Part shown: positions 1-51,929 of the stretch, piece by piece | Position numbering within the stretch: the stretch's first letter is position 1 | Layout: every line of letters begins with the position of its first letter | Origin: Psammoneis japonica | Lineage: Eukaryota | Direction of reading: 5' to 3' | Length of the DNA: 51,929 bases | Assembly: GCA_008632985.1 (NCBI GenBank) | Contig: QPGO01000341.1 | Coordinates: forward strand, 1 to 51,929 | Made by a program: the position numbers and the translations under genes | The notes under the pieces: generated by a model | Seen by the model: only the letters and a program-made list of their open reading frames with translations | Database searches by the model: none | Told to the model about the DNA's origin: nothing

Positions 1-247
1 GGATGTGCAAGTCTCCCAATACCAGCACTAACTCGCCAAAGCCTGCCATGATGAGAATAAGAACTACAAGGATTCGACTCGTGCACCTTCGGTATTAGGG
101 GTTACCGTATTAGGCTTTTTGTTTTATGGTAGCTTTTAGCTTTGCTTTACATAGAGCTTTAGCCTTTAGCCGTGTTGCCAGTGCTCGCAGTGCTCAGTCA
201 AGATTTCAATCTATCTGGAATCGGTGGTGTTGCTGCGCTAGATGGGA

Positions 248-290
248 GCGCGCGCGCGCGCGTATCTTTTGCTTGCCGTGCGCGCGCGCG
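248..290. repeat. Two (GC)n tracts (248-262, 280-290) forming a self-complementary pair upstream of MscS
   Basis: gcgcgcgcgcgcgcg, a 17-nt spacer, then gcgcgcgcgcg; about 200 bp upstream of the ATG. Function not shown. Confidence 0.7.
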
Positions 291-489
291 GGGGAGTTTC
301 GAGTTTTTTGGAAGTTTGAAGTTTTGAGATTTCTGCGTGACGTTCAAGTGTGTGAGTGTGCCGAAACGAAGTTGTTGCATCTACTGGTACTCTAGCTAGA
401 GAGTAGAGAGTCTAATAGATCGTAGACTGTCGCTGCTTGTTGATTCAATACATTCTTCATTCTCGCTTTGACAATTGACAAAGATCGCC

Positions 490-1723
490 ATGAGGTCGTG
501 GAGCTCTGACAAAAACACGACATTGGCCGGCCACATTTTCCCGGTACTTGACAAATTTGCTGTTTCTCGAGATCAGGTTGCCGAAATATCGAAAAGCGTC
601 AAAGAAGTCGGCGAATGGGAAGATATCTTATTGATCTTCATAGTCGGATGGGCTCTCTTGCCGATTGTAACCTACATCATTCAAGCAAAAACAGATGTTA
701 CCAAAGAAACCTTCCGAGACACGCGAACTTATCAAGTGTTCTTGAGCATTGCCCAAGTAGCGAGGATTGCACTCCTTGTGTACATGGTCGACATCCTCGA
801 CATCTGTTTGGAGATAATGGGCTTTGAGTTCTCGCGTGGAACGCAATTGTCAAGGCCGTTTGCAAAGATTGCGTATACGCTTTGGATGGCCTCGCGACTT
901 CACTCATAAAGCACTATCTACTGAAGACTTACCTTGGAGAAAAACAGAAAAAGCACGGACTTGCAAGCATGATGAATCATTTAAGTTCGGGTATTATTGG
1001 CGCATTGACGGCCTTTTTTCTTATTGATGTGCTAGATGTCGAGATGGGATTTACTTTCAAAAGCGCATTTGCGTTCGGCTCGGCGGGGACGTTGGCACTC
1101 ACGCTCGCGTCTCAGGGTTTGGTATCTCAAGTTATCAATGGGTTGGCATTGACGGTATCTACCAATGTATACGAAGGCGAACTTGTACAGTTTGGAGATG
1201 GGACATGTGGCAAAGTGCTTCGAATGGGCTGGCTGCAGACGTCTCTTCGCAGTGCGTCCTGCTTTTTGTGATGTCTCTCGCAATGGAAGTAACCTGCTCT
1301 CACCTTCTACACTACATCTACTCATTGTGTGTAGGTTCCAATGATCTGGTAATGACGGTGCCAAATTCATACCTTGCATCTCAGAAAATTACCAATATGT
1401 CGCGCGATAAACTATGCCAAGTGTATCAAGAGCTACGATTCCATTACAAGGATGCCGAGAAGCTACCGGCATGTATCAAAGACATGAAGGAAGAAATAAA
1501 GAAGAACTGTCCAAACGTCATTACGGACGGCGCTCGACAATTTCGCATCGTGTGGACAGACTTCAAGGACGATCATTTGCAAGTCATGGTCGATGTTCAC
1601 TTTCGGCTGCCTCCAATCGGTGACTTGTACTGGAATAATCGTCAGGCTGTGTTGGAGACGATCTACCAAGTGGTCAAGAAACATGAAATGGAATTTGCTG
1701 TTAAAGTGCGTCCACTTAGTTGA
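490..1723 (+). CDS. Mechanosensitive ion channel, MscS family; one intron (1252-1334) and one 1-nt frameshift near 900
   Basis: Hydrophobic TM segments, then 'FAFGSAGTLALTLASQGLVSQVINGL', 'YEGELVQFGDGTCGKVLRMGWLQTSLR' and 'SNDLVMTVPNS', typical of MscS TM3 and the beta domain. The GT..AG intron 1252-1334 keeps the frame. ORFs 475-909 and 882-1271 join if one T is added at 'cgactt-cactc'. Confidence 0.85.
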
Positions 1724-2089
1724 TTTTTTCTTCTCCTTCGAGTTTTTGCGATCATCATTATTTGCGGCGGGAGCAGTACCAGGATATCATTCTGTTCCTA
1801 CATGGTTGAGAGTCTACAACACATCCTTACTGCAGCATCCATAAGTAATTATTAATACCCGCGCTTAAAGATGCACTGGACGATTACGTGTACCTATCTC
1901 GCAGGGTGTCGTCCCATGAGACATCCACAACGAAAGGGAGTGACGGGACAGAAAACCATTTACGACTTCTATGTCCATGTACTTTGTCAAAATGCTTGGC
2001 CAAAACCTCCTGCTTGGTGGCTTCGTACCTTTGCTCCTTTAAGTAGACTTTTCTATTCACCTGCAACTCTCATGTAACGTGGTTTTTAC

Positions 2090-3865
2090 TAAGCAAGAAA
2101 ATGAGGGACAGCAAAAGGAGGTGCTGAAGCTGCAGTCAAATCAGAGGAATAGAAGGAGCGCATGATGCAGGGCACAGGGCGTTTGGTGGATGGAATGGAG
2201 GAGGAGTCCTTGCAAAGGGTAGAAAGGAACTGAAGGGCATGAGCAGAGAGATGACATGTGAGATGTTGAAGCTCAATTTTTGGGTGAGCCACTGAGAGGG
2301 AGAAGAGGGCTGGTGCCTGCTGCTGAAGCAGTTGCTGGCAAGTTGGATCCAGGTGAAATCAGCAGAAGGAACAAGGGAGGTGGGAGAAGCAAGGGTGTGA
2401 AGGAAGGCAGAGCAGGAGGCATCAGAGCTGTGGAGGGCAGAGAAAGAGGGCCAAGGAGGCTTGGGCTGACAGTGGGCAGCAAGCAAGAAGACAAAAAGAA
2501 AGTGGTGAAAGAAGAAGCCAAGACCACCCAAGTGAGCAATGGCAAAAGGAAGAAGGAAGATCCCATCATTGTTGAGAGAGCCAAAGAAAAGGAGGGTCCA
2601 AGGAACTTTGATCTTGTGCTTGGCTCAAGCAGAAGTGTGCCTCAGTTGATGGCACAGGAGCAGTGAGGGTCCAGGCAGACCAGGAGGAGGGCCAAAGAAG
2701 GAGCTTTGGGCACAGTGACATCAATGGCAACACAGTGGTGATGAGAAGGGAGTGGAAAGAAAAGCAGGAGAGAAGGGGTGGAAATGCCAACATCATCTGG
2801 GCAAAGAAGGGGACAGGAGACCAAGAGTTTGCAGGCTTGATGAGATGGACATCAACAGGCAAGCAGCGTGCAACTTGGCAAGAGGCTCAAAGGTTTGAGA
2901 CATGACAAAGACAGCATCACAAAGGCCATTGGAGAGCTTGGGATTGTGGCTGTGTTGGCAAGAGAAGGCATGATCTCTGCAGGCATCCAGAATGGCATGG
3001 CCACAGGGGCAGAAGAAGGAAGGGCAGGAAGGCAGAGCTTGTGCTGACTGGGCAGTGGTGACACAGGTGCATGAGAGGATGCAAAGGCAGGTGGAAGCAG
3101 CAGAGCTGTGAGAGAGGGGGCAAAAGGGGAGGCTTGCAAGGGGGGAGAGGAGTGAGGAGGGGGGGAACTTGGACATCAGAGGGAGCATCAGCTGGGACAG
3201 AAGCAGCTGTGATGAGGAGCACAACAGAGATGGTGGGCCAGACAAGGAGTGGTTGTCACTGACTTGAAAGAGCAGATGGGCAAGTGGCAGAGGACACAAA
3301 GCCAAGGTCCAGGGACCAGGCAAAGTGGAGACAGATGCTGCAAAGGCAAAGACAAGAGTGGGGTTTGTTCCAAGATGAAAGAGAGCTTCAGGTGCTGGGG
3401 AAGAAGAGCTGTGGAATTGCCAGGTTGAAGCTGAGTTCAGTGAGTGGCAAAGCAAGAAAAGGAGCAGAGAAGTGCCACAAGGACAAAGGGGATGACAGCG
3501 GCAGAAAAGAGCCACAAAGAGTGACCAAAGCCACCAAGGGAGGCTGGGAAAAAAGCAGCAGCAAGGCAGTGATGAAAGGCGGTGCAATGAAGAAAGCAAC
3601 AGACAACAGTGAGGGCAGCACATCTCTTGAAAGAACAAGGGGGGTCGTGCAGGAGGTTTGTCAACATTGAAATTGTGGCAAAAGTTGGCACCAAAGAGGT
3701 GGGTGGAAGAAGGGATGGAGAAGTGTTCAAAGAGCCAGGCTCGACCTGGTTTGTCATGAAGGCTGGTGAGGAGTTTCTTGACTTTGGAGGAGAGAACCCA
3801 GGCTGGCCAAGGAAGCAAACACCGGAAGCAAGCTCAGGTTGTGGGATGGGGTTGAATGTCGCAAG
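2090..3865. repeat. Unclassified, heavily eroded repeat/TE remnant (TpA- and CpG-depleted, purine-rich on +)
   Basis: Abrupt compositional switch: very few TA or CG dinucleotides, unlike the flanks. No recognisable domain or termini. Confidence 0.6.
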
Positions 3866-4437
3866 GTAGCCGACAAACTCGATTGACTTGACACGATCGT
3901 CTTTCGATCAAACACAGACATTGCGGACAAGCCTTTTGCTGATCTCTCTCGGGATATGTGACCGAAATGACTTATAGATTCGGCAATAATTATGAAGTAA
4001 TCGTGAAAGATGACCACACGTGATTCTTTCGTTCAAAAGTGTACTCGGATGAAATATTTAGGGACAGTCACGAGTGGCATAAAAAGACTTAGCCAATCGA
4101 TTTCAATTCTGACTCATCACATTTTTCTATGACTTTGACATATTCTTGTATCCGGAGATACCCGTGTTTACGTTAGTTCTACGTCAAGTGAACCGAAGGC
4201 ATTTTGATCGTCGATACCGATTTATGTCGTCGATGACCAACGATGACTTTTCCTTTGTCTCTCTCTTTTTTTCCCCCAATCTCACACAAAACGACGCAGT
4301 GTTGTTCATTNGTGCATCGCGGATACACGGATAAGGAAGCATCCAAGTTGCCTTTGTCCTGTAGAGAAGAAGAAGAAGAAGAAGAAAGCCGTTCCAGTTC
4401 TATTGACGAGCCGAAGCACAACAAAGACATTCTGGCA

Positions 4438-4779
4438 ATGACGCCAAAGCGATCCAGAGACGTATCGTTTCGCGATGCTGCTTCTGTAGTCATACCTACC
4501 GGTGCCATGCCTTGCGTTGAAGAACCTTCGCCAAAAAAGCGAAGGTTTCAGAGGCGCAATTCCAAGGTACCTTCCATGTTTTTCCCCTCCGTTTCACGAC
4601 GAGACTCCGTGCTGCTTGATTCTTCACCACGCGAGAGTCGCAACGACGCATCGTGGAGAAAACAAGACAGCAAGTCATCCTTCCCTACTCAACAGGAATG
4701 GAGTCGATTTCTGCACACTTGTGAACCTAGCATAGAAGACCTGTTGAAATATTTGAACAGAGTAGACGGCCTGGCGTGA
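4438..4779 (+). CDS. Small hypothetical protein with a KKRRFQRRNSKVPSM motif (diatom-type)
   Basis: Clean ATG at 4438 within ORF 4243-4779. The basic motif 'PSPKKRRFQRRNSKVPSMF' resembles a motif I recall from diatom hypothetical proteins. Confidence 0.6.
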   Translation: MTPKRSRDVSFRDAASVVIPTGAMPCVEEPSPKKRRFQRRNSKVPSMFFPSVSRRDSVLLDSSPRESRNDASWRKQDSKSSFPTQQEWSRFLHTCEPSIEDLLKYLNRVDGLA

Positions 4780-5176
4780 TCAAACGCGGATTGATGACCA
4801 CGGTACCGGTGCCGTATACCCCATACCCCTCTCTGGTGTTGGAGTTGGAGACATCTTTTGGAGCACGTATTAGACTATGCTCCGCATCGCACGCCCAGCA
4901 CTCGAGAATATTTCGAAAGCTACAAACCTGATTGAATCTGAGAATCGTACCATCAAAACACGTCAAGTTTTGTGGCAATCTCACACCGAAACTTCTCGAG
5001 ATACTAAGAGCAGAACATGACGACTAAAACCCCGTTATCACCTTTTATGCAGTACATGATTAGTTCTTCTTACAGGCGTATCACAGGTACTCATAGCAAT
5101 CAATAAATCTGCCAGAAGTGCCAATTATAATCCGAGTGATGCTTGTCTGGCACGCTCCCCGTATGTAAAACATGAA

Positions 5177-8075
5177 TCATTTGTAAGTAGTCCTTGCATC
5201 GTAATTCCCCGTGGTGGCATCAGACATTGAGCCCCGTAATCCCTGCTTCTCTTTGTCGTACAGAATATGTTCAAAGCCTCGCTTCTGCAAATAAGGACGT
5301 AACGACTTGGTGTTGACGGGATTCCTACGTGGCGAGAGGTAAACAGCGACTGTTAGGCAACCAACATGAAAAAGTAAAGATTGTTGTAGCGCCTAGAAAA
5401 TTTGCTTACCACCAGCAGTGCGTACACTGTATAATCACATCCAAGTTGTCAGGATTCTTGTGCATATCATGTTTCTGACGATTGTTTCGAATTGTCGTAC
5501 GTATCTGCTCTTTCTGATCCCGCTGTTTATCGTGTGCTCGCTCGCATACATGTGAGTAATCTTTGTCCTGGCCAGGCCGTTTGCAAATGCCGTCCACGTC
5601 CTGGGTTTGACATTGTATGTTTCCCCAATATTCAGACACCAAATACTACAGGAAGGGCGTTGCAGGACCTTCAGCAAACGCAGAACCTGCTTATCACGCA
5701 TTCCAATATTAAAGTTCTGAAAATGAAAACAAGGACAGTTCGCATGAGGAAGAGTGGAGTCAAACGCCATGAAAGGGACACCACAACGGACATACCTGAA
5801 TGTACAATGATTGACAATTGGTGTTCTCCTCGAGAGCGTCGAGCGCAGCATCAATGACAACCGTGGGAGTAGCTGGATCACTAAGGTACTTCTTCATCTT
5901 CAACACAACCATGTCGCTGTCGTTGTTCTTAAGCTTTTCTAGCAAGCTCAGCGTCTTGGGTCCAGTCAAGATGGACTGTGATGGCTGACGAACAGATCTC
6001 CGAACCCAGTTCCCCGCAGGTGTCACAGCATCGTCATCCGCAAGAATCGCCTTTAGCTCCGCGGCGGTGGGAGGTTTGGCTTCTGCCTTTACTCTCCTTG
6101 CTTCCTCTGCTTCAATTCTTGCTTTTTCCAACTCTTCCGGAGTCGGTGCCAAGATCGGCTGAGTCTTTTTCCGAAAGCCCGACTTTTTCCCCGATTTTGG
6201 TGGTCTTCCCCGCTTTTTCTTCTCAGCGGCTCCCTTGTCTGATTCGCTCTTCTTGGGTCTACCCCGCGGTCGTTTCTTTTTCTTTCGCTTGAATCTAGGC
6301 GGCACCCTCTTTTCAGTAGCGGTACCCCAGGCCGTCTCGCCCCAATCGCTATCCGACCAATACTCAACTTCACTACTCATGGCAGAACTGGTATCACCAT
6401 CCGAAGAAGCCAATACAATTTCGGACGAATTGGGATTGTCGTACTTTGCAAGACCCGGTGGAGTGCAGCCAAACATCTTTTGTGCCCAACGCAGAATCTC
6501 CTCCTCGTCCTCTGACGACGAGGTGTCATCATCAGAACTGTCCGTGTCCACGACTTGTACTGGTGTCTCTTGCGGTTGCTTGTTTTCAATGACCTGATCG
6601 GTTCCTTTCTTCGTTGGTTCTTGCTTTTTATCCATTGGAACCACTTTTACTTCTTGTTCCCGCCGCTTGACCGGCTCGGTCGTTTGCAACTGCATCGCCG
6701 TGTCCTCTTCGGCATGATTCACCGAGTGCGGTGATTCACTGACAATACCCGCCGGCATGTCGTGGGATGTGGCAGTTCTAGGAGTTGTAGAGATGATGCG
6801 AGCTTCCAATGCTACTGCGTGATGATCAGATCCGTGATGGTATTCTTCCGACGAGGCTTCCATTAAATCCGGCGTAGCCTCGATATCAAGCGCATCAACG
6901 ATCGTTCTCTTCTTTGCATCCGAGTCTGAATTGCGTAGCGATGGTTCTGGCTTCTTTTCCATACTCTCGACAGGCTTAACGATTTCCAGCTTTTCCGTGT
7001 GCGCCTTGGTTACTGACTTGACTTGTTTAGTGACACCGGTATGCCTAGGGTTCGCCACGCTCTCGACGACCGGCTTGAGATCTTCCTTCTCTTTGATGGT
7101 CACTGGTTTAACTACTCCCACACTCCCCATCGCCGCCTCTTCTTTTGCGACTTTTGCAGTCTTCGCTTCATGCTTGTCGGCGCTCTGATTCATATCGATG
7201 GTTCCTTTCTCGTTTCTGTCCTTCGACGGAACCGGTTCATCCGACTTGTCATGCTTTCCCCCAGCAGACAACGACTTGCTTTCTACATGTCGTACTTTCC
7301 CCAGTTCCCCCTTGTTCCCATCGGAAATTCCCTCTTTCTTCTTTGGAACTTCATTTCGCTGTTGTTGTTGTTGACTCGGTACCCACCGTTTCTTGAGCGG
7401 AGAGGAGCTTCTACCCAGACGAGTAGGCTTGTGCATAGAATTTTTCTTTTCTGCCTGCTGCGCTGGTGGCCTAAAGAGTGGATGTCCCGACTTTTGTCCA
7501 GGTGATCTAGAATACCCATTCAAACGTCTCCTATCCACGGAAGTGGAAGAAGACCGCGAGGGCGACTGTCTGCTGTGTTGTCGTGAATAAGAATCATAGG
7601 GAGATCTGCTGTGGTGGCTGTTGTGACTGGAACGTGAATGATGACTGGAAGACGACGAACGAGAACGAGACCGCTGTCTGTCGTATTGACCATATGAATG
7701 TGACCTTGATGATGATGGCGAGTAGTGGTGCTGTGATGATGATGCATACCGTATTCTCTCCGTGGTTGCTGCTTCTCTCCGCGGAACGGTATGTTTGTGT
7801 TGAGGTTCGTTTCGCACAACGTGTTGACTACTCTCTCCGTCACGCCTGCTGTACGGTTGCTGTTCTACTTGTCTCCGACGTTGTTGCTGATGATGATTCT
7901 CATGCTTCCATCTAGCACTCGGAGGTCCATCGTTGTGGTGGCGGTGATGCGGCAAGTCGCATTCATACAGAGGTCGCTTCTTTCCGCGTCGACCAAAGGC
8001 ATCGACCTCTTCACTAGCAAACGATGGACCCGACGAATCACCATCTTGCTTTACAAACGATCGAAATGCCGCCAT
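5177..8075 (-). CDS. Large low-complexity nuclear protein with two AT-hook-like motifs and a globular C-terminal domain; 3 exons (8075-5796, 5716-5410, 5324-5177)
   Basis: 771-aa ORF with an RS/H-rich N-terminus, 'KKRPRGRPKK' and 'KKKRGRPPK'. GT-AG introns 5795-5717 and 5409-5325 give a continuous reading ...LYIQ|NFNIG... and ...HCWW|NPVNTK...TYK*. An apparent frameshift near 5520-5530 lies in short homopolymers. Confidence 0.8.
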
Positions 8076-8697
8076 ACTGACATTTACAAGCCTTGACTAC
8101 TCGATACAACAATAAGGATGATTCAACCCTTCCAATGTCAAGAAAAACACCGCAACCTGCTGTTCGTGACTCAGAATCAGAATCTAGCTTTTCTCCCGAT
8201 CAACAGACGCGTTTCGAAATCCGCTAAGGACTCCTTTGCTTCTAAGCAGTGTGTCACGGTCTCTTTGTTGCGCTACTCAAGACAAGGACAACAAACACAG
8301 TGCAGAGCGGAGCGGCGTTGACAGCACTTGCCCGTCTTGGTTGATTTTATGTATGTCTGCTGGTGCAAAGCCGCGTTGAGTTTTCAGTTTGGTAATCATC
8401 CCCTGTAGATTCTACGTGAAGTTCGGGTTTCTGTCATGGCGCACGTGCAAGCTACGTAGAAAGTAGTACTCGCTATTTCAGTGGTCGTACGGCAGGCGTT
8501 AAATTCGAAATATTTTTATTCAGCTTTTAGTACAACATAAAACAGTGACGGTCTGTCTGGCTCCACGTTCCAGCACAGACCTACATATCATACGGTACAC
8601 AGACAGACCCACCATACCACACGGCCATAGCAAAAAATTAAAAATGCAATGTGCGAGCCTGCAGTGTGATTGTAGGACCCTCTCTCTAGCTAGCTAG

Positions 8698-8985
8698 ACT
8701 CCTTTCAATGTGAAATACCGGCAGGTAACCAAGCCGGATGCAACACCTTTGGACTGCACCAAAACTTACCCAACTTGCAAAAGCTTCACAAAGACAGAGA
8801 CTTGCTGGTTTTCTTTGCCAATGCAGGGGGTCTTGGAAAGCCCACAACGAAGGAAACACATGAAGCAGACACAACTCTTTACGCATGGTACATGGACGTT
8901 CGAGATTCATACAGACTAGTGTCATGAAGCTGTCGAAAGAGGAATTTGAAATTTTTGGAAGACTCCTCTCAAACGCCTTGGCTCA
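8698..8985 (+). pseudogene. Short diverged copy of the DUF1501 coding segment at ~20483-20725
   Basis: Direct nucleotide similarity: 'ggcaggtaaccaagc.ggatgcaacacctttggactgcac...tggttttctttgccaa...ttggaagactc...aaacgccttggct' occurs in both places, with indels. Confidence 0.8.
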
Positions 8986-9048
8986 TTCAGGAAAATCGGT
9001 GAAGAATTTCCGAGTTTCGAAACAGTGGGAATTGGTTCTTTGATCCAT

Positions 9049-9196
9049 TGGAGAAAGCATCAGTGCCGCACCGTCTTTCATGAGTCCAAATTCAATGGAA
9101 AAAGGCAACACAGATCTCAGTGCCCACTGTGACCTTCCAAACGATCTGACAGCGGGCTCCAAGGGATTGCAACACTGAGGATGTTTGGCCGGGCTG
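9049..9196 (+). repeat. 148-bp direct repeat, TpA-converted copy of 11252-11399
   Basis: Ungapped alignment to 11252-11399 ('gagaaagcatcagtgccgcaccgtctttcatgagtcc...'). Confidence 0.95.
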
Positions 9197-9199
9197 TCA

Positions 9200-11381
9200 G
9201 ACCTCTTGAAATTCCAACCGGTGAAGTGGTCGACCAGTCTGAGCTCTTCAACTGTTCCAACTGCCATGCCATGTTCAGTGCTGCCTGCCATTCTCACGGC
9301 ATCACTGTCATCACAGCCAAGCTTGCAGCCTGGCAATTTTCCATTGACTGCTCCATTGACTGAACCGAGGGATGTGCCTTCCATGAAACCTTCATCGGGA
9401 CCATTGCCAAGTCTGTCAAATGCCCCAAGTGCAGCACCAAGCGGCGTGCCATCCTTGACACCGTCAACAAGGCATCCGTGGCATTGAGTCCACACCATCT
9501 GATTCTCCATTGATGTCACAGAGCCCAACGGGGCTGCGATCTGAGGCTCCGACGACATTGTCTGAACCCATGATTTCCAACATTTTGCATCTGCAATTCC
9601 GTCTGACACTCAACGTGATCTTCAGACAACAAGCCCACCAGCTGGACTGAGCAATTCACAGTCACCAACACCTCCTTCAGCAATGGCATCAACAGCACCA
9701 AGTGTGCAACCCAGCAATCTGTGATCAGCAGCTCCATCGAGCAAACCAAGCAATGTGCCAACACTTCCACCCTTGATGGCATCATCTTCCTTCCAGTCAG
9801 CACCGCCTTGCAACACACCATCCGCTGAGCCATCGGGTGAACCAAGCTGAAGCATGTGCCATCTCTGACACCCTTCAAATGAACCTCCTTGCACCAAGCA
9901 ACATGCCGTTGACAACTGCATCATTGGAGCTGAGCAACGCACCATTGCTCACACCTTCAACGACACCAAATCTACAACCCCTGCATCAGAACCTGGTGTG
10001 GATCTTTGTGGTGCAACATCAACAAGTGCATCCTCTCTGCTGAGTGCTGTGCTTTCATCATTGACACCGTCTGCTGCTCCCAATGGTGTCCACAGCATCA
10101 CCATCATTGCGTCCAAGCTCCGAACTTGGCGACTCACCATCGACAACACCATCAGTTGGACCGAGGGATGTCCCTCCGTGAAACCTTCAGCAGCCCCATC
10201 ACCAAGTCTGTCAGGAGACCCAAGCAGACTGTGCCAAGCATGGAACCATCAAACAATCCATCCAATGAACTGTGCGGTGTGCAATCTTCGAGAACGTCAA
10301 TGCCATCATGTGCACCATCTGTGGCACCGAGTCAAACTCCGTCTCAGCAACCATCTGCTTCGCCTTCCATGATGCCACCATTTTCTCAGCTGCCATTGAG
10401 CCAGCCTTCAGAACCAAACTCCATGGAAGAACCCAGGCCAGCAGCCATTTCGGAAGATCTGCACTCTTCCCAACCTTCTAAGACATTGTCACCTTCTTTC
10501 TCACCTTCTTCAAGTCCTCCGCATTCCAAGGCACCGTCCGGGAGACCATCATCAACTGAGTCTTCACACTCATCAGAGGCACCTTCAACTCCCAAATAAT
10601 GAAATCCTGTTGAGTTGCCCCAGCACCGACAACTTTGCCTTCGTCCAGTCGTGGACCACGACAACACTCCACCATTCAGATTGCATCAGTGGAGACTCGG
10701 AGTCTGAAACGACTTAAAGGAAATTTATCACGGGAAACATCCCACCAGTAGAATCGTTTTCGATTGATGAGCTGCTGGGTCAAGAGTGCGAATCGATTCA
10801 AACGAGATTGCAGGCAAGCGGCGAAATCCTAGTTGGAATGAACGTAGTCTAATCGGTAATATTATCCCTGCAGTCGATTCTTTTCCATTTGCAGAAGCTG
10901 TGGGTCATAGATTTGAAACAGATTTTCACCGGCTATGTTGATTCACGAAAAGACTCGTCAAGTTTCTTCCAAATGCCAAACTCTGCGGTTGGAGGAGTCG
11001 AGGGTGCACAAGAAAGTCTGGTAGCGATGCAAACGGCGTCAAACGTGCTTCGATTTTAGTTGCAATCACCGCTGCAACGTTAAGAGTTGGCATGGCTATT
11101 TCTGCTATATGGAAAAGGTATCGAGTCCGAGACACTCGAACGGAAGCTCTCTCTTTACCAAAGGCAGCATCGACTCGCTTTCCAAGGGAGTGAATTTCGA
11201 GCATTGCATGATGAAGGAAGCCACCTCTCGTCACCCGAGAAGTCCACTCTCTAGAGAAAGCATCAGTGCCGCACCGTCTTTCATGAGTCCAAATTCAATG
11301 GAAAAAGGCAACACAGATCTCAGTGCCAACTATGACCTTTCAAACGATCTGACAGCGGGCTCCAAGGGATTGCAATACTAA
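9200..11381 (+). pseudogene. Decayed Pro/Ser/Thr-rich (PSxxPS) stalk protein with a C-terminal TM-like segment
   Basis: Repeats such as 'PSLSNAPSAAPSGVPSLTPST' and 'PSVAPSQTPSQQPSASPS'. A hydrophobic stretch 'SILVAITAATLRVGMAISAIW' is followed by KRYR near 11050-11125. Many stops and frameshifts. Confidence 0.6.
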
Positions 11382-11403
11382 GGATGTTTAGTCGGGCTAA
11401 CCG

Positions 11404-11685
11404 CTAACCTGTGCGGGGAGAGACAAAGGATGCAGAACACCGTAAGGAGTCTTCGCACGGAGGAGGACTTGCGCAGTATCTTTCTGCGAGCAAGCCAGAA
11501 CTCTCGTCACCGGTAAACTCGACGGGTACAGTATCGATTCCAAGCGTCTTCGCCGTCCTCGCTGTCTTAAAATAGGTCTCTTCAAAGGGTAGTAGCACCA
11601 ACAAACCTTGGCCCTCTTTTCCAGCTCGACCTGTGCGTCCGAAGCGGTGAATGTAGTTTCCTTGATGTCGGGTTCTCCATACAGT
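11404..11685 (-). pseudogene. DEAD-box RNA helicase C-terminal fragment
   Basis: The minus strand reads 'YIHRFGRTGRAGKEGQGLLVLLPFE', i.e. helicase motif VI (HRxGRxGR). The upstream motifs are absent. Confidence 0.8.
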
Positions 11686-13356
11686 ACACCCGTTTTAATT
11701 CAGTACGAGACGATTCTTCAAACTGGGATGCTCGACCCTACTCAGGAGCGATAATGACGCGCAGCCAAGTTGCGCGTCGCTTTTCCGTTCTGGTGGGTAC
11801 TTCAACTCTTTTTGTTGTTACGCAACACGGCCGGCAGTCATCATCCAATCCATCCATCAAATAATCAAACTCGAGAGGTATCATCTTGTCTACGAAACTT
11901 GCCCCACACTGCACTCCACACTGAACTGTGCTCGAAAGCGTTTCGTTGTTTGGGATGCTCAATAAGCCCTTGTACAGGTACCGGTACATTGTATGGTGAA
12001 TGTTCCCGTTGCTCAAGTACTCTTTTGTGTGCTTTCAAAACTGGCGGTATGGTCAAGTCGATTCGACCATACGTACATTGAAGAATTTCCGACTTTCGAA
12101 CTAACGAGAATAATTGGTGCTGTGATCGACGATGCGGTGGTTGATGGTTGATGAGGATGTCAACAGCGACAAACACACAACATCATCATAGGTCTATTCT
12201 TGGATGATGAATGATGATGCATGGATCGATTTCTGGGCGAACATTCGGTCGGCCACGCGCGCACCGCGCGCGCAGTTTGCTCGAAATTCGTGGCTACGAA
12301 AAACCTACGTTGATTTTACTACCACGAGATTCTCGCCAGAGCGAGAAATCCGTTGGGCCGTCCGCGACTTGGCTCACAATTTCCAAATTCAGCCGTTTTG
12401 TTGCTGGTCGATTGTTTTTCTTTGTTGGCTTCCAAGCGGTGAGTGTTGGTCTTGTGCAGTTCCGTTCTGATTGTTGTTACGTTCGATTTCCTTGTCATGC
12501 GTCCCATGTGTCACTTCTGTTTGCAGCAACGTTGAGAGACGCTCTGGCAGGTGTCAAATGACAAATCAAAGCTCGGATTTACCGGCAGTGTCGAGTTTGA
12601 AATCGACTTGAAAAACCGTTGTCCTTTCCATCTGGCGAGAGGCAAGAATTTCTTTGTGTCGCTGTTGCATTTGTCCATTCTCCTCTTTGTGGAAGTCTCC
12701 CTGTCTCTGTCTCTCTCTGACAAACATGCTTTGTTTTCGTCTTTCCCGCAAGTGAAGCTCGGAGGTTGTCTCGCAGGCCATTTGAATCAAGCATGGCGAT
12801 GTTCACGGCACCGTCGTCATCGGATGAGGACTCACCATGGGAGGATTCACCATCAACAAATGCCCTCTGTGAAGAGCGCACTCGGGATTCGCACAATGGA
12901 AAGTCCAAACGGAGGAAGGGCAAACGAGACAATGACCAGAGTTGGGATAAAAGGCGGAAGCTGTCTGTTGAAGCGAAGCCATCAAATGAAAAGACACTGT
13001 CTCCCTGGCGCCATTTTGCCAACAACATTCCTTTGCCCGACTCGATGTTGTCCCACACTCAAGACCGTCAAAGCCATGCTGCTGCCACAAATGGGACAAG
13101 CGAATCGCATGCTGTCAAGCGAATGCCATCTTCACGTGCAGCGTCGGTAAAACGAACGAGTGAGTTTGCCGATGGAAAGCCACAAGTTTTGAACAGAAGC
13201 GCTAAAGCTGGCGGCTTCCCAGAAGAATCTTCCGTGAAGAAGCGCCAACGAGGTCCAGGTGAGATCGTGACTCGCTTTGTTTGTTTCCTGCATGATGATG
13301 GTTGTCGTCATGAAACTCACTCTTGTCAATTTCATCTCATTTGTTGAATGTGGGCA

Positions 13357-13791
13357 NNNNNNNNNNNNNNNNNNNNNNNNNNNNNNNNNNNNNNNNNNNN
13401 NNNNNNNNNNNNNNNNNNNNNNNNNNNNNNNNNNNNNNNNNNNNNNNNNNNNNNNNNNNNNNNNNNNNNNNNNNNNNNNNNNNNNNNNNNNNNNNNNNNN
13501 NNNNNNNNNNNNNNNNNNNNNNNNNNNNNNNNNNNNNNNNNNNNNNNNNNNNNNNNNNNNNNNNNNNNNNNNNNNNNNNNNNNNNNNNNNNNNNNNNNNN
13601 NNNNNNNNNNNNNNNNNNNNNNNNNNNNNNNNNNNNNNNNNNNNNNNNNNNNNNNNNNNNNNNNNNNNNNNNNNNNNNNNNNNNNNNNNNNNNNNNNNNN
13701 NNNNNNNNNNNNNNNNNNNNNNNNNNNNNNNNNNNNNNNNNNNNNNNNNNNNNNNNNNNNNNNNNNNNNNNNNNNNNNNNNNNNNNNNNNN
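13357..13791. other. Assembly gap (N run)
   Basis: 435 consecutive N. Confidence 1.
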
Positions 13792-14070
13792 GGATCACTT
13801 CCGATGGTCGCCGTGAATGCCAAGACCCCGACTTAGCCATGAGAACAATCAAAGCTGTTGGTGCTCGCAAGAAGACAACCATGTCTTTTGGTTCGACACT
13901 GACTGACACTGGATCTCAAAAACTCAGCAGTGGCGCTCATTTGAAACGGTCTGGCACCCTGTCACCACAAGCAACTGCTGCCCGTGATGCGGGCTGTCGA
14001 GGATTGCGTCAGAACACAGCTTCTGAGAAAACAAGTGAGCTTCGCGCTGCTGCTGCTGCTGCTGCTGCCA

Positions 14071-17000
14071 CAGCTGGTGCAGCAAAGCCGCCGATTCCCA
14101 CAGGACAGGAAGCTGTTGCTCCAAACGAGAAGGGGGTCCTTTGCGATGGTGCGAATCGTCCGCGTGTCCACTGCGCTCGTTCCGGCAACCCCGTCGCCGC
14201 TGCTGTGAGCACTTCTGCCGCAAGCAAGCCTGAGTCTAGAGTGCAAATAAAAGCCAGAGTCAAGAAGAAGAAACCACATTGTGCACTCAATCCCCTTCCG
14301 AGCATTCCTGAAGAGTGCGATGCAATTGATGGTGCGACTGCCAAATCCAGTCGTCATCAGAGTGGTTGTTGTGAGCAAAAGAACGGTGCAGCCAATGAAG
14401 CCATCGCAGTGGCTGCCAAAGATGCAAATGGAACCTTGGAAACGGGCAACTTGAAGGGAAAACCTTTCGTGGGAAACCGAAACCGAGGTCAAGGTAAGAC
14501 AACGACTCGCATTTCTTTTTGTCCAGTCGATCATGACTGTTCACGACAGCATTCTCATCGCCTTCATGTCAATTGTTGAGTTTAGTCGCAGTCACCAAAT
14601 CTTCGCGTGACAAGATGGGAACAGTTGGGATTTCTGATGGCGAAAAGGAAGTGGAGCGATGCAATGTGCACAAGAGCAAGGGCCGTCGGAAGAACGCAGA
14701 ACGCCCCAAAACAATCAGCGCTGACTCAACACCTGCTCAGCTCGGCAAGGTCCCTCTTTCGAGTGCTCTCGCGAGCAAAGAGAACACAGGTCCGAACGGG
14801 ACTGACCAAACCAAGACGTCTGTGAGCAATTGTGAATTCAAAATGAGTCGTTCGCAAAGAAATGCGGTTCCAGCTCCTCCACTTGTCCCAACCGGTAAAG
14901 CTGCAGCTCCCAAGAAACAGAGAACTTTACAATGTGGTGGTGAACGGTGCGGTCGTTCCGAGAACAAGAACACTGCCACCCATGAAGATGCATCATTTGT
15001 GGCAGCCCAAGCCTCGCCTTCAGTTGAAAATAGAACTCCTGAAATGGCCGGTTTGTCGAAAGGACACACCTTGAACATCACAGGCAAGAAAATGGCTCGG
15101 TTTGTTTCACTGTGCCTCGTTCTTGATGAGGAATTTATTCTCACCACTTCCACATCTCGTTCGTTGCATGTAGACGCCGATGGCGGAGCGTGCGTGACAA
15201 ACTCCGGGCATGATGTTAACGTGGACGCACCCGCTGTTACGAGTCAACTTGGGAAGATCCAAGCCAGGACGCCTGACACAAGTGTGAAATCGGGATCAAC
15301 TGAGCACACGAGGAAACAAACGGGTGCTTCTCCGGACGCATCCGTTTCCACCATGGATTTGGAAATGCCGAATTTCAAGCTTAGAGATGGTTGTCACAAG
15401 ACCACAATGAAATTTGATGAACTGGATTCATTCCCCATGCAAGAGCCTGGCAAGGAAGCAAACGAAGAAGACGTCGATGAAGAAAATGAATCTGATGCCT
15501 CGAGTGCCTTTTCTTTAGGATCTCCGCCTGTTGTTGTCACTGGCACTGCGGTCAATGCTTCATTTAGCGCTCTCGTCGCTTCGTCTGAAGAATCAAGCCG
15601 CAACCGAATCCCAGCTGGTGCAGTGAAGCCACCAATTCCCACAGGACAGGAAGCTGTTACTCCAAGCAAGAAGGGGATTCTTTGCGATGGTGCGAATCTT
15701 CCGCGTGTCCACTGCGCTCGTTCCGGCAACCCCGTCGCCGCTGCTGTGAGCACTTCTGCCGCAAGCAAGCCTGAGTCTAGAGTGCAAATAAAAGCCAGAG
15801 TCAAGAAGAAGAAACCACATTGTGCACTCAATCCCCTTCCGAGTGTTCCTGAAGAGTGCGATGTAATTGATGGTGCGACTGCCAAATCCAGTCGTTGTCA
15901 GAGTGGTTGTTGCGAGAAAAAGAACGGCACAGCCAATGAAGCCATCGCAGTGGCTGCCAAAGATGCAAATGGAACCTTGGAAACGGGCGACTTGAAGGGA
16001 AAACCTTTCGTGGGAAACCGAAACCGAGGTCAAGGCAAGACAACGACTCGCATTTCTTTTAGTCTGGTCGATCATGACTGTTCACGACCGTGTTCTCATC
16101 GCCTTCATGTCAATTGTTGAGTTCAGTCGCAGTCACCGAATCTTCGCGTGACAAGATGGGAATGGTTGGGATTGCTGATGGCGAAAAGGAAGTGGAGCGA
16201 GGCAATGTGCACAAGAGCAAGGGCCGTCGAAGGAACGCAGAACGCCCTGAAACAATCTGCGCTGACTCAACACCTGACCAGCTTGGCAAGGTCCCTCTCT
16301 CGAGTGCTCTCGCGAGCAAAGAGAACATGAGTCCGAACGGGACTGACCAAACCAAGACGTCTGTGAGCAATTGTGAATTCAAAATGAGTCGTTCGCAAAG
16401 AAATGCGGTTCCAGCTCCTCCACTTGTCCCAACCGGTAAAGCTGCAGCTCCCAAGAAACAGAGAACTTTACAATGTGGTGGTGAACGGTGCGGTCGTTCC
16501 GAGAACGAGAACACTGCCACCAATGAAGATGCATCATTTGTGGCAGCCCAAGCCTCGCCTTCAGTTGAAAATGGAACTCCTGAAATGGCCGGTTTGTCGA
16601 AAGGATACACCTTGAACATCACAGGCAAGAAAATGGTTCGGTTTGTTTCGCTGTGCCTCGTTCTTGACGAGGAATTTATTCTTGCCACTTCCACATCTCG
16701 TTCGTTGCGTGTGGACGCCGATGGCGGAGCGTGCGTGACGAACTCCGGGCGCAATGTTAACGTGGACGCACCCGCTGTTACGAGTCAACTTGGGAAGATC
16801 CAAGCCAGGACGCCTGACATAAATTTGAAATCGGGATCAACTGAGCACACGAGGAAACAAACGGGCACTTCTCCGGACGCATCCGTTTCTACCATGGATT
16901 TGGAAATGCCGAATTTCAAGCTTAGAGATGGTTGTCACAAGACCACAATGAAATTTGATGAACTGGATTCATTCCCCATGCAAGAGCCTGGCAAGGAAGC

Positions 17001-17152
17001 AAACGAAGAAGACGTCGATGAAGAAAATGAATCTGATGCCTCGAGTGCCTTTTCTGTAGGATCTCCGCCTGTTGTTGTCACTGGCACTGCGGTCAATGCT
17101 TCATTTAGCGCTCCCGTCGCTTCGTCTGAAGAATCAAGCCGCAACCGAATCC
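14071..17152 (+). repeat. Tandem duplication, two 1541-bp units (14071-15611, 15612-17152)
   Basis: Constant 1541-nt offset (e.g. ORFs at 14862 and 16403), with CAG microhomology at the junction. Confidence 0.97.
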
Positions 17153-18844
17153 CAGGTGAGAATGTGACTCGCTTTTTCTTGCTGATGTGATTTCATTGTT
17201 GTTGACACTACCTCTTGCCGGCATCATTTCATTTCATCGAACACAGACACAGAAAACAGATCTTCTGATGAGTGTGAGAGGCAGTTTGATGTTTGCGACT
17301 CTGTTGAAGAAGAGGAAGAAGAAGCCAAGGCACCCACTCTTCCCACGACAGCCGGTGACCGTGAAGCTGGTGGGTGGCGTTGCTTTCCCATTCAAGGAGC
17401 GTCCGATGGGCGAGGCCTGGTTTCGAATGCAACCGCTGATGCGACTGAGACCAATGGGTCAACGGATCCAGCAAGCAAATCCACTGCCACTTGCTCGAAT
17501 CAATCAGTTTCTAACATGTCATCTGGTTTGCTGAACAGAGACAATGGATCGTCTGGCCATGGTGAAACGCAGCTTGTTCTTCATGACTCTGACGAAGAAG
17601 AGGAAGCAGATGAAGCCAAAACACCCACACTTTTCATGACGGCCAGTGGCTGTGAAGTTGCCAGAGACTTGGGTGGCTCTATTATTGAGGGAGCGTCCGA
17701 TGCCACGACTGAAGATGCCGAAGAAGCTGTGAGTGAAAGCAACAATTTGGATAGGATAGATTTAGGGGCTCCACCTGCTGCTACGACCGGGAACTCCGAG
17801 CCAGCTGACAACAGGACCAGCGAATCGTCGAGACTAGTACGCCATGTCAAGAGATGCAAAAGTGGTGCAGGCGCCAGGGTAATGACCCTAGCCGAGGCTT
17901 CAAAAGCCGGATTAAGCTTCGCTAAAGGGCTTGTACCGGTAGGCTATTGCATTCCGGACACGCTTCATCTTATTTTCCGTAACATGGTTCGTGACAAAAA
18001 CGTGAGAAGGGAACTTAAGATGTCCAAACCGGCGATTCGAAAGGGAATTAGGCAACTGGGTAGCGTCCGAGAAATACGTCCCTTTTTGTGCGAGCAAAGG
18101 ATTTGAGGCGCAACTGTTGTGCCGTGAAGAATATCAGAGTAAAGTGGCGTTGCTTCTGAAAGAAGAAGGCGTATATCTTGTCATCGTGGATTGCATAGAC
18201 AGATTCCTTGGCGTGACGGCCAAGCATGCAGTGGCATATTTTGCGAAGCAAGGTATCCTCGTAGACACTGAGCCTTGCCCGCGCTTTGTCGAGCTTGACG
18301 TAAAGGATCGCAAGACGCTTAAGGGCCGAAAGAGAATGTCCACCAAGATAGCAAAGAGCATCTTTAAGCGATTATTTTGCGGCGAAGAAAACACAATATT
18401 TGAAGCATACCAGATTTCAAGGAAAGTGGATCCGACCGGATTTGAACTCTTGGATGAACTGGAAGAAAAGGAAAAGCAGACCTACTAGAGAGCAAGACGC
18501 GTAAGAAACGGGTAATTAGGTTCGATAATTAACTGTATAGCGCAATGACGCCATTTTGTAAACCACTGCATAAATTTGTAACGAGAGACTAAAGTTGGTA
18601 GCGCCACCGTCTGTTTAGGTATTCTTGTGCAAGCATTCCAGAGACGCGGTGACAGCCCAAGTTCGGACCATGGAAAGAGTTCAGCATGAAATTCGACAAG
18701 GAGTTCATAAGAATGACCTAAATGATGTCAACGAGCCGTTGATCCACAGTCACGTCTTCTGTAGTTCACCAAAGGGCGGATGCGGTGTCAGGGTCATACC
18801 AAAAACAATGTTGTCTATCACTGGGCAAAAACTCTATGCGAACT

Positions 18845-21322
18845 GAAGGTGAAGGTCAGCCCACGCGGTTGAGTGGCCATTGTCGACGACGTGCCCGTTG
18901 TCAACGGCAAGGTGCGCCATGTTGATGAAAGCACGACCAATTTCTTCAAGGTGGTTTGGTATAACGGGTTTCCAAAAGCATCGCTTAACAATTGTGGTGA
19001 ATGCGCCGTGGTTGACGAGGAAAACTGCTTATGCAATACTCAAGTCGAAGAAACCATGGTGTTAATGTGAATTCAATTCTCTCAGCTTTGAGTGTTGGGG
19101 CGCTTGACCCAAGTTCCTTCGATAGCGGTACGTATGCCTCAACGAGACTTAATGATTCCATCACTGTACACAAAAGGTATTCAAGGATGGGGGGCGATAA
19201 AATATTCGAAGTCGAGGACTCGACCGGCCGCACTCATTTTTTGAAGAATGTCAGATCAATTGTGAAGGTCCAAGGCAGGTTTTCATTTAGAAACCCCGTT
19301 CACTTTATGAGTCTCGTACCTTCAGAAACCAACGTTCAGGATGTCATGTACGAAGTGGACGAGTTGCTTAAGCACTTGCTGTGCCATCCAAATACTCCCC
19401 GTTCCTGGTCACATTGCTTATTCAGTGATTTGGTATCTCGAATCCTAGTCCGCGATATGTTGCTGAGTGCTCGGCAGCCTTTCGGACCGGGGTTTACAAG
19501 TATACCGAGCTTTCGTTCGGTAAAGCAGAGTACGGGGACCTATTTGCGACATCTGTGTGCATTCAACTTGACAGAGAAGCTTGATCAGCTATTCTCGACT
19601 CAGATCCGTCCCACGGATCCATCAGAGAGCCTCTCCTAAGGGTGTTTACCCAGCATGATGCGGAGCATGGATTTCCAATCAAAATCTCGCGATGGCGTTC
19701 CGGCTCTTCAGGTTATTTTTATGCACATGAACATTTTTAGCTTCTTTCGCAGGTAATTTATGGACACGTGCAGAGGGCAAACGCAACGTTACAATCATTC
19801 CTCATGAAAAATGATGTTGGCTTGATTTCTCTATCAGCAAGTTCGCACCTGAAGGGCCGGTATCGAGCGCATCACTTGTAGCTGCAGAAGCTCAGCTCCC
19901 AGACGTACGTACTCGCACCCTTCTTTCCCTTGCTGCTTTTGTTTCATTTCTTTTGCTCAGCATTTTGTTTCAAATTCTTGTTTCCATGGAGAAGATGGCA
20001 AAGAATATTAACCTCGTGAATGGTTTGCACTCCCTCGTCAAGTACGGGCTATCATCGTGTGCTTATTTCTTTGGCTTTGATTCACAAGAATTCAGAGAGA
20101 GGATTTGCACGAATGACGGCAACTTTGCCGACTCCACCGGTGTGTTAAAATATAAACAGAGGGGAACAACGCACAGAGCGTCATAAATGAGCTTGCTACC
20201 TTGCTCACATCCGGCCGCTTAGAGCCCAAAACCGAAACGTCATCGCCAAGGCTTACAAAGACGCCCTCTGTCAAGCAGACGCAGGTACTGTACCGCCTTG
20301 CACGTGGGTGGACAAGTGGCTGTTGAAAAGGATGAATACAGGGCAGTTGTGGTGCTCATATTAGACGGATGATGCGATTCTTTCAACATGCTCGTCCCAC
20401 ACAATCGCCGAGTGCAGAATGGGGCTGACGCATATTCGCGATATGCAATAGCAAGAGACTCAGTACGCTTGCCGCGGAAGAGACTCCTTTCAATATCGGC
20501 AGGTAACCAAGCTGGATGCAACACCTTTGGACTGCACGAAAAGATACCCAACTTGCAGAAGCTTCGCAAAGATAGAGACTTGGTTTTCTTTGCCAACGCG
20601 GGGGTTCTTGGAAAGTCCACAAGGAAGGAAACGCATGAAGCAGACACGCCGACACAACTCTTTGCCCATGATACATCGACGTTCGGTCGGAGCAGGAATT
20701 CTTGGAAGACTCGCAAACGCCTTGGCTGTCGGTAAGGCCTAGCATCCTTGTCAATTGATACAGTTCAATTGTTTTGGACGGCAAGCAGGGAGTGTCCGAT
20801 CCGCCGACATCATTGAGCAACACCGGAGTCAATCGGTTCGTGCCAATTGGTTCCGCCACCATGGCAAAGGCCGAAATGGAGCGAGCCATGGGTTATCTCA
20901 ACAACGCCACAAAACCAGACAGCAGCTTTATGGCCAGCACTTGGTCAACCTTGTTGCTCCAATCCCTCTGCCAGAATGAAGATTTGCACCAAGTTCTAAA
21001 ATCAACCTGCGTGACCCAGGATTTTGGTGAAACCGACTTGGGGAAAAAGTTCGAGATCAAAGTAAGTGGAAGGAATGCGGATGTCTTTTATCTGGAACAT
21101 GGCACCTGGGACCACCATGCGGGGTTAGGGGAAGGCCTCGCAAACAACTTTTCCGAGCTTATCGATGCGATTGGATCTTTCGTTGCCGAGTTCAAAAGTC
21201 AAGGAAATTACGACAGTGCCATTATAGTTCTGGCATCCGATTTTGGAAGAACTTTGAGCGCAAACTCGGGAGGTGGAGCTGACCATGAATGGGGCGGAAA
21301 TTACTTTATGCTCGGAGGCGGT
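18845..21322 (+). pseudogene. DUF1800-DUF1501 fusion gene (diatom-type), decayed and 3'-truncated
   Basis: 'FSFRNPVHFMSL', 'HPNTP', 'FGISNPSPRYV', 'HGSIREPLLRV', 'LATLLTSGRL', 'DSFNMLVPH', 'FGLH', 'WDHH', 'SDFGRTLSANSGGGADHEWGGNYFMLGGG'; multiple stops, frameshifts and deletions. Confidence 0.85.
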
Positions 21323-21725
21323 ATGGACTTGGTTCGTCCGATGTACCGTGTCATCCAACGGTTTGTTGTTCGTCTTCGGGGGAAGGATGATGCTGCTACC
21401 CCGCTCTCTATCTATTGTTCGGCGGGCAGCCATGTGGTCCTGATCACCTCTGAAGAAATTGAGGACTGTGTGCGGGATATCGCCGCGTATCTGTATAAAC
21501 TTGATCCCATCAAGGATGCAGACGCGATCAACCGCTGGTCGTCCCACTCTCTTCGGGTTCGTGCTGGTGCATTGCTGCACCAGATGAATTTTGGTGCGGA
21601 GTCCATTCAATGGCTCTTGCGATGGAGGTCTATGGCCTTTTTGGTATACTTGCGCAACAGCACCTTGTTGTCGGATCGACAATGCAGGGCTCTTGATCGC
21701 ACCCTTGGCATGCCTCACCTTTTCA
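21323..21725 (+). mobile_element. C-terminal half of a tyrosine recombinase (DIRS/Ngaro- or Crypton-like remnant)
   Basis: 'WSSHSLRVRAGALL...IQWLLRWRSMAFLVYLRN' matches the HxLR...RW.S.....Y catalytic signature of TE tyrosine recombinases. Confidence 0.8.
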
Positions 21726-22219
21726 AAATTTTTAATTTTCAAATTTTCAATTATTCCCTTTTCTCTACATTTTCGAATATCTTTATTCGACCGTTCGGTT
21801 ATCTAAAATATTTTATTATATATAAGATAAATGCAATCTGGTCTCGAGTGTGTTGTTTTTCTTACACGGCATGTATGTTGCTCTTTGCATCGATGTTCAC
21901 ACTTGGCACACACCAAGCCAAAAAGGTCTCCCCCATTGCCCCCGTTTTTGAATTCTAGGGGATTCCCCAGTGTGTTAAAAAAATCTCCTTCCCAAAACCC
22001 CAAGCTTGCTTTTCATGCAGCATGTTTACGTTTCCCTGCTTCGGAGCCACACAATCTGTCCGTCAACCCTCCCGAGAGTGATGGCTTGTGGCTTAAACCC
22101 CCCTTTTGTCTTTTTCTTTTTTCTGGCTGGCTGCATTGCCCCCCAATGAAATGGGCGTGCACACTGCACTTTGTGTCGGCAGCAGCATGGTCTGTTCACA
22201 CAGTGCAGGGGGGGCTGAC

Positions 22220-23790
22220 AGAAATTGAAGACAGCTGGGTGCAAGAAAACAATGGCTCCTTGCTGCTGTCTAAACAGCAGATGAGTCTCCATGCAGAGAC
22301 CGTCACATGAGCTGAAAGACTGGTGTCGTTGACATCGGTGCCACTGTCATTGTTCTTGTGAGCCGTGTGGCTTAAAAGCAAACTGAATTGTGCACTGCGG
22401 AACTGAGAGCACACACAATTGTGTGTGACAAACCAAAATCTTGTTCAAATCCCATCACTCCCCGGTTTGCTTGAGGGGTCAACAGCGATGGATTTGAGGT
22501 CAGATTGGTTGAAAGCCTTGGGATCAAAGTTCCAAAACATCAGAGGACAAAGGAGGTTCCAGACTTGGGAGCAACCCCAATGCTTGCCAAGGATGTCAGC
22601 TGAGTTGCGGGAGCCTTCAATGAAAACAAAACTCAAGGAATCCAGAGGCAATCGCCTCATGCACATGATGGAAAGAGAGGGCGGTGTGTCGCTTGTGTGA
22701 CTTGGAGTGCAGGATGGTGGCACTCTCCACAACCAACTTGTTGTCACCAAACATGTGACATGTTTCACAAATGGGGATGCCAAGGCAACACAAAGTGGTG
22801 CGCAGATCAATGATCTGCTCAACGCCTGTCCTTGCGGCAACAAACTTGGATCCATGCGCAGCAGTCTCCACTGTTGCTTGTTTCTTAGAGAACCAATCAG
22901 CCGGGAACTTGTTGAGGAAATGGAGGATGCCAGTGACAGAAGGTCCAGTGAGCATGCAATGGAACAAGCTCACATCAAGATGCGCTCCAGCTCCAGGTGG
23001 GATCTCACACTGCTGCACTGTGACATCAACAGTTTTTTGGATCGCATCGCATGTCGTGCACTCACATTTCCATGTGTTGTGTTCCATGAAATTGTTTCAC
23101 ACTCCCTGTTTTGTGAAGCCAAAGGCTTTCCATTTTCAACATTTGTGAGAATGAAAATGCACTGGGTGTGTTCTTTGATGTCTGTGGAATGTGCCCAGGC
23201 AAACTGTCAATGATGTGCTGCAAGCATGAAGGAGGAGATGCATTTGTGAAATTGCCTCTTTTTCTGTTGGCAATCATTCACATTGTCATTGCAGGACAAA
23301 TTTACTGTGAAGCTTGCACGTGGAATTCTGCAGGCCCAACGTCACACGGAGTCCCACCCAGGACTTGAACCCATCTCAACGCAGTGTGTCATGGCAAAGA
23401 ACTTGCCAAGTGGCTCAGGCACATCTTGTGGGAGCAGCTCTTCTGCCTCCCCATGCACAGATTGGGCCCAGCCATGCACAGCCTTGGGAAGGTCCAAACA
23501 GTTGGGCTCCTTGGTGTGCACTTGTAGAGGGCACCATGCATGACGCATCTTTGAGAGGAATCCACAGATGCATTTGACATGGTCTGGGTGGCCTCGGTGG
23601 GGCACTGCACAGAAGCTAGACAGGGACATGACAGCCGCAGTGATGTCAATGTGACCAAGAGATGTGGCCCATTGCAGGGAACCAATCAAGGATTGGAGTT
23701 GGTGGATGCCCTCTGGCTCAAGCAATTTGGGGGTGTCAAGCTCAGGCTGGTCTCCCTTGTCAAGAATTGCTGAAGCTTCCACCCGGAATT
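22220..23790 (-). mobile_element. Copia/Ty1 (CoDi-like) element A: 3' part with RT C-terminus, RNase H, PPT and 3' LTR start; left boundary approximate
   Basis: 'GDQPELDT...QSLIGSLQW', 'SVTGILHFLN...WFSKKQATVETAAHGSKFVAA...MFGDNK...KRH...ADILGKHWG'. The PPT GGGGAG (22458-22463) abuts TG at 22457. Confidence 0.9.
22979..23375. mobile_element. 397-bp non-autonomous TIR element (MITE) inserted in Copia A
   Basis: Imperfect TIRs gatgcgctccagctccaggtggga / revcomp gatgggttcaagtcctgggtggga, with TCAA on both sides. Removing it restores the Copia frame 'THCVDVSLFHCMLTG'. Confidence 0.8.
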
Positions 23791-24180
23791 TGAACTTGAC
23801 AAGCTTTTCAGCAGGCAGAAAACAATGGATTCATGCTGCAGTCATCCAAAGCTCTTTTTGTGTGTGTGCGGGATTGAACCACATGACAGCAAGGCCAATG
23901 GCCAATTGAAGTGCAACAGCACTGGCTGTCTCCTGTTTGCATTTTGATGGATCCACCAAGTAAATTGTGGCATGTCCCTCCAACTTCAGCGGCAATGACA
24001 AAAGTTCCAGGGAGTGCAGCAGGGTTCTGGTCCAGCAACTGTGCGTGCTGATGCCATTTCCAAGTTTCAAGGGTGGTTGCCAAGTGCCAAGAACAGCGCA
24101 CAGCTTTGCACAGTGCGGCAAGAAAGGAGTGCACCGACTCAGTTGCGTCAGTCAGGGAAATCGACACAAGGATGTGTCCC

Positions 24181-24405
24181 TGCGATGACTCTCATCTGAG
24201 AGTTTGGGGGAGTTGACTGAAGGTTGAATGACAAGTGCATTGCTGGCGGCAGGGCTGACAACAGCAACAGAATTGATGAAGCTGCCAATGTCTTGTTACA
24301 CTGGATGTTGTAATTGTGAGAAGTTCTTGAGAAAAGCAAGGTGGCAAACTGCATGCACAAGCACAAAAGTGCGCAAATCGCGCATGAGTTTGCACTGTGT
24401 TGGCA
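24181..24405 (-). repeat. 3' LTR of Copia B
   Basis: TG...CA termini; ungapped match to 31137-31361; adjacent PPT GAGAGGGAG at 24406-24414 on the minus strand. Confidence 0.92.
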
Positions 24406-26801
24406 CTCCCTCTCAAACAAAGGAGCTGCCAACCGCAAAGCAACTTAAGAACAGACTTGAATTTAACAGTGACGAGCCCTTTGGTCACAATGTCAGTGTG
24501 TTGCAAGTCTGTTGTGATCTTGGATGCAGTGACTTGGTTTGGTTTCAGCTGTGAACGAAACCAGCGACACTTGATTGCACAGTGCTTGGATCTTGGTGTG
24601 ACTTGGCCAGGTTCCATGTTGGCCAGAGTCAAAGCTCCAGCATTGTCCTCCCACACAGCGGTCCTGATGGTCTTGGTGGTTCTCAGACCAACTCCAATGC
24701 CTTGAGAAATGGCTTGCATGGTGCAAAGGAAGGGAAGGACAGTTTTCATGCAAGTGGAGAGAGCGCTGCACTCTGCCTCCATTGTTGAGAGTGTGATCTC
24801 AGGTGCAAGCTTGCCAGGCTGGATGACAGGACAGTTCGAAATGCAAATGACGAATCCTGTTTGGCTCTTGACACAAGCCAGGTCTTGCTTGTCTTCATCA
24901 TGTGGCCACAATCCAGCAAAATCTGAGTCCACAAAGACATCAATGTTGAAGTCACCTCATGGCTTGAGGATCAAACCTTCCTCAAGCATCCATTTTGAGC
25001 ATCTGCCAATCCTTTCAAGGGCCAGTTCATGCAAGCAGCGTGGACTGTGAACAAATTGTGCTGCAGAGCTAACTGTGCAGGTGATGTCAGGCCTGGAATG
25101 GCCTTGAAGATGCTGGCATGATCAAAGGCTCCATTCGGCGGGTCTCCACCAGTGTTCTTGACCAATGGAGCAGCCAGTGCAGGCGTTTGGGCCTTTGGCA
25201 GATGGCCTGCATTGAGGGCTTTGATGACACATCTGGCTGGACCGCTCTGAGTGAGCTTGACAGTGCCATCGTTGGTGTCGCTGTCAATGTGTGCACCTGA
25301 AAAGCCTGCAATGGAATCTTTGACTTCGATGGCCAGACCGCCATTGACTTTGAGTTTTTTGACACCACGTTGATGTGCTCTTGCTTTGGAGAAAAGAACA
25401 ATGTGTCGTCAACATGCACAAGGCAGATGACTTTGTCAGACACAAAGAGACACGGATCAACATCATCCTGTGATTAAAATCCGGTGTCTTTCAATTTTGA
25501 TTTAAGGTGCAGGAAGAAATTTCGTGGTCCTTGATTGAGACCATGCATGGTGCCTGGAGCATCCTCGTGGCATTTGTGTGAACATGCCAGAGCATCCCCG
25601 CTCTTTGGATGTCATGGCATCCCATTTGGGATCCTTGTCAATTGGAGCATGCACAAAAGCAGCAACACTGTCGACTTGCTTGGTTGAGAGCTCCAGAATT
25701 TGGGAAAGCACAAGCATCAACTGCGCTGTTGTCCAATTGACAACTGGAGCAAAGGCATCAAAGCAATCAACACCCTCCAATTGCTCATCACTGCAGACAC
25801 AGAACCGGGCTTCACATTTTCGGATTGCACCATCAGGGTGCCATTTGCATTTGAAGGCCCAAGTGGATGGCAAGACATTCATCCAGTCTTGGCAGTCAAC
25901 TTCTTCCCAGGCGTCTTTTCCATTGACAAGGGAATCAATTTCAACATCACAAGCCTTGAGACAGGCTGCACAATTGGGTCCACTCATTGCTTCTTCCCAA
26001 GTGGGGTCATCCACAGAGTTTGCATTGGCTGCAAGGGCTAAAGGACGCATCTCCTTGAGTGCACCATGGACTTGATCGGCATTTTTGTTGAAGACATTGA
26101 TCATTGCACGTAAGTCTTTTGACCCCGGTGCGTTTGTGATGCCATCCCATTGCAGTGCCATCAAAAACTGCTCATTCAGTGCACCTGACTTTGCTGAGTG
26201 TTTGGGATTCTTGCAGGCAGTTGGCAATTCGTTGGACGGAGTTCGAGTGTCAGCTTTCACAGCTTCAATGAGACGGTCTGGTTTCTTGACGGTTCAGCCG
26301 CTTCAAGTCCAAGCAGGAGTTGCAGTGGCATTTTGAGCCAATTGGAGAGGCTCTGCTTTGTCAGAACCAAAATCCAGGTTGTCAGGTGAGTCGTGATGAT
26401 CAACAAGTGATGATTTGCAGTTGCTGTCATCACTGAACCCATCAATTTCGACTCCCTCTGGAGCCTCTAAAGTCACAGATTCTAGATCATCCAATGATTC
26501 TGCATTGTTGGTGGGAAGCTCTCCCTCTGGAGCTGAGACAGAAGAGGCAGGAGTTGGAGGAGGAATGCTGGCAGAGTGTTGTTGTTGTCACAACTTGCAC
26601 ATCTGACAACAGCTCTTGCGGTGGCGGCACTCTTCTGGCATCAGCCAATTGTCGCGTGTCACCAGGAGTTGGTGGCGAGGGTCCCAGGAGGGCTCTTGTG
26701 CGTGAGCATGGTTGACTGCAGAGTCAGCAGTGAGCAGGGATTCCCAGACGTTGGCGGAGAATGGGGCATCTTGGAAGAATCCCCCAGAGTCGCTGTTGGG
26801 T

Positions 26802-27248
26802 TGCAGCATGCATGCAGACAAAAGGTTGTTTTTGTCACGCCCTTTGTGACATTTAAAGGCTGCAACACGTCGCCGTGACACATTGGCTCTTGCCAGCAGC
26901 TGTGTGTTGCACTCCTCCCCATGTGTCACGCGTCCATGCGGCTCTTTACTGACGTGTGCTGACACTGCACGGTTTTGGCGGAACAGTGTGGGTACGTGCG
27001 AAGGAACACACAGAACTGCACAGAGTTTTGCGCGTTCGACAGTGATCAACGTTGCTGCAGACAACTCCCACTCAGGGTTTCGAACCCCTGGCCTCCTGCC
27101 CAATGGTTGCGATGAACCACTCCGCTGTGAATTCACAATGCAGCATGCATGCAGACAAAAGGTTGTTTTTGTCACGCCCTTTGTGACATTTAAAGGCTGC
27201 AACACGTCGCCGTGATACATTGACTCTCATCAGTGGCTGCACATTGCA
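26802..27248 (-). mobile_element. 447-bp mini-LTR element (TRIM-like): 110-bp LTRs (26802-26911, 27139-27248), PPT and 4-bp TSD
   Basis: Both repeats run TGCA...TGCA. PPT GGGGAGGAG at 26912-26920 (minus). GGGT at 26798-26801 and 27249-27252. It interrupts the Copia B integrase region. Confidence 0.88.
27063..27134 (-). other. tRNA-like sequence with Pol III A-box and B-box inside the mini-LTR element (not a canonical tRNA)
   Basis: Minus strand: CAGCGGAGTGG (A-box-like; GCG/CGC D-stem), then GGTTCGAAACCC (B-box; T-loop TTCGAAA). The anticodon arm is poorly formed. Confidence 0.6.
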
Positions 27249-30200
27249 GGGTGCCATTGAAAAGTGGTCATCATGGACCACATGGTGTTGGGGGCCAACA
27301 AAGCCTGTCGTGAGATTGAGGATCAGGCCAATGTCAGTGGAGGGTGCTGGGGACATGCCAAGGCAAGTTTCTGATGGAGTGGGAGAAGCTCCTTTTGACC
27401 TGGCATAAGGTTCTGGTTGGTTTGCGAAGTGATGGACAAAAAGGTGTTCAGCTGGAAAGTGGTGCTGACAGGAGCCACATTGCATTTGGAGACTCCGGCA
27501 GATGTCGGGTCGGACATCATCATGAAAGGCAGGTCGCTGTCCTCATTGCATGGAAACTCAAGGGCATCACCACTTGGGAGAGTCAGTGTGGTTTCATTGC
27601 CACCTGCCAAACATTCACCTTGATTGCCATTTTTTAAAAGTGGGGCTGAGGGCTGAAAAGGTGAACGGAAGCATCAGGGATGCAATGAGCCTCACAGTTC
27701 TGATGGTGCAAACAACATTCCAGCAGTTGATTGTGCCCCATTCCACGTGACCTTGACCAACTGCTTGGGCGGCAGAGGACAAACCATTGACAGTGGTCAA
27801 TTCAGCGGGTTCCAGGGGGCCAGCAAAGTCACTCAAATGCGGAGCGAGGGAAGAAGAGGCGCCATTGTGGAGTGCCACGAGCGCATCAACAGGTGAGGCT
27901 GATGACAGAGCTTGACATTGGGAGCTGTCAAGTTGTTGCAAATTGGCTGGCAACTTGATTGGTCTCATCATGTTGTCAGAGAGCCAGGGTGGATCCAGCA
28001 AGGATGCATCAGCAAGGGATGGTCCTGTTTTCAAGGTTTGGCGGGAGAACACAGCTGCTCTGCCAAAGCCACCACTCAAGCAGGTTGCTGCTGTCACATG
28101 GGACAGGTTGGTGGCAACACAAGAGAGTGTTGGTGCTTCACCTCAAGCATGCAACACATCCGATGAGGCAAGTGCTTTGATCATGTGAAATTGTGCAAGT
28201 GGATTGATGCCTTGCACAAACTTGTCTGATGGGGTGCCACACTGCATGTCACACACAATCCAAGTTTGGTGTGGCAGTCGGTGTTTGATGTGGAAGTGCT
28301 CCTTGAGTTTGTGTTCTTTGGGGTCTTCAGGTGGTGCAAAGTTGGATGGATTTGAATCAGCAGGGTCAGATTCTGCAGTTTTAGTCCACAGACAATTGCC
28401 CAATGGATCAAGCAACATGACAAAATTGGTTGGCATTGCACCGTGTGGCAAATCGCACATCTTGTAGGGCAGATGCAGCAATTGAGCACAAGCTTTGTTG
28501 GCTTCTTGGATGGGATCAACGCAAGCAAACCTGGGTTTTTTTGGCTTCGGAGGTTTGATTCGACGTTTTGATTTTAACAATTTTGAGGACTTGGATTGAC
28601 GACACTGCTTGAAATCCTGTTCTTCAATGGCAGTGTTGTCAGGAACTGGCACGCAACATGTTTGGAGCCAAGTTGTTGGATGGTGGAAAGATTGCAAGGG
28701 ATCTCTTCATGGGTGTCGAACTGGACAACGGCACAAATGACGCATGTGCGCATGATGGTTTAATTTGTGGTGCGATTGATGATGATGCGGATGTTGATGC
28801 AAGGTGTGCTCCAAAGATGGGGTGACAACAAATGCAGGCATCTTGTCATGTGACAGCAAAGGATTCTTGGAAAAGAGCAGCAAGTGGAAAAACACTGCAG
28901 AATGGCAGAGACGGCTGTGTCTCCTCCCTCTCAAAGAATCTGGAGAGCAAACCACAGGAAGAGGGACTGCGCCGCAGTCACATGAGCCTGGATGTCCCTT
29001 CCAGGACAGCAAGATTGGAGAGGGGTGGGCTGTGCACTTGAGAAGGGAGGTGCACCCAAAGCTTCAAGAGAAGGAAGCAAAGAGACCCTTGATGGTCTCA
29101 GTGACCTCGTGCTGAGCATTTGCAATGGCCACTTCATGTTCAAGATTAGGAGCAGAAGCAGGGGCTGGAGCAGGGGCTGGGGCAGGAGTGGGTGCGGCCA
29201 GAGGTGCAGCAGCAGCACCAGTGACTTGAGCCATGGGACACCAGCACTTGGTCTTGCAATGATGACAATGATCTCTACCATCAATGTTGTGGCAACTGTC
29301 GTTGTTCTTTTTGGCTTCAGTCGGTGGCTGCCACTTCTTGGGAATGGTTTCTGTGGGTTCACCATCCCTCTTGGCTGAAGTGTCATTCTTGCTCTGGGCT
29401 CATTTTGCATCAAAAAAACAGTTTCTTGTTGGCATGAACTCAAGCCTTGTCAACAGGCTTCTTGCAATCAGACAAGGTGTGTGGACCACTGCAATTGAAG
29501 CATGTGACCACACCAGTGACAAAGGAGGTTGCACTCTTCTTGGTGGTGTGACACCTGACCACTTGTTGGAAGAGACTGGAGACAAATGCTGTTTCTTGGC
29601 AAATTCAAGAAGATCAGAAACTGAAGGTGTGTCAGCCATTGTGGTCATCAGCATGCAACGGGACTTGAACTTGTTGACCTTGGTGTCTTTGGCAAGATGG
29701 TCAAACAGTTCATTGAACTCAGGGACACTTGAAGTTTGAAAGACTTCAGCAAGTTTCTACATGAAGTTGGCGGGAATGACAGATTGACCCTTCTGATCTT
29801 GAAGATTTTTGAGTTGTGAACATCCACCATGGATGAGAGAGACAACTTTGCTTGCATCTTTGCCGTCAAAGTTGGATGTCTTGAGGTTGGACATGGCAGC
29901 AACCAAGTGACAAGCAGCCTCTTCTGAGTTGCTCTAGAGGAGCTTCATCACAAGGATGAAAAACAAAGGTCCACCTTGCTCCTCTTGTGAGCACTTGAGG
30001 CAGGTCTCGTTGACTTTCTTCTGAAGGGTGCACAAAGCATTCCTTTCAAAGCAGCCACTGGTGAGATGAAGGTTTTGGCTGGCCCAAGTCCCATTGGGAT
30101 CCTCAAGCATCACAGCGTGCCACTTGTTGCCAGCGGTGACTTCCTTTTTGGTGACAGTGGAGTGTTCCGAGCAAAGGTCATGAGTCGTGCAGGTGTCAGG

Positions 30201-30666
30201 ATTGATGACTTGGAAAATGTCACTCATGTTGCACTTGACATGATTCGACCACATGGTTGTGATGGACACAGCCAGATCACGAGCATCTTTGAGTCATCAC
30301 TCATGTCATGCTTGGCATGATTTGACCACCTGGCCGTGAAGGACATGGCCAGATCATGAGCATCTTCAAGCTTGTCTGGATTGTTGATGTTGAAATTGAG
30401 CAAGTTGAAGTGCATCTGGTGCTTGGCAATGGCTTTCAGAAACAGATTGTTGAGCTTGTCAGGGTCCAACTTGTCCCTCTGCTCTTTTGTGTGGAGAGCA
30501 GCAAGGGTTTCCTTGGATGCTTTTGGTGTCACGTGGACATTCACCTTCCATCGGTGCATCTCCACCACAGTTGACATGGTGCTGGCTGGCAGAGTCGCAG
30601 CACTGCTGGCTGGCAATGGAGGCAGATTAATTGTGCTGGACAAAGGAGAAGGGCTGGTCATTCGTG

Positions 30667-31010
30667 TCATGCAGGCTGTGCGAGAAAGCGCAGGTTCTTT
30701 GGATGATGGTCAGTGGTGTTGCTGTTGTCAGCTTGAATTTGAGCCCACTGTTCAGTCATGCAAGTGACAGCAGCCTGTCGGTCTTGGACAGTGATGGTAC
30801 GACAAAAGTTTTGAATTTCGTTTGCAACAACCACACGATCGCCAACGCGAAAATCCGTGACGGTCAACTCTCGGTTGGTTGAAGTACAAGCAGTGCCGAC
30901 TCGTTCAAGGTTCTGTTGATCAATTTTGTCTGTCATGTGACAAATGAGGTTGGCTTCTTGCAGTTGAAGTGCTTGCAGTTGTTTGATGAGGTCATTGAGA
31001 ACAGCAGAAC
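30667..31010 (-). pseudogene. Small ORF upstream of Copia B gag: coiled-coil followed by a KOW/SH3-like motif
   Basis: 'LNDLIKQLQALQLQEANLI...FRVGDRVVVAN...HHPKNLR', between the PBS and gag; its stop overlaps the next ATG at 30670. Confidence 0.5.
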
Positions 31011-31124
31011 GTCAACCGGACATCGATGTTCTGAAAGAAGAAGTGTACGTAAAAATGTACAGAGCTCAATTCTTGTCCAACTGAGAGAATGAGATGAGCG
31101 CAGGAGTCATCAAGCATGATGCTT

Positions 31125-31136
31125 GGGCTCCTAACC
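31125..31136 (-). other. Primer-binding site of Copia B, GGTTAGGAGCCC
   Basis: Directly follows the 5' LTR on the minus strand. One mismatch from GGTTATGAGCCC, the internal initiator-tRNA-Met (half-tRNA) PBS type of Ty5/Drosophila copia. Confidence 0.75.
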
Positions 31137-31361
31137 TGTGACAACTCTCATCTGAGAGCACAGGGGAGTCGACTGAAGGTTGAATGACAAGTGCATTGCT
31201 GGCAGCAGGGCCAACAATGGTGACAGAATCGACAAAGCTGCCAATGTCTTGTTGCACCAGATGTTGTAATTGTGAGAAGTTCTTGAGAAAAGTGAGGCAA
31301 TGAACTGCATGTGCAAGTGTAAAAGCGCACAAATTGCGCATGAGTTTGTGCTGTGTTGGCA
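31137..31361 (-). repeat. 5' LTR of Copia B
   Basis: TG...CA termini, 225 bp, matches 24181-24405. Confidence 0.92.
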
Positions 31362-31749
31362 GTTGGCAAGTGTTGGAAGAGGTTTTGCGTGTGAACAAGA
31401 ACAAGAACAGCTCTGCTGATGCAAGAATGAAAGCCGGTGTGCAGAGAGCGCGATGCCCATTCTTTCTTTTTGACCAGAAGACTGCTCCTTTGTGGGCAAG
31501 AATTGGAGGAGGTGTTGTGTCTCACACTCATCACATTGGCTCACCCATGGTTGAAAAAACACATTGGAGCCATGCCATGAATGCAGATCCTTCCACCAAC
31601 CTGACCACATTGTGCCAGTTTGTGCCAACACAACAAAAAATGATTGCAAAATCTTGTTTGGTGCTGAGGTGCTTGCTCTGGAAATGGCTGGAATTGACAC
31701 AACAACTGCACATCTTTTCCACAGTTTTGGCCAATGACTTGCCCTTTCT

Positions 31750-31900
31750 GTGAAAGGAGGAGTGTTTCCAGAGCAGCTGCGCCAGAGCTTGTGACAAAAT
31801 GTGTGCAACCTCATTGGGAAGCACTGCTCTCACCTTGAGGACAATGGCACAAGCACTCTGCTTGTCAGCTGCCAAGTCTAGAAAAGAAACAAAGACTTCC
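31750..31900 (+). repeat. Dispersed eroded repeat, homologous to ~35615-35780
   Basis: Shared 'gagtgtttccagagcagctgc...gagcttgtg...tgcaacct...ctctcacct...tgtcagctgc...agaaaaga...caaagacttcca'. Confidence 0.75.
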
Positions 31901-32699
31901 ACTGCCAGTGTGGACTCAGTTTGGCTCTGCCGCAGGATTCCCCAAAATTCCCCAGAGCCAGAACCCCGCCACCTTTTGCCATGATTTTCCATGGGAAGCA
32001 CAATTTCCTGGGAAGTTGCCATGAGTGCCGCCTCATCATGTGTGCACTTGAGCCATGGACATTGGTCAATGCATTGGCAACTCCCCCTGCACTTCCCCTC
32101 TTGTGCATTTCCATGCCTTTCATGTGCCAGGATGTGCAGAGCCACATGCCAGATGCAGACAATCACTGCAACAACAAAAATGAGTGACACATCATGGCGC
32201 ACTCATTTCCCATTTGTGGTGCTTTTGTCCAACAATGGCGACACAAGTTGATTCAGTGAACAGTGCTGATTTGCTGTGATCTGCAGCACAAAGACAAGAT
32301 GAAGCATCTGCAGAACAGCGCAATTGATCGTTGGTCATCAGTTGTTCTTTTGTCTGTGACATTGTGCATGTGTTCATGTGTCAGCATGCCTCAAGCCACA
32401 AGACAATGACTTGTGACTGTGACTGCCATCAACTGCTCAACCACCTTCAGACAATCAATGCAAACCCAATCAAGAATTTCAGGGTGCAAATCAAGAAGGG
32501 AACTCACTTTGTTCTTGTTCTTGTGCCAACAAAATCTTCTTGTTTGTGTCAAGTCTTTGGCCCCTGTTCATCTGTGTTGCCTCTTTTGGCACACATTCTG
32601 GTCACTTCTTGTTTCTTTGCAACTCTTGTTGGCTGTCAAGCAGTGTAACTCATCTTCTCACAATTTAGAAATTGACAAAACCAAACACTGCATGATTGT

Positions 32700-35185
32700 C
32701 TGTCAATTCTGTTGTGTGTCTCTGCAGCCTAAAACTCTGTGTGCCCACACACTTCCTTTGTGCCACAGAGATCTGACACAGATCAAAATTGTTGCAGAAA
32801 CCAGAGCCCAATGTTGTGCTTGTCAAAATGACACTGTGGACACCAAACAAATTGCTGCTGTGGTTGCCACTGCCACCCCTGTTGCAATCCAGCCTCTTGT
32901 TGACACCAAGAACAATCCTCCAGCAGGCAACTTTGCTGGATCTCTGGCTTCAGCATGTGATGCCTTGCTCAATTGTGGTTGCCGAGGCAATGTGGATGTC
33001 TTCAAGAGTGCTGCCAAGCCTCCACCTGCTGCTTTCAGCACCAGAAAGCCAAACATCCAAGCATTGCTCAATGAACTTTCTACAAGGTCCAAAGCTTTTG
33101 GCTGGAGCAACATCCCAATGATCAGTGTCAATCAAGGAGTCACAGGACAGGAGCTGCAGCTCAGAACTGAAAAATGCTTGCATCCTGCAGCAACATCACA
33201 CCAGCACAGATCCGCGCAGTGTCCATGACCTGCATCAATGGACAGAATCATGGGTCTCAGAACAACTGTCAGTTGCATCCATGCCTTCATTGCTCTGTGG
33301 ATGAGTCTGCCAAGCAAGCCATGGCAAATGAATCCAAGCAATGTTGCAGTGGTGACAAGGACTGCTGCAGCACATTGTGTCTCAAGCCCCCACTTTCAAA
33401 GGCTGAGATTGATGTGCATGCAGCAGCCTCTCACATTCACTCTGAGCTGACTGCCTTGAACAGCTGCATGGCAGACACAGTCAAGCACATTGTCAAAGCA
33501 TTCAACAAGCATGCAAGGGACAGAATCAAACCCCTGTGTCAGATGAGCCCAACTGTGAATGAAGGTGGCAGTCAGGTTTGGAGTCAATCTGTGTGATGCT
33601 GTTTGTCATGCTTTTCATGATCCTGGCCTGTGCCAATGAGATTCTGGAATCAACATTGATGAAAGTGATCCCCATTGTGGTCAACATGATTGGCAGTGCA
33701 TGCGATCTGCTGCACTTCTCATCTGACTTAGCCCAACCTCATTGTCCTGACTTCAGCTCCAAACCTCAAGTCCAAAGATGACAAACTTGTTGCAAAACTT
33801 GTTCTGCTTGTCAACGCCAATGTGTTTGCTGCAAACAGGGTGGATGCATCATGCACAAAGTTGTGTGCATCAGCTTCTGCTGCCTGTGAACTGGTCCTCC
33901 GATGCTCCTCTGCCACTGACACCAAGCAATGTGCTGCCTGCAATGACCACAGCTGTGATGCAGACTTGTTTCTTGTTGGCATTGATGATCATGCTTCATG
34001 TTGCCCAACCAACAACAAGTCTGACTGCATTTTGCCAACAACAAAAGTTCATGTCAACGTCAAGGGCATTTCTGGTGTTGTGATTGCCTCCCACAAAGAA
34101 GCTGTCCACTGGAGCATCCAAGACAAAAAAGGTGAGAACCATGCCTTGCATGTCCCTGGTGTCCACTGCACCCCCAACCTGCCAACGTGGCTCCTGTCTC
34201 CGCAACACCTGGCTCAAGCTCCCAAGCCACAAGAGCACACCCATGAAGGGACGACTCATCCAATGACCATGAACAACCGCATTGTTCTTGAGTGGATGGG
34301 CTGGAAATGCATGTGGTTGGTCCCCCTCAACAAAAGCAGCATTGGCATCTTTTGCTCTGCCCCTTCTTTCAAGTCTCTTTGGGCTCTGTGCGAAACATGC
34401 AACTGTCATCATGACGAAAATTTTTGTGCTTTCCAAGCAAACATCCCTGTGTCCAATGACAACACCTGCCCCTGACCCTGCTGCTGCTTCCACACATGCT
34501 GCTTTGCCTGATGGGGTCCAAGAGCATGCCAAGCATCACTCCAAATCAACCAATGTCCATGCAGGCTTGTGGGCCCAGGGGTTTGTCTGGAACACATGGG
34601 TTGCAAGCTGTTGCCACTGCGCATGTGCCATGCAATGTGTGTGGTGGGTCAACGCACACACCAAGTGCAGCAGCTCTGTGGCCCTCACCCAAAACTGGGC
34701 CCCAGCCTTTTTTCCTGGGAGACTCCTCTTTTGGTTAAAAAAAAATTCCCCCCTGAACCCATGAGCCTGCCATGTCCATGCTGACAAAGTTCCTGGCGTG
34801 ACACTGCTCTTCCAAGTGATGCAGCCAATGCTGCTGACAACTCAACACCTTCGCCAAGCATCAACGCGGTCAATTTTAACCTCAAAACAGACAACTCAGA
34901 AGCTGTTCTGGTTGTTGAGGATGACGAACTCATCACACCAACAAGTCCATTGCACAGAATGCTTCCATGGCAGTGCTGACTTGGACATCTCCCACTTTTG
35001 TGGATTAAAGCCAATGTGCTGCCTGTTGATTCAGAAAAGCAACAAAAGCACCATGGAAAGGCAAAGGCAACTTTGGACAAAACAAAATGTTCAAGGCTGC
35101 GGAACCTGGTCAGAGTGTGTCAGTTGATCAGCCAGATGCAGCAACACCAGGCCCAGTTGGTCAGTTGAAAGGATGGGCAACAACA

Positions 35186-35283
<98 letters not shown>

Positions 35284-35610
35284 GCAGCAGCAGCAGCAGC
35301 AGCAGGAATTGAGACTGTGGTGGTGAAGCAAGCCTTTGAAGCATTCTTGCAATCATCGCTCCGAGTGAAAATTCTTCACTGTCATGCAGATGATGGCTGT
35401 TTTGCTGACAATGCATGTCTCTCTGCTGTTAAAGAAGCAAGCCAAACAACGTCATTCTGTGGGATCAACGCTCTCTTTCAAAATGACAGGGCCAAGAAGA
35501 GAGTGTGCAACCTTCAAGATTCTGCCAGAGCAGAGCTGACTCAGGCAAAGCATTGGTGGCCAAACACAGTGGAAGTCACCCTGTGGCCTTGCACCATCTG
35601 ACATGCAAAC
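32700..35610 (+). mobile_element. Copia/Ty1 (CoDi-like) element C: gag, protease and integrase, truncated
   Basis: gag 'SQNNCQLH...SKAEIDVHAAASHIHSEL', protease 'FLVGIDDHAS...VKGISG...LLSPQHLAQ', integrase 'PGQSVSVDQ', 'HCHADDGCF...FCGINALFQN...LWP'. Confidence 0.9.
35189..35305 (+). repeat. Compound microsatellite (CAA)n(CAG)n, about 39 triplets
   Basis: Directly visible; lies inside the Copia C integrase. Confidence 0.97.
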
Positions 35611-38600
35611 ATGGTCTGTAAAAGGATGAGTGTTTCCAGAGCAGCTGCACTGGAGCTTGTGTTAAAATTTCTGCAACCTTGTTGGAAAGTGCCTCTCTCA
35701 CCTCAACAACAATGGTGTGAGCACTGTTGTCAGCTGCTGCATCCAGAAAAGAGACACTCACACACAAAGACTTCCATTTCCAGTGGGAAGCCATTGGGAA
35801 ATTGCAAATTGCACTGGCCACTCCTGCACACTTCAGCAAGACAGCTCCTGCAGCTCCAAAGCTTTCCATCCAACCATTGCCAATGGAGGGCACTTGCCAA
35901 GCCAGCAGGCCACTTTTGTCCTTTGCTGTCCCACACAAATCCATGCAGAGGTGTGAGCAGTGTGGCAGAGTTGTTGCTCTTGCTGCAGGCTGGGACTTTG
36001 TTGTGCCGGATCTTTGTTGTTTTGAGAAATGTGGCCACAGTTGTCTTCAGATGTCCTCAGGCTGTCCTCATGACATGTGTTTGTTGAAGGGGTCAGTGAC
36101 AAGTGACATCAGGTGCAGAAATGTCCAAGTCTTGCCAAACCATTTTCTTCCTGTTGCCAACCTGTGATGTGTGGGTGGTTGGTCATTTGCTTTTGATGAT
36201 GACACACAAAACATGCGCTGCTTTGAACCCTTTTTTGTTTGATGAGTGCACTTGATGAACATGTGGTGACTTGGCCAAACAAGAGATGAAATGCCATGGG
36301 GGTGCTCCGGCTGAGAAAAAGAACATGGGCTTTGCAACTGCCATGCAGGAGCACACCATGGACATGATAAAAAATGTTGCTGTGACACACAGAAACAGTG
36401 GTGCAGCAGAAGGGATGTTTGAAATGCCCCCCAAACAGAACTCAGATGCAACACAGAAACTGAGATGAGGGAAGAGGCATCTCCTCCTGCTGGCTTGCTG
36501 TGAAACAAAAAACAAGTGCCCTCACCATCATCTGACAGCAACTTGAGAATTCTCTGAACATGAGCTCCTTTGAGCTGCCACTTTTGGTGACCTCTGTCCT
36601 TGGCACAGCTTTGCTGGGCTTGTCAAGCTCTTTGTCTGCTGATGATGCCTCTTCTGCTGCACTCCAGGAATTCTTTCATGGGCCTTCTCATGACACTCCC
36701 AGCCACAAGCTCTTGTCAGCTCCACACTCTCATCAGCTGCTGAGAGCTGCACCCTGTTCTCTGTCCACTGCTTTGCAACACACATGCTGCTGCAAGTGAG
36801 AGAGCTGTCTCTTTGGAAGCTTGTCTTTGCTGCATCTCCTGTCAAACCTGCTGGTCCAGAGGAATGTTTGAGGGCAGACTGGCCACATTCCATCACATGC
36901 CACAAAACAGTCAGCAGCTTTGAAGCCAAGCAAAAGCATTTGCTGCTTGACAAACCACTGCCTGGAAGTGAGGCTTCTTGTGTTTGTGTGAAACAACAAA
37001 TGATGGCAGCATGTTGATGACCTGCTGCAGGAAGGGTTGGCCCTCATTGCCATCTGCTGATCCAAGAACCATGTCAGCAACAACAAAGTTTCAGTCATTG
37101 AAGAGCCCCTGTTGTGACAATTGTCAGCTTGTCACCATTTTGGACATGTCATGTTTCTTTTGTGGACAAAAAGCTTGCAACCGTTCATTGCTTCTTTGAA
37201 TGGGGTGACATGAATCTGCAGCTCAGCAGCTCCAAGATTGCAGACAGCTTCATGTCTTTTTCCCGCCCTTTCAACTGGCTTTGCAGTGAATTGACTGCCC
37301 ACCTCTGACTCTGTGCACCTGCTTTTGCAACAGAAATGCTCAAGTGTTTTCACATGTGTGGTCCTGGGGGTGCTTCCTGAAATGGCAAGTCTGCAACCTT
37401 TTCTTCATCACTGGCTTTGAACACCAAGCTCTTGCCGGGCTGAAAATGTTCTTTCTCAAACAAGTTGCCCTCTGGAGCTCCACAACTTTGCCTGCCACTC
37501 TCCTGAGTCTGCTGCTGCTCTTCCTCCTTTTCAGCTGGGCTAAACTTCTCCATCACTTTGCTTCTGCAGGAGCCCCCTCTGGCTTGGCCACTCTCTTGCA
37601 TCTGCTCCTGCTCCTCTCTCACAGCCAGGAAGTCTCTGAGCTCTTGCTGCTCCCCTCTTCCTCTTCACAGCCAGGCTGGCTCTGAACTCTTTCCTCTTCT
37701 CCTGTTTCCCTTTCTTGGCCACCACCAGCACCTCTTCACTCAATGTGCTCAGGATGCTCAAAAAGGGATGCTGGAAAACCAGCTGCTGCTGCCCCCTGTC
37801 ATCAAGCAACTTGTCTTCCTGCTCTGCAATGAAGCAATGCTGCAATGGGTTTCCTCTGCACCTGCCATCATTTGCCATTGTTTGCCATCATTTGGTGGCC
37901 ACCTTTCCTCAGCTCACACCTGCAATGGTGTTTTTTTTTTCCCTGGAATTGTGTTGTTTTTTTTGGCAAGCACAGGAAAATTGGTGACTGTGCTGTGTGC
38001 AAAAAGTGAGAAAGATGGGCAACTCTCTTTTGTCCTGACCAAATGGCTCCACCACATGGCTTGCCCTCCCAAATTCCTTCCTTGTCCTTGAAATCTCAGT
38101 TCTGCCAATCTTCTTGGGTGGCAAGATCATTGCTCTCCCAAAAGGTGTGCTTGCACATCTGGTTTGTTGTCTCTCAACAAAAAGAAGCTGAGCAGCATGT
38201 CTCATGGGTCAGGGAACAAATTGTCACTTCTTGTTGGCCACTCCAGCATGCTCCAGTTTTCAGCTGCTGTGGTCAGCATGTGCAGTGGACACCAGCCACA
38301 TCCAGCATGCTGAGTTTTGTGCCTTGCTTGTGCATGTGGGCTGATTTGTGGAAAGGACGTGCAAACAGCAAAGTTGCTGCACCAAACATGTTTTTCTTTC
38401 TGGAGTGCCACATTGCACAAGCTTCATGTGGTCAACTGTGGTGGCATGCAGCAATGCACTGGCAACATGGTGAGACTGCACACAGATCCCATGTGCACAC
38501 ACACTGCAGCAGTGTCAGGATCATGCACCACAGCAGCACATGGGGTGCCTGTGGCTCAACAATGCAGGCCATTGATGCAAGGATGATGACACGTGCAGGC

Positions 38601-39349
38601 ACAGCAATGCAAGCACAGCATGCATGTGCACACATGAAGACATGCAAACAACATTGGAGAAACTTCAATGCAGCTCTGACTCAAGGATGAACAATCAGCT
38701 TCAGGCAACATTTCAAACAGCCCATGCTTTGCTCATGTTGTTTTGTGAGCCTCTCTTGAGTGCCCCCAAACACTTGGGGCATGTTCATTGCCCACCAGGG
38801 CTGCAAGACCTTTGTGCAAACTGTGCTGATCAATCCTTGAATGCCAATTTTTGAATTTGCCACAGTTGGCACATTCAACAAACCACTTTTTTCAAAAATG
38901 CACTGATTGTGGTGGAGGACAAGGCACAACTTTCCAGGAAATGCCAACTAAGTCAGCTGCAGAGACACATCCAGAGTTGCCAAGCTGAGCACCATGCATG
39001 GCCATGATCATCATCTGTGCACTCTTTGTGGTCCCACAAATGGGCAGTTGTTGAAATTTTATTTGGCAAGCACATGTGATGATGCACTTGGGTTTTTTTC
39101 AAAATTTGTGCAAATTCTGGATGAAACCAACTGCAAACCAAATCAACCCAACTTCAGTGCAACCCAGGGTGCAAACCAACAAAACAATTTGCGCACAATT
39201 CCCATTCACACTGTTCCATTTTTCAGAGACAAACCAGCCTCACAACAACTTTTACATCCACAGCTTGTCCCATCACCTGACAGTGCACCAGGCACAGTGG
39301 TGTCACTCCCACAAGTGCCCAAGGTTGTGATGTCAGTCAAACCACCAAC

Positions 39350-40745
39350 CAATCAACCAACCATGAAGAAGCAGGTTGAGCCACACCAGCTCTGCTGAGG
39401 CATCTGGAGAAGAAGGCACTGTTGAAAGGAGAGTGCAAGACATGTGAGCTCAGGAACTTGCGAGCTGATGCTGTGACAGCCCAGTGCACAAATTGAATGT
39501 TCTGCACTTTTCCACTGGTGTGTGGGAAGTGCACATGCATTGATTCTGTGCAGTGCAGCTCAGGTTGGCCACATCATGGCAGGACAAAATGGCACTTGTG
39601 CACATTAGATGTGGCTGCAAATCCAAAGGGTTGACGCCAGCGGTGGATGTGTGGGTGGTGTGGTTGCTTTCAAAAGAGAGCTTGTGCTTCCCAGGTGATG
39701 GCCAAATGTGAACATCAAGGCTGCTGGCTGCAAGCACAGTCATTGGAGCATCCTCAAGATTTGCTCCAGAACAGCAGTGCTCATGAGCTTGCTGACTTTT
39801 CAGTTTGAACACTTGCAATTTTAGCCTTCAGGCTCTTGCTTTTCCTCCAGAGTTGTTTGATGATTGCCAGCTTTTGTCATGCAACCCCAGCTTCACATTT
39901 TGAACATCTCAAGGACCCAGGACCAGCTGACAAACTGGCTCCAGCTGTTGATGGTGTTCTCACCTTCATTGCAGCATGCTCAAATGTCTTTTTGTGTGAG
40001 CTGCCCTTGTTGCACATGATGTGTGCTTCCACTTTTTATGTGCACAGCTGAAACTTGTGCCCACTGCAGAGTCCATTGGACATCCCATTTGAGTTTTCTT
40101 TTGTCTGATCCCAAGGTGGTGCCAAAGCAGGTTGTTGCATCAAACCACTCTGCAGCAGTGCTTCTTGAAGTGTGATTTCACTGCTCTGGGCCATGATGGT
40201 GGCCCGAGACACCAGAACCCTTGTGCAAGGTGCATGACTTGTGTTGTTGCAGCTGGAAAAGGTGAGCTTCTTGCCACCACTTGGGCTGCTTTTCCATTGC
40301 TTCTTGGTTGGCAGTTTGGACTCAGGTGGCTCATCATCGCCAGCAGGCATCAGCTGATCAACAGTTGACAACAACTCACTGCTCAACTCACCTTTGCAAG
40401 AAATTTCATCTTTCTTGGTGTTTTTTGCATGAGTTGACCTCTGAAGCTGCAGGATTCTTGTCGGCTCACTCTCTTTTGCACACGTTTGTACACGTGTGCC
40501 AGGTTTCAATGTGCCGCAGTCATCCACCACCAAGAATTGACCAATCATAAAGAAGTGGGCTGAGAGCTGTGAATTCCTCTGTGACATTTGGAGAAGAGAA
40601 GAGGCACTGTCAAAAGGAGAGTGCCAGACATTTGAGCTCAGGAACCCTCCAGCTAATGCGGACAGTCCTGGTCTTGAACTGCGTTTTCTGCACTTTTCTG
40701 CAGGTGCATGTTGAGAGCACCTGTTGTTCCTGTGCAGTGTGCAAA
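39350..40745 (+). repeat. Pair of diverged ~200-bp direct repeats (~39350-39560 and ~40535-40745) within unclassified eroded DNA
   Basis: Shared 'tggagaaga...aggcactgt..aaaggagagtgc.agacat.tgagctcaggaac...ttctgcactttt...ctgtgcagtg'. Confidence 0.7.
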
Positions 40746-41299
40746 CCATGTTGTGGCGGAGCAAAACAGTCTTGCCCTTGGTCTGGAGAAGCTTCAGCTT
40801 GTACACCAGCTGCTTGAAAGCAGTGCCTTGACCATCTTTGATGATGCATCTAAAGGACACATCAATCAGAGACCAGTGCATCATTTGAGGTGTGAATCAC
40901 CATTTCCAAATTTGTTCATTTCTGCACAAGCACAGAACAAGTTGAAGTTGCCAAAGTCAAGCAGGAAAAGGTCATGCCAAGGTTCTCCCAGGCAACAAGG
41001 CTGCAGAGCAAACAGCCATTGGTTGCTGATTGCCAACCAGGAGAAAGTCATCAAATGCTGCATGCCACACCACATGGTGACATCCAGATGCAGCACAGTG
41101 TGGAAGAATGTTGCAGCCTGAAGTGCCAAGCAAAATGTCTTGAGATGACTCACACAGATGGCAGGAACAAGCTGTCCACATAGAAACCACATTGCAATGA
41201 GGAGCTCAATCCAGTCATCATTTGAGCAAGGGCTGAAGATGTGCTCATGAGATCCACAAGGCAAAATGCAAGGCTGGTGCAACAGGACTTGATGGTGGC

Positions 41300-44200
41300 C
41301 AAAAAGCAAAGCTGCTGATCCCTCAAAACAAGCGCAAGTCCTTGTTCAACATGGCAAATCTGGTGGATGGAAAAGGGGGTCCTTGCCACATCCAGCTCAC
41401 AGAGGATGCTGAACCATGTCACAGACATCTTTGCATGTGAAGCAATGCTGCAAGAGGAAGCAGAGTGCCTGCGTGAAGTTGGTGTCCTTGAATGTGTTGG
41501 TCATTTGCAGTGGGCAGCTCCATCATTTGTCATGCCAATGAAAGATTTGACAGCATGGTTTGTTGACAATTTTCAAGAGCTTGGCAAAAGAATTGAAAGA
41601 TTTCCCCACCCAGTTGTCCCCCACATCCAGGGTGCAGTGCTGCTCAAGCTCAAAGGCTGTGTGTGGGCAAGCAATGTGTTGGATCTCAGTGTGGGACACT
41701 GTCACATTTGACTTGGATCCAGGTCCTGCCAGTGGGCCGCTGCAACTCACCTGATGTTCAAGATGCCAGGGCCATTTGAAGATTTGTTTTTCATGTGTGC
41801 ACACTCAGATGACATCCTTGCAGTCATGAAAGGCACTTGCAAAGACCACTTGGAGAAATCTGCAGCCACTCTGCAGTGTGTGTGCAATGCGGGCTCCAGG
41901 TCAATGCAAGAGAATTGCTTTTTGTCAAACCCAGCTGGGGCACCTGGGCCACATGGTCAGACAAGAAAGGATGAACCCAATGCCATGTAAAGTCAACACT
42001 GTTGAGCACATTGCAAAGCCCACCAATGAGCAACAACTTTGTTCATTTGTTGGCATGGTGAGCTGCTGCTGCAACATGTGGCTGAGATGTTCTGAAATCT
42101 TGTCACCACTTGCAAGATGTGCAGGTGTGGGACTTTTTGATTGGAGTGGATGCTGGTCAAGGGTGAAGCATTTAAAGCCACCAAAAGAGTGTCATTGGAC
42201 AATGTCTCATCAGCACATTCAGATTTCAACAAGCCATCTGAGGCTCATGAAAATGCCTCCAAATGTGAACTTGGAGCAAAAACTCATTGTCTTTTGCATC
42301 AGAAAGCCCAGTGGCATGGTGCAGCTGAGCTGTGCAATGACAAACAGACAGAGAGGGGATCATTTGCTGTCCTAAAGACATCAAAAGAAATTTGGTTTTG
42401 TTCCTTGGTCAATGTGCACACTTGTTGTGTGTGCTGATTGCAAATGCCTCACATCATGTGGAGCATTTGATGCCCAATGTGTCATGTGTTTGCAGTTGAT
42501 GTGCAATGAGTGCAGCCCCAAGTCACAGCACATCAAGGGGCATCATCACCTGGTTGCACATGCCCTCAGCCATCTGGCAATGCAACCCACCAGCAGTGGA
42601 GATGCTGGCTTTGCACCCTTCGTGTGAAGCACTCACTTTGCAGATGATCACAGTGCTGCCAGCAAGCTTTGTGCAAATGAAAAAAAACAAAGATCAGAAT
42701 TTTTAGCACTGCCACTTCATTGCCAGCTGGGCCAGTGCTGGTCCACCCACACTCCCAGCATGCTGCTTCAGTGTGGCAGGAGCTTGTGCAGGATCAGCCA
42801 GACTGGGTGCCACCAGAAGGTGATGCCCCACCAAAATGACTGAAAACGAATGACTTGCACAAGGAGGTTGTTGTGTGCTTGTTGGTGACAGCCACAGAGG
42901 GCATGCCATCACAACTGCAAAAGGACAATGGCACTCATGCAGGTTTTCAAAAGAAGCAACAAGACACTTTGGAACATGCTGCCAAAACAAGCACAAACTT
43001 GGATTGCAAGGCCACTCATTCTTGACCAAGAAGAATCACAACAATGACAAGAAGCTTGGCCCTCAAAGCAGTGAGGAGCTGAGACAGCTGGCAAGCAGAG
43101 GAGGAAAGATTGTGCAGGAGTTGGATGCATTGAGCCAGGAGCCTTGAAGGCAAGGTGGGCAGGCAATCAGGAAAAACATTCACAAGGGGCAGCAACAGAG
43201 GCAGCACTTTCTAACCCCAAAGAGTGAAGAACTTGATTGAACAGCAAAGAAAAGAGGGTGGAATTGAAGACTGACTGGCATGGGTGGAAGCAGTCATCCA
43301 GAGTTGTGACAAGCAGACAATCAGCAACTTTGCACAGAAACACAGCCAGATCTTGTGCAGAAATGCCAACAGGCACAGCAAATGGATGACAATCAAAGGA
43401 CACTGAAGGATGACTCATGCTTGTGCCAGAAAGCACCACAAGCAACAGAGGCAGTGCTTTCACCCTAGAGAGTGAGGGGAAAAGAAGCAGCATGGAAGAC
43501 CTGCTGGCATGGACAGAAGCAGTCCAGAGATGTGATGATGTGCAGATTGTCAACAGTTTCTCCTGAACTGTGTGGAAGTTGTGCTGAAACCTGTGTAGAA
43601 AATTTCTGAGATGACAGAAAATTGAGAGCAACAAATGTTGCTTGCAATGCTGCAGTGAGGTTGAGGCTGTCATTGGCAAAACAAAATGGGCTTGTTGGAG
43701 CTGACATCACACTGTCTGAGAAGGGCAACATCAGCACAAGAAGTTGTGCAGAAAACCATGTAGAGACAGGGGTGTGCAGCTGACATCAAAAAGTGTGATT
43801 GTAAAAAGAACAGCTGCCTGTTTGCTGAAATGTGCTGCACTCCAGTGTGCACTTCACCTGTGTGCTTTGTGGGGGAGGCACACAATGACAGCCGGCATGC
43901 CACAAGGACAAAATTGTTGTGCTGGAGGTGTTGACAAAATCTCCAGCTGAGTGGTGCCTGAACAGCTGCACTGCCCTGCAAGACATGTGCAGAAACACCC
44001 ACTGCCCATCACTTGCATTGGCCTGGCATCATGAGGGCTGCAGGGCATTCTGCATGTGTGAAGTGCAAACAATGCCAGGAGATGAAATGCCAAGCACAAC
44101 CAGCATTGCAAGAAGCTGCCAGAAAAAGCAGCCAAGACAATCCTGTGGGAGACCTTGCTTTTGGATGTGACAGGGGGTCCCACCAAATTGAGCAATGCAG

Positions 44201-44830
44201 AAAAAACACTCTGCAAAGGTGTGCAGCAGCAACTGTGATTGCCCTGCCAGCAGAGTGGCTCAAGTGCCAAGATTTCAAAAGTGTGTGCCAAACATGCAGG
44301 TGTCACAGAGTCACAGCAAATGTCACAGAGCAAACCTGGCCATGCAGGCATCCAAATCCACAGGTGAGCACTTCTGCGAAATGCACACACCAGACACTTG
44401 GAGATGTGGTGTGCTTGTTTTCAGTGAAGGACATGGAGTTGGACAAGGGCAGCCCATGGAAGGGCATCCTTTCAGCCACAGCTTTTGCCATGCATGCTGC
44501 ATCACATGCCGCTGCATGGGCAAATCCCAAACAACAGGTCTTTGACACAACGCAGCTCTTTTGTCTGTCACCCTTTGTGCCAAGTGGAAGCCCACCTGAT
44601 GCAGAAAGCCAAGCTGATGCACTCAAATGACAAATGCAAAAAGAGCATGAAACAAAAGGAGTGCCAACACACCACAGGGCAGTTGGTGCTTGCTGTCAAA
44701 CAAGGGCAAAAGACAAAACACAGAACTGGCTGTCATGCAGGTCCTGCCAGTGTTGTTAGCATGAGTGACAGCACCACTTTGCATGCACAAGATGGTGTGC
44801 TGACACAGACATGTGCAATCTGCACCAGAC
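41300..44830 (+). mobile_element. Gypsy/Ty3 remnant: RT and RNase H (~41300-42590), integrase (~44080-44830), with unrelated eroded DNA between
   Basis: 'WAAPSFVMP..D...FV..FQEL.KRI.RFPHP', 'LDLSVGHCHI', 'AHSDDIL' (degraded YLDD), 'LGHLGH', 'DFNKP', 'HIKGHHHLVAHALSHL', 'HQTLGD...PWKGILSATAFAM'. Confidence 0.88.
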
Positions 44831-45620
44831 TGTGCACTGCCATGCCACATCACACATTTCTTGATGCAACATTTCTGATGAGCACTGCTGGTTGATGCAC
44901 TGCTGGAATGGCCCATTTTGCTCAAACTGCAGGGGTCGTTGGCCCCAAGTTTGCATGAGAGGCCCATGAACAAACATGACGACATTGTGGTGGCAGCATT
45001 GTCAGCACTTCTTCACTGCAAGGCAACAGCACAATGTTGTTTTTGACACAACAACACAGATGAGTGCCAACAGCTGGTGCATTAGAATGGTGGCCCATTT
45101 TGCTCAAACTGCAGGAGCTTGTCATTTTGTTCAACTTGTGTGAGGCCAACACCACTTTCATGATGATGTTGCAAGCACTTTGCTGCAGCCTTGTTGCAGT
45201 GTGTTTTTCTTTACAACACAGATGAGTGCTGATGGCTGGCACAAGAGAGAACAACCAAATTTGCTCAAACTGCAGGAGTCACTGTTGCACTCTCAAATTT
45301 GAATGAAAGGCCAGTGGTGCCAACACGATGACAACATGACAATGGCACATCAGAAATTTCCCACAGCTGCACACAGCAGCATGTCTTACATGATGTGACA
45401 AAAGCGCAGAGATGAGCATTGATGGCTGACACAAAGGATCAGCCTGTTTTGCTCAAACTGCAGGAGTTCATCACATTCTTGTTCAAGCTTGCATGAGGCA
45501 GCCAACAGCAAGTTTTTATGATGATGATGTGTGGCAGAGTTGTCAGCACTTTCTTGCAGCCTTGCCACAGTGTGTCTTTCTTGATGTGACAGCACAAATG
45601 AGTGTTGATGAACCTGTCAT
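44830..45620. repeat. Degenerate tandem array of about 4-5 units of ~160-190 bp
   Basis: 'tttgctcaaactgcagg' recurs at ~44917, 45098, 45260 and 45448; a 'gatgag(ca/tg)' motif recurs at ~44878, 45059, 45221, 45411 and 45597. Confidence 0.85.
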
Positions 45621-45739
45621 GTTCTGGCACACAACAGCAATTTAGGGATGCACTGGGCAGCAACAATGTTGCTGTCATTGGCACATTGCCAATGTGCACC
45701 TGAAATGCTGGTCAGCAAGCTTGGCTGCTGCACTGCCCC

Positions 45740-48250
45740 CACATCAGTGCTTCAGAACTTCCAAGAGTTGATCTTCAGATGGCCCTGATGCATGATTTGG
45801 TCATTTTGGAAGACTGGTGGAGATTGTGCTTTGAATCCATGGGGCACCCTGCCCAGACTAAAAGCGGCTTCCATGTTGGCAATTTTTGCTTTTTCAATTG
45901 CCACAAAACAAGTCTTGGCATGTGGCCCAAACACCCCAATGGCACATGCACACTTGTGGGAGATTGTCACATGCAGAGACAATGCTGCAGTGAACATGAA
46001 ATGGCAGGTGCTTCAAATGGTGGCATCTGCTGTTGTGCCATTCTTGTAGAGTGCAGCATCTTCACTCCTTGTGTCTCTTTGTGATGTCTGCATGGTGCCA
46101 CACAGAGTTGTGCATGGTGCATGCATGCATGAAGCCCCCCACATGGGGCTGCACTTGCATGCCAAAAATGAGCTCTCCAAGCTGTCCATGGCTGTGACAT
46201 CTTTTCCTGGAAAATGTCAGGTGAGTCATTGTATGAGTGCATTGTCAGGACCTGCATCTTGCACCTTCTAAATGTTCAGAGAAGCATGCACAGCTTTTGG
46301 CTGCTGCTGTCTGCAAGTCAAATGTGGCAGGAGCATCTGGCATTGGTGAGGAGATCCAACAATGTCACCCACCACACAAAGCCCTCAAGCTCATGCTGCA
46401 TGTTCTGGATGTGAGAAATTGGGTGGGGCAATCTTTTAACTCCATTGTTGAGCTCCCAGAAATCACCAACAAACCATGCCACAAAATCTTGCTTTGGCAA
46501 GGAAAATGATTTAGCTGTGCACTGCAGACACAGTTGGTTGTGCACTCAGTGATGCCAACTCTTTCTCAGCATTGCTTCACCTCTCCTTGGGGCTTTGCAA
46601 GGATGTCTGCAACATGGCTCAGCATGATCCTCTTTAAGCTGGGTGTGCTGGTGGGGACCCCCTTTCCACTCACCCAACATGCCATCAAAAGCAAGGACTC
46701 AAACTTGCTCAACAAACCAAGCAGCTTCACTTTCTGGTCACTGTCAAGACCTGTTGCACCCTGCATTGTGTCCTCAAGGCATGCTGGCACACACTCAGCA
46801 TCTGAGATCTTCACAACTCTGTTGCTTTCTGAAAACAGTGGTGGCTCTGGATCTTAAAAACAAATGAAGGTTTCTGCAGTTGCTTTTGCACACTTCAATG
46901 GCATCTCTTGTCATTGACCTTTGGCCACTCCAGCATGTCTCATCCAACAACCATGTGTCAGGTTTGCTTGATTGTCAATTGTGTGCATCATGGTGGGCTT
47001 CACACACAAGTTCTGCAGTTGTGGACAATTTTGGCAACTGGAAATTGGCAATGCAAGAACTGTGTGCCATCTTGGAGCTGCCTGCCACTGTGGTTTTGGC
47101 TGTTGTGTGACTCAAAAGCCATTTGCTTGCAGCACTTGGCATCTGGCAGCACGTGCTCCTGATGCCATCATCTGGCACTGCCTCAATTGTTTCAGGCTTG
47201 CCTTCACCATGCTTGGCATCCATGGCTGCAAACAAGATTGCTGCCAGTCAAATGTCTGTGCTTGATGTGTGTGCGGGGCTGGCCTGTGCAACATGAGTGT
47301 GATGGCACAACAAGTGATGCACTGACCCTGTCTGACTTGTGCCAGCCTGCTTTTTAGTCAGGCGCTGCTGTTGTCCTCTAAATTCTCATTGGAGTCACCC
47401 AGGGAGAGGGCACAGAAGTGATTTGGCTCCTGTTTGCAAGCCTTGCATGCCACCCTGCAGTTCTCAAGCACATCTTTGACTCTCACCTTGGCAGCTTTGT
47501 CAAGCTCCTCATGAGTGTGCAGTTTCTGTGTGGCTGGCTTCCCACTGCTGTTCATGTGGGACATCTTGAGACATTTCACCCCATGGCTCAAACTGAGATG
47601 TTCTTCCACATTGTGCACCTGGCATCATCACCACCATGCAATGCTCAGCATTTCTTGATGCCTTTCTCTCCTGACTGGTGACACCCCATTGATCTTTCTT
47701 CTTTCAACCATCAGAGCATCTTGTCATCGCAAATGGCAGCACTCAACGTGTCTGCATTTGCCTCCATGACAAGTGACAGCACACCAGCAGCATTGCAACA
47801 GCCCTGCTTGCACTGTTTTAGACCATGTGAGAACGTCAACAAAGTCAACATCATGTGCACCCATCCAAGTGGTGACCGACATTGGGAGACAAGTGTTCTT
47901 GTGCAGCAATGGCAATGAAGAGTCTTTCACAAATGAGGGTGAGTTGCAATTGATGTGCATGTTGTCACTTTTTTGGTGCCAGCCCTCACATCATGATCTC
48001 TGCAACAGATGATGTTGCTTCGAGCACACAATTTTGACAAAGTCTTTGCCCAGGAAACAGCCCCCTCTGTTGTGCACAAGAGGAGCAAGTTCCATCAGAA
48101 AGCATTTCTGTGTCAGCTCTGTGTGGCTTTGAAAGACCAGCCCTTGCACTGGACCAAGCAATTGAGTCCATGTCAAGTGCAAGGGTTGTCAACTAGATTC
48201 TGAAATGCGTGGGTGCTGCTTGAACAAGGTGGCCTGCACACTCACTCTGT
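45740..48250 (-). mobile_element. Second Gypsy/Ty3 remnant (gag, protease, RT, RNase H; heavily deleted), opposite orientation
   Basis: 'KISDAECVPA...LLGLLSKFESL', 'SFSLPKQD...FVGDFWELNNGVKRLPHPISHIQNM..ELEGF', 'SPDIFQEKMS'. Confidence 0.8.
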
Positions 48251-49299
48251 TGCCAAAGCTGCTCAGCATTTAGACTCTGTTGGTGCAGTTTGTGGTGACT
48301 TGTTTGAAGACAAATGGAAAGCTTCTTGGTGTTGTGGGTGGTCACTCAGTTGGCGATCTCATTTCTCCATTGTCACAGTCGTCTCTTGACATTTTTTTCT
48401 CAGCTTTTCACAAAAGAACACTGAAGACACAACATCTAAAATCAACAGGGCAGTGCAAAAACAGCAACAATGGCAGAACTCAGTTGTGCTGCTGGTGTCA
48501 GAAACAGCTCTGATTTAGCATTAAACCATGACAACATCCATTGGAACTAGAATTTGGCATGGACAGATGTTGCATGGCTCCATTGGACTATTTTCAGTTT
48601 GGTGCATCACGGGCGTTGACTGCCATCTCTCATGACACTGTCTCTAGATTTGTTTTCTCTGATGCCTCCATTCTTGAGCAAAACCCAAACTGCTTGCGAA
48701 TTTTGAATGTGCTGTGTTGTTTTGTCTGGAGAGCATCGCAGCTGGCTGCTTTGCAATTGACATGGCTCGAATGTCCCCCAGGCAAGCGGGCAATCAGTGT
48801 CGCAAGAGTCTAGCACCTGTCAATGACAAGCCTTGGGGCATCCCTCAACAAACACCCCAGTTTGGACCCCATTTGAAAACAAGAGGATGGCAGATGGCAG
48901 TGCAGTGCTGAAGCAGAAACAATGACAACACAGAATGCAACAACATTGCAATTGCTGCGACCATCATCACAGTCCATTGACTTGCATGCAGAACAAATTG
49001 CACACAAATGTAGATTGCCACAGCGTGCTTTTAGAGTCTTTCTGCCTCCATTGCACAAAGGTTCAAAGCATGTTTCAAATGGTCAAAACATGCCAATGTC
49101 AAACATTGACAGAAATCAGTGGCGCAGGACAATGTTGCCTCAAGAGCGCCATCATGAGATGGAGCTCAAGCATTCGCGCATCTTCAGAGTGAAAAATGTC
49201 ACTAAAAATGTGAAAGTGGAGGGGGTGCACTGTAGAGACAACAAGAGAACTTGCAAGTCAACCACCCTCTAAATCAACACTCCCTGTGAGTGAAGACTT

Positions 49300-50285
49300 G
49301 CCACATGAGGATGCGATGGAACCCCAGACCTGTGTTCCGTCAATGGCATGATCTGCTTGGCAAGCTTTTGCTCCTTCGCAGATGAACGCTGCTTTCTGTT
49401 TCAACAGCCATGACCTGGCTGGGTCAAGCAAACAGGCAACTTCCTGTGGTCAAAGACACAGGAGCAACATGGACTCCAGGCTGGAGTCATGCATTTGATT
49501 TGCCCCGACCTCCTGACTCAGCTGGCAGCACCTGTGCCACCCAGAGACAACACGCCATCAGCCAAGTGAGTTGTGGAATGCCAAACAAGAGTGAGCCATT
49601 TGCTCCAGAAGAAGAGTGAGCCATCCTCAGAGATTGTGGCTTCAAGCTTGGCAAACAACAAACACATTGTGTGAGACAACAAGTTGTGATCAAAGCAAAA
49701 TGGGGGACATGTCTGGACCGCTGTTCAAACAATCTTGCAAAGAATTTGTGCTGGAGGAACAGTCTGTCAATCAGCACAATTGGGGCATTTGGTGGTGGGG
49801 GAGGAAACTCACCCGGTTGCAGAAGGCTTCCTCTGAGCATCTGAAAGACAGAGTGACATCCGGGTTGTGAGGATGATTGTGGCTGGCATCGCGAAGGTCT
49901 GTTGAGCATTTGGAAGATGTGAGAGTTTCTTGTGAAGATGACCACCCCTTTCACATTCTGCAATTGGGTGCGACCTTTGAGAAACCAAAAATCCCAGTCA
50001 ATCATGTTTCAGGATGACTCGAGCATGTCTTGGATGTGCCCAATTTTGCAAGCTTTGGAGCTTCCCAACACTGCAAAGGAGGAGCATGGAATGTTGTGTC
50101 TGGGAATGTCGAAGAGAGAGGAGTGCCTCATGCTGGGCAAGCAGCATCAAGTGCAAGACATTGTGTGCTGTGTTGCACCCCACAACTTTTGTGAAGGCGG
50201 ACAGCGTGGATGGCAAGCTGAGGATGCTGGTGGAGGAGCTTCCAAGCCTGGATCTCTGAGGGATTTGACTCGGAGCAAAACACGA
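49300..50285 (+). mobile_element. Possible PIF/Harbinger-type DDE transposase remnant
   Basis: 'RRSMECCV/LGMSKR' followed by 'DIVCCVAPHNFC' resemble the E..FG.LK.R and C..LHN motifs; very degraded. Confidence 0.35.
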
Positions 50286-50289
50286 TGAA

Positions 50290-51929
50290 AAGCCCCCAAA
50301 GCTGATGCAGGCGGTTTGGATGCGGCTGCGGCTTTTCTCGAGGCACCAGGACTGGATGCTGGTGACGTAGGAGGAGGAACAAAGAAGGATGACAATGAAA
50401 AGAAAAAGAAGGGATGCTGTGGAGGAGGAGATGGAAAGGCCGACGAAAAGGTGCGTGTGCCATTCTCGTTTGTGACAAATAAACAGGTTATGGGTTTGAG
50501 AAAGGGCCTACTTTACCTACTTCTATTCTCTTTTTTCACCTGTAGGGCCCTAGGTCCTACTCTAGTGTCTCTCACTTCATAATTCCTGCTGCTGATGTGG
50601 TCTCAGGTTTCTGCGAAGGACAAGTTGACTGCGGAACGTCTTCTACTACAGCGCAAGGACGAGGAACGTATCAAGGCTGCTGAAGAGGCGGAGGCGCGCG
50701 TCGTATTGCGGAAGAGGAGGCCAAGGCAACGGCAGAAGCTGCAAGAATTGCCGAAGAAAAGGAATGGAAAAACAGAAAAAGAAGGAACATTGAGAGATAA
50801 AAGAGGGAAGGAACGTACATGAATCCGGTACAGAAAAGAAAAGCAGCCGAAGCAGCCCAAAGGCTCAAAGCCATGGAAGCCGAAGGTATGGTTCCGGTGT
50901 CTCAACTGGATAGAAAGAAACCGGTCTACTACAATATAAAAGAAAAGGGATGGGCGTGGAAAGGGCGGCGCAGCGCAACCAAAGGCTTTAGAGGAACCAA
51001 AGGCGGTGAAAGAGGCTGTTCCTGAACCCTCTAGCCAGAACCAGAACCCGTAAAGGAAGAGACAAAAGAGGAAAACAAACAGGAGGAATCTGGTGGAGAG
51101 TGGAATAACGAATGATCCGGGGCCGAGTGGGATGCCGACTCGGACGACGAGGGTAGCAGATTTGACGATTTGGCTGCAAAGCTCAAAAAGGTGGAAATGG
51201 AAAACGAGGACGAGGAGGATTTGATCTCAATGGAAAAGAAGAAAGAGCGGAATGGAACGTGCAAACGTGAAGCCGAGGAAGCCGAATGGTTTGCCCAGAT
51301 TCAGGCAAAGCAAGAAGAGGCCAACCGGCAGCAGCAACTTGCTGCTCAGAATCACGAGGATGGACGAAAAAAGCAATTGGAACAGAAAGAGGCCAACTTG
51401 GCAGCCCGATCCAAGGACGATTTGCGCTGCCTATTTGTTGTTATCATGGGCCACGTTGATACTGGAAAGACCAAGCTCCTGGACAAATTCGAAAGACCAA
51501 TGTACAAGAAGGCGAAGCTGGTGGTATTACTCAGCAAATCGGAGCGACATACTTTGAGCAGGCGGCTCTGATCCACCAAACTGCCAAGCTCAATGAAACG
51601 GAGAAGTTTGGCATTAAAGTTCCGGGAATGCCGGTGATTGATATGCCAGGTCACGAGTTCTATACCAATATCCGTTCCCGCGGGTCTTCCGTTTGTGACG
51701 TTGCTCTTCTGGTTGTCGATCTTATGCGCGGTTGGAGCAGCAGACCATCGAGAGTCTCACCATGTTGCGCAAGCGAAGTAGCGTTTGACAAGGTGGACAG
51801 GTGTTATGCTTGGAAGACGTGTAAGGATACCCCTATTGTCAGTGCAATCGGAATTGGAACGGCACACAAGCGTGACAAAGATTTCTATGAACGAAAAAGG
51901 CTGCCCGGAGTACGCCACAATCCTTGCGT
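50290..51929 (+). pseudogene. eIF5B: Eukaryotic translation initiation factor 5B copy with multiple frameshifts; runs off the window end
   Basis: Charged N-terminal region, 'DDLRC..VVIMGHVDTGKTKLLDK', then in shifted frames 'TNVQEGEAGGITQQIGATYF', 'IDMPGHE...RSRGSSVCDVALLVVDLM' and 'LEQQTIESL'. Intron donor at 50451. Confidence 0.88.

Follow-up and report, generated by a model that had tools for sequence, protein, structure and literature searches.

One copy of a 148-nt duplicate has lost all of its TpA dinucleotides, most probably through its location within a chromosomal domain under targeted hypermutation that erases TpA. Both copies are found in the window (the whole stretch of DNA analysed, 51,929 nt), copy A at 9049-9196 and copy B at 11252-11399, and they align without gaps at an offset of 2203, with nine differences in 148 columns. 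A first-pass annotation of this DNA had reported six TpA in the second copy (11252, 11331, 11376, 11379, 11389 and 11398), none in the first, where TG stands five times and CA once at the aligned sites, five CpG kept in both and only three other differences. The alignment bears out each of these counts. Copy A reads TG at 9049, 9128, 9176, 9186 and 9195 and CA at 9173, and the CpG occupy identical columns (9067, 9072, 9142, 9153 and 9190 in copy A; 11270, 11275, 11345, 11356 and 11393 in copy B). Outside the TpA sites, copies A and B differ at 9125 (C/A), 9137 (C/T) and 9189 (C/T), so that six of six TpA are replaced in copy A and the remaining 136 columns hold three changes. Wherever the copies differ, the letter is G or C in copy A and A or T in copy B. 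The outcomes in copy A, five TG to one CA, are uneven, yet they do not depart significantly from 1:1.

It had also been pointed out that two of the TpA sites stand at the edges of the alignment. Indeed, a repeat search returns a core of 145 nt without gaps (9051-9195 / 11254-11398, 95% identity), and the sites at 9049/9050 and 9195/9196 are insecure because they fall on its last one or two homologous columns, which leaves four secure sites, all replaced, and two edge sites. The context-enrichment test suggested in the first-pass annotation was run under both polarities. With copy B as the ancestor, the 12 TpA bases, out of 80 A/T sites, account for six of the eight transitions (p=7e-5), and for four of six in the 145-nt core only (p=0.0012). 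With copy A as the ancestor, the 77 G/C sites include 29 in CA/TG context, and these account for six of the eight transitions (hypergeometric p=0.029) and for four of six in the core (p=0.12). By itself, the pair is weak and only suggestive evidence, powerless to polarise itself, and we infer its polarity, with TA ancestral, from the domain in which copy A lies.

Copies that could serve as outgroups were sought in public data. No metagenome contig matched a 24-nt core of the repeat, and 73 loci fetched through the C-terminal end of the helicase gene adjoining copy B contained generic DEAD-box relatives only, none with the 148-nt unit, to which BLAST found at best a match of 22 nt. Reads were available from three sequencing runs of one sample. 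The assembly of one run (X1), probably from the same sample as the genome assembly, produced a contig of 2135 nt at a depth of 33 that spans 9147-11281 with no differences; thus the reads confirm copy A at its right end, copy B at its left end and the DNA that separates them. Other read contigs related to the window include diverged relatives of the copy B locus (one covering 11146-11363 and 11415-11531, with 44 other letters) and a contig with a joint from 9176 to 11426, which may be a B-type variant that has the letter of copy A at 9173/11376.

The window is a mosaic, in which four TpA-poor domains with sharp borders, on a scale of 100-200 nt, interrupt normal DNA containing 3.95% TpA and 5.68% CpG. 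Relative to counts expected at these normal-DNA rates, domain D1 (2221-3866), whose plus strand is purine-rich, has 0 TpA for 65 expected and 7 CpG for 94; D2 (8918-10714) has 3 TpA for 71 and 55 CpG for 102; D3 (12581-17679) has 36 TpA for 184 and 266 CpG for 265; and the 28-kb D4 (22095-50367) has 108 TpA for 1117 and 314 CpG for 1607. Observed-over-expected TpA in the domains is 0.01-0.13, with AA, AT and AC unchanged (AA is 1.19 in domain and 1.17 in normal DNA), and CA and TG rise up to 2.0, reaching 1.88 and 2.02, respectively, between 32 and 48 kb. Copy A begins 130 nt inside the border of D2. Copy B lies in normal DNA, 0.5 kb from the nearest TpA-poor domain and directly 3' of the minus-strand ORF for a DEAD-box helicase C-terminal region (11407-11694), and its TpA density is an ordinary 4.1%. 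Stretches of 148 nt without TpA occur in the normal DNA of the window (165 of 14221), and none of the 35637 stretches of that length in the domains has at least six TpA. The composition of each copy is that of its surrounding domain, in agreement with the earlier claim that only one copy was affected. In copy A, a duplicate of ordinary DNA of the host was caught in a TpA-poor domain.

Recognisable mobile DNA is confined to a Ty1/copia element in part of D4. Searches of D1, D2 and D3 with Pfam on their ORFs, and of a 527-aa D3 ORF with the ESM Atlas, revealed no recognisable transposon or viral gene; D2 had no Pfam match and the 527-aa ORF no usable Atlas match. D3 contains long plus-strand ORFs and a sequencing gap (13357-13791). 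Among the 93 ORFs of at least 90 aa outside D4, the Pfam families passing cut-offs were DUF1501 (20759-21955) and an eIF5B-type GTP_EFTU (51460-51927) only, with no deaminase and no methyltransferase. The eIF5B marks the source organism as diatom-like. Homologue searches matched the DUF1501 ORF to metagenome proteins and a 778-aa ORF to a single protein. The relic dinoflagellate spliced-leader motif, at up to two mismatches, was matched 11 times in the window for 11.7 expected.

The copia element provides the polarity and the timing of the changes. This degenerate LTR retrotransposon occupies 24181-31361 on the minus strand, inside D4. In tblastn, copia polyproteins of 1425-1683 aa align with it colinearly on that strand from 27878 to 24429 (pol frames 27878-24429), in agreement with the Ty1/copia order of integrase, RVT_2 reverse transcriptase and RNase H. 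A 225-nt direct repeat with TG...CA ends forms its 3' LTR (24181-24405) and 5' LTR (31137-31361), and a purine-rich tract lies directly upstream of the 3' LTR. We found no target-site duplication, as the 5-nt flanks mismatch, and a six-frame Pfam search of D4, in which stop codons were translated as X, yielded only a sub-threshold RVT_2 and a poly-Q artefact. A consensus was built from 150 homologues, using columns with at least eight homologues and at least 60% agreement; three long homologues that were checked are polyproteins with RVT_2 plus gag_pre-integrs and/or SH3_retrovirus. Not one of the 10 consensus Tyr columns is kept, whereas the other residues are retained in 219 of 275 columns (Fisher p=2.5e-7; close to frameshifts, overlapping tblastn segments may have supplied some of the columns). 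The Tyr positions became CAT (four), TGC (two), Phe (two), Ser (one) and Gly (one). Of the 21 consensus Arg columns, 10 are kept, and nine of those lost now read TGA, TGG, TGY or CAR.

The two LTRs of one element are identical at insertion. Here they differ over 227 aligned nt by 37 transitions and one transversion, including 13 swaps of CA for TG or the reverse, and their purine/pyrimidine identity is 1.00 (201 nt) for a nucleotide identity of 0.84. Since this divergence is found within a single integrated element, the changes arose after integration, in DNA. A swap between CA and TG requires a TA or CG intermediate, and the loss of Tyr, the swaps between the LTRs and the normal CpG content of D3 together indicate that TA is ancestral.

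The same signature recurs in nearly all duplicates within the domains. Self-BLAST detected CA/TG swaps in 10 of 11 within-domain duplicates, the exception being a 25-nt exact match, and none in the single normal/normal duplicate or in the cross-domain pair. A plus-strand tandem duplication in D3 (14071-17158; copies 14071-15617 / 15612-17158, 95.5% identical) differs by 57 transitions and 12 transversions, with 12 such swaps and nine sites where TA faces TG or CA, and a 135-nt repeat inside D2 (9295-9429 / 10091-10224) has four swaps. Read contigs related to D2 differ from it by swaps of the same kind, at 9801/9802 and 9811/9812. Swap orientation (CA:TG in the first copy) was 9:3 in the D3 tandem and 6:7 in the LTRs, which is not significant evidence for strand-coordinated, processive action. 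The TpA left over in the domains are strongly skewed by flank (chi-square p=4e-23): residual counts over those in normal DNA are 67/120 when the 3' base is A, 47/117 for G, 26/190 for C and 7/170 for T. The loss thus prefers TAT and TAC over TAG, and TAG over TAA. Moreover, because D3 lost TpA with its CpG untouched and copy A kept five of five CpG, TpA loss is separable from CpG decay. The TpA loss is therefore mutational, post-integration, active on both strands and distinct from CpG decay. The TpA-specific process suggested in the first-pass annotation finds its support mainly in evidence from outside the pair.

We propose that, within the domains, A:T pairs in 5'-TA-3' would be converted to G:C on either strand until TpA is nearly gone, a change of the top-strand A giving TG and a change of the bottom-strand A giving CA. 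The process acts on integrated DNA in sharply bordered domains, which include the dead copia retrotransposon as well as unannotated DNA, and is independent of the CpG decay that accompanies it in some domains only; copy B, outside the domains, retained its ordinary TpA content. The chemistry could be adenine-to-inosine deamination in DNA by a TadA/ADAT2-like enzyme, a proposal to which we give about even weight. Targeting may depend on silent chromatin or small RNA, and the role of the process may be a defence against mobile and foreign DNA, in a mirror image of fungal RIP.

The same process and targets would also be obtained if the T in TpA, rather than the A, were modified to a base of the 5-hydroxymethyl- or 5-formyl-uracil type that mispairs with G, giving T to C. 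We consider this unlikely, although A to G on one strand is T to C on the other, so that the Tyr, LTR and swap results fit it equally well, and adenine deamination and thymine-directed chemistry are indistinguishable from sequence alone. In its favor, thymine hydroxylation is concentrated in TpA in dinoflagellate DNA, and 5-formyluracil gives A:T to G:C changes. However, the window holds nothing bearing on a thymine hydroxylase, and the preference for a 3' pyrimidine beside the A suits an enzyme reading the A strand at least as well. Moreover, the sole experimental precedent, from Bigelowiella natans, proposes an ADAT2-like adenine deaminase, itself without enzyme proof (Mettrop et al., bioRxiv 10.64898/2026.01.13.699255, 14 Apr 2026).

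It is improbable that the polarity is the reverse, with copy A as the original, copied from a TpA-free domain into normal DNA, and copy B gaining TpA at CpA/TpG through RIP-like cytosine deamination or AT-biased mutation. The nine of nine differences with G/C in copy A and A/T in copy B do follow the usual direction of mutation bias, and the enrichment of transitions in CA/TG context under this polarity is nominally significant; without the edge sites, however, it is lost. TpA in copy B is not raised above that of its surroundings. Two indices are used to recognise RIP, TpA/ApT above about 0.89 and (CpA+TpG)/(ApC+GpT) below about 1.03. Their values are 0.60 and 1.64 in copy B, 0.58 and 1.15 in its surroundings, 0.03 and 1.78 in D2 and 0.07 and 1.99 in D4, so there is no RIP-type TpA enrichment in any of them, and the first-pass annotation's alternative, a classical CpA-to-TpA RIP acting on copy B, is not supported. 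RIP furthermore affects both copies of a duplicate, and here copy B has a normal TpA density and copy A no TpA at all. Finally, the kind of domain in which copy A lies is the derived state elsewhere in the window, as the Tyr columns and LTRs indicate, and the host is diatom-like and no fungus.

Even less credible is A-to-I editing of double-stranded transposon RNA by an ADAR-kind enzyme, fixed by reverse transcription and re-integration. Enzymes of this type favor a 5' U, giving UA to UG, according to the same preprint (bioRxiv 10.64898/2026.01.13.699255), and D4 does contain a retrotransposon. This reading, which expects pre-integration changes on the transcript strand only, is contradicted by the 37 transitions that separate the LTRs of one element after its integration and by the nearly equal effect on the two strands between 32 and 48 kb, where TG and CA are both enriched. 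In addition, copy A and D3, which are not retroelements, are also affected, AA is not depleted, and the 3' preference observed here (T and C over G over A) is unlike that of ADAR. As for there being no mutation process at all, but foreign DNA of such composition, selection to avoid TA (for instance under attack by a nuclease cutting at TA or by transposons that target TA) or an artefact of assembly or sequencing, the sharp compositional borders do resemble inserted foreign DNA, but we give this hardly any credence, since conserved Tyr turned into Cys and His codons and Arg into stops in a dead element is decay and not selection, the LTRs, the tandem copies and copy A, a duplicate of host DNA, were altered in place, and the read contig across 9147-11281 joins TpA-free and normal DNA without a difference.

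The preferred reading, a hypermutation of integrated DNA directed at TpA, has one precedent in the literature: full-text searches on targeted A:T to G:C hypermutation at TpA found the B. natans preprint as the only relevant description. What the window adds is the same footprint in a different, diatom-like lineage, with near-complete erasure; an LTR pair proving that the changes took place in the chromosome after insertion of a retrotransposon; and a domain, D3, that cleanly separates TpA loss from CpG decay. The flank preference could be used for testing candidate enzymes. If the phenomenon is general, TA-free, CA/TG-rich islands would allow a second kind of mutational genome defence in eukaryotes to be recognised easily from genome sequence, and the affected elements would be missed by gene finders and repeat annotators, as their Tyr codons turn into Cys or His and their Arg codons into stops. 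A natural enzyme system converting TA to TG on double-stranded chromosomal DNA would also be of interest to base editing.

Among known systems, APOBEC3 and ADAR of animals resemble the present case in being deaminase-driven hypermutation that disables retroelements and viruses. While a retroelement is being reverse-transcribed, APOBEC introduces G to A changes on its plus strand; ADAR acts on RNA. Their footprints are one-stranded and pre-integration, as opposed to the two-stranded, post-integration footprint described here. The decay of CpG through 5-methylcytosine shares the TpG and CpA products, and the copia pol shows its mark in Arg codons changed from CGN to TGN or CAN. CpG are depleted in D1, D4 and partly in D2, and not in D3, where the TpA deficit of 36 for 184 had no counterpart in CpG, which supports the earlier claim of a process separate from CpG decay. 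As this decay is incapable of removing TpA, it accompanies the TpA loss without explaining it.

The tRNA adenosine deaminases TadA and ADAT2-3 offer a natural context match, as their target A34 follows U33, a 5'-UA context, and the A that they deaminate becomes inosine, which is read as G, as would be needed here. Engineered adenine base editors are relatives of these enzymes that act on DNA. To our knowledge, no enzyme has been shown to perform such a TpA conversion in any alga. Another DNA-acting relative, the ADAT2 of amphioxus, is cited in the preprint (bioRxiv 10.64898/2026.01.13.699255), and a link between this family and the window would follow from the proposal made there.

Fungal RIP has many features in common with the present case: it too strikes particular regions, at the level of DNA, after integration and on both strands, ruins transposons, leaves a sharp-bordered dinucleotide footprint and involves the same set of dinucleotides, CA/TG and TA. 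The direction, however, is opposite. RIP changes CpA/TpG to TpA (C to T) and enriches TpA, whereas in the domains TpA gives way to TpG/CpA (A to G), with TpA/ApT falling to 0.03-0.07. Moreover, as the 148-nt duplicate is affected in one copy only, there is no evidence here that duplication itself is the trigger, unlike in RIP, whose hosts are ascomycete fungi.

The process described in B. natans runs in the same direction. In mutation-accumulation lines of this chlorarachniophyte, two regions of integrated viral DNA acquired 231 new mutations, of which 230 were A>G or T>C, all of them at TpA, at a mutation rate about 1000-fold over background in culture, and its genome has 124 TpA-depleted clusters enriched in CpA and TpG and in reverse-transcriptase and transposase domains; the preprint proposes a defence against invading DNA by ADAT2-like adenine deamination (bioRxiv 10.64898/2026.01.13.699255). 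The likeness is close: in both cases A:T to G:C change is restricted to TpA (here, Tyr kept in 0 of 10 columns and six of six TpA replaced in copy A), both TpG and CpA are produced (TG 2.02 and CA 1.88, with 13 swaps in the LTRs and 12 in the tandem) and only particular regions are hit (four sharp domains, with copy B untouched). The differences are that the targets there are integrated viral DNA and the identified target here is a copia element in D4 plus a duplicate of ordinary host DNA; that Rho is 0.45 in the region of NCLDV origin there, as opposed to the near-complete erasure found here (observed-over-expected TpA 0.01-0.13); that CpG decay runs alongside TpA loss in three of the four domains here; and that the abstract, Results and Discussion of the preprint report TpA alone, whereas here TAY is preferred over TAG and TAG over TAA. 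The hosts also differ, one being a chlorarachniophyte and the other diatom-like by its eIF5B; the host here is not B. natans, since a protein collection that includes MMETSP and EukProt data contains no near-identical protein. It is possible, although we hold it with slightly less than even confidence, that a diatom-like stramenopile has a TpA-erasing, TAY-preferring DNA adenine-deamination defence, aimed by domain at silenced transposons and neighbouring DNA and independent of cytosine methylation, and that together with the chlorarachniophyte case it represents an old, widespread and chemically opposite eukaryotic counterpart of RIP.

TpA is scarce in the window as a whole (observed-over-expected 0.22; CpG 0.49, CA/TG 1.59) and unevenly distributed. 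Profiles at 1 kb and 200 nt, together with a list of TpA positions, resolve a mosaic of four TpA-poor domains and 15.1 kb of normal DNA, the remainder with ordinary TpA content, where TpA and CpG make up 3.95% and 5.68% of dinucleotides. Domain D1 (2221-3866) has no TpA against 65 expected and 7 CpG against 94, D2 (8918-10714) has 3 against 71 and 55 against 102, D3 (12581-17679) 36 against 184 and 266 against 265, and D4 (22095-50367) 108 against 1117 and 314 against 1607; the D3 counts leave out a scaffold gap of 435 N at 13357-13791. A single N also stands at 4311. CA and TG reach 1.6-2.0 times expectation in the domains, and the remaining dinucleotides are the same as in normal DNA. The plus strand of D1 is strongly asymmetric (G 37%, A 33%, T 14.5%, C 16%), with a GC skew of 0.36 and an AT skew of 0.32 over 2-4 kb. 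Spurious poly-Q protein matches came from a (CAA)n microsatellite in D4 (35178-35283, about 36 units).

The TpA remaining in the domains differ in their flanks from those of normal DNA: the base 5' of T, strands pooled, is skewed (chi-square p=4e-23), and by the base 3' of A the residual/normal counts are 67/120 for A, 47/117 for G, 26/190 for C and 7/170 for T. ATAT, GTAT/ATAC and GTAC are almost gone; the best survivors are TTAA and CTAA/TTAG. Since the CA/TG contexts that could give rise to new TpA are only mildly A-rich, re-created TpA cannot explain the skew. This points to a target preference of TAT and TAC over TAG, and of TAG over TAA, on the strand with the changed A, as derived from surviving TpA and not from observed events. 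Most likely, an enzyme acting on either DNA strand would turn the A of 5'-TA-3' into inosine, only in domains marked as silent or foreign; G would be fixed by replication, and repeated rounds would use up TpA. The kind of enzyme, the signal that targets it and its role in defence are what we infer here. The main mechanistic rival to adenine deamination is a thymine-directed chemistry, whose sequence footprint would be identical.

The first-pass annotation had noted TpA loss in one unit of a 148-nt duplicate, consisting of copy A (9049-9196), which lies 130 nt inside D2, and copy B (11252-11399), in normal DNA. Their gapless alignment (offset 2203) has 9 mismatched columns out of 148, and everything that was described for the pair is present. 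Copy A has no TpA; opposite the six of copy B (11252, 11331, 11376, 11379, 11389, 11398) it has TG five times (9049, 9128, 9176, 9186, 9195) and CA once (9173). Both copies have five CpG in identical columns, and the three remaining A/B differences are C/A at 9125 and C/T at 9137 and 9189; in all nine, A has G or C and B has A or T. Since the gapless core found by repeat search is 9051-9195, the first and last TpA sites have only one or two homologous columns and are insecure. Context enrichment in the pair depends on polarity. If B is ancestral, TpA bases make up 12 of 80 A/T sites and receive six of the eight transitions (p=7e-5), and enrichment persists when the edge sites are removed (p=0.0012); if A is ancestral, CA/TG contexts make up 29 of 77 G/C sites and receive six of eight (p=0.029), and enrichment is lost without the edges (4/6, p=0.12). 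By itself the pair is only weakly evidence beyond chance, and it cannot polarise itself; a search for a 24-nt core of the unit in metagenome contigs gave 0 matches, and 73 helicase-related loci held no outgroup copy.

The TpA density of copy B (6 in 148 nt, 4.1%) equals the normal rate. TpA-free 148-nt stretches number 165/14221 in normal DNA, and those with at least six TpA 0/35637 in the domains. In composition, each copy just follows its surroundings, and the question becomes which composition is derived. The alternative that fungal repeat-induced point mutation (RIP) had acted on copy B is not supported, as the TpA/ApT ratio is 0.60 within copy B and 0.58 in its surroundings and a single copy is affected. 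Within the pair, 6/6 TpA changed against 3 of 136 other columns, which places the TpA rate in D2 far above background. A domain-wide TpA-erasing hypermutation explains the pair, which is by-catch of that process and, by itself, the weakest evidence for it; the strong evidence lies in a pair of long terminal repeats (LTRs), in tyrosine codons and in D3, and supports the original proposal of a TpA-specific process that hit only one copy. Segments 9000-9032 and 12079-12111 also match each other over 33 nt (82%, including an exact seed of 14 nt); the first precedes copy A by 16 nt and the second follows copy B by 680 nt, an order opposite to that of the 148-nt units. This suggests that the A locus is a rearranged patchwork of pieces from the B locus; the sole TpA of the B-side segment is CA in the A-side segment.

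D4 contains a degenerate Ty1/copia element (24181-31361, minus strand), flanked by direct repeats at 24181-24405 and 31137-31361 with TG...CA ends, and with a purine-rich tract upstream of the 3' copy; these repeats are the LTRs of the element. As LTR retrotransposons are known to replicate, both LTRs start out identical when the element inserts. Here they differ at 38/227 aligned positions, 37 transitions and one transversion; reduced to purines and pyrimidines they match at 1.00 over 201 nt, compared with 0.84 at the nucleotide level. The differences include 13 swaps, sites with CA in one copy and TG in the other, each of which implies an ancestral TA or CG resolved independently per copy. 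Swaps occur in 9-10 of 11 within-domain duplicates found by self-BLAST (4 in D2; 12 and 2 in D3; 13, 7, 7, 14, 3 and 1 in D4); those without are a D4 pair over 89 nt and a 25-nt exact match with 0 differences. None is found in the A/B pair or in the sole normal/normal duplicate, 8696-8902 / 20481-20685. The latter, at 83% identity with 18 gap columns, 11 transitions and 7 transversions, serves as a useful local reference for ordinary substitution. D2-related read contigs show swaps against the window at 9801/9802 and 9811/9812. The changes thus arose in the chromosome, after integration and on both strands; LTR divergence and swaps exclude selection for TA avoidance, a composition that was inherited, and edited RNA becoming fixed through retrotransposition. 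An inverted repeat in D4 (41276-41687 / 46351-46760, about 410-430 nt, 66% identical, 14 swaps) may represent the ends of a further degraded mobile element.

Polarity comes from the coding part of the copia element. Its 263-aa ORF at 25505-26293 (minus strand) has 9347 relatives (best E=7.7e-77), among which three long ones (1425-1683 aa) combine RVT_2 with gag_pre-integrs and/or SH3_retrovirus and map colinearly onto 27878-24429 (minus strand). With the best 150 of the 9347 as outgroup, 306 columns were retained at a minimum of 8 homologues and 60% agreement, a few of which, near frameshifts, may stem from overlapping alignment segments. Consensus Tyr is kept in 0/10 columns (now CAT (His) in four, TGC (Cys) in two, Phe in two, Ser in one and Gly in one), against 219/275 for residues other than Tyr and Arg (Fisher p=2.5e-7). 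The passage from TAY to TGY or CAY makes TA ancestral and TG/CA derived. Consensus Arg is kept in 10/21 columns, and nine of those lost are TGA, TGG, TGY or CAR, which is the footprint of CpG decay. The element retains 225-nt LTRs and a pol in several broken frames, with Tyr changed to His/Cys and Arg to stop/Cys/Gln; it gives only a sub-threshold RVT_2 match in Pfam, so that standard annotation probably misses it.

The borders of TpA loss and CpG loss coincide in D1 and D4. In D3 four fifths of the TpA are gone, with CpG at 266 against 265.1 expected; TpA loss and CpG decay can therefore share targets and differ as processes, as had been proposed from the pair, and the 5/5 CpG kept in copy A fit this. 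A tandem duplication in D3 (14071-17158, plus strand, 1.54 kb, 95.5% identical) has 12 swaps and nine sites at which one copy has TA where the other has TG or CA, indicating that the process was still active after duplication. It lies within a run of long plus-strand ORFs (13314-18106; 421, 527, 370 and 306 aa, ends overlapping) with no Pfam or Atlas match; this stretch may represent a large gene of repetitive structure that fell within a hypermutation domain.

An assembly or polishing artefact at 9147-11281 is excluded by an independently assembled 2135-nt read contig (run X1, depth 33) with 0 differences, which spans the right end of copy A, the TpA-free stretch and normal DNA into copy B; the public runs are one sample, probably the assembly's source and not an independent individual. 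Reads of this sample also contain B-locus variants, one lacking 11380-11425 (2 contigs, depth 144) and one with 11364-11414 replaced by 124 other letters. The whole of 8300-12300 is covered by many read contigs at 80-95% identity, and paralogues or divergent haplotypes therefore exist.

Host genes in normal DNA include a DUF1501-domain ORF (20759-21955, plus strand) and an eIF5B-type ORF with the GTPase domain (51460-51927, plus strand). For the latter, no protein exceeded 68% identity in a collection including MMETSP and EukProt, and the named matches among the best 120 were all diatoms, the best at 60-68% identity. The literature consulted on targeted TpA hypermutation contained one relevant description, Mettrop et al. 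(bioRxiv 10.64898/2026.01.13.699255). According to that preprint, in mutation-accumulation lines of Bigelowiella natans 231/302 new nuclear point mutations fell in two integrated viral regions; of these, 230/231 were A>G or T>C, each of the 230 at TpA, at rates of ~6e-7 per site per generation, ~1000x background. The same text reports 124 TpA-depleted, CpA+TpG-enriched clusters in the genome, an enrichment of reverse-transcriptase and transposase domains among TpA-poor genes and, as a proposal only, an ADAT2-like adenine deaminase as putative agent (10.64898/2026.01.13.699255). That footprint is the same as in this window. The organism is a different one, diatom-like by its eIF5B-type relatives. 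The window is a further case, from a new lineage, of a kind of hypermutation described once before, in 2026; what it contributes is proof in situ through the LTRs, a clean distinction from CpG decay and a preference in the flanking bases.

Follow-up and report, generated by a model that had tools for sequence, protein, structure and literature searches.

A process that turns TpA into TpG or CpA within sharply bounded blocks, and that hit two versions of a 1541-base unit independently, appears to have acted on the window (the whole 51,929-base stretch of DNA analysed, to which all positions refer); from sequence comparison we put the probability of this reading at roughly 0.7. Four blocks, all with sharp limits, are nearly or entirely devoid of TA (o/e 0.00–0.13) and enriched in CA/TG (o/e 1.2–2.1). 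The 5.3-kb block at 12331–17679, which encloses both versions of the unit and a run of N, is depleted of TpA at normal CpG: it carries 38 TA (o/e 0.13) and 282 CG (o/e 0.89), with CA at o/e 1.22 and TG at o/e 1.46, and the zones flanking it have TA at o/e 0.57–0.59. TA is dense on either side of this block, on the left as far as 12320 and on the right from 17680 onward. Measured against the normal zones, a baseline of 15 kb from the same window only, this block has 134 fewer TA, 29 fewer CG and 125 more CA+TG, an approximate mass balance (163 lost, 125 gained), and TG and CA are about equal in number, without significant strand asymmetry (P = 0.12).

In the largest block (22374–50367; 28 kb) both TpA (o/e 0.04–0.07) and CpG (o/e 0.10–0.34) are nearly erased and CA/TG lie near 1.6–2.1, with 957 fewer TA, 1326 fewer CG and 2542 more CA+TG than normal zones. 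The remaining two blocks contain no TA (2221–3866; CpG o/e 0.07) and a single TA (8918–10478; CpG o/e 0.47). Losses in the three blocks other than 12331–17679 (2283, 133 and 103) are balanced by gains (2542, 114 and 109) to within about 15%. CpG decay, judged from these dinucleotide counts, is strong at 22–50 kb, all but missing around the repeated unit, and separate from the loss of TpA. The bases next to the 145 TA surviving in the blocks differ from those next to the 597 TA of the normal zones (5′ base, chi2 P = 1.5e-8; 3′ base, P = 1.6e-14): no ATAT is left, and the contexts most often retained are TTAA and CTAA/TTAG, a bias as would be expected of an enzyme with a sequence preference.

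The window contains two forward-strand copies of the unit, A (14071–15611) and B (15612–17152), which align without gaps at a period of 1541 and are identical at 1473/1541 positions. The 68 mismatches comprise 57 transitions and 11 transversions, and ten of them fall in the first 88 bases of unit B. At 12 places the units carry CA/TG double swaps (nine with CA in A and TG in B, three the reverse), while TA in one unit is matched by CA in the other at six sites and by TG at three, and CG is matched by CA at ten sites and by TG at three; 87 CG and 10 TA are common to both. TA/CA, TA/TG or CA/TG pairs make up 21 of the 34 YR-dinucleotide differences. Outside YR dinucleotides the units diverge at 22/1541 positions, half of these being transversions, so both versions are old. 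When the same substitutions were re-placed 20000 times, CA/TG swaps averaged 0.35 (maximum 5) against the 12 observed, and adjacent mismatch pairs averaged 2.96 (maximum 11) against 15 observed. The sequence-only reading had described copies that differ by reciprocal CA versus TG, with CpG still plentiful in both, and is confirmed on each point: unit A has 92 CpG and unit B 97 (o/e 0.92 and 0.96), next to 14 and 16 TpA (o/e 0.15 and 0.18), and all 11 of the mismatches it quoted (11/11) were found where it had placed them.

These swaps are best read, from the comparison of the units, as independent hits on ancestral TpA. A change of A to G would give TG when it occurs on one strand and CA when it occurs on the other. 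The 1541-base unit sits within one affected block (12331–17679), and its two versions, whether tandem copies or two alleles, would have been hit independently: hits on opposite strands would leave CA against TG (12 sites), and a hit on only one version would leave TA against CA or TG (nine sites). Chemically, an enzyme would deaminate adenine in DNA and replication would read the product as G; the targeting unit would be a block of chromatin or sequence rather than homology between copies. The direction of change, TA to CA/TG, is shown by alignment of one independent repeat pair. A 145-base copy inside the virtually TA-free block (9051–9195, forward strand) has CA or TG at 4/4 places where its partner in a TA-normal zone (11254–11398, forward strand) has TA, the partner retaining all four; the pair has seven mismatches, of which one is TA/CA and three are TA/TG. 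Pairwise alignment of two further forward-strand copies, both within the 28-kb block poor in TA and CpG (24179–24405 and 31135–31361), gave 38 mismatches in 227 bases, including 37 transitions; with 13 CA/TG swaps among these mismatches, the swap pattern appears to be general in the window.

An origin of the swaps in ancestral CpG, with methylated C deaminated on opposite strands to leave TG in one copy and CA in the other, would give the same products by the same strand logic (CA in one lineage, TG in another), but we judge it very improbable. CpG decay does appear to operate in this genome, as CpG is depleted in the other blocks (o/e 0.07–0.47), and 13 sites at which one unit has CG and its counterpart CA or TG lie outside what a strict TpA process explains. 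Such decay, as a separate process, can account for these sites, and methylated-CpG decay is probably behind both them and the CpG loss in 22374–50367. However, it cannot remove TpA, and the block enclosing the units has lost TA far in excess of CG, with 87 CpG intact in both units; gain of TpG/CpA is accompanied by CpG depletion only in other blocks, CpG remaining at o/e 0.89–0.96 around the tandem. Singly hit sites give a rate of 0.07 per copy for a CpG ancestor and predict 0.24 discordant sites, compared with 1.0 for a TpA ancestor and 12 seen. Fitted homogeneous models gave chi2 71.0 for CpG and 11.1 for TpA, the latter, on 1 degree of freedom, still a misfit with an excess of both untouched and doubly hit sites; because neither model fits, site heterogeneity must be assumed. 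Under TpA ancestry each unit would originally have had ~43 TA (10 common, 9 singly hit, 12 swaps and ~12 invisible concordant hits), i.e. an o/e of ~0.47 vs 0.58 in the normal zones. At 15279–80 three states are found, CA in unit A, TA in unit B and TG in a contig of one public sequencing run (X1), with CG in none; TA is the likely ancestor here because only TA links CA, TA and TG by single steps. A search among 1.84 billion protein representatives, and of metagenome contigs by exact patterns, found no unduplicated orthologue to polarise the 12 swap sites. Ancestral TpA appears the better reading than ancestral CpG, and the proposal of opposite-strand hits on it is supported by the regional balance, the model fit, the three-state site and the 145-base pair.

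Repeat sensing, with the duplication itself triggering mutation of both copies, would resemble fungal RIP, in which dinucleotide-specific transitions riddle repeated or foreign DNA and leave a compositional scar, and repeat copies differ by many transitions. RIP turns CpA into TpA, raising TpA, and needs a duplication, both copies of which are mutated. Both copies of the 1541-base unit are indeed mutated, and the authors of a preprint on TpA mutation in Bigelowiella natans liken the process in that species to RIP as a defence (bioRxiv 10.64898/2026.01.13.699255). The duplication had also been taken as a target in the sequence-only reading, a view that does not survive comparison with the rest of the block: TA in the block's unique parts stands at o/e 0.08, 0.07 and 0.06, lower than in either unit, although RIP would require duplication. 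Moreover, one copy of the 145-base pair was hit and the other left untouched, the pair 8696–8902/20481–20685 retains four common TA, and the direction is opposite to that of RIP, TpA here being at o/e 0.00–0.13 and CA/TG raised; repeat sensing is thus very unlikely. Even less credible is an artefact (base-calling or consensus error at a modified base), or import of DNA from a TA-avoiding source, with the swaps as noise. The assembly does contain gaps and one ambiguous base, and X1 and the assembly disagree at a few YR sites, but 66 X1 contigs are at least 95% alike to TA-poor sequence (37/66 at ≥99% and 29/66 at 95–99%), stretches of 204 and 228 bases match the letters specific to A and to B exactly, the differences follow an order (swaps, balanced gain and loss) and are not random, and conversion within one genome is seen in the 145-base pair.

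A stronger challenge concerns what the two units are, rather than how they were mutated. In the assembled sequence they form a tandem with a clean junction, as the sequence-only reading had it, but this junction went without confirmation in X1. Among X1 contigs over 14860–16400 (one period), the unit A version is exact over 204 letters (0 differences; depth 36.1) and the unit B version is exact in two contigs (0 differences over 228 bases; depths 28.7 and 32), each version thus having about half the depth of parts common to both units (71.5–83.6). No contig was seen across 15611|15612 and 15640–15691 lacked cover, in a single run whose contigs are filtered, so that a gap in cover proves nothing by itself. 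Over 15744–15899 the X1 depths add up to 555–634; two other runs, X2 and X3, gave no contigs for the period. One X1 contig (depth 77.6) covers 15394–15614 and continues for 60 letters, the first 30 of which are identical to the right flank (17156–17185); a contig of this kind should not arise from a word graph in which the junction is present at comparable depth. Together with the 435-N run (assembly gap, 13357–13791) located 279 bases upstream of unit A and the divergence outside YR dinucleotides, this is consistent with two alleles of a heterozygous diploid assembled head to tail, or with a tandem produced by unequal exchange between already diverged alleles, and we rate this possibility somewhat below even odds. 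In that case it would be two haplotypes, rather than copies made by duplication, that were hit independently to give the CA/TG swaps.

Other features argue for a real duplication. The junction has no carried-over flank of the kind usually left behind when haplotype contigs are stacked, and the repeat ends in a 3-base microhomology (CAG, 17153–17155, forward strand, identical to 15612–15614) of the kind often found at real duplications, with a chance of about 1 in 64. The hole in cover and the absent junction would both follow from the loss of a single contig of ~120 bases, and X1 may be another genotype, since it differs from the assembly where A equals B (TGCG vs CACA at 14863–66). In metagenome contigs, exact-pattern scans gave no match to the A/B junction or to the unit end joined to the right flank. 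The earlier proposal that the hits came after duplication is not upheld by these data: both versions have about equal depth in X1 and no contig spans the junction, so alleles or a mis-join may apply. Independent hits on two versions of the unit, whichever their arrangement, are what the TpA reading proposes. The microhomology is followed by a splice-donor-like GTGAGA, and the unit, with boundaries CAG|CTGGTG (start) and CAG|GTGAGA (end), was also considered as a single exon copied via circular RNA; this was rejected, as an open frame continues upstream of the unit start and no RNA run containing the stretch is listed.

As far as sequence can tell, the signature of the window matches the TpA-to-TpG/CpA hypermutation of B. 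natans. As described in the preprint's text, de novo mutations in mutation-accumulation lines of that species fall almost only at TpA, changing it to TpG/CpA, and lie in bounded regions of integrated virus, and the long-term signature is clustered TpA depletion with CpA+TpG enrichment (Rho 0.45 in the virus region), reverse-transcriptase and transposase families being enriched among depleted genes (Mettrop et al., bioRxiv 10.64898/2026.01.13.699255). Common to both are the change of TpA to TpG or CpA by strand and its confinement to bounded regions with clustered TpA loss and CpA+TpG gain; as to gene families, a degraded RVT_2 lies in a depleted block here. In contrast to the de novo mutations described there, the process here is deduced from comparison of copies only, depletion is far stronger (o/e 0.00–0.13 over 1.6 to 28 kb vs Rho 0.45), some blocks are also erased of CpG (‘CpG’ occurs 0 times in the preprint's main text) and a −2 base preference is seen, which is absent from the preprint's Results and Discussion. 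The genome analysed here probably belongs to another lineage than B. natans. The literature searched, which left most subscription journals outside its coverage, yielded no further report of TpA-to-CpA/TpG mutation of repeats. Candidate enzymes put forward in the preprint are tRNA A34 deaminases (TadA/ADAT2), and it states that ADAR prefers a 5′ U (bioRxiv 10.64898/2026.01.13.699255). Deaminated A is read as G in the case of the adenosine deaminases too (ADAR hyper-editing, TadA/ADAT2), but their substrates are RNA, whereas here the changes lie in a chromosomal block of DNA and are about equally numerous on its two strands. No deaminase encoded in the window was detected.

A broader interpretation is possible, and is offered tentatively, as something we presently doubt more than we believe: a regulated DNA adenine-editing defence, reported once (in a chlorarachniophyte, in a 2026 preprint), may also exist in a second, probably stramenopile, lineage, where it would remove almost all TpA from blocks as long as 28 kb, would act independently of CpG methylation decay, would prefer ATA over GTA, CTA and TTA, and may still be active. 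Independence from CpG methylation decay is suggested because the tandem block lost TpA but not CpG, and a hint of continuing activity comes from YR sites that are not the same in X1 and the assembly (TG vs CA at 14863–64; TG vs TA/CA at 15279–80). tRNA A34 deaminases act on A34, which follows U33, and a preference for ATA is what a descendant of such an enzyme might show. If the interpretation is true, the process would either be ancient among eukaryotes or have arisen repeatedly, and its enzyme might be identified through a comparison of the two lineages. Mutation aimed at TpA, opposite to fungal RIP, would be a newly described means for a eukaryote to disable DNA; TpA hypermutation has been described for a single species, in a preprint, and the window carries its signature, much more strongly, in a probably unrelated alga. 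The paired copies serve as natural experiments on direction and strand logic and give a first look at extended sequence preference, and the tandem block indicates that erasure of TpA and of CpG can be uncoupled.

The 1541-base unit had been described as host-gene-like, for which its coding content provides no support. No Pfam family was matched in the unit, and its 527-residue ORF has no relatives (E up to 0.001) among 1.84 billion representatives. In the two long ORF frames, unit mismatches are distributed over codon positions as 10/7/9 and 15/11/16, and synonymous and non-synonymous codons number 6:15 and 11:26, vs 4:16, 6:16, 6:25 and 9:27 off-frame; by these counts the unit shows no coding constraint, in codon position or synonymous bias. 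Long forward-strand ORFs in the unit can be attributed to the rarity of TAA and TAG where TA is rare. The same caution applies to annotation generally, as TA-free DNA is almost without TAA/TAG and produces long gene-like open frames on both strands. A scan of 137 ORFs from the depleted blocks gave a single family match, a degraded copia-type reverse-transcriptase remnant (RVT_2; 25502–26293, reverse strand), which at E 8.4e-6 and 26 bits is below the Pfam cut-off of 31.6; its 263-residue translation lacks tyrosine, and the RT-like ORF gave no match to PDB sequences. Elsewhere in the window, a DUF1501-like ORF has closest proteins that are 40–55% identical, a 778-residue ORF has one relative (45%) in the protein collection, where B. 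natans would be expected to be included, and an eIF5B exon is 61–68% identical to its best-scoring database matches, all organism-named ones of which are diatoms.

Units A (14071-15611) and B (15612-17152), the two versions of the 1541-base repeat, lie head to tail and align without gaps, with identity at 1473/1541 positions and zero indels; 57 of the 68 mismatches are transitions. At 12 sites one copy reads CA and the other TG ('swaps'). In either order, TA is paired with CA at six sites and with TG at three, and CG with CA at ten and with TG at three; CG is common to both units at 87 sites and TA at 10. All examples of CA/TG and of TA versus CA/TG quoted in the sequence-only reading were located as claimed, and its observation of reciprocal CA and TG between copies was confirmed: random re-placement of the same substitutions (20000 rounds) generated a mean of 0.35 swaps and a maximum of 5, compared with 12 observed.

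These sites had been attributed to independent hits on ancestral TpA after duplication, and five lines favour TA over CG as the ancestor: composition, counting, ancestral content, a three-state site and an independent repeat pair. TpA observed/expected (o/e) is 0.15 in unit A and 0.18 in unit B, while CpG o/e is 0.92 and 0.96. At the rate given by singly hit sites, 0.24 discordant sites would be expected from a CpG ancestor and 1.0 from a TpA ancestor, versus the 12 seen. Homogeneous CpG and TpA models both fit poorly (with swaps included, chi2 71.0 for a CpG ancestor versus 11.1 for TpA), and the TpA-ancestor model needs only moderate heterogeneity. If concordant hits, which leave no visible trace, were as numerous as the swaps, then together with the swaps, the singly hit sites and the shared TA they imply ~43 ancestral TA; the resulting o/e, near 0.47, is close to the 0.58 of the TA-normal remainder of the window (normal zones). 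At 15279-80 unit A has CA, unit B TA and a contig from a public sequencing run (X1) TG. Finally, a 145-base segment in normal DNA (11254-11398) and its copy inside a TA-free block (9051-9195) have seven differences, four of which are TA in the former and CA (1) or TG (3) in the latter. Independent hits on ancestral TpA are thus well supported as the explanation of the swaps. The pattern is general in the window, beyond the 1541-base units: the pair 24179-24405/31135-31361 has 38 mismatches, of which 37 are transitions, and 13 swaps.

Four TpA-poor blocks were identified: 2221-3866 (0 TA; CpG o/e 0.07), 8918-10478 (1 TA; CpG o/e 0.47), 12331-17679, which holds both units (TA o/e 0.13; CpG o/e 0.89), and 22374-50367 (TA o/e 0.04-0.07; CpG o/e 0.10-0.34). 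In the normal zones TA o/e is 0.58 and CG o/e 0.98. TpA erasure is found both with and without CpG erasure, and the two are therefore treated as separate processes. The edges of 12331-17679 are sharp: TA remains dense as far as 12320 and becomes so again at 17680. Compared with the normal zones, 134 TA and 29 CG are missing from this block and CA+TG is in excess by 125; in each of the four blocks the CA+TG gain equals the TA+CG loss within about 10-25%. The first block, with zero TA in 1646 bases, has a strong purine excess on the + strand (GC skew ~0.35, AT skew ~0.3). 8918-10478 is the sole block with CA clearly above TG (198 versus 134, binomial P 0.0005), and 22374-31900 leans weakly to TG (1094 versus 980 CA, P 0.013).

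Comparison of the 145 TA surviving in the four blocks with 597 TA in normal zones showed a strong context bias, with a relative survival of 0 for ATAT, 0.13 for ATAC, 0.22 for ATAG, 3.0 for TTAA and 3.8 for CTAA/TTAG. In our own fit, this order follows if hits depend on a single position, the second base 5' of the A, on either strand; the suggested preference at that position is A, followed by G, C and T. In the units, T before or A after was found at 9/10 survivors versus 10/21 hit sites (Fisher P 0.046). Three stretches lack A/B differences (14159-14302, 144 bases; 14790-14965, 176; 15350-15514, 165), compared with a difference about every 29 bases elsewhere; they hold five of the ten shared TA and may be protected or homogenised by gene conversion. 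Several shared TA lie in GTA or TAG words and, judged from these words, could be splice signals. Unit A has a donor-like AAG/GTAAGA at 14494-14495, where unit B reads GCAAGA (16035-16036).

The further proposal, that a duplicated host gene was targeted, is not supported. Unique parts of block 12331-17679, which is interrupted by an assembly gap (435 N; 13357-13791), are more depleted than the units (TA o/e 0.08 at 12331-13356, 0.07 at 13792-14070 and 0.06 at 17153-17679), a single copy of the 145-base pair was hit and the other spared, and a dispersed repeat in TA-normal DNA (8696-8902 and 20481-20685, 83% alike) retains four shared TA. One copy of this repeat stops 16 bases before the start of a TA-free block. 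Nor does the unit appear host-gene-like: no Pfam family matched the 1541 bases, its whole-unit 527-residue ORF had 0 relatives among 1.84 billion representatives, and A/B differences show no codon-position bias (10/7/9 and 15/11/16). Synonymous to non-synonymous codons in the long ORF frames (6:15 and 11:26) resemble off-frames; the near-absence of TAA and TAG accounts for long ORFs on either strand.

The tandem holds in the assembly, where the junction is clean: CAG is common to both repeat ends (15612-14 and 17153-55), followed by CTGGTG at the A/B junction and GTGAGA in the right flank. Contigs of X1, the one public run with this sequence (one study; 0.67 of sampled words; compared over 14860-16400), give this junction no support. 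The exact A version is represented by 204 letters (0 differences, depth 36.1) and the exact B version by 92 and 228 letters (0 differences, depths 28.7 and 32), with depths of 71.5-83.6 over common parts. None of the contigs crosses 15611/15612, and 15640-15691 lacks cover; the contigs are a filtered set. One contig of depth 77.6 extends from 15394 through 15614 and continues for another 60 letters; the initial 30, to which the comparison was confined, match the right flank. Were the A/B junction present in the word graph, this contig should end at the branch; its passage from unit end into right flank argues that both versions precede that flank in X1, as alleles would. That A and B are alleles or a mis-join, two versions rather than tandem copies diverged in place, is accordingly a serious possibility, if at somewhat less than even odds, although the 3-base microhomology of the clean junction and the filtering of contigs weigh against a simple mis-join, as does a difference between X1 and the assembly where the units agree. 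At 14863-14866 both units read TGCG and both X1 versions CACA (depths 40.8 and 39.6), a CA/TG swap between data sets rather than between units; immediately before it, a single A/G difference separates the two X1 versions. If A and B are alleles or mis-joined, the inference of a TpA origin for the swaps is unaffected, and only 'after duplication' becomes 'after the two versions separated'. Summed X1 contig depth reaches 555-634 at 15744-15899, versus about 30-80 elsewhere, and 66 contigs match the 1541-base unit; some parts of it therefore seem to be present in X1 in three or more versions or copies.

The signature is that of TpA hypermutation in Bigelowiella natans, where, according to a 2026 preprint on mutation-accumulation lines, two integrated viral regions gained 231 mutations, of which 230 are A to G or T to C changes, every one of them on TpA, at rates ~1000 times background (bioRxiv 10.64898/2026.01.13.699255). 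The organism of the window is probably another, since its ORFs had no close protein in the collection and the best named matches of an eIF5B exon (51460-51927) are all diatoms (61-68% identity). No other published report of the process was found in the literature searched, which covered few subscription journals; with that preprint as the single earlier description of such a mutational process, the window is a new instance of it, extreme in form and probably from a new lineage.

Other features of the window, which is eukaryotic in character, are the degraded remnant of a copia-type RT and, on the - strand in TA-normal DNA, a 778-residue open frame (5763-8096) that matched no Pfam family and has one relative in 5.8 billion proteins (45% identity over 48% of length). 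The + strand ORF at 20759-21958 gave a partial match to DUF1501 (E 7e-18); its relatives, at 40-55% identity across roughly one third of the query, are from environmental contigs. Two repeat copies encoding an acidic motif (17247-17408 and 17535-17702; ~70% alike, 288 bases apart) are carried by a + strand ORF (17186-18106) that spans the right edge of block 12331-17679.

Follow-up and report, generated by a model that had tools for sequence, protein, structure and literature searches.

Loss of TpA to CpA and TpG in a nest of dead LTR retrotransposons points to DNA-level hypermutation

The window analysed here is the whole of a 51,929-nucleotide stretch of Psammoneis japonica DNA (contig QPGO01000341.1, assembly GCA_008632985.1), and its features are collected in Table 1. 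It holds a nest of dead LTR retrotransposons with remains of Ty1/Copia and Ty3/Gypsy elements, three smaller blocks of unusual composition, and ordinary genes on either side. Named matches in the protein searches were a bacterial DUF1501 protein (P0356) and a diatom Copia relative (P0101). A Pfam search of 100 open reading frames (ORFs) from the flanks gave no matches, an Rfam search of the window gave 0, and a search for tandem repeats returned nothing relevant.

Table 1. Features of the window, in order of position (O/E, observed/expected; a dot marks features without a strand).
Feature	Position	Strand	Remarks
TA-free block	2221..3866	.	TA 0 vs 78 expected; CpG 7 vs 96 expected
Flanking 778-aa ORF	5760..8096	-	Ordinary TpA, 14 Tyr; one database relative found, 45% identity
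TA-depleted block	8918..10714	.	TA 3 vs 107 expected; contains repeat copy 9051-9195
Twin of 9051-9195 in ordinary DNA	11254..11398	.	Keeps 4 TA
Partly converted block	12479..17751	+	TA 39 vs 292 expected (0.13); CG 276 vs 311 (0.89)
DUF1501-like gene, last exon	21164..21724	+	Ordinary TpA; ends ~250 bp before domain edge
Main hypermutated domain (dead LTR retrotransposon nest)	22000..50400	.	O/E: TpA 0.06, CpG 0.19, CpA/TpG 1.85
Candidate Copia 3' LTR	24179..24405	-	Pairs with 31135-31361; 227-nt direct repeat, 83% identity
Ty1/Copia polyprotein remains: RT, RNase H, part of gag and integrase	24429..28331	-	tblastn with 7 full-length relatives
RNase H motif EAEC	24768..24779	-	Tyr at last position in 102/104 aligned relatives
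RT catalytic motif HVDD (YVDD expected)	25405..25416	-	Sequence reading and Tyr columns
Candidate Copia 5' LTR	31135..31361	-	~2.8 kb beyond last matched gag residue
Separate Copia integrase fragment	35311..35778	+	(CAA)35 run at 35178-35283 just upstream
Ty3/Gypsy RT and RNase H remains	41439..42609	+	Frame change near 41860; HSDD at 41802-41813
Weak Gypsy integrase match	43974..44543	+	24% identity, E 3e-5
Second Gypsy RT fragment, opposite orientation	46192..46689	-	Sequence match
eIF5B gene fragment	51116..51929	+	Ordinary TpA; outside right edge

The retrotransposon remains are heavily damaged. The Copia polyprotein carries frameshifts and in-frame stops (11 across the alignments with the relative P0002: 9, 1, 1, 0, 0 and 0) and its integrase core is absent. 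Because the candidate 5' LTR lies so far past the last matched gag residue, extra DNA must stand between the two. Such elements escape Pfam annotation: across 91 and 104 ORFs of the nest, the only match in 28 kb above chance level was a weak RVT_2 hit to the Copia remains (E 8.4e-6, 26 bits), under the curated cut-off of 31.6. When the long matches to the Gypsy remains were scanned for domains, RVT_1 and RT_RNaseH_2 were present in 10 of 10. All three altered motifs reported in the first-pass annotation are present, namely HVDD and EAEC (for EAEY) in Copia and HSDD in Gypsy, where 23 of 25 aligned relatives have tyrosine.

The same annotation had described some 28 kb as nearly free of TpA and rich in CA and TG beside ordinary neighbours, and dinucleotide counts bear this out. 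Between 22000 and 50400 we found 111 TpA against 1862 expected (O/E 0.06); 200 mononucleotide shuffles gave 1862 on average, with a standard deviation of 31 and a minimum of 1770. CG is also scarce (318 vs 1689 expected, O/E 0.19), and CA (n=3231, O/E 1.86) and TG (n=3347, O/E 1.85) are in excess. In five flanking stretches totalling 14,709 bp, by comparison, O/E is 0.54-0.67 for TA and 0.89-1.14 for CG. The left edge of the domain is sharp (21976 to 22027). On the right, the depletion runs past the limit first proposed, 50285 (a direct count over 22000-50285 gives 110 TA and 313 CG), to about 50368-50480, with no TA at all over 49270-50368. All 28 consecutive 1-kb intervals from 22001, and 31 of 51 overall, pass the cut-offs that Mettrop et al. 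(2026; bioRxiv 10.64898/2026.01.13.699255) give for hypermutated DNA (Rho TpA <= 0.43, Rho CpA+TpG >= 1.52), our Rho for CpA+TpG being possibly slightly different from their formula.

Three further TpA-poor blocks that had been proposed are likewise real, with limits refined to those in Table 1. The block at 2221-3866 shows a strong base skew between strands, and no recognisable protein was found in it. The block at 12479-17751 is a tandem array with a 435-N gap, whose units (14071-15617 and 15612-17158) are 95.5% identical and whose ORFs contain 0-1 tyrosine per 370-528 amino acids; a comparison of an array ORF with the Protein Atlas gave no usable match. The affected DNA thus comprises the Copia and Gypsy remains plus these three blocks, and the neighbouring genes are untouched.

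Assembly contigs from one DNA run (X1, depth ~35) show 0 differences from the window, for example over 27891-31139, and bridge the left domain edge at 21073-22204. X1 was the only DNA run found with the region, and no RNA run with it was listed. The X1 contigs reproduce the sequence, though their reads possibly come from the source sample itself.

The direction of the change can be read from conserved protein columns. Across alignments with relatives from two unrelated families, Copia and Gypsy, none of 26 conserved tyrosines is kept: 10 read histidine, 11 cysteine, 5 another residue and 0 arginine. Of the remaining conserved columns, 474 of 661 are kept. T-to-C changes at codon position 1 occur at 10 of 26 TpA sites, as against 1 of 48 TpT, 0 of 34 TpG and 0 of 33 TpC; A-to-G changes at position 2 occur at 11 of 26 TpA sites, as against 5 of 59 ApA, 2 of 43 CpA and 1 of 73 GpA. 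Conversion therefore stands at 38-42% for TpA and 0-8% in the seven other contexts, which agrees with the strand-symmetric, TpA-specific T-to-C/A-to-G process originally proposed and disagrees with equal rates across contexts. Symmetry is evident both in the near-equal numbers of histidine and cysteine and in those of CA and TG. It had also been considered that intact elements might lack TpA to begin with. Intact relatives keep tyrosine at the converted sites, so the elements were not born without TpA, an indirect argument made through relatives. The direction is TA to CA/TG.

The surviving sites carry an additional signal. A one-strand additive model describes them, with conversion highest for A at position -2 and decreasing through G and C to T (A > G > C > T; read at +1, equivalently, T > C > G > A), which makes ATA/TAT the most converted and TTA/TAA the least. 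This flanking-base model has an R2 of 0.97, reached by 3 of 20,000 permutations; it is built on 111 surviving sites, and the original composition of the elements is approximated by that of ordinary DNA nearby. The class with A at -2 is the most converted in each of three sub-regions, and G and C swap or tie.

The loss of CpG is a distinct decay that can be separated from the loss of TpA, because one block, the tandem array, has lost most TpA yet kept its CpG (Table 1; 92 and 97 CpG in the two units). In the nest, arginine is kept in 14 of 37 columns and replaced by 9 cysteines, 6 glutamines, 2 tryptophans and 2 histidines, and CGN codons now read TGN or CAN. The CpG deficit and the TpG/CpA gain resemble methyl-CpG deamination of silenced transposons; this decay cannot remove TpA, however, and is absent from the array, and is a companion process, not the explanation of TpA loss. 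It would be a slower conversion of CpG to TpG/CpA on older elements, probably through cytosine methylation, and would add to the CpA/TpG excess.

Comparisons between copies prove that TpA conversion acted after integration and separately in each copy. Most directly, the two LTRs of one Copia element differ mainly by CA/TG doublets: of 38 mismatches over 227 nt, 24 fall in 12 such doublets, 10 are single CG/TG, CG/CA, TA/TG or TA/CA differences, and there are no single transversions. The tandem units likewise differ by 11 CA/TG doublets. Finally, the 145-nt repeat copy inside the block at 8918-10714 has 0 TA, and the 4 TA of its twin read TG (3 sites) or CA (1 site) there, accounting for 4 of the 7 differences between the two.

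The change had been attributed to repeats. Repeats are indeed hit, but this description is too narrow: the 145-nt twin outside the zone and a 205-nt repeat pair retain their TA, and read depth puts much of the nest at a single copy (90% likeness, X1 run). Given the spared copies and the single-copy depth, targeting looks regional rather than based on homology. The defence function and the heterochromatin link in the original proposal are putative.

The same footprint is present in public protein collections. The Copia protein P0081 (555 aa, encoded on an ENA contig) lacks tyrosine altogether, and 16 of the 19 tyrosines of an intact relative read histidine or cysteine in it. Among the 148 Gypsy relatives listed, 11 are tyrosine-free, with cysteine or histidine at 69 of 85 reference tyrosine positions; in 40 control relatives the figure is 26 of 415. 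The tyrosine-free reverse transcriptases come from ENA, JGI/IMG and Logan. A metagenome scan with the Copia ORF of the window found no relative, and one with P0081 found a single ordinary, non-depleted Copia contig (L001, TpA O/E 0.49).

The first-pass annotation knew of no described pathway with this effect, but one has been reported. Mettrop et al. (2026) report that in Bigelowiella natans the integrated DNA of NCLDV and virophages undergoes A:T-to-G:C hypermutation confined to TpA. In their mutation-accumulation lines, these giant-virus and virophage inserts mutate some 1000-fold faster than the remaining genome, with TpA as the sole target. In the viral regions 230 of 231 mutations were A-to-G or T-to-C, all at TpA, and the rate in some lines is about 1e-7 to 1e-6 per site per generation. 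The preprint further reports 124 clusters of TpA-poor, CpA+TpG-rich 1-kb windows, enrichment of RT and DDE domains in low-TpA coding sequences (CDS), known viral CDS that as a group are not TpA-poor, and an ADAT2-like candidate, Bn78255. When we searched the literature for other accounts, including earlier ones, of hypermutation from TpA to CpA/TpG, only papers on repeat-induced point mutation (RIP) came up.

Both systems change A:T to G:C at TpA only, yield TpG or CpA according to strand, have sharp boundaries at foreign DNA, and leave a long-term footprint of TpA loss with CpA+TpG gain. Background frequencies are close as well (TpA 0.040 and CpA+TpG 0.140 here vs 0.041 and 0.137 in B. natans CDS; Mettrop et al., 2026), a likeness that is not diagnostic. 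In the preprint, live viral inserts still hold much TpA (Rho 0.45) and transposons are only potential targets, whereas here LTR retrotransposons are saturated (0.06); the B. natans rate was measured live, whereas the process here is known from its sequence footprint. LTR timing, CpG co-depletion and the flanking-base hierarchy are described here and are absent from the main text of the preprint in word searches. A literature search (DNA methyltransferase, CpG) gave no data on cytosine methylation in B. natans.

We hypothesize that integrated transposon DNA, together with the three smaller blocks of unassigned nature, underwent DNA-level hypermutation at TpA by an adenine deaminase that requires a 5' T and is recruited to domains, a reading to which we assign a probability of roughly 80%. 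Palindromic TpA would become TpG or CpA when, on one strand or the other, the A that follows a T undergoes an A:T to G:C transition, and conversion would continue until TpA is almost gone, halting within ~100 bp of neighbouring genes. The likeliest chemistry would be deamination of adenine to hypoxanthine in DNA, for which an ADAT2/TadA-like enzyme is the published candidate, and recruitment would be to silenced or foreign chromatin domains and not by sequence homology. One conversion would remove TpA from both strands and leave the site immune; tyrosine codons became histidine or cysteine, never arginine, because a converted site is no longer TpA. The outcome would be irreversible inactivation of the elements, with catalytic tyrosines lost and frames broken by stops and frameshifts.

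The same footprint can be read with a different chemistry, in which an enzyme modifies the T of TpA (one of the TET/JBP type, for instance, could hydroxylate it to 5-hydroxymethyluracil, 5hmU), after which faulty repair or copying puts C in its place. TpA is self-complementary, so changes to T before A and to A after T give the same outcome; the sequence of the window fits both alike and gives no ground for preferring one. In dinoflagellates, 5hmU is placed preferentially at TpA and TpC. However, 5hmU pairs with A, and we know of no high-rate T-to-C change arising from it. Adenine deamination is also what the preprint authors favour, with their ADAT2-like candidate (Mettrop et al., 2026), and we consider modification of T unlikely. 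Somewhat less likely still is a single machinery that erases both TpA and CpG, such as a deaminase acting on A and C in DNA: both dinucleotides are depleted in the nest, arginine codons have changed as described above, and ADAT2 enzymes able to edit both of these bases in DNA are cited in the preprint. The tandem array, with TpA lost and CpG retained, speaks against it, as do the A:T specificity of the 230 of 231 B. natans viral-region mutations (Mettrop et al., 2026) and the retention of most arginines in several of the tyrosine-free public reverse transcriptases.

Two other explanations are contradicted by the data. TpA might be avoided through selection or codon habit, for example as an escape from a TA-cutting nuclease, and viruses do avoid UpA and CpG; but selection would preserve the catalytic tyrosines, all of which are gone from frames with stops and shifts. 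Neither avoidance nor a sequencing or assembly artefact accounts for copies of one sequence that differ exactly at TpA-derived sites, and against an artefact separately built read contigs agree and the sharp edges lie inside single contigs, which leaves this explanation very improbable. Least probable of all is A-to-I editing of retrotransposon transcripts by an ADAR- or ADAT-type enzyme, fixed in the genome by reverse transcription. Retroelements are the main targets here and such editing prefers a 5' U (Discussion of Mettrop et al., 2026), but it predicts A-to-G on the sense strand only, hence tyrosine to cysteine, where histidine is as frequent; the doublets between the LTRs of one insert arose after integration, and the tandem array and the blocks without a recognisable element are converted too. 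Strand symmetry and the post-integration origin together lead us to reject RNA editing, selection and artefact.

Hypermutation at TpA as proposed here may be set beside better-known systems. Fungal RIP in ascomycetes also inactivates mobile DNA irreversibly by point mutation, with a dinucleotide preference and in distinct blocks beside normal genes. Its direction is the opposite one: RIP changes C to T mainly at CpA and creates TpA, whereas here TpA is lowered and CpA/TpG raised. RIP also needs duplicated sequence, unlike the single-copy target in B. natans (Mettrop et al., 2026), and here the 145-nt twin outside the domain was spared, although short repeats escape RIP too. APOBEC3 is similarly a host deaminase that ruins the coding capacity of retroelements in a dinucleotide context, but it acts on C in minus-strand cDNA during reverse transcription and leaves strand-biased G-to-A changes, whereas the changes here are A:T to G:C, symmetric and post-integration. 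TadA, ADAT2-ADAT3, ADAR and engineered adenine base editors share the conversion of A to I, which is read as G. In tRNA, their natural target A34 comes directly after U33. The natural substrates of these polynucleotide deaminases are RNA, whereas the substrate here is DNA; a natural DNA adenine deaminase employed genome-wide in defence has, to our knowledge, yet to be demonstrated. ADAR too favours a 5' U (Discussion of Mettrop et al., 2026).

The process itself has thus been described already, and the phenomenon rests so far on that one preprint (bioRxiv 10.64898/2026.01.13.699255); new here are the saturated LTR retrotransposons, the LTR-based timing, the flanking-base hierarchy and the tyrosine-free reverse transcriptases among public metagenome proteins. 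In the window, LTR retrotransposons have reached the end state, TpA conversion can be told apart from CpG decay, and a testable extended motif emerges; reverse transcriptases with histidine or cysteine at conserved tyrosine sites provide a simple marker for finding cases in public data. Taking the window as not from B. natans, we tentatively suggest that TpA-directed DNA hypermutation could be a wider eukaryotic genome defence that saturates LTR retrotransposons, is visible in metagenomes as tyrosine-free reverse transcriptases, and works through a natural sequence-specific DNA adenine deaminase. Its single-strand motif, legible in the surviving sites, would have T at -1 and the order A > G > C > T at -2, and its action would be limited to chromatin domains whose edges are sharper than ~100 bp. 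A natural system that turns A:T into G:C at one particular dinucleotide within selected domains mirrors the defences provided by fungal RIP and APOBEC; if true, it would be nature's equivalent of an adenine base editor.

Across the main TpA-depleted domain of the window (positions 22000–50400, hereafter the nest), block totals and a sliding count give 111 TpA dinucleotides against the 1862 expected from base composition, and 200 shuffles of the same sequence had a mean of 1862 (sd 31) and a minimum of 1770. CpA (3231) and TpG (3347) each stand at about 1.85 times expectation, and CpG is reduced to 318 of an expected 1689. The near-absence of TpA and the abundance of CpA and TpG that the first-pass annotation had noted over roughly 28 kb are thereby confirmed, and the further depleted blocks it had named are real (see the table). 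Neighbouring DNA has ordinary TpA, as it had also stated: five stretches between or outside the blocks (14.7 kb) show an observed/expected (O/E) ratio of 0.54–0.67 for TpA and about 1 for CpG. In all, 31 of the 51 1-kb windows fall within the cut-offs of a preprint on TpA hypermutation in Bigelowiella natans (Mettrop et al., 2026; bioRxiv 10.64898/2026.01.13.699255), and 28 of these form one run.

Both edges of the nest are sharp. On the left, TpA is dense until 21976 and sparse from 22027. On the right, TpA is absent from 49270 to 50368 and returns to its usual density from 50480; the edge therefore lies about 100–200 bp past the 50285 first proposed. An assembly artefact is ruled out, since contigs built by another pipeline from a public DNA run matching the window (depth about 35) have no differences from it over several kb of the nest, and also span its left edge. 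Because the window itself may derive from the sample of this run, the agreement is not independent biology.

To identify the mutated DNA, Pfam was applied to 195 ORFs of the nest and returned a single match, to RVT_2, under the curated cut-off. The sole readable ORF, used as a query, gave 287 database matches, the best 120 of which were listed, at no more than 56% identity. An exhaustive search with ORF 41830–42372 gave 228 relatives, and all ten of the long ones scanned contain RVT_1 and RT_RNaseH_2. Mapping of relatives placed remnants of Ty1/Copia and Ty3/Gypsy elements in the nest (see the table); in the remaining nest and the three smaller blocks, neither Pfam nor mapped relatives recognised a protein. 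Much of the nest has single-copy read depth (at 90% likeness). Summed contig depth reaches 4e4–6e4 at 22169–23502 and 26838–27504, versus about 35 for single-copy DNA, which marks these as pieces of a very high-copy repeat family. One high-copy piece sits within the Copia element, at the missing integrase core, and a (CAA)35 microsatellite (35178–35283) lies directly upstream of the Copia integrase fragment. The TpA-free block 2221–3866 has a strong strand skew (GC skew 0.36, AT skew 0.32), and its longest ORF, for which no relative turned up, contains much Cys, His, Leu, Ser and Pro.

Smaller TpA-depleted blocks and retrotransposon remnants in the window
Feature	Positions	Strand	Observation
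Smaller block	2221-3866		0 TpA, 78 expected
Smaller block	8918-10714		3 TpA, 107 expected
Smaller block	12479-17751		39 TpA, 292 expected
Ty1/Copia polyprotein	28331 to 24429	minus	relatives mapped; frameshifts, stops, integrase core missing
Likely LTR pair of Copia	24179-24405 and 31135-31361		227-nt direct repeat flanking the polyprotein
Separate Copia integrase piece	35311-35778
Ty3/Gypsy RT and RNase H	41439-42609	plus	relatives mapped
Weak Gypsy integrase match	43974-44543	plus	relatives mapped
Second Gypsy RT fragment	46192-46689	minus	relatives mapped

The direction of change was read from columns conserved among relatives (Copia, ≥70% agreement among ≥15 relatives; Gypsy, ≥60% among ≥10). 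Tyr is kept at none of 18 Copia columns (8 His, 7 Cys) and none of nine Gypsy columns (3 His, 4 Cys). In a pooled run it is kept at 0 of 26 (10 His, 11 Cys, 5 other, 0 Arg), and of the 661 conserved columns for residues other than Tyr and Arg, 474 are kept. The individual readings made at first pass hold, namely HVDD for Copia YVDD, HSDD for Gypsy YLDD (Tyr in 23 of 25 relatives) and EAEC for EAEY (Tyr in 102 of 104). At codon position 1, T-to-C changes affect 10 of 26 TpA, compared to 1 of 48 TpT, 0 of 34 TpG and 0 of 33 TpC, and the rates are thus clearly unequal between contexts; at codon position 2, A-to-G changes affect 11 of 26 TpA, 5 of 59 sites after A, 2 of 43 after C and 1 of 73 after G. 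His and Cys are equally frequent, and therefore both strands are mutated. The lack of any Tyr-to-Arg replacement indicates that one mutation shields the site, which fits a requirement for duplex TpA. Together, these counts support in its essentials the earlier proposal of a strand-symmetric, TpA-specific process.

The same footprint is found in other public sequence. P0081, a 555-residue Copia relative from an ENA contig, contains no Tyr and has His or Cys at 16 of the 19 Tyr positions of an intact relative. Among the 148 Gypsy relatives listed with a length of 80 residues or more, 11 lack Tyr altogether; of 85 reference Tyr positions, these have Cys or His at 69, versus 26 of 415 in 40 controls, the query being itself mutated and such matches therefore favoured. 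ENA, JGI/IMG and Logan contigs encode these Tyr-free proteins. Metagenome-derived Tyr-free RTs in which conserved Tyr is replaced by His or Cys include the database proteins P0081, P0210, P0215, P0257, P0216, P0208 and others; they are probably further hypermutated elements. Traces of the TpA process are thus clearly present in public sequence from elsewhere, some of it environmental.

Arg is also affected in the nest, where 14 of 37 conserved columns are kept and most of the lost ones read Cys, Gln, Trp or His; the CpG loss there is presumably ordinary methyl-cytosine decay. In block 12479–17751, TpA O/E is 0.13 while CpG O/E is 0.89, and several Tyr-free public RTs still have most of their Arg. 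TpA loss is therefore faster than, and separable from, CpG loss.

Both LTRs of a retrotransposon are identical when inserted. The Copia pair now differs at 38 of 227 positions, with 24 of these mismatches in 12 adjacent CA-versus-TG doublets, 10 further ones being single CG/TG, CG/CA, TA/TG or TA/CA differences, and no single transversion across the 227 nt. Such doublets result when an ancestral TA (or CG) is converted separately in the two LTR copies. Background divergence is thus near zero with TA sites saturated, a pattern that agrees with a mutation rate orders of magnitude over background.

Other repeats allow the same comparison. The tandem units 14071–15617 and 15612–17158 differ at 69 of 1547 positions, with 11 CA/TG doublets, 10 single TA-versus-CA/TG differences and Tyr in one copy matching His in the other; because CpG is intact in both units (92 and 97 per copy), the doublets derive from TA. 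Polarity is given directly by a 145-nt repeat with no TA in its depleted copy (9051–9195) and four in its twin in ordinary DNA (11254–11398): at four of the seven differences the twin has TA and the depleted copy has TG or CA. The pair 8696–8902 / 20481–20685, in ordinary DNA, shows no TA-versus-CA/TG pattern; this 205-nt repeat has 83% identity and ordinary TpA, and one copy stops 16 bp short of a TA-depleted block. Within 13243–17175, a 36-nt motif with splice-donor-like AGGTGAGA/AGGTAAGA occurs four times at a spacing of 1.1–1.5 kb, which suggests a tandem array of three to four intron-bearing gene copies with a 435-N gap (13357–13791) inside.

Flanking bases were assessed against a baseline of the window's ordinary DNA, a proxy for the original composition of the elements. 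The 111 TA surviving in the nest are not random: TTAA and CTAA/TTAG are about 3.8-fold over-represented, ATAC/GTAT, ATAG/CTAT and ATAA/TTAT stand at 0.11–0.40 of ordinary DNA, and ATAT does not occur. A single-effect-per-strand model, with conversion falling in the order A > G > C > T at −2 (or, identically, T > C > G > A at +1), gives the exact rank of all ten strand-collapsed classes with an R2 of 0.97, reached by 3 of 20000 permutations. The ranking of A at −2 as most converted and T as least recurs when the left half of the nest, its right half and the partly converted block (12479–17751) are taken separately; G and C swap or tie. With small counts, a proxy baseline and survivors some of which may be new TA, the motif is a candidate.

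Among known systems, fungal RIP mutates in the reverse direction, and APOBEC and RNA-editing models were rejected on strand symmetry and timing. The first-pass annotation knew of no described pathway; one process of this kind has been reported in B. natans (bioRxiv 10.64898/2026.01.13.699255), the sole matching description found in a full-text literature search, and the footprint in the window is of the same kind. As reported there, 231 of 302 nuclear mutations in mutation-accumulation lines fell in integrated giant-virus and virophage regions, 230 of these 231 being A-to-G or T-to-C and all at TpA, with a rate of about 6e-7 per site per generation, in some lines only. The preprint further describes 124 clusters of TpA-poor, CpA+TpG-rich windows and 324 low-TpA CDS in which RT and DDE domains are over-represented, considers transposons potential targets, and proposes that an ADAT2-like protein deaminates DNA adenine. 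The words CpG, trinucleotide, flanking, context and retrotransposon were searched for in its main text and are absent from it. Frequencies of TpA and CpA+TpG are 0.040 and 0.140 in ordinary window DNA and 0.041 and 0.137 in B. natans CDS (Mettrop et al., 2026), values that are compatible, not diagnostic. Protein searches gave no self-match for two proteins of the window, a mild sign that the source is not a well-annotated reference; an origin in B. natans or a close relative is judged somewhat likelier than not.

Two neighbouring observations concern genic DNA. The eIF5B gene at the window end (51470–51800) has at least three frame changes, two at short homopolymers (AAA for a needed AAAA, TT for a needed TTT), and is either a pseudogene or affected by homopolymer-length errors in the assembly. 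A second run from the sample of the public DNA run yielded contigs that align to genic 19141–20683 with just about 90% identity and to hardly any other part of the 20 kb; their source is a paralogue or a related genome.

Taken together, the erasure of TpA at this locus is real and striking, a phenomenon known since the 2026 preprint, of which it provides a new, more extreme case. We infer an enzyme, a targeting signal and a role in defence behind it. To the earlier description the locus adds the saturation of retrotransposons, a timing argument from LTRs, a distinction between TpA loss and CpG decay, a candidate extended motif and a marker with which further cases may be mined.

Follow-up and report, generated by a model that had tools for sequence, protein, structure and literature searches.

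The repeat at 26802-27248 on the minus strand of the window (the whole 51,929-nucleotide stretch of Psammoneis japonica DNA analysed here) is a high-copy TRIM, bounded by TSDs, that has a 12-bp palindrome where a PBS is expected and, in the interior, a stretch resembling a tRNA 3' half. It is probably non-autonomous and mobilised in trans by a Ty3/gypsy family of the same genome whose primer sites are of the palindromic type. The polypurine tract GGGGAGGAG (26912-26920), which recurs in a 30-copy alignment, adjoins the LTR at 26802-26911 on the minus strand, and the element therefore reads on that strand, with its 5' LTR at 27139-27248 and its 3' LTR at 26802-26911. Both LTRs are 110 nt long, begin with TG, end with CA and share 90% identity; each contains a T4 run, at 27157-27160 (LTR positions 89-92) in the 5' LTR and 26820-26823 in the 3' LTR. 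They enclose a non-coding interior of 227 nt, for a total of 447 bp, and GGGT, read on the plus strand, stands on both flanks, at 27249-27252 on the upstream side and 26798-26801 on the downstream side. LTRs, polypurine tract, TSD and interior are thus all present as a preliminary description of this DNA had given them. A length below 1 kb, two LTRs, a non-coding interior, a polypurine tract and dispersed copies with TSDs make the element a TRIM.

Read from the 5' LTR, the interior opens after a 1-nt spacer with the palindrome (27126-27137), which the preliminary description overlooked. It reads TGTGAATTCACA in the window copy and TATGAATTCATA in little-mutated copies, is identical in a set of metagenome elements and has the same arrangement in Gypsy loci. 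An A-box-like 11-mer (27117-27127) overlaps the palindrome by 2 nt, and its first 6 nt are common to the leaders of LTR elements that have no tRNA-like piece. There follow a short stem-loop of the AGTGGTT/AACCATT type (27102-27121), which is no cloverleaf and has subfamily indels in or adjoining its loop, and a fragment resembling a tRNA 3' half (27073-27099), made up of the 3' strand of an anticodon stem, a variable loop and a T-arm that includes the B-box GGTTCGAAACC (27076-27086). The two motifs singled out earlier, CAGCGGAGTGGTTCATCGC and GGGGTTCGAAACCC, lie where they had been placed. Beyond the T-arm come a 40-nt block (27033-27072), which in the most diverged copy shows no differences other than hypermutation, and a more variable non-coding 3' interior (26921-27032) that runs up to the polypurine tract. 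About 500 bp downstream of the element is a weak RVT_2 match (E 8e-6, under the curated cut-off) beside which no integrase was found, and because of this match the window copy may be nested in a decayed Copia element. Elsewhere, the window holds an ORF with a DUF1501 match (20762-21958, E 7e-18) and a stretch of low GC (0.29 at 13001-14000), open in frames of either strand and likely to be a simple repeat; the ESM Atlas gave no usable match for a window ORF.

The preliminary description had allowed that the repeat might be a single internally deleted copy of an ordinary Gypsy element, and the genome-wide copy check that it proposed disposes of this reading. A 25-nt interior motif has 243 exact genome matches and the LTR core 307, with none in the control for either, and a genome search returned 322 candidates, 40 of which, when scored, gave 44 matches at 89-100% identity. 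The element is an abundant family of at least 243 copies. Exact 4-bp TSDs flank 27/30 copies in one set and 57 of the 71 distinct full-length copies in another, and TSDs of 5 or 6 bp occur in none of the copies examined. The 57 TSDs show a C-W-W-G-like target preference, 35 of them having C at position 1 and 29 having G at position 4. Tandem LTR-interior(-LTR) arrays and local TRIM clusters occur at three loci and solo LTRs of the TRIM at four. One copy (G000:C118, ~160900-163170) has the same internal inversion in both LTRs and is split by an insertion of about 1.5 kb.

The family sits in DNA with a strong mutational bias. Across 24 kb of the window (24001-48000), observed/expected TpA falls to 0.03-0.07, and CpG is also depleted in repeat DNA. 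When 66 copies are compared with the little-mutated reference copy L095, transition rates per base reach 39% at TpA and 3.6% at CpG, with about 1% at the remaining G/C sites; TpA thus decays some ten times faster than CpG in the TRIM family, and some ApT sites next to TpA change too. TpA-specific T/A to C/G hypermutation has been reported in Bigelowiella natans (bioRxiv 10.64898/2026.01.13.699255). The TA site in the A-box reads CA in 25/30 copies, TG in 5/30 and CG in none, and 14 copies keep an intact TAGCGGAGTGG, so the earlier reversal of a TA-to-CA change at this site was correct.

What primes reverse transcription in such an element? After the 5' LTR and its single spacer base the palindrome begins, with no TGG. 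A tRNA-type PBS is absent: among 40 host tRNAs, an incomplete set for which 63 of 3479 candidates were scored, the longest run complementary to the primer site is 6 nt, in the anticodon loop of tRNA-Met. A Tf1-type PBS, which would pair with the LTR of the element itself (R region), is also absent, as the longest such complement is 4 nt (-4.6 kcal/mol); the palindrome paired with a second copy of itself reaches -11.6 kcal/mol. The preliminary description's alternative suggestion of an unusual priming mechanism gains support from these observations, although what carries it is the palindrome, which also occurs in Gypsy elements that have no B-box.

The Gypsy elements of this genome have the same arrangement. 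Of 150 scored RT_RNaseH loci, 20 were fetched, mostly chosen for long open frames, and yielded 18 LTR pairs and 17 refined ends. In 13/17 loci the LTR is followed by a 1-nt spacer and a 12-mer that is purine/pyrimidine-symmetric at 6/6 pairs, six of these being exact palindromes; in 3/17 an exact 12-nt palindrome adjoins the LTR with no spacer between them, and the remaining locus is mis-bounded. All 17 lack a TGG PBS, and no B-box lies within 300 nt in any of them. These loci represent about seven families with 31-64% Pol identity, different palindromes and TSDs of either 4 or 5 bp. The L108 family, with the order RT, RNase H, integrase and 4-bp TSDs, is the best type match for the partner among the Gypsy loci examined, and the 3' LTR of L109 agrees with that of the TRIM at all of the first 8 nt and at 9 of the final 10. 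A Gypsy partner had been proposed earlier from the 4-bp TSD; the common terminal and primer-site architecture argues for such a partner, and the TSD alone does not, since Gypsy elements here make both 4-bp and 5-bp TSDs. The search for an autonomous element with the same LTR, which had also been suggested, found none with the TRIM's LTR or exact palindrome among the 20 Gypsy loci fetched. Other candidates for the partner turned out to be something else. Twelve matches with a base other than G after the palindrome comprise copies of the TRIM, a single rearranged element and sequence that is unrelated; five matches with a base other than A at position 128 are four TRIM copies and one unrelated sequence; and 11 single-LTR matches and two clusters are solo LTRs, broken copies or arrays. 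The Atlas cluster nearest to one of the genome's Gypsy Pol proteins is commonest in Bacillariophyta, the phylum being known for only two of its members.

A mechanism compatible with this architecture can be outlined. Genomic RNA would be made from the LTR, as for ordinary TRIMs, and minus-strand synthesis would be primed without a tRNA by a second copy of the element's RNA, which would pair through the 12-nt palindrome and end at its 3' edge. Priming by another RNA copy of the element, by a route distinct from both the tRNA and the Tf1 routes, is to be regarded as the probable mode. In such a scheme the nascent plus strand, ending at the palindrome, would sometimes continue into a primer that bears the U5 of the element itself, or fold back, and the copies bear marks of the kind expected. 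Six copies (seven matches, one copy being matched on both strands) have an A directly after the palindrome, in agreement with the complement of the LTR end. With 250 copies and a rate of 0.5% per site assumed, the Poisson p is 0.002, although two of the six have a subfamily marker in common. The next base is T in 4/6 of these copies, as against 3/65 in the background (Fisher p 5e-4), and in one copy the extension amounts to 8 nt of the reverse complement of the LTR end, one TpA decay being allowed. On the left side no extension of at least 4 nt was found, so that extensions of this length number one on the right and none on the left, and two left-side changes co-occur in 2/71 copies where 5 are expected by chance. 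An element with the TSD ATTG has an inverted piece of the LTR end, stopping exactly at the palindrome edge, in both of its LTRs, and the piece has therefore passed through reverse transcription. We infer that these footprints fit a nascent plus strand with its end at the palindrome, primed by RNA of the element itself; the rightward extension can also be explained by fold-back of a DNA end or by replication-linked correction of a quasi-palindrome.

Could the primer instead be a half-tRNA? Both host Met tRNAs are complementary to the first 6 nt past the LTR, the match ending at about position 38, and a half-tRNA-Met cut in the anticodon loop, of the Copia/Ty5 type, would leave the palindrome as an incidental feature or a dimerisation signal. 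Such priming is documented in Copia lineages (PMC6317226, PMC10886601). However, the complementarity consists of 6 Watson-Crick pairs only, the primer sites of seven Gypsy families stay palindromic with differing sequences that are mostly unrelated to Met, and the extension footprints copy the LTR end and not a tRNA. Among the plant elements of PMC6317226, moreover, half-tRNA primers are described in Ty1/copia only. A half-tRNA-Met primer is accordingly very improbable. A primer freed by an RNase P-type cut at the tRNA mimic was rejected: the tRNA-like +1 (position 115) lies inside the palindrome, there is no acceptor stem, and the Gypsy partners have no such piece.

The tRNA-like piece had been described as tRNA-derived, with an A-box and a B-box. 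The family does keep A/B-like boxes, the A-box pattern in 61/71 copies and the B-box in 67/71 of a sample partly selected by these motifs. When the interior is shuffled, an A-box and a B-box spaced 20-45 nt apart, by the box consensuses, appear in 0/200,000 shuffles and a B-box alone in 674. The best local match of the interior to 29 host tRNAs is to Pro or Glu, with a score of 36-37.5 that beats all 300 shuffles for each of 4 copies. Divided into parts and compared with the 40 host tRNAs, positions 149-185 stand out (p 0.002), and positions 111-148 (p 0.30) and 186-336 (p 0.98) do not. Resemblance to host tRNAs beyond chance is by this comparison confined to the 3' half, that is, the variable loop and the T-arm with its B-box, so the earlier derivation from a tRNA holds for the 3' half only. 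No isotype stands out, as Pro, Glu and Asp score alike. A functional tRNA or known RNA family was rejected as an identity: ARAGORN found no tRNA gene in the window, Rfam at E<=10 matched neither tRNA nor 5S, the region forms no cloverleaf with acceptor and anticodon stems, and the T-arm block folds no better than shuffles (z 0.2 to 0.4).

A free SINE as the source of the fragment was also considered and rejected. A search for generic A/B-box arrangements gave 70 matches (11 in the control), of which 22 were read, and none was the source; a Helenus-type repeat, family B, scores 35.5-42 against the fragment, barely closer than the best host tRNA at 36-37.5. Family B, seen at eleven loci, is a repeat with a period of about 725 bp in which a tRNA-like piece, nearest to host tRNA-Arg TCG, and then a T5 run lie inside a long direct repeat, an arrangement like that of Helenus. 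The same reading turned up a further abundant repeat with short-spaced A/B-like boxes within a longer conserved unit, a short MITE-like element at two loci with terminal inverted repeats and a B-box-like motif in its left end, and a tandem repeat of about 410 bp, also at two loci, with an A/B-box-like pattern.

The origin of the A-box is a different matter, on which metagenome relatives bear. Of 17 metagenome matches to the LTR end plus palindrome, 13 are unrelated, and the other four (L208, L210, L211 and L212) form one family of larger, apparently non-coding LTR elements, with no ORF of more than 140 aa in the ORF listing; L208 and L210 are 99.7% identical. The LTR of this family is about 530 bp and its unit about 3.5-4 kb, and L211 has polypurine tract, LTR and palindrome in tandem. 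The family and the TRIM agree at 27-28 bases, with 5-6/6 lying upstream of the motif used in the search and GCGG following that motif. The LTRs of L208 and L211 start with the same 8 nt as the TRIM LTR. It lacks the GG of the A-box and any nearby B-box. Because elements of this kind also have TAGCGG, the six bases with which the A-box opens, it is assigned by this homology to primer-site leader DNA. The metagenome elements then form a conserved 7-bp stem, TAGCGGT/ACCGCTA, relative to which the TRIM stem is shifted (AGTGGT/ACCACT or AGTGGTT/AACCATT). Past TAGCGG the L095 subfamily shows significant homology (p under 0.001 to 0.02), and 4 other copies show weak homology (p 0.03 to 0.33). TAGCGG alone is therefore taken as secure, and AGTGG may be derived from either the leader or a tRNA. 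Searches of viral contigs gave 2 unrelated matches and then none. The most diverged genomic copy, L219, is 82% identical, has its own TSD and carries LTR changes common to both LTRs. It has GCGGT, as in the metagenome elements, and its A-box is broken, with the T-arm block kept. In this one diverged copy, differences number 2/67 in the T-arm and the next 40 nt against 16/112 in the 3' interior (p 0.02), and 8/25 in the A-box/hairpin region. Within the main family, variation is too small and the sample too motif-biased to reveal selection on the boxes.

Do these boxes make the retrotransposition template? The preliminary description had read them as a Pol III promoter, analogous to that of Cassandra. 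Pol III starts a short distance upstream of +1. With the A-box T at element position 122 and the tRNA-like +1 at 115, the start would be expected at about positions 95-115. The sense strand has T4 runs at LTR positions 89-92 only, and none in the interior. Since such a start lies downstream of LTR position 92 and the T4 stop falls at positions 89-92 of the 3' LTR, a Pol III transcript would have no terminal redundancy for strand transfer unless it read through T4 to the LTR end. In host tRNA genes the first T-run downstream is T4 in 12 of 29, T5 or longer in 16 and absent within range in one. The promoter reading thus loses ground on several counts: the tRNA-like piece lies outside the LTRs, part of its A-box is primer-site DNA, L219 has a broken A-box, and the sole T4 runs lie upstream of any expected start. 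Two runs examined for expression (word shares 0.19 and 0.06) each gave one contig at a depth of about 3; the contigs span element positions 115-289 and 106-373, 115 being the tRNA-like +1, and carry no information on strand, start, end or transcription.

A way around the missing redundancy would be a TRIMp3-like scheme, in which the interior A and B boxes drive Pol III from a start in the final 10-20 nt of the 5' LTR and the transcript reads through the T4 of the 3' LTR, leaving a very short R region. Both boxes match their consensuses at 11/11 positions, the T8-to-T54 spacing of 43-45 nt compares with 45 in host tRNA-Pro, the pair does not arise in the shuffles described above, and nothing in the interior would stop the transcript. 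A redundancy of 18 nt suffices for Cassandra (PMC10886601), and the abundant subfamily (196 matches) is set apart by its perfect A-box, which at canonical spacing is hardly to be expected by chance, with T in place of A at position 128 in a single copy. Against this stand the start and stop positions just given, with boxes outside the LTR and T4 acting as the first T-run after 12/29 of the host tRNA genes listed; TAGCGG is leader DNA also in elements without an A-box, and L219, with its A-box broken, is a transposed copy with its own TSD. The scheme is for these reasons unlikely, and on geometry the same low probability attaches to an element that functions like Helenus or Cassandra. It is similarly doubtful that self-RNA priming through the palindrome and a de novo Pol III promoter operate together, the tail of the primer site having become an A-box and a captured T-arm a B-box. 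On that combined reading, itself improbable as a whole, a change from T to A at position 128 would have completed the A-box and launched the main burst of about 200 copies, and the template would be a read-through RNA with an R region limited to the last few LTR bases. If Pol III does act in this way, a promoter would have been assembled from a primer site and a captured tRNA fragment.

The preferred reading of the fragment, alongside LTR-driven transcription and self-RNA priming, is that a tRNA 3' half may have been captured by template switching directly after the stem-loop that follows the palindrome and may have been kept as a cis element, either as an RNA T-arm hairpin or as a TFIIIC B-box, and not as the promoter of the transposition template. 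A cis role of this kind has close to an even chance. Alternatively, the element could be an ordinary palindrome-primed TRIM in which the tRNA or SINE fragment is a functionless neutral passenger, as would suit the lack of a cloverleaf and of Rfam or ARAGORN matches, the failure to assign an isotype (with family B scoring about as well as the best host tRNA), the youth of the family, in which conservation is expected anyway, and Gypsy partners that do without the piece. The T-arm block is nonetheless the best-conserved part of the interior in L219, and a complete A-box stands at the correct distance, which leaves a neutral passenger somewhat unlikely. For the fragment itself, production of genomic RNA by Pol III is less probable still, and Pol III transcription that yields a by-product only ranks equally low.

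The element is a TRIM that is neither Helenus nor Cassandra, because its tRNA-like piece lies in the interior. Helenus (TRIMp3; Kojima 2024), known from fungi, animals and one plant, is defined by a tRNA-like sequence within its LTRs and has a tRNA-complementary PBS (PMC10886601). The likeness is considerable, as both are TRIMs of less than 1 kb with an A/B-box segment that is tRNA-like without being a functional tRNA, and the 4-bp TSD is that of the Gypsy-dependent Helenus of animals (PMC10886601); here, in contrast, the boxes occur once, in a single interior fragment after the palindrome, with none in the LTRs and no tRNA PBS. Cassandra, too, is a TRIM with Pol III boxes derived from a small RNA, and tandem LTR-interior arrays are common to both, but its boxes are 5S-derived and lie within each LTR, its PBS is of the TGG type and its transcription has been shown (PMC7215508, PMC10886601), none of which applies to this element or is demonstrated in it. 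The 5S-derived LTR sequence that is the hallmark of Cassandra and Ajax is absent by Rfam at E<=10. Cassandra, Ajax and Helenus escape the redundancy problem through a promoter inside each LTR (PMC10886601, PMC7215508). With TRIMs carrying tRNA-like boxes already published as Helenus, the tRNA-like piece alone is a modest addition, distinguished by its interior location. In the literature covered, which excludes most subscription papers, Repbase and Kojima's supplements, we found neither a TRIM with an interior tRNA fragment nor a Gypsy element with a palindromic PBS.

The palindromic primer site matters more, being the more surprising part and common to the Gypsy elements of this genome. In short LTRs, polypurine tract, TSD, non-coding interior, solo LTRs and tandem arrays the element resembles an ordinary TRIM, from which it differs in the palindrome that replaces the PBS and in the captured tRNA 3' half. 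The PBS types described in PMC6317226 are the tRNA 3' end, the half-tRNA and self-priming. Tf1 and sushi elements would be matched in priming by the element's own RNA independently of a tRNA, but Tf1 needs a PBS complementary to the transcript 5' end in the LTR (PMC6317226, PMC5445492), whereas here the longest LTR complement is 4 nt. The Conserved Hairpin Site of the fungal Copia element GalEa (Donnart 2017) likewise combines the lack of a tRNA PBS with a palindrome directly after the 5' LTR and then a hairpin (PMC5445492). There, a 10-nt palindrome in a Copia element includes the last A of the LTR and itself forms the stem (PMC5445492); here, the palindrome is 12 nt long, follows a spacer, belongs to Gypsy-type elements, and the stem starts at or after its last 2 nt. 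A role of the GalEa site in priming has been proposed, and the start of reverse transcription in elements with a palindrome for a PBS was left open in that system (PMC5445492). The TRIM family offers a short, high-copy substrate that bears footprints of a strand ending at the palindrome, and makes the question of priming that GalEa raised directly testable.
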